Assembly (NCBI RefSeq): GCF_039654945.1
Contig: NW_027361788.1
Span: 33,046,001 to 33,110,000, forward strand
DNA from: Dendrobates tinctorius
Taxonomy: Eukaryota
Length of the DNA stretch: 64,000 nt
Direction: 5' to 3'
Part shown: piece after piece, positions 1-64,000 of the stretch
How positions within the stretch are numbered: the first letter of the stretch is position 1
How the letters are laid out: every line of letters begins with the position of its first letter
The notes under the pieces: generated by a model
Databases searched by the model: none
The model's input: only the letters and a program-made list of their open reading frames with translations
What the model was told of the DNA's origin: nothing
Made by a program: the position numbers and the translations under genes

Positions 1-1163
1 CACGCTAAAAGACTCTTTTTATTGTAAAAATAGTTTTTGCATCACTACATATTGAGAGCTATAATTTTTCCGTATTTTGACCCACCGAGTCATGTGAGGT
101 CTTATTTTTTGCGGGACGAGTTGACGTTTTTATTGGTACCATTTTCGGGCACGTCACATTTTTTGATCACTTTTTATTCCGATTTTTGGGACGCAGAATG
201 AACAAAAACCAGCGTTTCATGAATTTCTTTTGGGGGGGTGCGTTTACACCGTTCCGCGTGCGGTAAAATTGATAAAGCGGTTTTATTCTTCGGGTCAGTA
301 CGGTTACAGCGATACCTCATTTAGGTCTTTTTTTTATATTTTGTCGGTTTTATGCAATGAAAACTATTTTATATAAAAAATAATTATTTTTGCATCGCTT
401 TATTCTGCGAGCTATAACTTTTTTATTTTTTCACTGATGATGCTGTATGGCGGCTCGTTTTTGTGGGACAATAGGACATTTTCAGCGGTAAAATGGATAT
501 TTATATGCGTCTTTTTGATCGCGCGTTATGATAATAAATCATTATTTTTTGCTTCGTTTTTTATTTTTATTTTTCAAGGGGTTCGCTAAAGGAGTTAACT
601 AATGGGACGGTTTTATAGGGCAGGTCGTTATGGACGCGGCGATACTAAATATGTGTACTTTTATTGTTTTGTTTTTTTTTATTTCCAAAAAATTAATTTA
701 TTGGGCGAATATTTTTTTTTTCTAATTTATTTGGCGATTTTTTAAAATTATTTTAACACTTTTTGTTTTTTTTAACTTTATTACATTGTCCCAGGTGGGA
801 TCACTGTGACAGATCAGCGATCTTTCACAGGCAGTGCAGCAGGCTTCCTCGTGCCTGTGCTTTGCAGGCACTGAGGAAGCCGGCTCCCTGCAGGCCCCCG
901 AAGGTCCCCGTCGCCATCTTGGATTCTGGGGCCTGCAGGGAAGGAGCCCCCCGCAGCAGCGCTGCACATTTCGGTGTGCAAGGGGTTAACGTGTCGGGGG
1001 CGGTCCGTGACTGCCCCTGACACATTGTGCCTGGTGTCAGCTGTGATAATCAGCTGACACCCGGCCGCGATCAGCGGCGCTCACCACGACGTACTATCCC
1101 GTCCATGGGAATTAAGTCCCAGGGCACATGGACGGGATAGTACGTCACATGGCAGTAAGGGGT
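1..1163. mobile_element. Right part of a non-autonomous TTAA-target (piggyBac-like, CCC...GGG ends) DNA transposon, truncated by the window edge
   Basis: Ends ...GGCAGTAAGGGG followed by TTAA (1164-1167); the interior is clearly homologous to the complete element at 29138-30394. Confidence 0.7.
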
Positions 1164-1737
1164 TAATATAAAGGAACAACCAATTATTACTTATATTAGT
1201 GATCTGCAACCTGGGGCCGACCAGCCATTTCAGAACTACCACTCCCAGCATGCCCTGGGACAGCTGGAGGGCCACAGGTGGCAGAACACGGACTTAAAAG
1301 GATCATTTCTCTGTAAATGCTGAACTGTAAGGTGATCATGTTACGGTCAGATTTATACCTTTCTGTAGGAAGTTGCTGGTTACCTGTAACGTCTCACGTG
1401 TGTGATATAAAGTTTATGGTGCAGAATCCCGGTTTCTGTCTTAGTTGGAACGTGTTGGCTTATTGGGGAGCTGGAGGGCTGTGATTGGAGGGCAAAGTCC
1501 AAAATCAAACATTAAAGAGGTTTCTGGGACGCTTGATCACTTCTCCTTAGGTAAGGCCATCAATTTCAGATCAATGAGGGTCCGACTCCCAGCACCCCCA
1601 ACAATCACCTGATTTAAAGGAGTTTTTCCCGTCATCATAAATGGATTTTGCCGGACAAGCACATTTGCAATTTACTGCTTATTTACATTTTCAGCCGTTC
1701 TTCAGATATCAACACTTTTTTTATTTACAGATCGTTG

Positions 1738-2011
1738 CCTTGGAGACCGACCACTGCTGCTGGATAGCAGAACATGCACAATGCTTACAAGCATTGCTTT
1801 CCTGCTGGCTGGGATCACTGGAGTGGGTCGTTACCTCCTTATCCCGCCACAGCTTCAGGTCAGTGCTTACAAGCTACATAGCAGTGGTGTGGTGGTCGGA
1901 GGGAACCGTACGCTCCAGTGTTGCTGGCCAGCTTCAAAATAACTCAGTAGAAACAAGCTTACAAACACAGTGCATGTTTTGTTGTCCAGCAGCAGCGGTC
2001 GGTCTCCTAGG
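1738..2011. mobile_element. MITE with ~50-bp terminal inverted repeats (second copy ~44092-44365 in the right arm)
   Basis: GGAGACCGACCACTGCTGCTGGA... pairs with ...TCCAGCAGCAGCGGTCGGTCTCC. Confidence 0.65.
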
Positions 2012-4497
2012 AAAACTAATCAATATTAGTCCCGGAAAGCCGAAAATCACAAATAGTGCAATGAGGGGTGTATGGAGCGGGCACAGGGGGGCTCAGGAAG
2101 TAGAATGGCTCCATACATGGTGGGTATCAGCTGTGTTATACAGCCAGCACCTGCTTCCAACAGCAGCGACCAGTGCTAGCTCCGATTGCAGCTGTTATTG
2201 ACTAACAGTGGCACCTAAACTGGTACAGTGGTTTCAGCGCCCACCGCGCAATGCAGGACTACAGTTTTTTCCTTCAATGACCATCTCCCAAAAAATGTAC
2301 TAAAACAGCTATCAAACCATCTAATGCTCCCCAAAATGTTACAATAAAAACTATAGCTCACTTCGCAATAAACTCTTGCACAGCTCCATCAATGTGAAAA
2401 TTGAAAAAAAGTTGAGTCTGGCACCAAAAAAATAAAAAAAATATATATTTTTTTACAAAAGTCAGAATTTTTTTAAGCACTTCAATACAAAAAAATTAGA
2501 AAACCCTTAGGTTTGGTATTGCTATGATCTTACCGACCTGGAGAATCATAGTCCCAGATGTTTTTTAATGTACAATGAACAGTGTAAAAAAAAATGGCAG
2601 CACTTTTTTCCCACTTTTCATCCCGCATTGTATGGTAAGATGAATGGCGTCATTCATAACTACAACTCGACGCCCAATAAATAAGCCCTCATACAGCAAT
2701 GTCAGGTATATGTGAAGGGGAGGAAGAAACAAAACAAAACTGGCTGCGTCTCCGAGGGGTTGTGGTTATAGCTGCAGTACCAGTCACAGCCTATAGACAA
2801 GGGTGGCGCTGATTCTGGGGAAAGAAAAACTATCTGCCTCTATTTTTATTTTCGTAAAAGTAAAAATGTTCTGAAGATAAAAAAAAATGCTGAAGCAGCG
2901 TGTTTCTGGCTGCAAATGGAGCCGCTGTGCCAACCGTTCATTATGGTTTACATTAATTATGTGCCAATTAAAGCAGATCATAAATCTGGCCCGATTCCAT
3001 TCCTCCAGAGTCACACTTGGCTACAGACACAGTGTGCTGTTCCGTCTAAGTTATGATTATATCGTTTCATAGACTGTGTTATTTTCCATGCTGTGTAGTC
3101 CTGCATTTGCTCTGCTGCCACCTGCTGTCCTTTTTCTGCTGCTAATTAATTCTTGCCCATGCCTTTCACATCAGGGTCAGGTCATGCCTTCTTCTTCCTG
3201 CTAGCAGCCATTCTTAGTTTAACTCTCACCCGGGAGAGACACACTTGTACCGAGATGTGAAAGGCATCAGTTTTTCGACCACATTTGCTGCACGATTTGC
3301 TCCACCTTGCTTCACAATTTGCTGTATCACCATTGTTGTTAACATTCTGCACGTCTGGAGAACCTACTGCATTACCAATCATACTCTGTATGTCCAGATT
3401 TCCAAATAAACATGTCTGGACTTCACAGTCCCTGGTGTGTATCATCTCTCTGGACGCTGAACAGCAACAATGGTCCTGTCTGCTCTGCATTGAGGAAACG
3501 GAAGATAGGAATCTCTCCCAGCCCCACTCAAATACACCTCCATTCGCCTCATGTGGCGACAGAACAGTCGAAAAACTGCCTTGAGCCCGGCCAGAATTAC
3601 CCTTACTTCCCTATCCACATGCCTGCGCTCTGCCTGCTCACATACTGCAGCCCTGCCCTGCTAAGAAATTGTCTGCATCGTCACCCCAGATCGCATTGTG
3701 CATAGAGACTCTCTGTATATAATTCCACATTGCTGCAGATTGTCGGACTGCAAAACCCCACAATTCTCCAAAATCAGCTTGGGAATCTCGTCAGGACGTC
3801 TTAACTAAGCTGCTCTGCGATTTCCAGCCCCCAATTCAAAAGTTCAGTTTCTTAAAGAGACAGTGCACCTTAAATCAAAATGGCCAAAAAAGACCCTGCA
3901 GTCTCCCACTGCTGAAACAGAGCAAATACAACCCGATACTGTCCATTATGAAGAGGGGGAAACAGAGCCAGCTTCAGAAACAGGCCAAGACTCACAACCA
4001 GTACGCTCCCTTAAGCCGTTAAAGGTCCTCGAGAACTACCATTCCACGAAGGATGAGTTCAATGACAACCTGGACAACCTATGGGAACGAGTCACCTTCT
4101 TCATGTCAGGCATTCAGCACCACAAAAATGATGCAGCGAGTCTACAGGACACTATAAAACGGCTAGACACGGCCCACGGAAGATACACGAGACTGTCCGC
4201 AAGGTACGTTGCCTACCTAAAAGACTCTAATATTGATGAAGCCTCATCAGAGTTAAGCAAAGCAGATTCCACCGACAGAGAAAAGGAATGCCGCTGTGCA
4301 AGACGTCATAGATAAAGCGGAGCTCCGTATTGCTCATCTTCAAGAATCAATATCTCACAGGTCAGGTTCATCCAAGCACTCTACTCGGTCATACAAGTCA
4401 TCCTGCTCAAAAACTTCAACTCTCAGTGATAGAATCCTAGAGGCCCGTTTAAACGCAGAGCGATCCAAACTTAGACGTTCCTACACAGAAAAGAAAG

Positions 4498-4822
4498 CAG
4501 AGGCCGAAGCCAAGAAAGTAGAAGCGGAGGCCGAAGCCAAGAAAGTAGAAGCGGAGGCCGAAGCCAAGAAAGTAGAAGCGGAGGCCGAAGCCAAGAAAGC
4601 TGAAGCACAGGCAGAATCCAGGAAAGCTGAAGCACAGGCAGAATCCAGGAAAGCTGAAGCACAGGCAGAATCCAAGAAAGCTGAAGCACAGGCAGAATCC
4701 AAGAAAGCTGAAGCACAGGCAGAATCCAAGAAAGCTGAAGCACAGGCAGAAGCCAACAAAGCTGAAACACAGGCAGAATCCAAGAAAGCTGAAGCACAGG
4801 CAGAATCCAAGAAAGCAGAGGC
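4498..4822 (+). repeat. 27-nt in-frame coding tandem repeat (EAEAEAKKV / EAQAESKKA, about 12 units) in BEL gag
   Basis: GAAGCACAGGCAGAATCCAAGAAAGCT repeated; seen in the translation of ORF 4296..5408. Confidence 0.9.
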
Positions 4823-5408
4823 TCAAGCAAGGATTCTTCCAACACAAATGGAGCAAGAAATCGCGCTAGCCGAAGTTAAAATACTCGAGCAGGCATTGAA
4901 TCAAAACCTCGACCCGATTTGCCTACCACCACTGGAAGAAAAGGACCAAGCTGTCCGTACCAGTGATTACGTGCAGAAACAGATATCTGCAGCACACACC
5001 TTCTCCAGCAACGTTCAACTGAACAATGTGGAAATGTCCAAGTCAGCCCAACTTACGGTGCCAGTGTTACGCCATAATGCATCCCCTAAGGATCAACAAT
5101 CATCACAAGACGCACTCCAGTCCATCTCCACAGTTCTGTTAGGAGTCAGATTTCTGCCCCTACTATGCAGGAATCTAGACCCTCACATTCTGCAGTCTCC
5201 TGCTCATTGTCTACTGCAGGAGATATTGCAGAGGAGATTGCCTTGCAGCAACTCTCTCCGGAGGCTAAGTCCTTCTTTCCATCTTCTGAGCATGCTCGTG
5301 GAACGAGTCCCCATTGGTGTTCGGGAGTCAGGTGCTCAGGTCCTGCTCTTATTCCCATTGGTTCAGCTCAGAGTTTTGGAGACTTCCAGAAGGTCCTGTT
5401 TGCTATAA

Positions 5409-5704
5409 GGGTATGTGCACACGTAGTGAAATCTGCTGCGTTTCCGGCTCTGCGGAAACGCAGCAGATTCTGCTGCGTTGTACAGTACCTTTATTTTCAA
5501 TGGAAAAAAAACCGCAGTGCACATGCTGTGGATTTTTTCCGCGGTTTACAATCCACAGCATGTCAATTGTTTGGTGCAGAAACGCTGCAGTTTTACACCT
5601 CATCCATTATGAGGTGTAAAACCGCAGGGCAAAACCGCAGATAAACCGCAGGACTTTTGTCCTGCGGATGTACCTGCGGTTTTCTCTCCAAAATCCGCAC
5701 ACCC
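5409..5704. mobile_element. PIF/Harbinger-like MITE inserted in the Gypsy 5' LTR
   Basis: Absent from the 3' LTR (GCTATAAAAAGTGCG at 7946-7960); TAA TSD at 5406-5408 and 5705-5707; GGG...CCC termini. Confidence 0.85.
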
Positions 5705-6324
5705 TAAAAAGTGCGCATGGCTGTTCCGCCATGCGCTAGTATAGTCATACTTGCTGCTGTGTGTATGTTGATGGATGTATGATCTGGTGAATGACTCATT
5801 TGAAACCCCATTCCTATGATATTACGTCTGTGTGAAGGAATGAGTTATAGCCAGTATTAGCGCCAGCACGCCATTGCTCCACAAGCACACCTGCTAGCGT
5901 CTACATCGCGCCTGCGTTACTGCGGTGTTACTCTGCGGCATTCTCCACGCCGCGCTGCTGTAGCAGCTTCAGTGTGCGTTCGCAGTTGCAACGCTGTTCA
6001 CACAAGTAATTACGGTAGGTCTAGATGGATGTAGTGCCGTCATTTATAACTACTCCGGTGACCACTTACCGCTTGTGTGCCGCTGAGTCCCTGTGTCTCT
6101 AACAGGTTCAGCGTTGTTACATTTATCATTTGTAATAGCAGCTCTGTGAATTCAACAGAGATTGCTTAAGTGCACCTGGGTGATATCTAACCCTGTGCAC
6201 ACTACCGCCAGATTGCTCTTCCCTCACCTAGCAGCGGCTTTAACATCTACTGCACGGTGGACCCCGAGTGGCGAACGCACTTTATTTATATTTTTTATTT
6301 AGTGCCTTCCGCCACTCCTGACAT

Positions 6325-6335
6325 TATACTAGCGC
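6325..6335 (+). promoter_or_regulatory. Self-priming primer-binding site of the Gypsy element
   Basis: TATACTAGCGC just after the 5' LTR is the exact reverse complement of GCGCTAGTATA at 5733-5743 inside the LTR, ~30 nt downstream of the TATA box. Confidence 0.8.
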
Positions 6336-9300
6336 CAGGGTCTGGCTAGTGATGGCAGAACAGCAGCAACTCTTACAGTGCATTCGCCAGCTAGAGGGTC
6401 ACTTGGCCACTCTTGAGAGGGCTCTCTCTGCTGCGCAGTCCACTGAAGCTGCTGTAAATGCACTCACAGATGCGGTTGGTCGCATGTCCATGTCCTCCCT
6501 CGCACCGACAGTTACCCGCCTCCCGTTGCCCGATAAATTTTCCGGTGATGATGCCTCCTGTAGAGGTTTCATCAGCCAGTGCTCAATCCAGCTGGAGCTG
6601 CTGGCTGAGCAGTTCCCTATGTAACGGGCCAAAGTGGCATTTATTCTTTCCCTACTGTCGGGCAAGGCGTTGGAATGGGCTACACCTTTATAGGAGCGTG
6701 GTGACCCCGAGATTCGGACCGCAGCTCACCTGCTAACAGCCATCAAGCAGGTCTTCCTCGGTCCACGGGTCACACACGACACCTCTCTGCAGCTGATTGC
6801 TCTAACCCAGGGATCCCTCTCGGTTAGCTAGTACGCCGTCCGTTTTCGGACACTGGTGTCCGAGCTGGAGTGGTCCGATAAGGACCTTATCCCTGTTTTT
6901 TGGAGCGGTTTAGCCGAGCACGTAAAGGATGCTCTCTCTACTAGAGAGATTCCTGCCAGTTTGGAGGAGTTAATTTCCATTTCTACCCGTATTGACCTCC
7001 GTTTTTCGGAGCGCGGTATGGAGAGTGCTCACTCCAAACGGAGAGTTACTCCGGCTCCCAATTTTTTTGAGCCTCTAGAGCTGCCCGAGCCAGAGGTTCT
7101 ATCCCCAGAGCCCATGGAGGTGTCTCGCGCCATTTTTGAGACACGCCCGGCTCAAGATCCCATTTGCGGTTGTCACCGTCTACACGCTGCTTCTCAGGAT
7201 GACAGCGTTCCGCAATGGTCAGAGTCTGTGTCGGTCGGCGAGACCTTTGTTCTTTCTCGCCTTAGGCCTAAGATTCTCGCCTGGGCGCACGCGTCCAGTG
7301 CGGATGGCCATAGTGGCTATATGCAGACCACGAAACTTCTGGCTGGGTCGTATTGGTGGCCGCACAGGGCTCAGGATGTAAAAAAATTTATTCGGGCATG
7401 CACCTCATGTGCTCGGGATAGCCTTCCCAGATGGAGTGTGGCGACGATCGCCGACACACGACAGTGTTCCACTGTAACTCCGGCTCCCATCGTCTCCCGG
7501 TTGTCCCTTTTGAAATCTGGTGATCTTGCTTCCCCTAACGCCTTCCGTGTGTCCCGGTTGTCTGTGTCACCTACCAGGACACCAGGCTCATCTTCGGACG
7601 AGTGTGAGACCTATGCCACAGTTGGGCACAGGTTGGTGGGTCGGAAGGCTCAGGGAGGAGGGGCCCTAGGAGGAGGGTAATGTTAGGAGTCAGATTTCTG
7701 CCCGTACTATGCAGGAATCTAGACCCTCACATTCTGCAGTCTCCTGCTCATTGTCTACTGCAGAAGATATTGCAGAGGAGATTGCCTTGCAGCAACTCTC
7801 TTTGGAGGCTAAGTCCTTCTTTCCATCTTCTGAGCATGCTCGTGGAACGGGTCCCCATTGGTGTTCGGGAGTCAGGTGCTCAGGTCCTGCTCCTATTCCC
7901 ATTAGTTCAGCTCAGAGTTCTGGAGACTTCCGGAAGGTCCCATTTGCTATAAAAAGTGCGCATGGCTATTCCGCCATGCGCTAGTATAGTCATACTTGCT
8001 GCTGTGTGTATGTTGATGGAAGTATGATCTGGTGAATGACTCATTTGAAACCCCATTCCTATGATATTACGTCTGTGTGAGGGAATGAGTTATAGCCAGT
8101 ATTAGCGCCAGCACGCCACTGCTCCACAAGCACACCTGCTAGCGTCTACATCGCGCCTGCGTTACTGCGGTGTTACCCTGCGGCATTCTCCACGCCGCGC
8201 TGCTGTAGCAGCTTCAGTGTGCGTTCGCGGTTGCAACGCTGTTCACACAAGTAATTACGGTAGGTCTAGACGGATGTAGTGCCGTCATTTATAACTACTC
8301 CGGTGACCACTTACCGCTTGTGTGCCGCTGAGTCCCTGTGTCTCTAACAGGCTCAGCGTTGTTACATTTATCATTTGTAATAGCAGCTCTGTGAATTCAA
8401 CAGAGATTGCTTAAGTGCACCTGGGTGATATCTAACCCTGTGCACACTACCGCCAGATTGCTCTGCCTTCACCTAGCAGCGGTTTTAACATCTACTGCAC
8501 GGTGGACCCCGAGTGGCGAACGCACTTTATTTATATTTAGTGCCTTCTGCCACTCCTAACAAGTTCAAGCCTAGTCATCGAAATCTCCAGAGGTTAAACC
8601 ACAGCTCAACCCTGCAGCAACATCATTCTACCCGGGAACAATTCACCCGTCCACGCCACACAGCTTATACGCCCGAGGGGCACACAAGCTAACACGGTAA
8701 CAAGGAGTGAAGGATCAGACATGTCCGAGTTTGCCTGGTGTATGGTGAGCAAAGATCTAATCAGCACCAGCCTCTCAAGGTTTGACGACTGTGCAGAGAA
8801 CTACAGAGCCTGGAAAGCAACCTTCAAGGCCACCATTGCTGACCTCAACCTATCCGCAGAACAGGAGCTCGACCTCATGGTAAAATGGTTGGGTCCTAAC
8901 TCCACAAACCGTATCAAGAGTCTTCAGACCATCTACGTGGGGCAAGCTGAAGCAGGTCTCGCTGCTGCCTGGCTGAGACTCGAAAGAACCTATGGCAGCG
9001 CTGATGCCATAGAAGAGTCCCTATTCAAGAGACTGCAGAACGTTCCAAGGATTAACCTTAAGGAAGCCCACAAGCTTCTGGACGTAAGCGATCTGCTTAT
9101 GGAGCTGGAACTCGCAAAAAGAGACCCTCGTCTGTCTGGATTATGCTACCTAGACACCGCCCATGGGGTGAACCCAATCATCTCAAAGCTGCCACATAGT
9201 CTGCAAGAGAAGTGGGCAGTATGCGTTTCCAGGTACAAAAGGTCACATGATGTCACCTTTCCTCCGTTCAATCAGTTCTCCAAGTTTGTCAACGAACAGG

Positions 9301-10759
9301 CCCAAATAAGGAACGACCCTAGCCTAGACTTCCTGGAGTCTAACACTACAGCTCCAGCAACACCGTCATCAAGGTATGAAAGCGTCTCACATGGACGCAA
9401 GGACTTGAGAAATAGTGTAAGTGTCAGAAAGACTAACCTGCCACCACCTGCGGTACCCTCCGATAACCAGTACACTATTCCGTCGAGAGATACGTCTTTC
9501 AATCGTGAGTGTCCCATTCACAAGAAACCACACTCGTTGAACAAATGTAGAGGCTTCAGGTCCAAAACCATGCAGGAGCGCAAGAAAATCCTCAGCGAAC
9601 TTGGGGTATGTTTCAAGTGCTGCACCTCATTAGAACACATGGCCAAGGACTGTAAATCTGCCATTAAGTGTGAAGAGTGTCATGGTGACAAACACCCATC
9701 AGCTTTGCATCCAACCTCAGCAACCAGCGATCCAGCAGTCGCAGTTACCTCTAGTCCGGCTACAAGCCATGACGGGGAGCCACAGAATAACGCCAATTCT
9801 ACCACGGCTGTCTCCTGCTCATGCTCAGAGGTATGTGGGGAGAGCCAAAGTGATAAATGCTGTGCCAGGATATGCCTAATCAGAGTTTATCCAGAAGGGC
9901 AACCAGAGAAGGCAGTAAAAATGTATGCCATCATTGATGATCAGAGCAATCGATCCCTAGCTGGACCTAAGTTCTTTGAAGCCTTTAGAATCAAGGGACC
10001 AGCAACGCCATATACTCTGAACACTTGCTCAGGCCGCATAGAGACCAGTGGCAGGAGGGCACAAGGTTTCATTGCTTCTCCTGTCAAGTATGGACTTCAC
10101 AATCCCTTGTGTGTATCATCTCTCCGGACACTGAACAGCATATGGTCCTGTCTGCTCTGCATTGAGGAAACGGAAGGGAGGAATCTCTCCCAGCCCCAAT
10201 CAGCTACACCTCCATTCGCCTCATGTGGGGACAGAACACACGGCATGTGCAGAAGGGATAAGGCTTACTAATTGGGGACACCATGCAGGGCGGTCATGCT
10301 GCTCTGTATAACAAGAGGCCTGTCATTCACCGAGAATCCCAGAAACCAGAGCTGGAGGTAGTTCTGCTCAATATTGCAGTAATCAGACAGTATAAAAATG
10401 CATGCATGAAAAAAAAACCTCATAGTTGCTTTAGACCAGAAACAGCGCCATCTCTGACCACAGGTCATGTCCGGTATTGCAGCTCAGCACCATTGCCGTA
10501 AATAGAGATCAGCTGCAATACCAGACACGACCTGTGAACAGCAGGGGCATTGTTTTTGGAAGAATAAAAATAACCATCTGTTTTTCAAGTTGCATAATAT
10601 CACGGTCCTGCTGCAATTTCACTTAAACGGATGCAGGTTTTCGTGGTCAATGGCTAAATAAATCCTTTTGGTACAAGATATTAAAAAGAATGACATTTTT
10701 CCATCTGTTCCTCTGCTTGTTGTCATTGAATAGGAACCATCATGGTTTATTGGTCACAG

Positions 10760-13495
10760 ATATAATCGTGACAGATGAGTGACGTCACCACTGAGCAGGT
10801 ATAACGTGACAGATGAGTGACGTCACCACTGAGCAGGTATAACGTGACAGATGGGGTGACGTCACCACTGAGCAGACATAACAGGTGACAGATGGGTGAC
10901 GTGACCACTGAGTAGACATAACGGGTGACAGATGGGTGATGTCACCACCGAGCAAATAAAATGGTGACAGATGGGTGACGTCACCACTGAGCAGATATAG
11001 CGGGTGACATGACCACTGAGCAGACATAACAGGAAACAGATGGGGTGATGTCACCGCCGAGCAGATATAGCGGTGACGGATGGGTGATGTCACCACTGAG
11101 CAGATATAACGGTTGACAGATGGGTGACGTGACCACTGAGCAGACATAACGGGTGACAGATGGGTGATGTCACCACTGAGCAGATATAACGGTGACAGAT
11201 GGGGTGAAGTCGCCACTGAGCAGATGTAACGGTGACAGATGGGTTGATGTCACCACTGAGCAGATGTAACGGTGACAGATGGGTGACGTGACCACTGAGC
11301 AGACATAACGGGTGACAGATGGGGTGACGTCACCACTAAGCAGATATAACGGGTGACATCTCCAGTGAGCAGATACAACGGGTGACAGATGGGTGACGTC
11401 ACCACTGAACACATATAACGGGTGACAGATGGGGTGACATCAGCACTGAGCAGATATAATGGGTGTCAGATGGGTGATGTCACCACTGAACAGATATAAC
11501 GGCGACAGATGAGTGACGTCACCACTGAGCAGGTATAACGTGACAGATGGGGTGACGTCACCACTGAGCAGACATAACAAGTGACAGATGGGTGACGTGA
11601 CCACTGAGTAGACATAACGGGTGACAGATGGGTGATGTCACCACCGAGCAAATAAAATGGTGACAGATGGGTGACGTCACCACTGAGCTGATATAATGGG
11701 TGACATGACCACTGAGCAGACATAACAGGTAACAGATGGGGTGATGTCACCTCCGAGCATATGTAACGGTGACAGATGGGTGACGTCACCACTGAGCAGA
11801 TATAACGGTGACAGATGGGGTGATGTCACCACTGAGCAGATATAACAGGTGACAGATCGGTGACTTCACCACTGAGCAGACATAATGGGTGACAGATGGG
11901 GTGACATCAGCACTGAGCAGATATAACGGGTGTCAGATGGGTGATGTCACCACTGAGCAGACATAACGGGTGACAGATGGGGTGACGTCACCACTGAGCA
12001 GACATAATGGGTGACAGATGGGGTGACGTCACCACTGAGCAGACATAATGGGTGACAGATGGGGTGACATCAGCACTGAGCAGATATAATGGTGACAGAT
12101 GGGTGATGTCACCACTGAGCAGATATAACGGTGACAGATGGGAACATCACCACTGAGCAGATATAATGGGTGACAGATGGGAACGTCACCAATGAGCAGA
12201 TATAACGGTGACTGATGGGGACGTCAACACTGAGCAGATATAACGGTGACAGATGGGGTCGTCACCACTGAGCAGATATAACAGACAGATGGGGTGATGT
12301 CACCACTGAGCATATATAACAGTAACAGATGGATGATGTCACCACCGAGCAGATATAACGGTGACAGATGGGGTGATGTCACCACTGAGTAGATAGAACG
12401 GGTGACAGATGGGTGACATCACCACTGAGCAGATATAACGGGTGACAGATGGGTGACATAACCACTGAGCAGATATAACGGGTGACAGATGGGGTGACGT
12501 CACCACTGAGCAGATATAAGGGTGACAGCTGGGGTGACGCTAGCACTGAGCAGATATAACGGGTGACAGATGGGGTGAAGTCACCAACGCAAAGATATAG
12601 CGGTGACAGATGGGGTGACGTCACCACTGAGCAGATATAACGGTGACAGATGGGGTGACGTCACCACCGCAAAGATATAGCGGTGACAGATAGGGTGACG
12701 TCACCACTGAGCAGATATAACGGTGACAGATGGGGTGACGTCACCACTGAGCAGATATAAGGGTGACAGATGGGGTGACGCTAGCACTGAGCAGATATAA
12801 CGGGTGACAGATGGGGTGACGTCACCAACGCAAAGATATAGCGGTGACAGATGGGGTGACGTCACCACTGAGCAGATATAACGGTGACAGATGGGGTGAC
12901 GTCACCACCGCAAAGATATAGCGGTGACAGGGTGACGTCACCACTGAGCAGATATAACGGTGACAGATGGGGTGACGCTAGCACTGAGCAGATATAACGG
13001 GGGTGACAGATGGGTGACGTCACCACTGAGCAGATATAACGGTGACAGATGGGGTGACGCTAGCACTGAGCAGATATAACGGGTGACAAATGGGGTGACG
13101 TCACCACTGAGCAGATATAACGGTGACAGATGGGTGACGTCACCACTGAGCAGATATAATGGGTGACGTCACCACTGAGCAGATATAACGGTGACAGATG
13201 GGGTGATGTCACCACTGAGCAGATATAACGGTGACAGATGGGTGACGTCACCACTGAGCAGATATAATGGGTGACGTCACCACTGAGCAGATATAACGGT
13301 GACAGATGGGGTGATGTCACCACTGAGCAGACATAACGGGTGACGTGACCAGTGAGCAGACATAACGGGTGACGTCACCACTGAGCAGATATAACGGTGA
13401 CAGATGGGTGACGTCACCACTGAGCAGATATAACGGTGACAGATGGGGTGACGCTAGCACTGAGCAGATATAATGGTGACAAATGGGGTCACTGC
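10760..13495 (+). repeat. ~39-41 bp minisatellite, consensus GGTGACAGATGGG(G)TGACGTCACCACTGAGCAGATATAAC(G), about 65-70 units
   Basis: Direct reading; it produces the spurious repetitive ORFs (SVVTSPICHRYIC). Confidence 0.97.
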
Positions 13496-13548
13496 TGGGG
13501 GTTTGTTACAACAGCACCTGGTCCCACACTGCAGGGGCCCCTCCAGCC

Positions 13549-13790
13549 CCAGACCCCGAGTTCTCCAACTTGAGGCTGAGGGTGTCCTCGATGATGCGGT
13601 TGTTCACCTCCAGCAGCATCATTGTGGCTCTGAAATGATTCACCTCACGGAAGGATGAAGCTGCTTCTCGACGTCCGTCAGTGACAGGCAGCCGCTCCCC
13701 GCCCAGACTCTCTGCTTTCCGTGCTACAAGACAGGCAATATGGCGCCTCCCGCTCACTCTTCCGCCGTACAACAATATGGCGTCAGTACG
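13549..13790 (-). pseudogene. ARPC2: Orphan 5' fragment of an ARPC2-like gene (promoter/5'UTR region and first coding exon only)
   Basis: 13622-13549 encodes [25 protein letters not shown] vs vertebrate ARPC2 [32 protein letters not shown] acceptor lies 7 nt before the ATG; there is GG instead of GT where the exon is expected to end; no downstream ARPC2 exons were found. YY1-like CGCCATATT x2 and ETS CGGAAG lie upstream. Confidence 0.8.
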
Positions 13791-14313
13791 AAGAAAAAAA
13801 GCAAACCTGCATCCATCATGGCAGAAAAATACTGTATCATCAATACTTCCACCATGGTGGACACAAATGACAGTTTATAATTATATTGTTATTAAAAGAT
13901 AAACTTTATTTCCGCCATAGAACAAAATGGCCCCCGGCGGAGAAGAAAGGCCCCACGGTCAGGCAGTAGGGCTGTCTGTGAGCTGCCTGTCCAGGGTGGT
14001 CTCGTCCCATTGATGGAAATATCAGGAATTCTGAGGCTGCAGTATGAGTGGTACACGTGAGAACATGGCCAGGATTCTGGACCAACACAGAGAACATATT
14101 TAGAACAATGAGATACTCTCTATATTCAGTCATCAGAACACCAGACAGAGCTTCTATCCCCATAAAATTATAGTACCAAGGTAAAAAATTCCCTAATCTC
14201 AATTATGCAAATAACTTCATTGTATAAACAGGGCAAGAAAAGTGCATCTAGTAATCACCATGGAAACATTAGTTAATAAAAACCAGTGGACAATGATGCA
14301 GCATGTGGGCAGC

Positions 14314-14468
14314 TTACACAACCATCACTAATATGTGTCACCTCAGGGAACCAGCACAAGTGTTACACAACATGCATGGGATTGCCTACAGTTCCACTGA
14401 GACACTGCATTTTGTGTAACACTTGTGCTGGTTCCCTGAGGTGACACATATTAGTGATGGTTGTGTAA
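14314..14468. repeat. Perfect ~57-bp inverted repeat (hairpin MITE remnant)
   Basis: TTACACAACCATCACTAATATGTGTCACCTCAGGGAACCAGCACAAGTGTTACACAA and its exact reverse complement, ~41-nt spacer. Confidence 0.85.
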
Positions 14469-15147
14469 GGCTACTTTCACACATCAGGTTTTCGGCGTCA
14501 GGCGCGATCCGGCGTCGTGCCGGAACGCCGGATCCGGCAAATGTTTAGTAAAACCGGATGTGACGGATCCGGTTTTCTGCCGGATCCGTCTTTTTCTTGA
14601 CAGACAAAACCGGATCCGTCTCATCCGGTTCATCCGTTTTTCTATCCGTTTTTCGACGGATTACGCCGGATCCGGTTTTTAAAATTGACCCTTGTGGCCT
14701 TCCGAACGGGATTGGCTACTGGAAAACTAGATATAGCATGTTCCTACAGCCCTACTTTGACAGGTTGTAGTGGGCAGAGCTACTGAGCATGCTCAGACCA
14801 AAAAACCGGATCCGGCCGCCGGATCAGGCTTTCGCCGGATCCGGCGCATTGCGGCGCTCATAGGCTTTCATTGTGTGAAAAAGCCGGACGCGCCGGATCC
14901 GGCGTGTCCGGCTTTTTCGCCGGAGACAAAAAACGTTACAGTAGACGTTTTTTCCAGACGCCGGATCGCGACACATTGCCGGATCCGGCGAAAACCGGAT
15001 GAAACGCATGGCCATCCGGCGCGATCCGGCGCAAATGCAAGTCAATGGGGGGGAAACCGGATCCGGCATTGCATTTCGCCGGATCCGGTTTCTGTCAAAA
15101 GCGCCGGATCGCGCCTGACGGCGAAAACCTGATGTGTGAAAGAGGCC
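14469..15147. mobile_element. PIF/Harbinger-like MITE rich in CCGGATCCGG palindromes
   Basis: TIR GGCTACTTTCACACATCAGG / CCTGATGTGTGAAAGAGGCC; TAA TSD on both sides. Confidence 0.85.
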
Positions 15148-15842
15148 TAAGCCACACACACGTTGCATCTTTTACCATGGTACTATATTGCATTTTATGG
15201 GGATAGAAGCTCTCTCTGGTGTGCTGATGACTGAGTGGTACACGTGGATTGGAGGCATCAGGAGGCACCGCTGCCCCTCTGCGGCGGCTCCTGCAGCAGG
15301 TCACAGCTCCTCATGGACCCATACTGCTGGTGTGAGGAGAGGGGACCCCCGATACATCATCCACTGACCCCCTGACTGATCACTGCAGCCATCAGCCCGC
15401 AGAACAACGCAGCATGCTACAAGGGAACAGGACCTTCCCTGCTGTCAGCGGCATGTGATCAGTCACATGACTGGGAGGAGCCAGGCAGTCGGTATAGGCG
15501 TTCTGCAGTACTAGGTAATTACGGAGCTCTGCACGGTGCACGTGTGAGATGCAGCGGAGCTGTGTGCCGGCTGCTGCAGTTGCCCCTGTGTGTGTCACGG
15601 CTGCTCAGTGGCGGATTATAATGGGGCAATGTACCCTGGGCTGGTGCCCCCCCCCACACCACTGGGCCCTGGGCTACCGCCCAGCTTGACCTCGTGATAA
15701 TCCGCCACTGGGTAAGCACGCCTGTGTTCGCTGCCAGCCTGGCAATGCAGTGCCTGAAACCCCGCCCAGCTGAGTGGACACGCCCACTCGCGTGAGTCAT
15801 AGTAGGCGTGGTTTTGCTGGCTCTCCGGCGGACAGGTCTTTG

Positions 15843-15855
15843 GTTGCTAGGTAAC
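15843..15855. promoter_or_regulatory. RFX X-box next to the CFAP157 start
   Basis: GTTGCTAGGTAAC, ending 35 nt before the ATG; X-boxes are typical of ciliary genes. Confidence 0.75.
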
Positions 15856-15890
15856 AGGACGCTACACTCTGTGACATCAGGAGAAGCAAG

Positions 15891-32340
<16,450 letters not shown>

Positions 32341-33826
32341 CAGTAACCTGCGCCTAGACACATAAGATGGACCGATTATAATAAACGCGGACGGTCAAGG
32401 CCAATCACGTACTTCAGTCACCGCCCACAGGAGCCGTCAGGGGTCATGTGATCAGTGTGCAAAAGTCATTGCTCCCTTCCCACCTTAGGAGGCGCATGTA
32501 ATATTGAGCTCTATTCTCAATGTATCTGATGTGAAAAAGGAGAATATAAAGCCACTATAAACGCTTCATATTTATTCGGAGAGAATTGAGAATATTCTTC
32601 CCATTCATAAAACCGAGCAAATCTGTAATATTGTGTTATGCCTGGTACAGGGCTGAGGAGTGTGTCCTGCTCTCCCCTCCCCGGCCCTGCACCAGGCATA
32701 AGTGTTCCTTTATTCCGCTCCCACCCAAAAAAAGTATATTTATGTGTGTTTAAGGTAGAAATATGTACAATATATTACTATACTTCAATTAGGAAAGGGG
32801 TCCTGATCTGGAGCGGTCACTGCCAGTCCTGACACTCTGCTGTGTGGGTGAAGGGGGCTGGCTGCCTAATGATTTCAATAGGTAAGCCAGCCCCCTTCTT
32901 TCTCCATCATGGCTGATTCAGTCAGGAGGGGGCAGGCTTAGCTATTAGACAGCCAGCCCCCTTCACATACAGCAATGATGATGAGCTGATTCAAGACATT
33001 TTCTCCTGGCTCAGGCACAAGGTAAAAGTGGAGCTGCCAGGATGGGCGCTGGTACCTGGAGATGGGGGCACGTGTATTAACACAAGTGTATTGGTACGTT
33101 GTGCATATTTCTATTTTAACACCTGTAAGCATATTATGAACTATGTATGGCATCGGTGCATTGTATTATTAAAGTAATTTCCCAGTCCAGTAAAATCTTT
33201 AGTATAGCAGATCACTATTGGATATAAGGGGGGGTCCCTGACAATCAGCTGTTTGACGGCATGGACCATGTCCTCCATCTTTATTTCTTTTAAGTGAATG
33301 GTCCCGGATTGCAATACCAGTAATAAAAGTATAAAGGAGTGTGACAGCTGACAGGAAGGGGTGTCGGACCCCCCACCATTATTGTACTGATGAATGAATA
33401 GGTAAACAATTTTTTGGATAGAAAAGGAAATCCCCTTTAATACGTGAGGCATGGGAGTGCTTATGAGGTTAAAAAAGTTAAGGGGGCTGTCAACGGCTGA
33501 CACTGAAGACCTAGCCTCTATCACATTAGTAAGGGTCCAACACTCGTTGCTGAGAACTGCAACCAGGGCTCTCATTGAGTTGAAGAGGAGCTGATCTGCA
33601 GTACCTATTATGGCCACTATACGGTGTGTGGCGCAGTGCTGTTCCAGCTCCTTACACTGTGTATATGGCCACTGCCAGAGCTGGTAACAGCTGATTGTGG
33701 GGTGCTGGGGGCCCAAGTAATCCTGTGATTACACCAGATGAGAGGTGGCGCCCTCCGCAGGTGGTTCTGTGCCGTGGTCGCCTTCTCTTCAGTTGAACGT
33801 TTATGAACTGAATATTCCAGCTACCT

Positions 33827-35995
33827 TCATATTCTGTTTTGCACCGGCCTAGTTATTGGCGTACTGGTTGCGGCCTGCGTCCTTTTTTGGATATGTCCAA
33901 GTAACAAGTCCAGACCTTTCTCCAAAACCAAGGTCAGCGTCTCCTGCTTATTCTTTGTAAAGCGTGCCAGTACATAGGGGGTCACCGAAGACTTGTCAGC
34001 CGGGCGTCCAATGCCAATCAGGAGTCTGATCATTGTCTGCCAAGGAAGAAAGAGAAAAACACAAAGTCTTCATTACCGAATCCCGGTAATGAAAGGTGGG
34101 CAAATATGGGCTCCAGAACTTACGTCTGATTTCAGGTGGTCAATGCAGGAACGGACACCATTGTGGCCCCTAGAAAATACAGGAAGCAGCCAAGGTCAGA
34201 ATACACATCATGTGGGTATAGCTTACAAGCTACAAGCTATCACCCACCAAAACAGGGATCAGACACTTAAAATAATCATTAAACAGTTAAAGTTCAAAGA
34301 TTTATAGATGTCAATAATTTGATTCAGTATTTATTGAGGAAGCCTGAGAGTCCTGCTCCTCCCACACGGTCTGAGCTGTCAATCACTGGCTGGGTGGGTG
34401 GAGCAAGGACTCCCACATTCTCTATAAATCCTAAAATAAATAGTATTAAGTCACAGAAAATAGATCTTCTCAAGCTCAGCTTGTCGTCTATGCAATGCTG
34501 CTGTGAATAGGGGGCAGGGCGAGTCCTCTAAAGTTGGCCAAGTGGTCTGCATTTCACTCAATAACGGACCAGATACCTCGCGCTCCCTCCGAGCTTCAGA
34601 GTCACCTTCCCCAGAGACTTGTCCAGTTCATCATGCAGTAGATAGATATTCTCAGGGGTCAGGCGGAACTTTCCAGCTGGGGAATAAAAATCCAAATAAG
34701 ATTATCCAACAGTAATTATCCCAAATAATAATAATAAACTTTGCAACCAAAAAATGTCAGTGATTATTGAGACCATAAATCAGAAATCATAGAAACTGAA
34801 GATGGTAAACGGGATGCTGCAGAACATCAACACTTACACTGAGCCAGAACAGAGCCAGCCTATAACAGGAACCCCATAACAAGGCCAGCAAGTCCCTCTA
34901 TGAAAACCAACAGTGATGGATTAAAGACAAAAAACAAAAACCACAGGATGCAGAGTTCCCTCATTACAAACCCAACGTGGAACAAGACCTCGCTATCCAA
35001 GGCAGCTGGTACAAGTGTCCCTATAACAGTAACTGTCTCCAAAGGATGCAGAACTAGGGGACTTATGTACATCCTAGATCTATGCCCAAAAGGGGTCTGC
35101 TGGCTCAGTTAGGGAGTTCATATGATGGCTTAAACTGCCATGAAGGGGGTGCCAGCTCGACCTGCCATGGGGGGGGTGAGACCAGAAAACAGCTCAATCT
35201 GCCATGGGGGGGTACCAGATGACAGTTCGATCTGCCATGGTGGCACCATATGCCAGCTTGATCTGCCATGAGGGGGTGCCAGATGCCAGCTCGATCTGCC
35301 ATGGGATGGGGGGGGAGAACCAGATGCCGGCTTGATCTGCCATGGGGGGGGGGAAGGGAACCAGATGATGGCTCTATCTACCATGGGGGTGCCAGATGCC
35401 AGCTTGATATGCCATGGGGGCACTGTTGTCTCATGTAGGTGACAAGTACCCCTCTTACATGAAGTGATTATTGACCTCACCAGCATTGGCCACACTGGTC
35501 CCATTAACATTCATAAACTGTCGAGGTTTTATCAGGACTAGATGGAGGCCATCAAACTGGGCGGTGACAAGATCGGCTCCCGTCTGTCTGTCTGTCTGTC
35601 TGTCTTTCACTGATCGGCAACATTGAGCCTCCCCGCCAGCTGATTAATGGCGGTCATGCCCACACTGTGCCTGGTGCCAGACATGCCATTATTGCCCAGT
35701 CCGACCACCTACACATAGAAGACAGTATAAAACATGTTACATTACACCAGATCACAAACTCACATGAAATACAGAGACACTTAGGGGACATGTGCTCCCC
35801 GGTAACACATCACACGGGGGGCAGCTTCCCATACAAACATGGCAGACAAGTATGGTTACAGTATGTCAAATACACCACTGTGAATAGTAATAAGCTCACC
35901 ATAAAGAGCCGCCCCCTGGTGGGACCCGCACTGGCTCCATGACTCATACACCGACCCAAGCGGAGACTGCACACGGCAGTCACTGACTGCAACAT
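33827..35995 (-). pseudogene. PTRH1: Peptidyl-tRNA hydrolase 1 homolog, unprocessed 5-exon copy with disabling lesions in exon 2
   Basis: Exons 35995-35900, 35708-35481, 34676-34577, 34169-34124, 34036-33827. Motifs VVGLGN, TRHSVG, FMNVNG, HDELDK, GGSARGHNGVRS, RLLIGIGRP. TGA at 35609-35607 where the homolog has Trp; (AGAC)6 at 35605-35582 shifts the frame and (AGAC)4 would restore it. Confidence 0.88.
35138..35420. repeat. Degenerate ~35-45 bp G-rich tandem repeat in PTRH1 intron 2
   Basis: Repeated (CAGATGCC)AGCTCGATCTGCCATGGGGG units. Confidence 0.75.
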
Positions 35996-37175
35996 AGTCC
36001 TCTACCAACATGGTGGAAAGCAGCTGACAACTTCCGGGTCATGTGACTGACAGTCACTGATGAGGCTTCATGATGTGATCCCTGTGTGCAGTACTACAGA
36101 GAGAAATGTATCGTGCAGAGAGAACATCGTAGTGTTGTGTGTCAGAAGGGAGAGCGAACCCTGCTGGTGGAAAATAAAATTACACCTACAACGCCTAATG
36201 TGACAGATGAGTAGTGTTAAGCGATACTTTCCGATATTGAGAAATATCGGATTGGACCGATACCCAAAAAGTATCGGGTATCGCCGATTCCGATACCAGA
36301 AGCCCCATGCAAGTCTATGGGACAGAAATATCGGAATTAAAAAAAACCCTTCCTTACTTGCACATCCAGTTGGGGGGGGAGTGTGGGCGGACACTGTGCG
36401 TGTCTGTGTGTGCGGGCGGGATCTGTACGGGCCTCTCGGGGGTTGTGTGTGTGTGTGCAGGTATCATCCGGTGGGACTACAAGTCCCTTTGGGGGATGCC
36501 TGCTACAGTGACAGTGATTGACACATTAGCCAATGATGGGACAGTAGTAGTCCCATCATCCGGCTAATGTGTTGAATGTAAAAAAAAAAACCATACATAC
36601 TACATACATAAAACATGCTAGACATACAACATACATGCTACATACATACTACATACAATACATTCATATAGACATACAGTACATATAACAGAGTACATAC
36701 TTACCATCACTTGTCACTTTGTTCCCCGAAGCCAGTGTCATCTTTAAAAAATATTAAAATAACAAACAACCGATATACTCCCTGATCCGCAGAAATCCAC
36801 TAGTGTCCCACGACGATCTCCCGTGGAGGACAGCAGCATCAGCTGATGCGACTGCTCTCTAGGGGCCCCAGGAATACAATGACGGGAGGTAGGTATCCTT
36901 CCGCACTGTATTCCTCCGCCACTGTAAGAAAATAGTCCCTAGTCTCACTTTTGGCATTGCTGTGTGAGAAAGTTCCCACGCAGCTCTTGCCATAAAGTGA
37001 GACCAGTGAACTATAGTAACCTCTCAGTGATGCACTGCAGGAGATCGTCGAGGGACACTCGTGGATTTCTGCGGATCAGGGAGTATATTGCTTGTTATTT
37101 TAATATTTTTTAAAGATGACACTGGCTTCGGGGATCAAAGTGACAAGTGATGATGAGTATGTACTCTATGTTATA

Positions 37176-38778
37176 CAGTGGGGCAAAAAAGTATTTAGTC
37201 AGTCAGCAATAGTGCAAGTTCCACCACTTAAAAAGATGAGAGGCGTCTGTAATTTACATCATAGGTAGACCTCAACTATGGGAGACAAACTGAGAAAAAA
37301 AAATCCAGAAAATCACATTGTCTGGTTTTTTTTCATTTTATTTGCATATTATGGTGGAAAATAAGTATTTGGTCAGAAACAAGCAATCAAGATTTCTGGC
37401 TCTCACAGACCTGTAACTTCTTCTTTAAGAGTCTCCTCTTTCCTCCACTCATTACCTGTAGTAATGGCACCTGTTTAAACTTGTTATCAGTATAAAAAGA
37501 CACCTGTGCACATCCTCAAACAGTCTGACTCCAAACTCCACTATGGTGAAGACCAAAGAGCTGTCAAAGGACACCAGAAACAAAATTGTAGCCCTGCACC
37601 AGGCTGTGAAGACTGAATCTGCAATAGCCAACCAGCTTGGAGTGAAGAAATCAACTGTGGGAGCAATAATTAGAAAATGGAAGACATACAAGACCACTGA
37701 TAATCTCCCTCGATCTGGTGCTCCACGCAAAATCCCACCCCGTGGGGTCAGAATGATCACAAGAACGGTGAGCAAAAATCCCAGAACCACGCGGGGGGAC
37801 CTAGTGAATGAACTGCAGAGAGCTGGGACCAATGTAACAAGGCCTACCATAAGTAACACACTACGCCACCATGGACTCAGATCCTGCAGTGCCAGACGTG
37901 TCCCACTGCTTAAGCCTGTACATGTCCGGGCCCGTCTGAAGTTTGCTAGAGAGCATTTGGATGATCCAGAGGAGTTTTGGGAGAATGTCCTATGGTCTGA
38001 TGAAACCAAACTGGAACTGTTTGGTAGAAACACAACTTGTCGTGTTTGGAGGAAAAAGAATACTGAGTTGCATCCATCAAACACCATACCTACTGTAAAG
38101 CATGGTGGTGGAAACATCATGCTTTGGGGCTGTTTCACTGCAAAGGGGCCAGGACGACTGATCCGGGTACATGAAAGAATGAATGGGGCCATGTATCGTG
38201 AGATTTTGAGTGCAAACCTCCTATCAGCAAGGGCATTGATGATGAAACGTGGCTGGGTCTTTCAACATGACAATGATCCAAAGCACACCGCCAGGGCAAC
38301 GAAGGAGTGGCTTCGTAAGAAGCATTTCAAGGTCCTGGAGTGGCCTAGCCAGTCTCCAGATCTCAACCCTATAGAAAACCTTTGGAGGGAGTTGAAAGTC
38401 CGTGTTGCCAAGCGAAAAGCCAAGAACATCACTGCTCTAGAGGAGATCTGCATGGAGGAATGGGCCAACATACCAACAACAGTGTGTGGCAACCTTGTGA
38501 AGACTTACAGAAAACGTTTGACCTCTGTCATTGCCAACAAAGGATATATCACAAAGTATTGAGATGAAATTTTGTTTCTGACCAAATACTTATTTTCCAC
38601 CATAATATGCAAATAAAATGAAAAAAAACCAGACAATGTGATTTTCTGGATTTTTTTTTCTCAGTTTGTCTCCCATAGTTGAGGTCTACCTATGATGTAA
38701 ATTACAGACGCCTCTCATCTTTTTAAGTGGTGGAACTTGCACTATTGCTGACTGACTAAATACTTTTTTGCCCCACTG
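37176..38778 (+). mobile_element. Full-length Tc1 DNA transposon
   Basis: ~200-bp TIRs, TA TSD; nearly identical to 26535-28138 in the opposite orientation. Confidence 0.95.
37543..38562 (+). CDS. Tc1 transposase, open 339-aa ORF (DD34E)
   Basis: Paired-like HTH N-terminus; catalytic motifs [13 protein letters not shown] and [11 protein letters not shown]. Confidence 0.92.
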
Positions 38779-40145
38779 TATGTACTGTATGTCTATATGA
38801 ATGTATTGTATGTATGTTGTATGAATGTAGTATATATGTAGTATGTATGTAGTATGTATGTATGTTGTATGAATGTAGTATATATGAAGTATGTATGTAG
38901 TATGTATGTATGTTGTATGAATGTAGTATATATGTAGTATGTATGTATGTTGTATGAATGTAGTATATATGAAGTATGTATGTATGTTGTATGAATGTTG
39001 TATATATGTAGTTTGTATGTATGTTGTTTGTACTATGTATGTTTTTTTTATTTTTCTTTTATTTTTTACATTCAACACATTAGCCGGATGATGGGACTAC
39101 TACTGTCCCATCATTGGCTAATGTGTCAATCACTGTCATTGTAGCAGGCATAGCCCGATGGGACTTGTAGTCCCATCGGACGATGCCAGCACACACACAC
39201 AACCCCCGGCAGGCCCGTACAGACCCCCGGCAGCCCGCACAGACCCCCGGCAGGCCCGCACAGACCGCGCATCATGATGACATCATTTCAGCAGCCAATC
39301 ACAGCCACAACACTGGCTCATTGCATTATGGGAACTTCCGATTCCGGTATCCGATATTGTAAAAATATCGGTACTCGGTATCGGAATTTCGATACAGCGA
39401 ATATCGGCCGATACCCGATATTTGCAGTATCTGAATGCTCAACACTAGAGATGAGACATATACCGAGAGATAAGCTAGAGACAGATTAGATATGGGATGG
39501 GGACTGCAATACAGTGGGAGGAACCGCAGCAGCTCAGCCACGAAATGGAGACCCTGCAATGTTACAGAGCAGGGGGACAAGTGCTGAGGAGCAGAGGGCT
39601 GAAAAGTCACCAACTTTCTAGTGACTCCATAACTGCCCAGACGTCCTCTGGTATAATATCAGGACCAGGGCCAGTTTTAGGCAAAGTTTAAAATGGGGCC
39701 CCAAATGCTAACATATTGCACATCACACAGAAGCATTTCGGTTGTAGTTACATGCGCTGAGTTCAGGCCGCTAAACGAGTGTGATCGACAATATTGAAGT
39801 CGTTCAACACTTGTTTCCCGGCCTCTTTCCACCGTCTGAGAAAGAATGATGGGAACAGAACGATCACTAATGGATCACTAACAGATCAACATACAGTATC
39901 GTGTTATCAGCAGCACATCTACAGTTTACACTCCATAGTCCTCCATATAATATAATGTCCCCCATAGTCCTCCATATAGTATAATATACTCCTCAGTCCT
40001 CCATATAGTAAAATACACTCCTCATAGTTCTCCATATAGTATAGTCAAGGGTGGATTCAGGGTAGCCAGGGCCCCGGGCTGTTCAGATTCTGTGGGCCCC
40101 GGGGTCAAGTGACAAACTGCATACTACAGTCCAGTGCGTACTCAC

Positions 40146-41067
40146 CAAACGACAGTATGTTCCCCTCTTTGTCCAATTTCATCTGTGAGCAGGAAAGTAC
40201 AACATTCACCGACAAATCACTGACATTAGTATTAAAGACAATATTGTATAAAAGTAATAAACTAAAAGCCCTATGTTCAGACACAAATTAATTCCAGTGC
40301 AGATTTTCCTGTGGATTTTCCCTCTAGCAGACTGCACACGGTAAAGGGAAAACGTGTGCTGAATCCATACCAGAAAAGGTGGGCCATATTATATGCACAG
40401 GGGATTATCTGGGAAACTTACCACGGAGAACACTGGAGCCACACTGGCCAACGTGGTCTGAGACGTGTCGGAATGCGTGTGCCGGGATAACGGACCTGAA
40501 ACACACAGGTTGAGAGTTACTGAACAAACACTGGCATCTGAACATCCATCATTAGGTGTGGGCTGAGATGTCGCTTGTTTCTAATGCTGGATCAATAAAG
40601 GATATTTGGATTTTAACACCAGAATAGATTTTTTTTCACCTATGATTTATGGATCGGGTCCAAAGGGCACTGCTGACTGCTGGGAATGTGAACTCCGATT
40701 TATGCTTTTTAATGGCAATTTCATTCATCCAACTTTCACAGTTCAAACAGGCGGCAGCGTCTGGACCAGGAGTGACCACCTCAGATTATGTGAGCGTACA
40801 CCGCAGCCAGCGAGAACGAGCGCCTATTGTACAGACCCTACCGACAGTCAAGTGAGCACAATGCGTCATTAGAGCGCACACAGTCATTCCTTCAGTGCTA
40901 TGCATCACCATTCCTTTACTCCGGCCAGGTATTGGAAAGTACGATACTAAAGTTGCTTGTTTATCCCCACCAGACTGGACAACCCCTTTAAACAGCCGGC
41001 CTACTTGTTGCCGGTGGTCTAACACTGCGTAGCGTAAGCGCTGTATAAGAACCAGTGCTGCTTCCTC
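40146..41067 (-). pseudogene. MRS2: Orphan internal exons of MRS2 (mitochondrial Mg2+ channel)
   Basis: Exon 40495-40422 (74 nt, PLSRHTHSDTSQTTLASVAPVFSV) and exon 40182-40146 (37 nt, MKLDKEGNILSF), both AG/GT-bounded, match human MRS2 SDVSQATLASVAPVFTV-TKFDKQGNVTSF. A phase-compatible 63-nt upstream exon 41067-41005 is possible but less certain. No start exon or later exons were found. Confidence 0.85.
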
Positions 41068-41169
41068 CTGTGTACAGAGATTACTGGGTGCAGGAGTACG
41101 GCGAAATGTGTACAAAACAGAGAAGACACCCGTGCTGCAAGGGGTTAACCGTCACCCTGGACTCCTGCT

Positions 41170-42201
41170 ACCTCTGTCACCCGTTATGTCTGTTCAGTGC
41201 TGGCGTCACCCCATCTGTCACAGTTATATCTGCTTAGTGGTGACGTCACCCATCTGTCACCGTTATATCTGCTCAGTGGTGACGTCACCCATCTGTCACC
41301 GTTATATCTGCTCAGTGGTGACGTCACCCATCTGTCACCGTTATATCTGCTTAGTGGTGACGTCACCCATCTGTCACCGTTATATCTGCTCAGTGGTGAC
41401 GTCACCCATCTGTCACCGTTATATCTGCTCAGTGGTGACGTCACCCATCTGTCACCGTTATATCTGCTCAGTGCTGGCGTCACCCCATCTGTCACCGTTA
41501 TATCTGCTTAGTGGTGACGTCACCCGTCTGTCACCGTTATATCTGCTCAGTGGTGATGTCACCCATCTGTCACCGTTATATCTGCTCAGTGGTGACGTCA
41601 CCCATCTGTCACCGTTATATCTGCTCAGTGCTGGCGTCACCCCATCTGTCACCATTATATCTGCTCAGTGGTGACGTCACCCCATCTGTCACCTGTTATG
41701 TCTGCTCAGTGGTGACATCTCCCATCTGTCACCCGTTATATCTGCTCAGTGGTGACGTCACCCCACCTGTCACCCGTTATGTCTGCTCAGTGGTGACATC
41801 TCCCATCTGTCACCCGTTATATCTGCTCAGTGCTGATGTCACCCCATCTGTCACCCATTATGTCTGCTCAGTGGTGACGTCACACATCTGTCACCCGTTA
41901 TATCTGCTCAATGGTGACATCACCCATCTGTCACCGTTATATCTGCTCATTGCTGACGTCACCCCATCTGTCACCGTTATATCTGCTCATTGCTGACGTC
42001 ACCCGTTATGTCTGCTCAGTGGTGACATCACCCATCGGTCACCCTTTATATTTGCTCAGTGGTGACGTCACCCATCTGTCACCCATTATATCTGCTCAGT
42101 GGTGACGTCACCCCATCTGTCATCCGTTATGTCTGCTCAGTGGTCACCCATCTGTCACCCGTTATATCTGCTCAGTGGTGACATCACCCCATCTGTCACC
42201 G
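41170..42201 (-). repeat. Second array of the ~40-bp minisatellite (about 25 units), inverted relative to 10760-13495
   Basis: TGTCACCGTTATATCTGCTCAGTGGTGACGTCACCCATC repeats. Confidence 0.97.
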
Positions 42202-42204
42202 TAA

Positions 42205-42555
42205 GGGTGGTTTCACATTAGCGTTTCAGGCAGCAGCGTCGGCCTGCGCACGGCCGACACTAAGCCCCGCCCCCCTGCCACACCTCCTCCGGTAGCTCCG
42301 CCTGTGGGAGCATGACGCTGCATGCAACCCCTATCTTTAGCACTGGGGACGCAGGCCGTGCGCAGGTATGCTTTTGGCGGCGCATGCGTCCTTTTGACGG
42401 TGCACCGAGCGCACCAAATTGCAACAGGTTGCGTTTGGCGCTGGTCGGCGCACCGTCAAAAGGATGCATGCGCCGCCAAACGCATACCTGCGCACGGCCT
42501 GCGTCCCCAGTGCTAAAGATAGGGGCCGCAGGCCGCATAGAGCGTCATGTGCCCA
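42205..42555. mobile_element. Truncated Harbinger-like MITE with a ~200-bp internal palindrome (42328-42525)
   Basis: TAA|GGGTGGTTTCACA start; CCCTATCTTTAGCACTGGGGACGCAGG... pairs with ...CCTGCGTCCCCAGTGCTAAAGATAGGG; absent from the left arm. Confidence 0.65.
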
Positions 42556-42559
42556 TCTG

Positions 42560-44914
42560 GAACCAATAAACCATGATGATTCCTATTCAATGACAACAAG
42601 CAGAGTGACAGTTTGAAAACTGTCATTCTTTTTAGTATCTTGCACCAACAGGATTTATTTAGCCATTGACCACGGAAACCTTCATCCGTTTAAGTGAAAT
42701 TGCAGCAGGACCGTGATATTATGCAACTTGAAAAACAGATGATTATTTTTATTCTTCCAAAAACAATGCCCCTTCTGTTCACAGGTCGTGTCTGGTATTG
42801 CAGCTGATCTCTATTTACGGCAATGGTGCTGAGCTGCAATACCGGACATGACCTGTGGTCAGAGATGGCGCTGTTTCTGGACTAAAGCAACTATGAGGTT
42901 TTTTTTTTTTTCATGCATGCATTTTTATACTGTCTGATTACTGCAGTATTGAGCAGAACTACCTCCAGCTTTGGTTTCTGGGATTCTCGGTGAATGACAG
43001 TCCTCTTGTTATACAGAGCAGCATTGCCGCCCCACATGGTGTCCCCAATTAGTAAGCCTTTTCCCTTCTGCACATGCCGTGTCTGTAGCCAAGTGTGACT
43101 CTGGAGGAATGGAATCGGGCCAGATTTATGATCTGCTTTAATTAGCACATAATTAATGTAAACCATAATGAACGGTTGGCACAGCGGCTCCGTTTGCAGC
43201 CAGAAACACGCTGCTTCAGCATTTTTTTTTTATCTTCAGAACATTTTTACTTTTATGAAAATAAAAATAGAGGCAGATAGTTTTTCTTTCCCCAGAATCA
43301 GCGCCACCCTTGTCTATAGGCTGTGACTGGTACTGCAGCTATAACCACAACCCCTCGGAGACGCAGCCAGTTTTGTTTTGTTTCTTCCTCCCCTTCACAT
43401 ATACCTGACATTGCTGTATGAGGGCTTATTTATTGCGGGTCGAGTTGTAGTTATGAATGACGCCATTCATCTTACCATACAATGCGGGATGAAAAGTGGG
43501 AAAAAAGTGCTGCCATTTTTTTTTTTACACTGTTCATTGTACATTAAAAAACATCTGGGACTATGATTCTCCAGGTCGGTAAGATCATAGCAATACCAAA
43601 CCTAAGGGTTTTCTAATTTTTTTGTGTTGAAGTGATTAAAAAAATTCTGACTTTTGTAAAAAAATATATATTTTTTTTATTTTTTTGGTGCCAGACTCTA
43701 CTTTTTTTCAATTTTCACATCGATGGAGCTGTGCAAGAGTTTATTGCGAAGTGAGCTATAGTTTTTATTGTAACATTTTGGGGAGCATTAGATGGTTTGA
43801 TAGCTGTTTTAGTACATTTTTTGGGAGATGGTCATTGAAGGAAAAAACTGTAGTCCTGCATTGCGCGGTGGGCGCTGAAACCACTGTACCAGTTTAGGTG
43901 CCACTGTTAGTCAATAACAGCTGCAATCGGAGCTAGCACTGGTCGCTGCTGTTGGAAGCAGGTGCTGGCTGTATAACACAGCTGATACCCACCATGTATG
44001 GAGCAATTCTACTTCCTGAGCCCCCCTGTGCCCGCTCCATACACCCTCATTTGTGATTTTCGGCTTTCCGGGACTAATATTGATTAGTTTTCCTAGGAGA
44101 CCGACCGCTGCTGCTGGACAACAAAACATGCACTGTGTTTGTAAGCTTGTTTCTACTGAGTTGTTTTGAAGCTGGCCAGCAACACTGGAGCGTACGGTTC
44201 CCTCCGACCACCACACCACTGCTATGTAGCTTGTAAGCACTGACCTGAAGCTGTGGCGGGATAAGGAGGTAACGACCCACTCCAGTGATCCCAGCCAGCA
44301 GGAAAGCAATGCTTGTAAGCATTGTGCATGTTCTGCTATCCAGCAGCAGTGGTCGGTCTCCAAGGCAACGATCTGTAAATAAAAAAAGTGTTAATATCTG
44401 AAGAACGGCTGAAAATGTAAATAAGCAGTAAATTGCAAATGTGCTTGTCCGGCAAAATCCATTTATGACGACGGGAAAAACTCCTTTAAATCAGGTGATT
44501 GTTGGGGGGTGCTGGGAGTCGGACCCTCATTGATCTGAAATTGATGGCCTTACCTAAGGAGAAGTGATCAAGCGTCCCAGAAACCTCTTTAATGTTTGAT
44601 TTTGGACTTTGCCCTCCAATCACAGCCCTCCAGCTCCCCAATAAGCCAACACGTTCCAACTAAGACAGAAACCGGGATTCTGCACCATAAACTTTATATC
44701 ACACACGTGAGACGTTACAGGTAACCAGCAACTTCCTACAGAAAGGTATAAATCTGACCGTAACATGATCACCTTACAGTTCAGCATTTACAGAAAAATG
44801 ATCCTTTTAAGTCCGTGTTCTGCCACCTGTGGCCCTCCAGCTGTCCCAGGGCATGCTGGGAGTGGTAGTTCTGAAATGGCTGGTCGGCCCCAGGTTGCAG
44901 ATCACAAATATAAG
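42560..44914 (-). repeat. Right arm (unique part) of the large inverted duplication, carrying the empty BEL target site
   Basis: Reverse complement of 1190-3032 plus 10244-10755; reads CTACAGA-CACGG-CATGTG uninterrupted across ~43071-43088. Confidence 0.95.
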
Positions 44915-45792
44915 ACACAGGAGGGCACCACTAAGTGAAAATAGGGATACTCCTGCAATCAGTATAAACAAAGACTGAGTAAAAATATAAGAGAAAAGCT
45001 ACTGACCAAAAGACCAGGGATCACCACAATAGTATAAATTTTATTAGGTACACATAGACAACACCATATAAAAGCAATTAAAAGTCATAGAAGATGACAG
45101 ATACAGAAACACACAAAGGGCTCATGATAAAGCCAAAAAGACACACCCCATGAGAGCAGAGTAAGTGGCTAAAGGATGGAGCATTTGAATGACACTATGC
45201 AATTCATATACACAGTCAAATAAGACACTGTACATAGATGGATAAATCCAATACTATTTGATAGTATGTACAAAAGACACCCATCTGGGACATATAATTA
45301 GCTATCAATGCCCATGGAGATAGATGGGCCACAATAATTCAGGTGAATAAACACATGTACTGAAATTCAGGAACATTCAAAAAATACAGTGTATAGAAAA
45401 AAAACAAACACATAAGTGAATCACTTTGAATGTCCATAGACATCACCAGAGGGTTAAAGTGCCCAAGATGTAAACAATTGCCAACAATGCCCATATAAAT
45501 GAGTGGACCTGTTACAATCATAAAGTAAAGCCACGTACAAAATCTGGGAAGATAATGCAGAAATACTGCAGGCAGGCTAGGAAACAAACAGGTTAGGTTA
45601 AAGATTATTATTATTAAAATAAAGATTATTATTAAAGCATAACAAAAGATAGCCTAGAAATAGAGTAAACAATCCTCTGAAGACTGCAAGAAATAAGTCC
45701 TGCCCGCATTGTCCCAGTATGATACCGCTCACTTGGGGGAGCTTGTGGAGTGTCCGACGCGTGTCGCCACCGCAAGGTGGCTTAGTCAGGGG
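44915..45792 (-). mobile_element. Probable Penelope-like element terminal repeat fragment
   Basis: Strongly A-skewed tract ending in a minimal hammerhead-like motif; it starts exactly where arm homology stops. Confidence 0.55.
45754..45792 (-). ncRNA. Degenerate minimal type-I hammerhead ribozyme motif
   Basis: Minus strand: CCC CTGACTA A GCCACC TTGC GGTGGC GACAC GC GTC GG; perfect helix II, two core substitutions. Confidence 0.55.
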
Positions 45793-47493
45793 CTGCTCTT
45801 TTAATTAATATTGTCCAAATATATTTATAAAAAAATGTTCACATCAGATCCCCCTGAGTTGAAAGCAGAGCTAAAAAGTTCTGTAAGTAAGATGCTAAGA
45901 TGTCCCCCGGCCCGCACCCACATACAATCCGTCTATGTACAGTAATGCTACAGCGAGTCTTGTAAACAGTTCAGTCTGTGCTTCTGACTCCATCTCCTCC
46001 TAGGAGGCCTGTGCCCAAAAAAAGGGAAATGTTAAAAAAAAAAAAAAGTGTGATTGAAACGATATTCCCAGGACCCATATCTACTACACATTTATGTCCC
46101 ACTCTGTAAATAAGATGGGAGTCCCTATATAGTACCATTGTCATGTAACCGTGACCCTTTAAGGATAGGTTTACGCGGTGCAGATTTTTCTACTGCAAGT
46201 TTCACCCCCGTCATACACTGGAAAAAGGAGGGTAAAATCTGCATGGGATTTTAACGTCTTCCCAATCAGGCGATTTTTAAAATTTTTTATTATTATTATT
46301 TTTCCATCAAGATGGCAGAATAAGGGCTGGTACAAAACTTTTCAAAAAGAATAGTTTTGTACTGCCATTTTTTTCTTTTACTTTTCCATCGACAGAGCTC
46401 ATTTTCTTGGTACCATTTTGGGCACCGTACAATGTTTATAGAGGGAGATGCGGCAACAACCAAACAAATGGAAATTTTGGTGGTGATTTTTTTCCCCCCT
46501 TTACCAGTACCGTCCTACGTAGGGAAGGAGCTAAAATCAGCTCCGCAGGTGAGTTTTCACGTGGGAAAATTCTGCGTCGTATCAGTAAAATCTCGTCTTC
46601 ATGCCCGATACTGTAATCCTCTGCGGAAATCTACACGTGAAATCTGCAGCTTCCCCTGCTGTGCGAACCTACTACCCTAAAGATGCCAATAGGGTTGTAC
46701 AAGACTTAGAAATTGAAGAGCTATCCTTAGGTACCTTGGTTTTCTAGTTTCAGAAATTCACTTTTCCCTCATGGCAGCTTTTTTTTTGTAAAAAAAAAAA
46801 AAATCGTGCATTACTCACCTCCTTGGTCCAGCACTCAGTCTCCGCAGCGCACCAACACTGCAGCCAGTAACTGAGCTCTGAGACTCTGCCCAAGTCGCTG
46901 GCACGAGCCGCTGAGCGCTCCACGCTGTGGATAATGACTGACACTGGGAGCTGCAGTGGAGACTCGGTGCTGGACCCAGGGAGGGTGAGCAAAGCTCAAT
47001 TGTGTTTTTTTAATTAAAATAAGCTATACTTGGAGGGGGGTTTCAAAACCGAATAATCCCATTAACTTCAATGGGAACTGAACGGCAATACCCAATAAGG
47101 GCCACTACACAGTGCATAGTGCTGTGCACCGTACAGTGCGGACCGGCGCCTGATGGCAGGTCTTCATCTTATTCCTGGACAACCCTGATGCTTTATAGAG
47201 GAGAAGCTCTTTCATTGCCGTGGCCGTCCTTTTCAGCAGCACAGTGGGTACCTCTACAAATTCTTGTACGGGGGTCTCGTTAATGACATTGGCACTTTAA
47301 TTAGCAGTTTCTTGTACGGATACTACATTCACTTCTGGCAGCTGAGAATTAATATTGGATTCTGTTCCTATCTGCAGGACTGCATGGTGCTGACCCTCTG
47401 CCCGCACTAATGTGAAGTGTGCCTCTGCAGTTCGCCTGTGTCCATGCTCTATGGGTGATAGGTTGTGCCCAGCGTTGCAGTATAGCATCAGGA

Positions 47494-49249
47494 TCACAGC
47501 TCATCCCGTGTCGCAGAGCGCAGCCCATGAGGCACGTTCCCCCGAGAATCCTTGAGGGTCTTCTGGGATCCGCTCCAGTCGGTCCGCACGTTGTCGTCAT
47601 CCCAGAGTGTAGACGTCTCGGTGTCGCTTTCCCAGCTGGGATCCCCGGTGTAGTGAGTGGGGTAAACGAGAAGAGGATGCACGGAGAAAACCTTCAGGTC
47701 TCGGATGGGAAAATGACTTTTATATTCCTTGCTGCAAAATTAAGAGAAAAAAAGACGTCAGGTTGGTAGATGGACACGGGATACTGAGGGACCCAACATG
47801 GTGGCACCTACTTTGGGTGCGTGTCTGACATGATGGGTAGGAACTCATCTACTGGGAGCATCTTAGAAAGGGGCTCCGCGTTCAGCAGCTTCTGTGCCCC
47901 CTGCAGGGAGATCATATAACACAGGGTCCAATAGGAGTAATCGGCCTCCACTAGGTTCCTCACGTTCTCCACCGGCTTCTCGGGAGCTGTGGTCACTTGT
48001 TTCCTCCCTATATATCTGTAATGGGGAGAATCGTCAGTTATCACTCACAGACGCGGGCACAGATCACATTGAATACACCGCCAGCGCCTTACATCAGGTC
48101 CCATTCAAGCTCTGCGCTGCGGACGTCACCCAGGAGGCGAATCATCTTTCTCTTGAAATAGGATTCAAAGCGGACATCGTCCTCAAACACCAGAGTCACC
48201 TCCAGATGCCGATCTGCAATCTGAAATGTGGGGGCAAGATTTTACTGCAGGAGGTGAAACAAATGTGCATTGTCTTCTACTCGCTATCGCCCCCTGTGAT
48301 TCTGCCAACAGGAGTAGCGGATGGGTGGTGACAACCTGGCTCAGAAATTTGATTGTCACTTGTCAAGACAAATTAGCAGCCGGACTCACAATACGGATTT
48401 CCAGGTTCGTTTGTATAAGAACTATCAGTACATGGCGACAACTCGCTCAGGGTCCATATTTAAAGGGGTGTTACCATGGAGTATCAGCGACCCTTTAATC
48501 CGGCCTCGTATCCTGAGCACGACCCCCTCCACAAGGGCCGTAAGGAATAGGACGGTCGTTTGTTAAACTACCCCTTTTATAGCAAGTTATCCCCCATCCT
48601 ATACGCTACTGATCATACTTATGGACCCCCAGTGACTTTGATAACAAGGCTCTACCCTTCTGAATGGGGTGAAGGTTGATCATATGCTCAACTCCTTACA
48701 ACAGCGCCATAGACCATGAATAACCATAAATTAACATTTTCGACCTCCACTACAGCCCTACAGACAGTTACTTATAGGATAGGGGGTAACTTACTATCTT
48801 GGCAATACCCCTTTGAAAATGAGGCCCTTTTCCGTACAGACTTCATAGAGCGCGTCGTGTTCAGGATAACCCCTACATGAGAGTAGAGAGCCGCCCGATA
48901 CTCGTGGTACCCCACTCGGAAGGACCTGCCTGACCATGTATCCATTGTACCAACGCTGATTTGCATGGCCGCCATCTAACACTATTGCCCCCAACAGCGG
49001 CTGGTTTCAGAAGTCAGACACCCGGCTTCAACATTCAACCCCTTCTTGAAAAGAAGACGTAAGGCAACCCCTTTAAATATACACCCAAAATGGCAAATCA
49101 GTTGCTGGCTACAAAGCAAACACAGGTGTTGGTGCAGCATCAGAGGTATCTGCTTAGGCAGCCTCCCCCATTAGAGTGTTATTTCCAAGATTTCACGTTA
49201 GCGCCGATCCATGGAATACATGATAACTTGCAAATCAATGGGGGCCCCT

Positions 49250-49284
<35 letters not shown>

Positions 49285-52200
49285 GAGGGGGGCTCTTTTG
49301 TCTCTCTGCATTTCAGGACTGCCAAAAATTGCTAATTCTCACCTTGCGTGGCCCCCTATAGATAATGAATAGAGCGGGGTCACGCATGTACAGCTAGCGA
49401 TTCTGATGAGGGCATTCCTGAGGTTTGTTCTCAGGGCTGAGACCCCCACCGATCTGCACGTTATCATCTGTCCTATGGATCTGTGATAACTTCAAATGTT
49501 AACATTAACCCTTTATCCATAAGCCCCCCACCCCTATAGACATTGCGATATAAGAGAGCATTAGATGTTACCTCTTTCCAGATTTTAAAATGGCTGAGGA
49601 AACAGCCCACCTCTCCTTTTGTGAGGGTCCGACCTGAGAATGGATCATAGAATCCCGGCAGCAGGTTCACGCCCAAACGCTTGATGTCGCTGCTGTTCAG
49701 GGCCCTATAGGAGACAGCACATCCAGTGATGTATGTACAGACCAATATAAAAGCGTGGCATCTGCACGACTGCTGCGCTCTGATGTTAGACTGCGCCGGC
49801 TCTACAGGACCTCGCAGAGCGGCTGTCTGATCTGATGAGCAGCGCAGGTTGCAGTCTACGCCGCTGACAGGTCTCACAGCATCCAGCCCTGCTTCCCCCC
49901 AATCAGGCCCAACGCTTGCTTCCCCCAGAGATATTCCTCTACTGTACAGTGCACAGCCCAGCTGCTGCAGAACCTGATAGACTGACGTTAAGTTCCTCAT
50001 TTTCCTGAATGGACAGGTTGCGCAGCAGCTGCCGAGCCTCTTTGGGGACCAAAGAGGAAAGCCATGGATATTAAAAAAAATCCTGAGTTATAATACTCAT
50101 ATGATGCATATCTATACAGGTATGTAAGAATTGTGTGCAAATATCACATTCTGTCCATTATACAGAGACAAGCGCCGGCTCTGTAAGGTGCAGCAGTGGC
50201 CTGAGATACATCACTTTTGTCGGAAGTTCCTTCTACTTGGTCAACCATCGATTGACATGTGGTTTTGTTTTCTGAAGTTCTTCAGCAGCTGCAGTCTGCA
50301 TTACACAGAACATAACACACCTTAGTTGCTGCAGAACCTCATAATACACGCCTTTGCTGCAAAACCCCATAATACACACCTCTGCTGCTGCAAAAACTCT
50401 TAATATCTAAGCTGCTGCAGAACCTCATAATACACACCTTTGCTGCTGCAAAACCTCAAAATATCTCAGCTGCTGAGGTCTTTTTAAAAGGACAAGGGTG
50501 CTTAATATTAATGAATTATTTTAGGTTTACTCGCAGTCTAAGATCCAATATGAGGTTACCTTCCATCCACGGCATCCACCACCCGGCAGGATATTTCTTG
50601 TTCATACAGGGATCTCTGCATTCTCTCGCGACGTTCAGGGCGACGGAGAAGATTTATGAGAAATACCTAAAGCAGATAAACAGGTGCATTACAGGAGAAG
50701 GGCTGGATGGGGTATCATACAGAGGTTGTTGGACCCCAGATCCTTTCTGTTAGCGCGGGGGCCATCTTCTTCATCCATCTATCACATCAGATTAATGGAA
50801 ATGGTGTCCAATACACTGAGCATCTCAGGAAGATCTCTCCTCCCGGACATGGACACCCAAAAACATACCATGTGCACAAACCTCATCAAATCCCATCTTG
50901 TCTGGTTGCTTTTCCGGCAGGGGCACGTGTGGGGACGCAGTGAATGGGAAGCCTTCCACTGAAAGACAGAAAGCCAAAGGTGAATGAGCAGCGGAGAGCA
51001 GTGACCGATATGAGTATCAGACCGTTCTTAGAGGATTCTCCTCCCCAGCTCCATCACAGAAGGCGATCACATTTAGAAAGATTCAAACTACCGCAAATTC
51101 CCATATTCTGAACGCTGAACAAGCAGGGGATGCTGGGAGATTTCAGCTCTGAAGCTGTGAATGCAGTTCCCTACTATAGCACAATTATTGTGGCTCATGT
51201 GTATGTATCTATGGCCACGACCTAAAGGCCAACATACACCATAACAATCCTCTTTAGATGGGTCGGTGCTCACCCATTGCTTCCAGTATGAGGTGTACAA
51301 AATTAAGCTGGTCATCTTCCAGGTCCTGGTGCGGCAGTGGGGGTACATTGATGTATCCGAAACGATGCTCATTGCAAACGTAACCTTGTACTCCTGAAAC
51401 AAAGAATGGTTACCAACCACCGGGAAAAAGCCACGTTAGAAAGACAGATGTCTTCCTATACGTACCGGACGCCAAACACGAGTACGCAAAAACAATAACG
51501 TCATCAAAGGTCCAGGTGTAATTGGGGTGAGGGGGGTAAAACGCCAGCTTGCTACTCTCTTCCTTGCGCAGGTCCAGCAGGAAGGTGGAGTGCACCATAG
51601 GGACAGGGAAGCAACCGATGCGCTGGCGGTTCTTTGTGGGGTAATAATCTGGGGTCCGGCGATAAAAGCCCTGACAACAAGAATGCAGATAATTACTGAC
51701 AACATTAGGGGTAACGTCTCGATTGCTGGGGAAGGGGGTTGACCACTGAGACCCCCATCGATCCTGAGAATCGGGGCTCTGAATCAGAGCGATGGTTGAT
51801 CATGCGCACTACCGCTCCATTCATTCTAACAGGAGTGCCGAAAAACAGCCTACTGCTCTGCTGTTATCTCAGGGGGTCCCAATAAGAATGAATGGATCGG
51901 TAATGCATATGATCAACCTGCTCTGGTTCAGAGCCCCGATTTTCAGGATTGGTGGTCGGACCTCCATTGACCCAGAAATTACTCCCTATACTATAGATTC
52001 CGAATAACTTCCAAACTTTAGACAACTCCAGTCTACCAGGGTCAAGTGAAAATGTTTGCATTATTGGTCACGTACCTGCGGAGTTATCCCGCACCAAAAG
52101 TTGGAGAATCCAGTCTGGGCATCCAACATGGGCGCTACCAGGGTCTTATTCAAAGCCATGAGCAACTGCACCGTCTGAACATTGGTCAGGACGTTGTCTG

Positions 52201-53642
52201 CATCTATGAACTGGAAGATGCCGAGGTTAGACTGCTCCGCTGCGTACAGCTTAGTGTCCTTCTGATATGGCACAGAGGCTGGTGGACAAGTATCTGCAGT
52301 GTACAGACCCCCCTCAGATCAAAATAGGAGATGACGCCATTTTTCTTCAGTCCGCAGCGCACATGTGAACAGCCCCCCAGACTATAACAGGCACATATTC
52401 TATCTGATAAGAAATCATGTCTAGAAAACATATGGGATCAGCGATGTGTGAATGAGGCCTTACCAGAATATAGTCGGCCTGGATCTCTCGGGCGTAATCC
52501 AAGGCCTCCTGTCTGAGCTTCATCACGTGCTCATAGCGCTCCTCAGGCCACTGTTTAGGACCAGTTTCTTCAGGATACCATCTGAAAAGAATAGAGGCAA
52601 GAATTAACCTATAGTAGCCCCTCCATGCACTGCCCAATCAATGCCGCCAAATAGTGCTCAGAAGCAAAGGAAACATTTTGCAAGTGGTCACATAGGAGCC
52701 GCCACATTGGGTCGGTGAGGTTAGATTGACCACAGGGACCCCCAATTAAAAGGGTCTTACGGCTTACATAAGTGTAAGACCTTAGATTTACTAGCAGCCC
52801 CCCTAGCTGTAAGACCATGGCCAGGAGGGGTTTCTAGGTACCGCTAGTAGAGCGTGTGCCCTGCGGCTCCAGCCTAGGTTTATGGCTCCGCAGCGCTGCC
52901 TTCATAAGTGCCATAGACTAAACGGAGCAGCAGCGTCAGACCCGTCACCAATGGCGCCCAACGGACCCAATACATGTGCGTCTTTGCTGGAAAAAAAAAA
53001 CTGCTGCATGTCGCGCTATTTTTTTTTTCCCTCTGCAACTTTGGAAAAAAATTACTCCAGGACAAGGAAGGAATTTGCCGGCCCGGCGCTTGGACCACTG
53101 AGCTTTATGGCGAGGTATGTGACTTATCTATGTAACATGCTCGGGCGTGCGGACGTCACCTGGGCGATTCCTGCGCTCTCCACACCACGGAGCGATACGA
53201 CGGCCGCACCGACTCCAGCCACCGTTGCAGCACCTTCAGGGTCCCGTCCTCATTGTGGTCGGTCACGCTCCTGCGCAAATGACAAAAATAACAGTAAATT
53301 ACAGCTCAAGGGCACCTACAGATGGCTGCCTAAAGACAGAGAACGGGGTCACACTGAGAAAAGTCAGACTTATGGCAACTTTCTGGTAGCAATGTGACCC
53401 CACTCGCTTGCACTGTGAAGGCTGGGAGTTGTAGTGCCTGCAGCAATGGCCTCTCACCAGATGGAGGTCCTCTCCTTTGGGTATTGCAACCTCTCTAGCG
53501 CCCCCAGGCTGTAGGGCAGCGCATGTGCGGCGTTACGGGCCAGTAGCGCAATGACCAAGGCGGGAGATGAGGGCTCCTCACCCGAGGACGGGAGCAGCAG
53601 CCCCGGGAGGAGAAGGAGCACGACCACGGCGGCGGGGGCCAT
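47494..53642 (-). CDS. CERCAM: Cerebral endothelial cell adhesion molecule (GT25 / COLGALT family), intact, 12 coding exons, 586 aa
   Basis: Exons 53642-53458, 53270-53160, 52581-52464, 52210-52076, 51670-51466, 51393-51274, 50958-50882, 50666-50560, 49704-49572, 48220-48093, 48015-47812, 47731-47494. All GT-AG, 1761 nt. Signal peptide, [32 protein letters not shown]-type WSGSQKTL and terminal RDEL. CERCAM, CFAP157 and PTRH1 share human 9q34.11. Confidence 0.92.
53421..53435 (-). promoter_or_regulatory. ZNF143/SBS-like motif just inside CERCAM intron 1
   Basis: ACTACAACTCCCAGC on the minus strand, 22 nt past the exon 1 donor. Confidence 0.45.
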
Positions 53643-56600
53643 GGAGGACGTGTCAGAGGCGGGGAGCAGAGAGGAGGGAGGTCTGTGCAGGGGGCGTCCA
53701 TAGAGACCTCAGCCCCTGTGTGATAGCAGAGCCTGGAGACATTTCCTCCTGCAAGCCATCTCCCTATCTGATTCCGATCACCGCCATCCCCAGCTTTCCT
53801 ACAGCTCTGCATGGCCAATGTGGGTGCAGACCGCATAGAATAGGGGAAGGCTGGACCCCAAGGTTAATAAACATTGCAATATTTCATCACCTAGGATCAA
53901 TTTTTCGGTCATACAGTTGTATTGGGGCTTGTTTTTTTCTTGTGGTACGAGCTGTAGTTTTATCATGACCTTTTTGGGGTCAGTGTTACTTTCTGTTCAT
54001 ATATTTTTTAAAAACTAATAGTTAACATTTTTAGTTATTTATTTTTAGATTGTATTTACTTTTATGTTTGTGTTTCTATCTATATAATATATATATATTT
54101 TTTAAATATTTAATAGCGTTTTATATATTTCTTTTAACTTGCAGTGCAATGTATTTCTATAATTGCCCCAGGTTGCATAGGTGTCGAAGCATGGCCGACA
54201 GCGGCCTTCAGTGTCCCCCATGACAATGCCATCAGCCCCCACAATCATGTTGTTAAAGGTGTTACAAAAAAAACCTTCCCCCAATCCCAACCTCTCAGGC
54301 TAAATTCCTACGATGAGGATTTGGTAGCTGAGTGTTTTTGCTCTGCAAAAAAAAAATTGCAACATCTTACCGTTCCTACAAAGTAGATGGGATTTATAGA
54401 AATCTTTTTTTTCACCTGCGGTGCGTTTTTTTTTTATATCCGCAACATGTCAGTTTTTCTTGTGGTAAAGGTGTTTTTGTTTTTGTATTTTTGCGGATTT
54501 TTCCCTATAGACTTGAATGAGATCATGAAGTTCCGCAGGTAAAAAAACGCATGGTATTGTTAATTTACACATGACTGTCAATAAAGTTTTGTCAAATACC
54601 AGGAAGTTTTAAAAACAGTTCTATTTAAAACATGACATATCAAAAAGAGACAAAAAAAAAATGCAGCTTAAAAAAGTGATAAAAACGTATATATTTAAAA
54701 AAAAAAAAAAAAAAACGTAATTCATTCATTCAGGGCAGGTGCCAGCTGTGGTATATACAGTATATATCCAGCTGTAGTGCACAGACCTATCGGAGGCCAG
54801 GGGCTACATCCGGAGATGTAGTTTCCTTTCATTTCCCTCAAGTCAATGACTTAAAAAGCGCAACATTTCCTCAACAAATCAGCACTGGATCTAGGGCAGC
54901 CCCTTTCATACGCACCCGATCAGTTAATGTATGGCGTCTATGTGGCCCTAATAGGCCATAAGGGCTGGTGTTGTCTTTAGTAAATCCAGTAGCAAAATTC
55001 TGAAGTTTCGCCATATCCAGTTTAGGCAAATTTGCCGCTCAGATGCCAGGGGGAGTTTGGCGACCCATTTCCAGGGGTGTCTCTACTGGCACTATCTACT
55101 GAAACCAACTCCAGATGCCTGAAGCGCTCTCTGGGTGTGACCTGCTGTTGATTAATCCTGCGTGCCCCATTTACATTGCACCAGCAGTACCAGACACAGC
55201 CACAGCAGTAGGTATGGCGCTGTGCCTGGTAAACTAGAGGTAATAAAAGTCAAGGGTCAGTCACCCTCCACCATACAGGCCTCAAATAAGTAGCATTTAT
55301 CAATCTGCATGTGGCAATGGATTCTTATTTTTTTTTGTTTGTTTCAGAATGAAGATAATGTCACGATCTTCAAGGTGCAAATAGATCACACATCATATCA
55401 GAAATGGCAGGAATGAAACCTGGTAAGATTACCCAAATTTGAGCAGTTTAGCATCTGCAATTTACACTTTTTTTTGAATGCTCTTCCAACCCCCAGATCT
55501 CATGGACCCAACTATATAGAGGTATATTGATCGCCAGTGTAGGGGTGCACCATGTGGCATCCAAATTCAATTAGGTCCAAAAATATTTGCAGTAACACAC
55601 GTTTTGGCATTTTAGTGGTTTACCAAAACATTCAAGATGGTTATATAATCAATATTGACTTCAAGTGCAGACTCTCAGTTTTAATTTGAGGGTATTCACA
55701 TCCTAATTGGAGTAAGGGTTTAGGAATTACAGGTCTTTAATATGTAGCTGCCTCTTTTTAAAGGGACCAAAAGTAATTGGACAATTATCTCAAAAGCTCT
55801 TTAATGGGCTTTTCCCTCATTAATCCATCATTAGTTAAGCAGGTAAAAGGTCTGGAGCTGATTCCAGGTGTGGCATTTGCATTTGGACACTGTTGCTGTG
55901 AATCCATAACATGCTGTCAAAGGAGCTCACATTGGCAAGAAAAATAGACCATCATTAGCCTGAAAAAAAGGAAAAATCCATCAGAGGGAGCAGAAATGTT
56001 AGGAGTGGCCAAATCAACATTTTGGTACATTGTGCAAAAAAGAGCGCCTTGGTGAGCTTGGAAACTCAAAAAAGCCTGGTTGTCCACGTAAAACAACAGT
56101 GGGGGATAATTGCAGTATCCTTTCCTTGTTGAAGAAAAGCCCCTTCATAACATCCACGCAATTGAAGAACACTCTCCATGAAGTTGATGTTTTAGAATCT
56201 AAGTCTACCATGTAGCACAGCCAGGTATACAGGCTCTGATTAGTTGGCTAGCAATCAGAATCTTTCTGAGAAGAGACTGCACAGGCTGTGTGCATTAAAC
56301 TGCTAGTATCACTGATTGCTATGGACAACGGCCATTTTGTGTGACCGAACTGGGACTTTCTCAGCCGTGTGTGAGTAGCCAGGGTCTGTTTTGTGTAGAT
56401 AGGCGCATGGACAGTGATCCTAGCTCCGTACACCTTAGTGGGGAACCGCAGAAATCATACTACGACCTTGCCCAGCAGGATACTAATCGAAAACCCAAAC
56501 CATGGAAAGCCAAGAGATATCCAGACAAGGAATATATAATAAAAAGATACATTCAATACAATGAAAAAAAATTACAAACAAGTGGCACAATATAAAATGT

Positions 56601-57079
56601 GCACGTACCAAGATACATAAATGGTTTGGCCTAAAAGAGAAGATATAAAAGAGAATATTTTGTATATATAAAAACCAATATTACAAATGGCAGGTTAAAG
56701 GTATTAGTGACATAATTATATACAATATAATTAGAATCAAAATAAATAAATTACTCCAAAATTCATCAAAAGGTACCAATGAAGGAATTTAATTATTCCA
56801 ATGTGTAATAAAATCAAATAGGAGGCTCACATGGAAGCAAAAAAATAAATAAATAAGGTGCACAAATTTCAAAATATTAGTGACCTAAAAAAATGTATAA
56901 ATAATCAAATGCAAAATAAAATTCAGGGGCCACACTTAGGGGTAGAGACTAAAGTGCACGTGTCAGTGTAAACAAGGTACTTCAGTAGTATATTGGAAGT
57001 GCATAGTGCTAAAGTGCCATAGGATAAAAGTAAGGGGAGGATATACCTTTAAGAGTTGCCAGGTCTTGATACCACGCAA

Positions 57080-57119
57080 CCCGACGCGCGTTTCGGAAGC
57101 AAGCTCCTTCATTAGGGGG
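57080..57119 (-). ncRNA. Minimal type-I hammerhead ribozyme motif at the end of an A-rich Penelope-like tract (~56425-57120)
   Basis: Minus strand: CCCC CTAATGA A GGAGCTTGCTTCC GAAAC GCGC GTC GGG; one core change (CUGAUGA to CUAAUGA). Confidence 0.6.
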
Positions 57120-57469
57120 GTGGTGTTTTTGTAAAATCATTGATGGAGATTATCATTATGGCACGTAACCCTGATCATCAGGGCACATTGGGTGCACCTC
57201 TAGTCTACCACAGGGAAAAGCCTCCCTGGTCTCAGATGTTTGACCTGTTACAGCTGTTGAAGAAATGGCTGCAGCCTGTAATCTGCTCTCCAGCCCAGAT
57301 GGTGGAAAGAGTGGTAGTGAACTGTTTTTTCCACTCACTACCTATATCCGTGCAAAGCTGGGTTGCCCAAGAAAATCCCCAGAATGCAGATGGCCTTGTG
57401 AGCCTCTTGGAAAGATATTTGGCTAGAGAGAACTCATTGCGCAACCAAGGGAGCCTAAAGTCATCTTTC

Positions 57470-60400
57470 TGAGATAAAAACAATTTCCTGAATTGCTGGT
57501 TTTTATTCATTCTGCCTCCACAAAAATCGGAGTAGAAAGCAATCAAAATATGTCATGCTCGAAAATGGTACCAATAAAAACGTCAGCTTGTCCTGCAAAA
57601 AACAAGCCCTCACATGACTCTGTGGGCCGAAATAGGGAAAAATTTATACCTCTCAAAATATGGTGATGCAAAAACTTCTAGCAGAAAAAAGCGTCTTTTA
57701 GTGTGTGAGAGATGCTAAACATAAAAAAAGGATATAAATCTGGTATAACTCTAATCGCACTGACCCGAAGAATAAAGTCGTCTAATCAATTATACCACAC
57801 GAGGAACGGCGTAAAAAATAAAACCAATTCTTCACCTGCTGTGGATTTTTTCACTCTGCCTACCAAAGATCGTAGTAAGGCTTGGCGCTCATTTATCCTG
57901 CACTCTATGCTGAGCACTTGCATCGGGGCTTCCATGTAAATCTCTGAAATACGAGGTTCAGACAGAACTGTCGGCGGAAGATTCCCTATAATGAGGCAGA
58001 TGGAGGCACTGTGAAAGCCATAGGACCTGTGATCCGGTGGTGTCTGTCTTTTTCGACGTGCATAAAAATGCAGTCCACCATAGTTTTGTGCACCTCTGAA
58101 AGGAAGAACAATGCTGAACAGAGGCCTGACAGAGTCCAGAGTAACTCTGCTGCCTCATTATAGTGAATGCATCCCTCAGGGGTTTCAACTGTCACGTAGT
58201 TCGGAGATTTAGATGGAAACCCCAAAGTAAGTGCCCCGCATAGAGCACTGGATAAATGTGATCACAAACGTTATAAAAAATGTTCCCAATAAAAACTTCA
58301 ACTCAATCCACAAAAAAGTCCCCACTCAGGTCTGTCATCTGTTAACAAAAATATAGGGGGCTTCCACGATATTGGTAACACAAAGGCTCTGGAAAAGCCA
58401 AAAGAGATTCAGCAAATTCTGCGCTCCCAAATCCAAATGTCCCCCTGGCTTCTGCGCTCCAGTGTGCATAAACCACCTTTAGCATTCACATTTGGCAGGG
58501 GTAGAATTTCCAAAATGGGGTTACTTGGGGGGAAGGGGGAGTCCGCAAACTATTCTAGGAAAATCTGCTCTCCAGGAGGCAAATAGCGATCCATCCCTAC
58601 CGAGACTCTCCGTATGGCTAAGCAGTACTGTATAGCCACATATGGTGAATTTCTATATTCAGTAGAAATTGTGGGACACATTCTGCTGCCAATTTTATTC
58701 ACTTCTTGTGTGAAAAATGTTAAATCTGGGGCTAAAACAAAATTTTAGTGGTAAAAATGTAATTATTTTTTCTTCACTGCCCAATGGTATAAAATTCTGT
58801 AACACACCCTTGGTATCAATATGATTATTACACCCCTAGATTAATTAATTGAGAGGTATAGTTTGTAAAATGGGGTCACGTATGGGGCATTCTACTGTTC
58901 TGGCACCTCAGGGGCTCTCCCAGTGGATCATGGCACCTTCAAACCACAATAGTATAATCTGCACTATTATGGCGCTACTTCCCTTTTGAGCTTTGCACTG
59001 TGCCTCAAAAGTAGTTTTCACCACACATGGGATATTGGCACACTCAAAAGAAATTGCACAACAAATTCTGGGGTCCATTTTCTCCAGTTACCATTGAGAA
59101 AATTAAAATTTTGAGGCTGAAACAAAACTTGTGGGAAATTTTTTTTTTTTACGTTTCTTAGCTCTGTTATAAACTTCTTTGAAGCACCTGGTGGTTCAAG
59201 ATGCTCACCACACATCTAGATAAGTTCCTTCAGGGGTCTAGTTTCCAAAATGGTGTCACTTAAGGCTGTTTCCACTGTTTAAGCACATCAGGAACTCTCC
59301 AAATGCGACATAGAGTCCAATCTCAATTCAAGCCAATTTTGCGTTGAAAAAGTCAAACAGTGCTCCTTTCCTTCTGAGCTCTGCCATGAGTCCAAACATT
59401 GGTCTACCCCCATATATGGGGTATCAACTTTTGGGGTCCAATTTCCCGTTACCCTTGGGAAAAAAAAAATGGAGGCAAAAAGATCATTTTTGTGGAAAAA
59501 ATATAATTTTTATATTTTCACAGCTCTACGTTATAAACTTCTGTGAAGCACATGGGGATTCAAAGTGCTCACCACACATCTAGATAAGTTCCTTGGGGGG
59601 TCTAGTTTCCAAAATGGGGACATTTATAGGTGGTTTCCACTGTTTAAAGTACATCAGGAAGTCTCCAAATGCGACATGGCGTCCAATTTCAATTCCAGCC
59701 AATTTTGTGTTGATAAGTCAAATGGCGCTCCTTCCTTTCCGAGCCCTGCCATGCGCTCAAACAGTTATTTACCCCCACATTTGGGGTATCAGCATACTCA
59801 GGACAAATTGCACAACAACTTTTGGGGTCCAATTTCTCCTGTTTCCCTTTGGAAAATAAAAAATTGAGGGCAAAAAGATTATTTTTGTGGAAAAAAATAT
59901 GATTTTTGTTATTTTCACGGCTCTACGTTATTAACTTCTGTGAAGCATTTGGGGTTCAAAGTGCTAAACACACATCTAGATAAGTTCCTTGGGGGAATAG
60001 TTTCCAAAATGGGGTGACTTGTGGGGATCTTCCACTCTTTAGGTCAGTACATCAGGGGCTCTCCAAACGTGACATGGTGTCCGCTCTCGATTCCAGCCAA
60101 TTTTACATTCAAAACCTCAAATAGTGGTCCTTCCCTTCTGAGCCCTGCTGTGCACCTAAAGAGTGGTCTTCCTCCACACATGGGGTATAGGTGTACTCAT
60201 AAGAAATTGCACAACAAATATTGTGGTTCATTTTCTCCTGATACCCTTGACAAAATAAGAAAAATTGTGTACGAAGTAAAATTTTTGTGAAAAAAAGTTA
60301 AATGTTAATTTTTTTCCTTCCACATTGCTTCAATTCTTGTGAAGCGCCTAAAGGGTTATTAAACTTTTTGAATGTGGTTTTGAACAACTTGAGGGGTGCA

Positions 60401-60913
60401 GTTTTTAGCATAGTGTCAATTTTGGGTATGTTCTGTCATATAGGCTCCTACAGTGACTTCAAATGTGAGGTGATCCCTAAAAAATAGTTTTGTAAATTTT
60501 GTTGCAAAAATGAGAAATTGCTGGTCAATTTTTAACCCCTATAACTTCCTAACAAAAAAGTATGTTTCAAAAATTGTGCTGATGTAAAGCAGACGTGGGA
60601 AATATTATTTATTAACTATTTTGTGTGACATAATGCTCTGATTTAGGGGCATAAAAATTAAAAGTTTGAAAATTGTGAAATTTTCACATTTTTTTTTGCC
60701 AAATTTACATTTTTTTTCACAAATAAACACAAGAAATTTTGAAGAAATTTTACCACTATCATAAAGTACAATATGTAATGAAAAAGCTGTCTCAGAATCA
60801 GCGGGGATTCGTTGAAGCGTTTCAGAGTTATAACCTCATAAAGTGATAGTGGTCAGATTTCAAAATTAAGGCCTGGTCATTAACCTACAAAGTGGCTTGG
60901 TCCTTTAAGGGGT
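57470..60913. mobile_element. Large non-autonomous DNA element with internal ~360-400 bp tandem repeats (same family as 62082-64000)
   Basis: Repeated CACCACACATCTAGATAAGTTCC...TTTCCAAAATGGGG units at ~58850-60250; ends ...TTTAAGGGG. Confidence 0.6.
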
Positions 60914-62081
60914 AAAAGCCATGTAGGCTCTGTGTGTGCTCAGATGGTGCCCAGTCCCTGGCTTTGGGCAGAATGGTGGAACTATAGCAATGCCAGGTAG
61001 GCTAGGGTTAAATCTATCCCTACAGGCTCTGATTAGTTGCACCTAGCTAGCCCTGCTTATACCCAGGCTAGGTGTTCACCTTAGTCAGTCAGCTGGGGAA
61101 GCTGAGCAGAGTGGATTGGGTTGGACTGGAGAGTGACAAGCCAGAATCTCTCTGAGAAGAGACTTCACAGGCCGTGTGCACCAAACTGCAAGAGTCACTG
61201 GTTGCTATGGACAAGAGCGGCTTAGTTTGACTGAACTGGGTTCTAGCTCAGCCTTGTGTGAGTAGCCAGGGTCTATATTGTTTAGTTAGCGCCTGGAAAA
61301 GGATAGGGATTTTGTGTTTATGGTTTTGTTTTTTGGAGCTAAGCGTCTCATTGTTTTGACAGAAGAATCTAGTGCCTGTGTGAATGCTACCTAATGCCTA
61401 AATGTAAGCATGAATGCCTACAGCCATAAAGAGAAGACTTCATGAGATCAAATACAGCCTTAAAAATGGAAAGGTCAGATTAGACTTTGTCAGAAAAAAA
61501 TCTAAAGAACTTGCAATGTTCTGAAAAAGCAAAACTAAGATCAACCAGTACCAGAATGATGGGAAGAAGAAAGTATGGAGGAGGCTTGGAACTGCTCCTG
61601 ATCCAAATCACAGCACATGCTCTAACACATGGTGGAGACGGTGTGATGGGGCGGGCATACATGGCTTCCAATGGCACCGGGTCAATGGTGTTTATTAATG
61701 ATGTGACTGGAGACAGAAGCAGCAGGATTAATCCTGTGTATACAGGGCGATCAATCACCAGATCTCTCCCCTCAAGCTGCATTTCACATGCTTAAGACAA
61801 AACGTAAGGCAGAAAGACCCACAAACAGAAACAACTGCAGTCATTGCAGTAAAGGTGGCAAAGAAAGAAGGAGACCCAGTGTTTGGTGACGTCCACGGTC
61901 CCAGACTTAAGGCCGTCATTGCCTGCAAAGGATTCTCTACAAGGTATTAAAAATGAACAATTTCTTTATGGGAAAGTTAATTTGTCCAGTTACTTTTGAG
62001 CCCCTGAAATGAGGAGGCTTTGTATGAAAATGGCTGCAATTCATAAACGTGTCATGAGATATTTTTATTCAACCTGTTTAA

Positions 62082-64000
62082 CCCCTTAACGACCGCCGAT
62101 ACGCCTTTTAACGGCGGTAATTAAGGGTACTTAAACCACAGCGCCGTTAATTCACGGCGCTGTGATTTAAGTGAATAGCTCCCCCAGTGTCGGATTTTCT
62201 CCGGGGTCTCGGCTGCCAGGGGTAGCCGAGACCCCAGAGAACATGAATCGGTCGGTTTTCACCGACCCCCGCTTTTGCGATCGCCGTTATTAACCCTATA
62301 ACGGTGACCGCAAAAAAAAAAAAAAGCCGCGATTTTACATTTAATTTCTCTTTCCTCTGATGTGATCGCACATCAGAGGATAGAGAAATAGGGTCCCCGA
62401 TCCCACCGGTCCCCTCCCGGTACCTCTCCCTTGTCCTCTGTCCCCTCCCGGTGGTCCCGCGCCCGCCGGCGTCATCCGATGGGCGCCGCCATCTTGAAAA
62501 TGGCGGGCGCATGCGCAGTGCGCCCGCCGGGAATCTGCTGGCTCCGGCTGGCAGATTCCATTCATTATTTTGATCACTATGATAAACGATCATAGTGATC
62601 AAAATAATAAAAATAGTACATAACCCCCCCGTTTATCATCCCCTTATATAGGCACACATAATGAAATAAAAAAAATATTTTTTTTTTCAGTTTTCCATAA
62701 GGGTTAGGGTTAGGTTAGGGTTAGGCTAGGGTTAGGCTAGGGTTAGGGTTAGGCTAGGGTTAGGGTTAGGCTAGGGTTAGGGTTAGGCTAGGGTTAGGGT
62801 TAGGCTAGGGTTAGGCTAGGGCTAGGGTTAGGCTAGGGTTAGGGCTAGGCTAGGGTTAGGGCTAGGGTTAAGGGTTAGGGTAGGGTTAGGGTTGGGCTAG
62901 GGTTAAGGGTTAGGGTTGGGCTAGGGTTGGGCTAGGGTTAGGGCGAACTAGGATTAGGGTTAGGATTAGGATTAGGGTTGGGATTAGGGTTAGGGGTGTG
63001 TTGGGGTTAGGGTTGGAGCAAGAATTGAGGGGTTTCCACTATTTACCAACTTTGGGGGTCTAAAAATTGGGGTCTAAAAAATCACTTTTGTGGAAATAAA
63101 AAAGACTTTTTATTTTCACGGCTCTGCGTTTATAAACTTCTGTGACGCGCTTGGGGCTTAAAAATGCTCACCACACATCTAGATAAGTTCCTTAGGGGGT
63201 CTAATTTCCAAAATGGGGTCACTTGTGGGGGGTTTCCACTGTTTAGGCCCATCAGGGGCTCTGCAAACGCAACATGATGCCCGCAGACCATTCCATCAAA
63301 GTCTGCATTCCAAAATGGCACTCCTTCCCTTCCGAGCTCTCCCATGCGCCCAAACAGTGGTTCCCCCCCACATATGGGGTATCAGTGTACTCAGGACAAA
63401 TCGCATAATAACTGTGGGGGTATGATTTCTCCTGTTACCCTTGTAAAAATAAAAATTTGGGCGCGAAAAGATCATTTTTGTGGAAAAAAAATGGATTTCT
63501 TATTTTCACGGCTCTACGTTATAAACTTCTGTGAAGCACTTGAAGGTTCAAAGTGCTCACCACACATCTAGATAAGTTCCTTCATGGGTCTAGTTTCCAA
63601 AATGGAGTCACTTGTTGGGGGTTTCCACTGTTTAGGCCCATCAGGGGCTCTGCAAACGCAACATGATGCCCGCAGACCATTCCATCAAAGTCTGCATTCC
63701 AAAATGGCACTCCTTCCCTTCTGAGCTCTCCCATGCGCCCAAACAGTGGTTCCTCCCCACATATGGGGTATCAGCGTACTCAGGACAAATCGCATAATAA
63801 CTGTGGGGGTATGATTTCTCCTGTTACCCTTGTAAAAATAAAAATTTGGGGGTGAAAAGATCATTTTTGTGGAAAAAAAAATGGATTTCTTATTTTCACG
63901 GCTCTACGTTATAAACTTCTGTGAAGCACTTGAAGGTTCAAAGTGCTCACCACACATCTAGATAAGTTCCTTCATGGGTCTAGTTTCCAAAATGGGGTCA
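62082..64000. mobile_element. TTAA-target (piggyBac-like) element running off the window, containing telomere-like repeats and a 390-bp tandem repeat
   Basis: TTAA|CCCCTTAACGACC start; repeat units start at 63121, 63511 and 63901. Confidence 0.75.
62699..63012 (+). repeat. Degenerate interstitial telomere-like array (TTAGGG/TTAGG/CTAGGG)
   Basis: Direct reading. Confidence 0.9.

Follow-up and report, generated by a model that had tools for sequence, protein, structure and literature searches.

The window analysed here, a 64,000-nucleotide stretch of Dendrobates tinctorius DNA, carries genes in the order CFAP157(+)-PTRH1(-)-GT25(-), where GT25 stands for a Glyco_transf_25 (COLGALT/CERCAM-like) gene recognised by Pfam. 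The window was compared with outgroup loci from R. variabilis (L001), R. imitator (L002), Bufo (L003) and Leptodactylus (L004). CFAP157 is complete (15891-32337, plus strand), with nine coding blocks and no stops. PTRH1 is broken in exon 2, where TGG has changed to TGA and an 8-nt expansion of (GACA)n is present. Both genes belong to an ancestral CFAP157(+)-PTRH1(-) block (15716-36205, plus strand) that is collinear with L001 9838-23851 and has received lineage-specific insertions, namely a retroelement with a reverse transcriptase at about 20.0-23.7 kb and a Tc1-like element at 26531-28142. Positions 36206-39448 consist of transposable-element insertions, including another Tc1-like copy (37172-38781), and are followed by the last visible ancestral sequence beyond PTRH1 (39449-39667, plus strand), an 81% match to L001 23853-24079. 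The body and 3' flank of GT25 (45794-53900, minus strand) are collinear with the outgroups and lie on the strand opposite to CFAP157. R. variabilis L001 728-5416 aligns in reverse orientation to window positions 50462-45805, and the GT25 exons of Leptodactylus L004 align, also reversed, to 52117-47488 with open reading frames. Each of six small sequencing runs (contig-level matches) covers about half of 42560-48500, which would fit the last exons of GT25 with a long 3' UTR extending to an AATAAA at ~45040.

Pieces of other genes are present as well. A fragment of ARPC2 exon 1 (13548-13622, minus strand) matches residues 1-25 of the protein (E = 7e-4), and an MRS2 exon-1-like fragment lies at 40410-40511 on the minus strand (E = 7e-4). 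The initial annotation, made from the sequence alone, had listed an ARPC2 fragment, an intact CFAP157, a broken PTRH1 and MRS2 exons between two inverted arms. This inventory stands apart from a second MRS2-like open reading frame (40108-40287), which is unsupported and has no PDB match; motif searches for additional MRS2 exons found none.

The bracketed CFAP157-PTRH1 block spans ~28 kb. Comparison of the window with itself bears out the inverted arms described in the initial annotation, each of which leads inward into the same 40-bp minisatellite: the left arm comprises 1190-3030 and 10238-10753, and the right arm 42555-44914. The outer part of the left arm (1190-3030, plus strand), orthologous to L001 5881-7557, pairs in reverse orientation with 44914-43079, and 17 of 1828 sites differ. 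The inner part (10238-10753, plus strand) is a reverse match to 43082-42562 of the right arm and differs at 24 of 519 sites. In terms of substitutions, the outer parts have diverged by 0.93% and the inner parts by 4.6%. The two halves of the left arm are separated by a 7.2-kb interruption (3031-10237), and the right arm (minus strand) is uninterrupted, with an intact conserved element inside. In all, 3.4 kb or more has been duplicated. Exact look-up of the arm ORF returned nothing, arm ORFs have no Pfam match, and no further full copy of the arm occurs in the window or the four outgroup loci. A short part of the arm (~10441-10584) appears three times in the Bufo locus, as old repeat debris.

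Positions 1190 and 44914 mark the limit of homology between the arms and not the true end of the duplication, because sequence has later been replaced there. In the left copy the ancestral match runs 22 bp past 1190 (1168-1189, plus strand, left copy only; it matches L001 5857-5880 and R. imitator L002 3557-3583), ending where a repeat has inserted into this copy at a TTAA. That repeat occupies 1-1167 and continues past the left window edge; its last bases are ...GGGGTTAA at 1167, where both Ranitomeya species have an uninterrupted ATATTAATATAAAGG, and its first 231 positions are found again at 57477-57705 with 83% identity. Beside the right arm, 879 bp of unrelated sequence (44915-45793) have replaced ~456 bp of ancestral sequence (L001 5425-5880); except for this replacement, the right copy retains its GT25-side junction. 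The initial annotation had proposed that the outer ends might be hidden by insertions, which holds for the TTAA repeat on the left and for the replacement on the right; its label of a Penelope-like element for the latter is unsupported, as neither a hammerhead nor a reverse transcriptase was found. The flanks outside the arms are unlike each other (…ATTATTA left, …CCTGTGT right). Like the initial annotation, we found no target-site duplication at the outer ends of the arms and no transposase belonging to them.

The left minisatellite (10757-13496, plus strand) has ~70 units and stops mid-unit. The right one (41173-42202, minus strand) is inverted, has ~26 units and keeps the ancestral last unit. 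Read on the reverse strand, it ends in ...GACAGAGG TAGCAG, and the Ranitomeya array ends in ...GACAGAGG GAGCAG followed by CGTGCC. Besides the ancestral terminal unit, the right array thus retains ~6 nt from the flank on the CFAP157 side, the same ~6 nt that start the sequence at ~15716. The units contain a palindrome, GTGACGTCAC; this perfect palindrome includes a CRE site. Comparison of the two arrays for register gave no informative alignment, with 84-89% identity in all registers. Inward of both arrays the homology between the two sides stops, and the inner ends of both duplicated copies lie at or inside the minisatellite. In the R. variabilis and R. imitator loci the minisatellite directly adjoins the homologue of window position ~15716 onward. 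The segment X that lies between them in the window (13497-15715) is absent from Ranitomeya and contains the ARPC2 fragment and nested inverted-repeat elements (14126-15234). At the other inner junction, a segment here called W10 (39668-41172), without counterpart in the Ranitomeya loci, contains the MRS2 fragment. The right copy also has a hairpin-like insertion at the boundary between arm and minisatellite (42203-42554; 109-nt inverted arms, 86% identity) that is absent from the left arm. Rfam scans yielded no family at the gathering threshold, and sub-threshold hairpin matches fell only in this insertion.

Arm and minisatellite occur once each in R. variabilis and R. imitator, between GT25 and CFAP157 and with both flanks collinear. 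Synteny with other frogs, which the initial annotation had listed among its checks, is altered: the three outgroups with GT25 in view (Leptodactylus and both Ranitomeya species) share the order GT25(+)-CFAP157(+)-PTRH1(-), from which the window differs. Relative to these outgroups, the segment between the two copies is reversed with respect to the right-hand GT25; its left neighbour lies beyond the window. The arms also carry a conserved non-coding element, intact on the right (43026-43338, minus strand) and split on the left (2772-3030, continued at 10238-10293, plus strand) by an LTR element inserted within the conserved core. Alignments place it at Bufo L003 8330-8664 and Leptodactylus L004 8438-8752, and among Dendrobatidae, Bufo and Leptodactylus a ~170-bp core of the arm has hardly changed, always in the same position upstream of CFAP157. 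The arms differ from Ranitomeya by 10-14% and from each other by 0.93-4.6%; because the latter divergence is the smaller, the duplication postdates the split from Ranitomeya.

The duplicated sequence is single-copy in the outgroups and lies there at the breakpoint. We consider it probable, at roughly 78%, that the arms are paralogous copies of ancestral GT25-CFAP157 intergenic DNA together with the minisatellite, duplicated in inverted orientation by a lineage-specific chromosomal rearrangement after the Ranitomeya split, with the CFAP157-PTRH1 block inverted relative to GT25. The inverted duplication is most likely tied to the inversion of this roughly 28-kb block. One alternative offered by the initial annotation, a rearrangement-prone palindromic duplication associated with the minisatellite, fits these observations, as the block is inverted relative to GT25 in comparison with three outgroups and the inner ends fall at or inside the array.

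As to how the rearrangement arose, a slight preference goes to a break at the array. The chromosome would have broken, or a replication fork collapsed, at the CFAP157-proximal end of the minisatellite, with another break beyond PTRH1; the segment would then have been rejoined in reverse and the breakpoint sequence doubled. This could have happened in one step, through staggered or sister-chromatid breaks or template switching, or in two, by a small inverted duplication followed by recombination between its copies. The foreign DNA with ARPC2 and MRS2 5' ends at the inner junctions may be filler or may have been captured later at a fragile array, and private insertions into the arms and continued gene conversion would have followed. 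A simple staggered-break model predicts an intact left junction between minisatellite and CFAP157. The left copy does keep its ancestral orientation toward CFAP157, but the foreign 2.2-kb segment X lies between them and the terminal array unit is missing. We therefore infer extra events or a more complex origin.

The insertions in the left arm bear on its later history. The 7.2-kb interruption (3031-10237, plus strand) is a BEL/Pao-like LTR retroelement, with a weak Pfam DUF1759 match and an Integrase_H2C2 match, flanked by the target-site duplication ACAC (3027-3030 and 10238-10241); the right arm represents the empty site. A Ty3/gypsy-like element is nested within it (about 5137-8556, target-site duplication AGTTC). 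The LTRs differ at 13 of 154 sites (8.4%) in the outer element, whose dating rests on these 154 aligned bases only, and at 23 of 874 (2.6%) in the nested one. Each of these values is higher than the 0.93% measured for the outer arm (p = 9e-8 for the outer element, p = 0.001 for the nested one), and the divergence between the arms is accordingly both uneven and below the age of a lesion private to one of them. The difference between the outer and inner parts is significant (Fisher p = 4e-7); the inner part is no more diverged from Ranitomeya, and its differences, when polarised with Ranitomeya, are derived on the left copy in 11 cases and on the right in 11. Since divergence steps at the LTR insertion and the LTRs are older than the outer arm, the sequence comparison points to gene conversion between the arms, of which the outer 1.8 kb would have seen the latest. 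The 7-kb insertion appears to bound the most recent homogenisation. Such conversion would make the duplication seem younger than the insertions within it, which calls for caution when duplications are dated by arm identity.

The most serious competing explanation, which we regard as possible but clearly less probable, is a larger inverted segmental duplication without any inversion. The left side would then be the original locus, with GT25 just outside the window, and a copy of GT25, arm and minisatellite (at least 11 kb) would have entered in reverse orientation on the far side of PTRH1, for instance through fold-back replication. The left copy indeed matches ancestral sequence outward to the visible limit (1168-1189), its order of arm, minisatellite and CFAP157 would be the ancestral one plus the inserted X, and on the right, collinearity with the outgroups continues through GT25 over at least 11 kb. 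Against this, the window holds no second GT25 copy, the visible GT25 exons are open and well conserved, as expected of a sole copy (a duplicate could look alike), and X would still have to insert separately at precisely the minisatellite boundary. With a second GT25 copy to the left of the window, nothing would have been inverted. An assembly artefact, either a false inverted duplication or a misoriented middle segment, seems quite improbable. All four best-covering runs derive from a single sample, possibly the one used for the assembly, and 1.8 kb at 99% identity could mislead an assembler about orientation. The copies differ, however, by 41 substitutions, private insertions of 7.2 kb and 0.35 kb, array length and inner junctions; such differences are not expected from an artefact, which disfavours a collapsed or mirrored assembly.

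Readings that make the arms part of a mobile element fare much worse. The initial annotation had considered a giant foldback or Pack-like unit that moved or inverted a gene block; as a transposon, it would have transported the block between its long terminal inverted repeats and captured the gene fragments. The likeness of long inverted arms leading into tandem arrays, with gene fragments between, is superficial, and we find this origin scarcely credible: two Ranitomeya species have arm and array once, as orthologous intergenic DNA between collinear flanks, no sign of a repeat family appears in the window or the four outgroup loci, the arm contains an element conserved in two other frog families, and CFAP157 and PTRH1 remain in their ancestral neighbourhood. 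Nor is there an empty site in relatives, the orthologous site being occupied in R. variabilis and R. imitator. The arms lack a target-site duplication and a transposase, and the Tc1-like copies are small, unconnected elements bounded by 210-bp terminal repeats of their own. A further reading takes the arm for a common dispersed repeat, carrying a minisatellite by chance, that inserted twice independently; the initial annotation had named such insertions as one of two findings that would undo its proposal. This reading could draw on the threefold occurrence of the short arm part in Bufo. This is nevertheless extremely improbable, as each copy has ancestral flank (the GT25 side on the right, the outer 22 bp on the left), the two copies are mutually closest, and collinearity with the single Ranitomeya copy extends over all 2.36 kb.

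Returning to the lineage-specific rearrangement, the locus, from a vertebrate whose genome is very large, offers a cleanly polarised case in which the breakpoints are placed to the base. It indicates that a rearrangement which duplicates DNA as well as changing its order can have its breakpoint marked by a minisatellite. A deeply conserved non-coding element was duplicated in the process and one copy was later split by a retroelement; the 5' ends of two unrelated genes lie at the junctions, and the rearrangement coincides with a disabled PTRH1. Position effects and the source of the junction filler DNA are leads to follow. More speculatively, and in our view rather unlikely, a single germline replication accident at the minisatellite would have made all five unusual junctions: multiple template switches would have copied the intergenic segment backwards and pasted in promoter-proximal pieces of ARPC2 and MRS2, which are unlinked genes. 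If true, a vertebrate lineage would have fixed a chromoanasynthesis-like event naturally, and the inverted repeat may still flip the CFAP157-PTRH1 block in living populations.

Several known systems resemble the locus in part. Foldback (FB) and Pack-type transposons share inverted arms with tandem repeats and gene fragments between them, but here the arms are orthologous intergenic DNA instead of repeat-family termini and the "cargo" genes have not left their ancestral position. The palindromes of the human Y chromosome are inverted segmental duplications with arm-to-arm gene conversion. They are similar in their long inverted arms, unique spacer, arms that look too young for their history and patchy identity fitting conversion tracts; the arms described here are, by comparison, short (2.4 kb plus the array), with a 7-kb insertion dividing one of them. 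FoSTeS/MMBIR are replication-based complex rearrangements with templated insertions, exemplified by human DUP-TRP/INV-DUP structures. An inverted duplication with unrelated DNA at the junctions recalls them, and forks could plausibly stall at the repeat array; ARPC2 and MRS2 are represented here by short exon pieces. Inversions flanked by inverted duplications of formerly unique sequence have been documented in Drosophila (Ranz et al. 2007, PMC1885836). As in such staggered-break inversions, breakpoint sequence that is single-copy in outgroups now stands inverted at both ends of a segment whose gene order is reversed relative to GT25 on the right. The breakpoint duplications of D. yakuba reach a maximum of about 1.9 kb (PMC1885836), in contrast to at least 3.4 kb here. 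The staggered-break cases further differ in that here the breakpoint is at a minisatellite and kilobase-scale foreign DNA with gene 5' fragments occupies both inner junctions, the distal junction being outside the view. Only one of the two breakpoints is duplicated here, as it was in 12 cases in that study (PMC1885836), and the structure is a known kind of chromosomal rearrangement, not a giant jumping element.

Two arms lie in inverted orientation on either side of the CFAP157-PTRH1 block. The outer part of the left arm (1190-3030) is homologous in reverse orientation to 44914-43079, and the homology resumes past a 7.2-kb interruption, where the inner part (10238-10753) matches 43082-42562. 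Both arms run inward into one and the same 40-bp minisatellite, with ~70 units on the left (10757-13496) and ~26 inverted units on the right (41173-42202), and the inverted arms with inner minisatellites described in the initial annotation are real. No homology between the two copies was found inward of the array ends on either side. The minisatellite unit contains a perfect palindrome, GTGACGTCAC, which includes a full CRE site and occurs in 42 exact copies in the window (0.04 expected). From left to right, the order is left arm, left array, a segment designated X (13497-15715), CFAP157 (+), PTRH1 (-), a segment designated W10 (39668-41172), the inverted right array, the inverted right arm and GT25 (-), a Glyco_transf_25 gene (COLGALT/CERCAM-like) with exons at 47.5-53.9 kb on the minus strand. 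Across 42560-48500, six small sequencing runs from other samples each contained very close to half of the words sampled, a half-coverage that would fit the last GT25 exons plus a long 3' UTR extending to near an AATAAA at ~45040. Farther right, a 389-399-bp satellite within 58.6-64.0 kb adjoins a telomere-like (AGGGTT)n array (62700-63014); the same satellite family is found in the PTRH1 intron of Ranitomeya imitator (L002 21878-25647), and is therefore mobile or dispersed.

Identity at CFAP157 assigns the window to a dendrobatid frog closely related to Ranitomeya. The nature of the arms was assessed by comparison with the CFAP157 loci of R. variabilis (L001), R. imitator (L002), Bufo bufo (L003) and Leptodactylus fuscus (L004). 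Both Ranitomeya loci contain the arm once, followed by the 40-bp minisatellite once, as an array of 1.8-3.9 kb (L001 8045-9824; L002 5945-9840), and both lie in the interval that separates the GT25 3' end from the CFAP157 promoter. The Ranitomeya array directly abuts this promoter, which belongs to a sperm-flagellum gene. This GT25-CFAP157 segment of L001 is collinear in forward orientation with the window's left arm and left array. In reverse orientation, the L001 GT25 flank, arm and array are collinear with the right-hand arm and array together with the DNA outside them (45805-50462); ~15716-36205 is collinear with CFAP157-PTRH1 of Ranitomeya. The minisatellite is common to the window and Ranitomeya and absent from the Bufo and Leptodactylus loci. 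A ~300-bp part of the arm (2772-3040; 43026-43338) can also be aligned in Bufo and Leptodactylus, at a position 1.3-1.6 kb upstream of CFAP157, with a core of ~170 bp that is nearly invariant in Dendrobatidae, Bufonidae and Leptodactylidae. This conserved non-coding element, in which TAATTA-type motifs are abundant, is intact in the right copy (43026-43338) and split in the left copy (2772-3030 and 10238-10293), where an LTR-element insertion cuts it within the core. The single Ranitomeya copy, the collinear flanks and the preservation of the core in Bufo and Leptodactylus identify the arms as intergenic DNA that is old and orthologous and has a conserved non-coding element within it. We therefore reject the arm as a mobile-element terminus, and with it the suggestion of a foldback or Pack-like unit, as arm and array occur at the orthologous place in one copy in Ranitomeya.

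The gene order GT25(+)-CFAP157(+)-PTRH1(-) is found in Leptodactylus and in both Ranitomeya species and is ancestral. In the window, the CFAP157-PTRH1 block has the reverse orientation with respect to the one visible GT25 copy, and the intergenic segment is duplicated in inverted orientation. Divergence is 0.93-4.6% between the two arms and 10-14% between the arms and Ranitomeya, which places the duplication in this lineage, later than the split from Ranitomeya. With an inverted duplicate, reordered genes and inner ends at or in the minisatellite, the alternative proposal of a rearrangement-prone palindromic duplication with a minisatellite at its breakpoints is supported.

The junctions can be read closely. 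The right array retains the ancestral last unit (…GACAGAGG), followed by ~6 nt, TAGCAG, that once belonged to the flank on the CFAP157 side, before joining W10, for which no counterpart was found in the Ranitomeya loci. The CFAP157-side ancestral sequence begins at ~15716 with GTAAGCAC, so that a few bases occur at either side of the break. The left array stops mid-unit and joins X, a segment that neither Ranitomeya species has between array and promoter and that contains an ARPC2 piece and nested inverted-repeat elements (14126-15234). The positions where the arrays join X and W10 place the inner ends of both copies at or inside the minisatellite. The rearrangement itself may have captured X and W10 as filler, or they may have been acquired later at a fragile array. 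The limit of inter-arm homology at 1190/44914 is secondary: outside 1190, the left copy still agrees with the ancestral sequence over another 22 bp, as far as an ancestral TTAA into which a repeat has inserted, and on the right side 879 bp (44915-45793) stand in place of ~456 bp of ancestral sequence.

Most of the gene content reported initially for the block was borne out. CFAP157 (15891-32337, plus strand) is intact, with nine coding blocks that contain no stop codons and align end to end with R. variabilis CFAP157 (P0194) at 81-98% identity. The orthologue spans ~110 kb in the aromobatid Anomaloglossus baeobatrachus, compared with 10-16 kb in the window and in Ranitomeya, Bufo and Leptodactylus. 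PTRH1 (minus strand) is broken: relative to R. variabilis, a TGG in exon 2 has become TGA and a (GACA)n run is longer by 8 nt (~35600-35630), lesions that disable the gene in this assembly, while exon 1 and the beginning of exon 2 are intact. The ARPC2 fragment (13548-13622, minus strand) matches ARPC2 over 25 residues at the N-terminal end of the protein and lies ~50 bp away from the left array. Of the MRS2 exons, one piece stands, a 34-residue match to human MRS2 residues 59-92 (40410-40511, minus strand) ~660 bp away from the right array; a second suspected piece found no support. The block also holds an inverted pair of Tc1/Sleeping-Beauty-like elements (26531-28142 and 37172-38781), unrelated to the arms, each 1.6 kb long with its own 210-bp terminal repeats. 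Both are absent from the Ranitomeya loci. The copies are 98.6% alike and the right one has an uninterrupted 339-aa transposase ORF (37543-38562) with HTH_Tnp_Tc3_2, HTH_SB and DDE_3 domains; recent activity of the family is therefore possible.

Divergence between the arms is uneven, with 17 differences in 1828 sites in the outer 1.8 kb versus 24 in 519 in the inner 0.5 kb (p = 4e-7 by Fisher's exact test). The inner arm is no faster-evolving, as its divergence to Ranitomeya is 10-11% compared with 12-14% for the outer arm, and its differences fall evenly on the two copies, with 11 derived changes in each. The step coincides with the position of a BEL/Pao-like LTR element (3031-10237; target-site duplication ACAC), which is absent from the right arm, where the empty site is clean. 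A 27-bp tandem repeat of ~12 units (4495-4816) within a long ORF of this element codes for a lysine-rich peptide repeat. Although the insertion has to be younger than the duplication, its LTR remnants (13 of 154 sites differ; p = 9e-8) and the LTRs of a Ty3/gypsy-like element nested within it (target-site duplication AGTTC; 23 of 874; p = 0.001) are more diverged than the outer arm. The simplest reading is continuing arm-to-arm gene conversion, in which the outer arm would have been homogenised latest and the insertion would bound the conversion tract. The inner-arm divergence of 4.6%, similar to that between R. variabilis and R. imitator in the same segment (4.4%), would accordingly give a minimum age only.

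We favour a true inversion, with a probability of roughly 55%. Such a rearrangement could have occurred in one step, with duplication at the breakpoint, or a small inverted duplication could have formed first, followed by recombination between its copies. It is also possible, though we consider it rather unlikely, that a larger inverted duplication comprising GT25, arm and array was placed beyond PTRH1 without any inversion. All three histories fit the window and differ in the DNA to the left of it, outside our view; more complex histories take up the remaining probability. The architecture matches that of the inversions described by Ranz et al. (PMC1885836), in which inverted duplications of formerly unique breakpoint sequence flank the inverted segment, and which were explained by end joining after staggered isochromatid or sister-chromatid breaks. 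The locus adds a well-resolved case to a known class of events, and three of its details are unusual: each junction carries a 5' gene fragment, a conserved element has been duplicated, and the conversion step falls at an insertion present in one arm only.

What the first reader, a model, noticed from the sequence alone, without database searches (positions are those of the whole stretch)
13490..41170. Both minisatellite arrays lie directly beside orphan fragments of unrelated genes (ARPC2 left, MRS2 right)
Seen: the left array ends ~55 nt from the ARPC2-like exon and the right array begins ~100 nt from the candidate MRS2 exon. Both fragments keep splice signals, so they were copied as DNA rather than retroposed. 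Established: human ARPC2 (2q35) and MRS2 (6p22) are not syntenic with CFAP157/PTRH1/CERCAM (9q34). Inference: the minisatellite may act as a portable homology adaptor, with ectopic recombination or template switching between arrays in different genes stitching exons into new loci.
Basis: partly seen in the sequence, partly recalled or inferred. Interest (0 to 1): 0.8.

Follow-up and report, generated by a model that had tools for sequence, protein, structure and literature searches.

The report
Gene pieces beside inversion-flanking repeat arms
In the dyeing poison frog, two short pieces copied from the unrelated genes ARPC2 and MRS2 sit just inside a pair of inverted repeat arms that bracket a flipped CFAP157-PTRH1 block, and the MRS2 piece is annotated as coding exons of a hybrid PTRH1-like gene; this looks like an ordinary complex rearrangement, and the idea that the minisatellite caused it could not be tested.

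Summary
Both arrays share one ~40-nt unit and are inverted (10757-13487, 41173-42202). An ARPC2 exon-1 look-alike (aa 1-25) ends 58 nt from the left array. The MRS2 look-alike is real: two exons with a retained intron, E 7.6e-8 when spliced. It lies about 660-680 nt from the right array, not ~100.

Three points are new.
1. The arrays are the inner ends of longer inverted arms (2.36 kb of non-array homology, 98.5% and 94.7% identical). Homology stops at the same unit phase in both arms.
2. The block between the arms (CFAP157-PTRH1) is inverted relative to CERCAM when compared with Spea bombifrons.
3. The MRS2 piece is not an orphan. RefSeq XP_073397179.1 (Dendrobates tinctorius) joins an exon in the right arm, both MRS2 exons and the last three PTRH1 exons. 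The right array lies in its intron 1.

Best reading: a lineage-specific inversion or complex rearrangement with inverted duplications and captured 5' gene pieces at the junctions.

The "portable homology adaptor" idea stays untested, because the parental ARPC2 and MRS2 loci were out of reach. The scan had already noted the 44-kb block on this same window (s1-389118).

The parts
1190..3030 (+). Left arm, outer part. It is the inverted copy of 43079-44914.
   Evidence: blastn gives 98.5% identity over 1845 nt. The outer end is sharp at 1190.
3031..10237 (+). LTR-retrotransposon-like insertion that splits the left arm only.
   Evidence: The empty site is present in the right arm and the target-site duplication is ACAC. 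A gag-like ORF gives a weak DUF1759 hit.
10238..10756 (+). Left arm, inner non-array part. It is the inverted copy of 42555-43082.
   Evidence: 94.7% identity over 528 nt.
10757..13487 (+). Left minisatellite array: about 70 units of ~40 nt, each carrying the palindrome GGTGACGTCACC.
   Evidence: The last full unit is the GACGCTAGC variant, followed by a 24-nt partial unit.
13548..13622 (-). ARPC2 exon-1 look-alike (Met1 to residue 25), 58 nt from the array.
   Evidence: The sequence is.
13623..14125 (-). Sequence upstream of the ARPC2-like ATG, a possible promoter relic. It is bounded by a 1.1-kb TIR element at 14126-15234.
   Evidence: CpG observed/expected is 0.92 in 13600-13799, against 0.56 for the window. 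The promoter role is inferred.
15891..32340 (+). CFAP157 coding range (522-aa RefSeq product).
   Evidence: First exon placed by similarity to Spea L004 18962-19161. End taken from the L001 gene call. Collinear with P. terribilis.
33827..36001 (-). PTRH1 exons. Canonical exon 2 carries a stop codon and a frameshift.
   Evidence: Pfam Pept_tRNA_hydro on the exons. tblastn with P. terribilis PTRH1.
39469..39665 (-). Last block collinear with other dendrobatoids. It corresponds to the native region upstream of PTRH1.
   Evidence: L002 9566-9775 and L003 9641-9762 match here. Nothing beyond it matches.
40146..40182 (-). MRS2-like exon B, 37 nt (MKLDKEGNILSF versus human TKFDKQGNVTSF).
   Evidence: Residues 54-65 of XP_073397179.1.
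40422..40495 (-). MRS2-like exon A, 74 nt. Protein similarity continues upstream to 40511.
   Evidence: Residues 29-53 of XP_073397179.1.
41173..42202 (-). Right minisatellite array: about 26 units of the same unit, inverted. It lies in intron 1 of the PTRH1-like gene model.
42203..42554 (.). 352-nt hairpin (MITE-like) insertion between the right array and the right arm. It is absent on the left.
42555..44914 (-). Right arm, 2360 nt of non-array sequence.
44245..44329 (-). First coding exon of XP_073397179.1, located inside the right arm. An identical twin lies in the left arm at 1774-1858 (+).
   Evidence: k-mer mapping of P0002. CDS range from the gene call.
47494..53701 (-). CERCAM-like gene (605 aa, Glyco_transf_25).
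   Evidence: Gene call in L001. Same-strand match to Spea CERCAM-like.

Best explanation
The two arrays are the inner ends of one duplicated segment: 2.36 kb of unique sequence plus a terminal minisatellite. It is present as two inverted arms at the two ends of a 27.7-kb CFAP157-PTRH1 block. That block is flipped relative to its neighbour CERCAM when compared with another frog, so the arms mark the two breakpoints of a lineage-specific inversion or complex rearrangement.

The ARPC2 piece (promoter-like DNA plus exon 1) and the MRS2 piece (two exons plus an intron) are short DNA-level partial copies of gene 5' ends. They lie in the two junctions between arm and flipped block. Most simply they were joined in during the same break-repair episode, or one of them was already in place there.

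Afterwards the right junction became a transcription unit. According to RefSeq, an exon in the right arm is spliced across the array to the two MRS2 exons and then to the last three PTRH1 exons.

Shown: the arms, their shared termini, the flip relative to Spea, the two fragments, and the annotated hybrid gene. Inferred: that the fragments arrived with the rearrangement, and that the palindromic array was where the DNA broke.
For: - Arms: 1190-3030 and 10238-10761 match 44914-42555 in inverted orientation (98.5% and 94.7%), and the arrays continue the homology.
- Both arrays end with the same GACGCYAGC variant unit plus a 24-nt partial unit, and then diverge within about 3 nt.
- Spea L004 has PTRH1(+), CFAP157(-), CERCAM(-). 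CERCAM matches the window on the same strand, while PTRH1 and CFAP157 match on the opposite strand.
- P. terribilis and Anomaloglossus are collinear with the window only up to about 39652-39665. Within 9.5-10 kb upstream of PTRH1 they have no MRS2-like exon, no 40-nt array and no arm exon.
- Arm divergence (1.5-5%) is far below the roughly 12-25% seen between the aligned D. tinctorius and P. terribilis blocks (identities).
- The hybrid gene is XP_073397179.1, which maps exon by exon onto the window.
- The array strand folds better than shuffles, z -3.2.
- Precedent: inverted duplications at inversion breakpoints (PMC1885836); tandem repeats at breakpoints (PMC4090240, PMC1794428, PMC3486850, titles and abstracts).
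Against: - Only one outgroup (Spea) shows CERCAM next to the block, so polarity rests on the arms being in D. tinctorius. Gene neighbours of PTRH1 differ among frogs.
- Arms of 3.4-5.1 kb (non-array sequence plus array) are longer than the at most 1.9 kb duplications described in Drosophila.
- Nothing dates the arrival of the fragments.
- The left breakpoint could not be compared with any relative.
- The gene model is an annotation. Its transcript support was not checked, because no reads could be laid.
Confidence: 0.5

Rival explanations
1. The minisatellite occurs in ARPC2 intron 1 and at the MRS2 locus. Ectopic recombination or template switching between arrays brought the neighbouring exons here.
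For: - The ARPC2 exon ends 58 nt from the array.
- Arm homology stops exactly at the array end.
- Each unit carries a 12-nt palindrome and the strand folds well.
- First readers noted minisatellites made of CRE palindromes at two other loci of this genome (LRRC36, DUSP16). This is an unverified lead, and their unit sequences were not seen.
Against: - The MRS2 exons lie 660-680 nt from the array, on its upstream side, whereas the ARPC2 array is downstream of the exon. One common geometry does not fit both.
- The arrays come with 2.36 kb of additional shared sequence, so they are not the only homology.
- The unit occurs nowhere else in the window, nor in seven other frog loci.
- A protein-word search with an array frame found nothing.
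Confidence: 0.12
2. One fragment and its arm form a single contiguous copy of a parental locus. For example, ARPC2 promoter, exon 1 and intron 1 with a native array and 2.4 kb of intron; or the MRS2 upstream region with array, exon 1 and exon 2. The other arm is the secondary inverted duplicate made by the inversion.
For: - The ARPC2 exon, a 58-nt spacer, the array and the arm are contiguous and co-oriented like promoter, exon 1 and intron 1.
- In the staggered-break model one arm keeps its ancestral inner junction.
Against: - There is no sequence from the parents to compare.
- No further ARPC2-like motifs occur in the arms or in the rest of the window.
- No Pfam hit on the arm ORFs.
Confidence: 0.15
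3. The arms are two copies of a mobile element with a terminal minisatellite and an internal promoter and exon. Each copy carried along (transduced) the gene 5' end that lay next to a previous insertion site, as Helitrons or SVA elements do.
For: - Both copies share the identical outer terminus and the same inner array phase.
- The arm contains a spliced first exon.
- The arm is partly built of dispersed repeats and hairpin MITEs.
- CRE-type minisatellites were noted elsewhere in this genome (unverified).
Against: - No target-site duplication for either copy or for the whole 44-kb unit.
- No terminal inverted repeats, no Helitron-type ends, no poly(A).
- No transposase or reverse-transcriptase domain in the arm ORFs.
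- The fragment zones share no common far terminus.
- Two copies with shared ends are equally expected from one duplication.
Confidence: 0.13
4. Assembly artefact: the inverted arms, or the placement of the fragments, come from a misjoin.
For: Inverted repeats and minisatellites are hard to assemble, and no read evidence could be obtained.
Against: - There are no gaps in the window.
- The arms differ by a 7.2-kb retrotransposon with its own target-site duplication, by a 352-nt insertion, by 1.5-5% substitutions and by array length. These are signs of two real, separately evolving copies.
- RefSeq built a spliced model across the right junction.
Confidence: 0.03

Closest known systems
Inversions flanked by inverted duplications of breakpoint sequence (staggered-break model; Ranz et al. 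2007, PMC1885836)
   Same: Two copies of one sequence, in inverted orientation, sit at the two ends of a segment that is inverted relative to an outgroup. The copies diverge and decay independently.
   Different: The arms here are 3.4-5.1 kb with the array, against at most 1.9 kb in Drosophila. They end in a minisatellite. Extra pieces of unrelated genes lie between arm and inverted block. Polarity rests on one outgroup.
Tandem repeats and minisatellites at rearrangement breakpoints (PMC4090240, PMC1794428; CEB1/CEB25 minisatellites stimulating gross rearrangements in yeast, PMC3486850)
   Same: The homology between the arms ends within about 3 nt of the array end. This is what would be seen if the break fell at the edge of a structure-forming tandem repeat.
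   Different: Those studies show enrichment or stimulation of breakage. They do not show that an array serves as shared homology to import exons. No breakage was measured here.
Minisatellite-like repeats at junctions of pericentromeric duplicated gene segments in primates
   Same: Partial gene copies with intact exon-intron structure from unlinked loci are juxtaposed next to short tandem repeats.
   Different: Those are large mosaics in pericentromeric DNA with many donor loci. Here there are two sub-kilobase to 1-kb pieces at one inversion.
Capture of gene 5' ends by mobile elements (Helitron capture of promoter plus first exon in bats; SVA-F1 with MAST2 exon 1; my own recollection, not checked here)
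   Same: Promoter-proximal pieces of housekeeping genes lie next to a repeat-bearing element, and captured exons are used in hybrid transcripts.
   Different: No element termini, target-site duplications or element proteins were found. The copy number of the arm is unknown.
Chimeric genes from partial duplicates (review PMC3449122, seen as title and abstract only)
   Same: A partial duplicate of one gene supplies 5' coding exons to another gene, here MRS2 exons joined in frame to PTRH1 exons.
   Different: The recipient PTRH1 has lost its catalytic N-terminal exons from the open frame, so the hybrid is more likely a by-product of decay than a new function.

Membership tests
Inversion with inverted duplications at both breakpoints | Two copies of one sequence in inverted orientation at the two ends of the segment | tested here: met
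   Arms plus arrays at 1190-13487 versus 41173-44914.
Inversion with inverted duplications at both breakpoints | The enclosed segment is inverted relative to an outgroup gene order | tested here: met
   In Spea L004, CERCAM matches on the same strand and PTRH1/CFAP157 on the opposite strand. This is one outgroup only. Other frogs have other neighbours.
Inversion with inverted duplications at both breakpoints | The duplicated sequence is single-copy at one breakpoint in the uninverted ancestor | not testable with these tools
   No relative's sequence reaches the CFAP157-upstream side. The P. terribilis locus ends at about window 16400.
DNA-mediated partial gene duplicate (not a retrocopy) | Intron retained between consecutive exons, with splice signals | tested here: met
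   MRS2 exons A and B are separated by a 239-nt intron with GTAAGT...CAG signals. ARPC2 is a single exon followed by non-coding sequence.
DNA-mediated partial gene duplicate (not a retrocopy) | A full-length parent gene elsewhere in the same genome | not tested
   The only support is a scan note that ARPC2 lies beside a keratin pair on another piece (s1-369535). No note or sequence exists for MRS2.
ARPC2 (Arp2/3 complex 34-kDa subunit) gene | Full-length ARPC2 coding sequence (about 300 aa) | tested here: not met
   Only residues 1-25 are present.
MRS2 magnesium channel gene | Full coding sequence including the transmembrane GMN region | tested here: not met
   Only residues about 59-103 are present. 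No later motifs were found (lead only).
Transposable element (arm plus array as one element) | Target-site duplication and defined termini (TIR, Helitron ends or poly(A)) | tested here: not met
   The flanks of each arm and of the whole block share no duplication, and no terminal inverted repeat or CTRR end is present.
Transposable element (arm plus array as one element) | Element-encoded protein | tested here: not met
   No Pfam family on the arm ORFs.
Transposable element (arm plus array as one element) | Many dispersed copies in the genome | not testable with these tools
An exact-ORF look-up was blank. The findings search by sequence was blank, which means nothing.

The most novel reading that the evidence does not exclude
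The 2.36-kb arm with its terminal palindromic minisatellite is a duplicative or mobile cassette that carries its own promoter and spliced first exon. It picks up the 5' ends of genes next to its array end and so builds hybrid genes. The arm-MRS2-PTRH1 model would be one caught example. This would be a new frog vehicle for exon shuffling, in which the array end is the capture site.
Probability: 0.1. Interest if true: 0.75.

Novelty: new member of a known kind. Interest (0 to 1): 0.4.

Why it matters
This is a compact, fully sequenced example of several things at once. A small inversion is bracketed by inverted duplications. Tandem-repeat ends coincide with the ends of homology. Pieces of unlinked genes sit in the junctions. 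One of those pieces has already been spliced, in frame, into a neighbouring gene.

Such cases show how break repair can shuffle exons in very large, repeat-rich amphibian genomes. It also coincides with apparent decay of PTRH1 in this species.

That would be of wider interest.

Tried and rejected
1. Read evidence. The look-up of sequencing runs listed DNA runs and possible RNA runs. So there is no depth, copy-number, splice or parental-locus evidence. Sequence comparisons (local BLAST) were run on a masked copy of the window. The other local scripts read the unmasked window only as a target or for composition.
2. The word search with the MRS2 exon piece found nothing.
3. The word search with an array-encoded frame had no hit among 8000 candidates. 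Low complexity may be the reason.
4. An exact look-up of an arm ORF was not on record. This is uninformative, because start choice matters.
5. The findings search by array sequence was blank, which means nothing.
6. The frame next to the right array (40789-41151) had no MRS2 similarity and no Pfam hit. An eyeballed resemblance to the MRS2 N-terminus there is dropped.
7. The 29-31-nt repeat at 39930-40043 matches a P. terribilis array, but in the wrong orientation for collinearity. I treat it as a dispersed repeat, not as orthology.
8. A weak arm match to P. terribilis upstream DNA proved to be a dispersed repeat that also lies upstream of CFAP157.
9. Helitron, TIR and LINE readings of the arm termini found no fitting ends or duplications.
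10. Retrieving D. tinctorius ARPC2, MRS2 or CFAP157 proteins to fetch their loci was not possible. The length window of the word search excludes them, and long spliced sequences may not be typed.
11. Two look-ups (Engystomops, Hymenochirus) were not on record. The E. coqui and Nanorana loci added no CERCAM information.

Full report
**What is there**

The window has no gaps. One tandem-repeat family of about 39-40 nt occurs twice. Its consensus is GGGTGACGTCACCACTGAGCAGATATAACGGTGACAGATG, and it contains the 12-nt palindrome GGTGACGTCACC. It lies at 10757-13487 and, reverse-complemented, at 41173-42202. A search for the unit core finds 88 matches, all inside the two arrays, against none expected by chance.

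**The arrays are ends of longer inverted arms**

- Repeat finding and BLAST show that 1190-3030 pairs with 44914-43079 (98.5%), and 10238-10761 pairs with 43082-42555 (94.7%). The arrays follow directly.
- The left arm is split by a 7.2-kb LTR-retrotransposon-like insertion (3031-10237). Its target-site duplication is ACAC, and the empty site is preserved in the right arm.
- The right arm has a 352-nt hairpin insertion between array and arm.
- Each arm therefore has 2360 nt of non-array sequence plus an array at its inner end.
- Both arrays finish with the same rare unit variant (GACGCYAGC) followed by a 24-nt partial unit. After that the two sides become unrelated within about 3 nt. The outer ends are equally sharp.
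- I found no target-site duplications, terminal inverted repeats, Helitron-type ends or element proteins.

**The ARPC2 piece**

On the minus strand, 13548-13622 encodes a peptide that matches ARPC2 residues 1-25 from the initiator methionine (E 4e-5 against solved structures).

The 200 nt upstream are relatively CpG-rich. After the exon the frame does not continue into ARPC2-like sequence. A motif search for later ARPC2 exons found none in the window. That search used short motifs from memory, so it is a lead only.

A scan note places the real ARPC2 on another piece of this genome (s1-369535). I did not verify this.

From then on I sent none of those letters to any search tool and masked them in local sequence comparisons.

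**The MRS2 piece**

The similarity is not about 100 nt from the right array. The frame next to the array has no MRS2 or Pfam match.

- The real similarity is at 40422-40495 and continues upstream to 40511 (E 6e-4 alone).
- A second, 37-nt exon lies at 40146-40182 (MKLDKEGNILSF versus human TKFDKQGNVTSF).
- The two are separated by a 239-nt intron with consensus signals.
- Spliced together they match human MRS2 residues 62-103 with E 7.6e-8.

The piece is therefore real and copied as DNA, and it lies 661-677 nt from the array.

**The MRS2 piece is not an orphan**

The exhaustive protein search with the exon-A frame returned a 183-aa protein that is 93% identical over the matched stretch. It is XP_073397179.1, "peptidyl-tRNA hydrolase-like isoform X1" of Dendrobates tinctorius, and it is encoded in this very window (GCA_039654945.1, JAYMGB010000046.1).

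Mapping its residues gives this exon chain:
- a first coding exon inside the right arm (44245-44329, minus strand), with an identical twin in the left arm at 1774-1858;
- MRS2-like exons A and B;
- the last three PTRH1 exons.

The right array is therefore in intron 1 of an annotated hybrid gene. Exon B ends in the same codon phase as the canonical PTRH1 exon it replaces, so the frame is kept.

The canonical PTRH1 exon 2 carries a stop codon and a frameshift. The only D. tinctorius PTRH proteins on record are two "-like" isoforms that skip it. The model is an annotation, and I could not check its transcript support.

**Comparison with other frogs**

- In Spea bombifrons the order is PTRH1(+), CFAP157(-), CERCAM-like(-).
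- CERCAM aligns to the window on the same strand. PTRH1 and CFAP157 align on the opposite strand.
- The block between the arms is therefore inverted relative to CERCAM, and the arms sit at exactly its two ends.
- Phyllobates terribilis and Anomaloglossus are collinear with the window through CFAP157 and PTRH1, up to about 39652-39665, which is the native region upstream of PTRH1.
- Within the 9.5-10 kb further upstream they show no MRS2-like exon, no 40-nt array and no arm exon. Only dispersed repeats match.
- Upstream neighbours of PTRH1 differ among frogs: SPTAN1 in Spea, a torsin in Leptodactylus, ZDHHC12 in Nanorana. The region is rearrangement-prone, and the polarity of the inversion rests on one outgroup plus the location of the arms.
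- Arm divergence (1.5-5%) is far below the divergence of the aligned D. tinctorius and P. terribilis blocks. This fits a young, lineage-specific event, or later gene conversion between the arms.

**Reading**

The simplest account is a lineage-specific inversion or complex rearrangement whose two breakpoints carry inverted duplicates of one segment. This pattern is described for most fixed Drosophila inversions and is attributed there to staggered breaks (PMC1885836).

The homology ends at the edge of a palindrome-bearing minisatellite whose single strand folds better than shuffles (z -3.2). This agrees with the known tendency of tandem repeats to mark breakpoints (PMC4090240, PMC1794428, PMC3486850).

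The two gene pieces lie in the junctions. Both are 5' ends of housekeeping genes and both are on the minus strand. I infer that they were joined in during repair, or that one was already there. This step is not shown.

Three observations count against it:
- the geometry is unequal (58 nt downstream of the ARPC2 exon, against about 670 nt upstream of the MRS2 exons);
- there are 2.36 kb of further arm homology;
- the inversion context explains both junctions.

The idea is not refuted, because the parental loci were out of reach. First readers noted minisatellites made of CRE palindromes at two other loci of this genome. That is a lead worth following.

**Verdict**

The finding is best filed as a new example of known kinds: inversion-associated inverted duplication, partial gene duplicates at breakpoints, and a hybrid gene model. 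It is of moderate interest. The scan had already noted the 44-kb block on this same window (s1-389118).

Noticed in passing
window 35380-36001 (minus strand): Canonical PTRH1 exon 2 has an in-frame stop (ADQ*KTDR) and a frameshift inside a DRQT repeat. The only D. tinctorius PTRH proteins on record are two '-like' isoforms that skip it and lack the GTRHSVG catalytic-histidine stretch. PTRH1 may be decaying in this species.
   Followed up: partly
window 36402-39244: A 2.8-kb element with about 235-nt inverted ends, absent in P. terribilis, contains a Tc1-like transposon with an intact 339-aa ORF. It separates the conserved PTRH1 upstream block (39469-39665) from PTRH1 exon 1. A second Tc1 copy, 99% identical and inverted, lies at 26532-28133.
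   Followed up: partly
window 1774-1858 (+): The left arm carries an identical twin of the first coding exon of XP_073397179.1, pointing inward towards CFAP157. Whether it is transcribed or spliced to CFAP157 is unknown.
   Followed up: no
window 9.2 kb arm comparison: 1190-3030 versus 10238-10761: Arm identity drops from 98.5% (outer 1.8 kb) to 94.7% (524 nt next to the arrays). The step coincides with the retrotransposon insertion point. Gene conversion limited to the outer part would explain it.
   Followed up: no
window 59431-64000: A 389-399-nt satellite (two blocks) flanks a 315-nt telomere-like (AGGGTT)n tract at 62700-63014, about 9 kb beyond CERCAM.
   Followed up: no
L002 6091-7488 and 8681-9357; L003 2777-6071 and 7589-9588: In P. 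terribilis and Anomaloglossus, large unrelated minisatellites (27-42-nt units, 22-78 copies) lie just upstream of the conserved PTRH1 promoter block. The same spot in D. tinctorius holds a short 29-nt array. This position seems prone to tandem-repeat growth.
   Followed up: no
P0001 (403 aa): The best hit of the exhaustive search was an unrelated repetitive protein (seven matched stretches, units such as LHRQTSLSFCVNWPLPQHTYT). It matched the low-information part of the query. I judge it spurious.
   Followed up: no
window 4495-4816: A 27-nt in-frame tandem repeat (AEAQAESKK-type) lies inside an ORF of the retrotransposon-like insertion.
   Followed up: no
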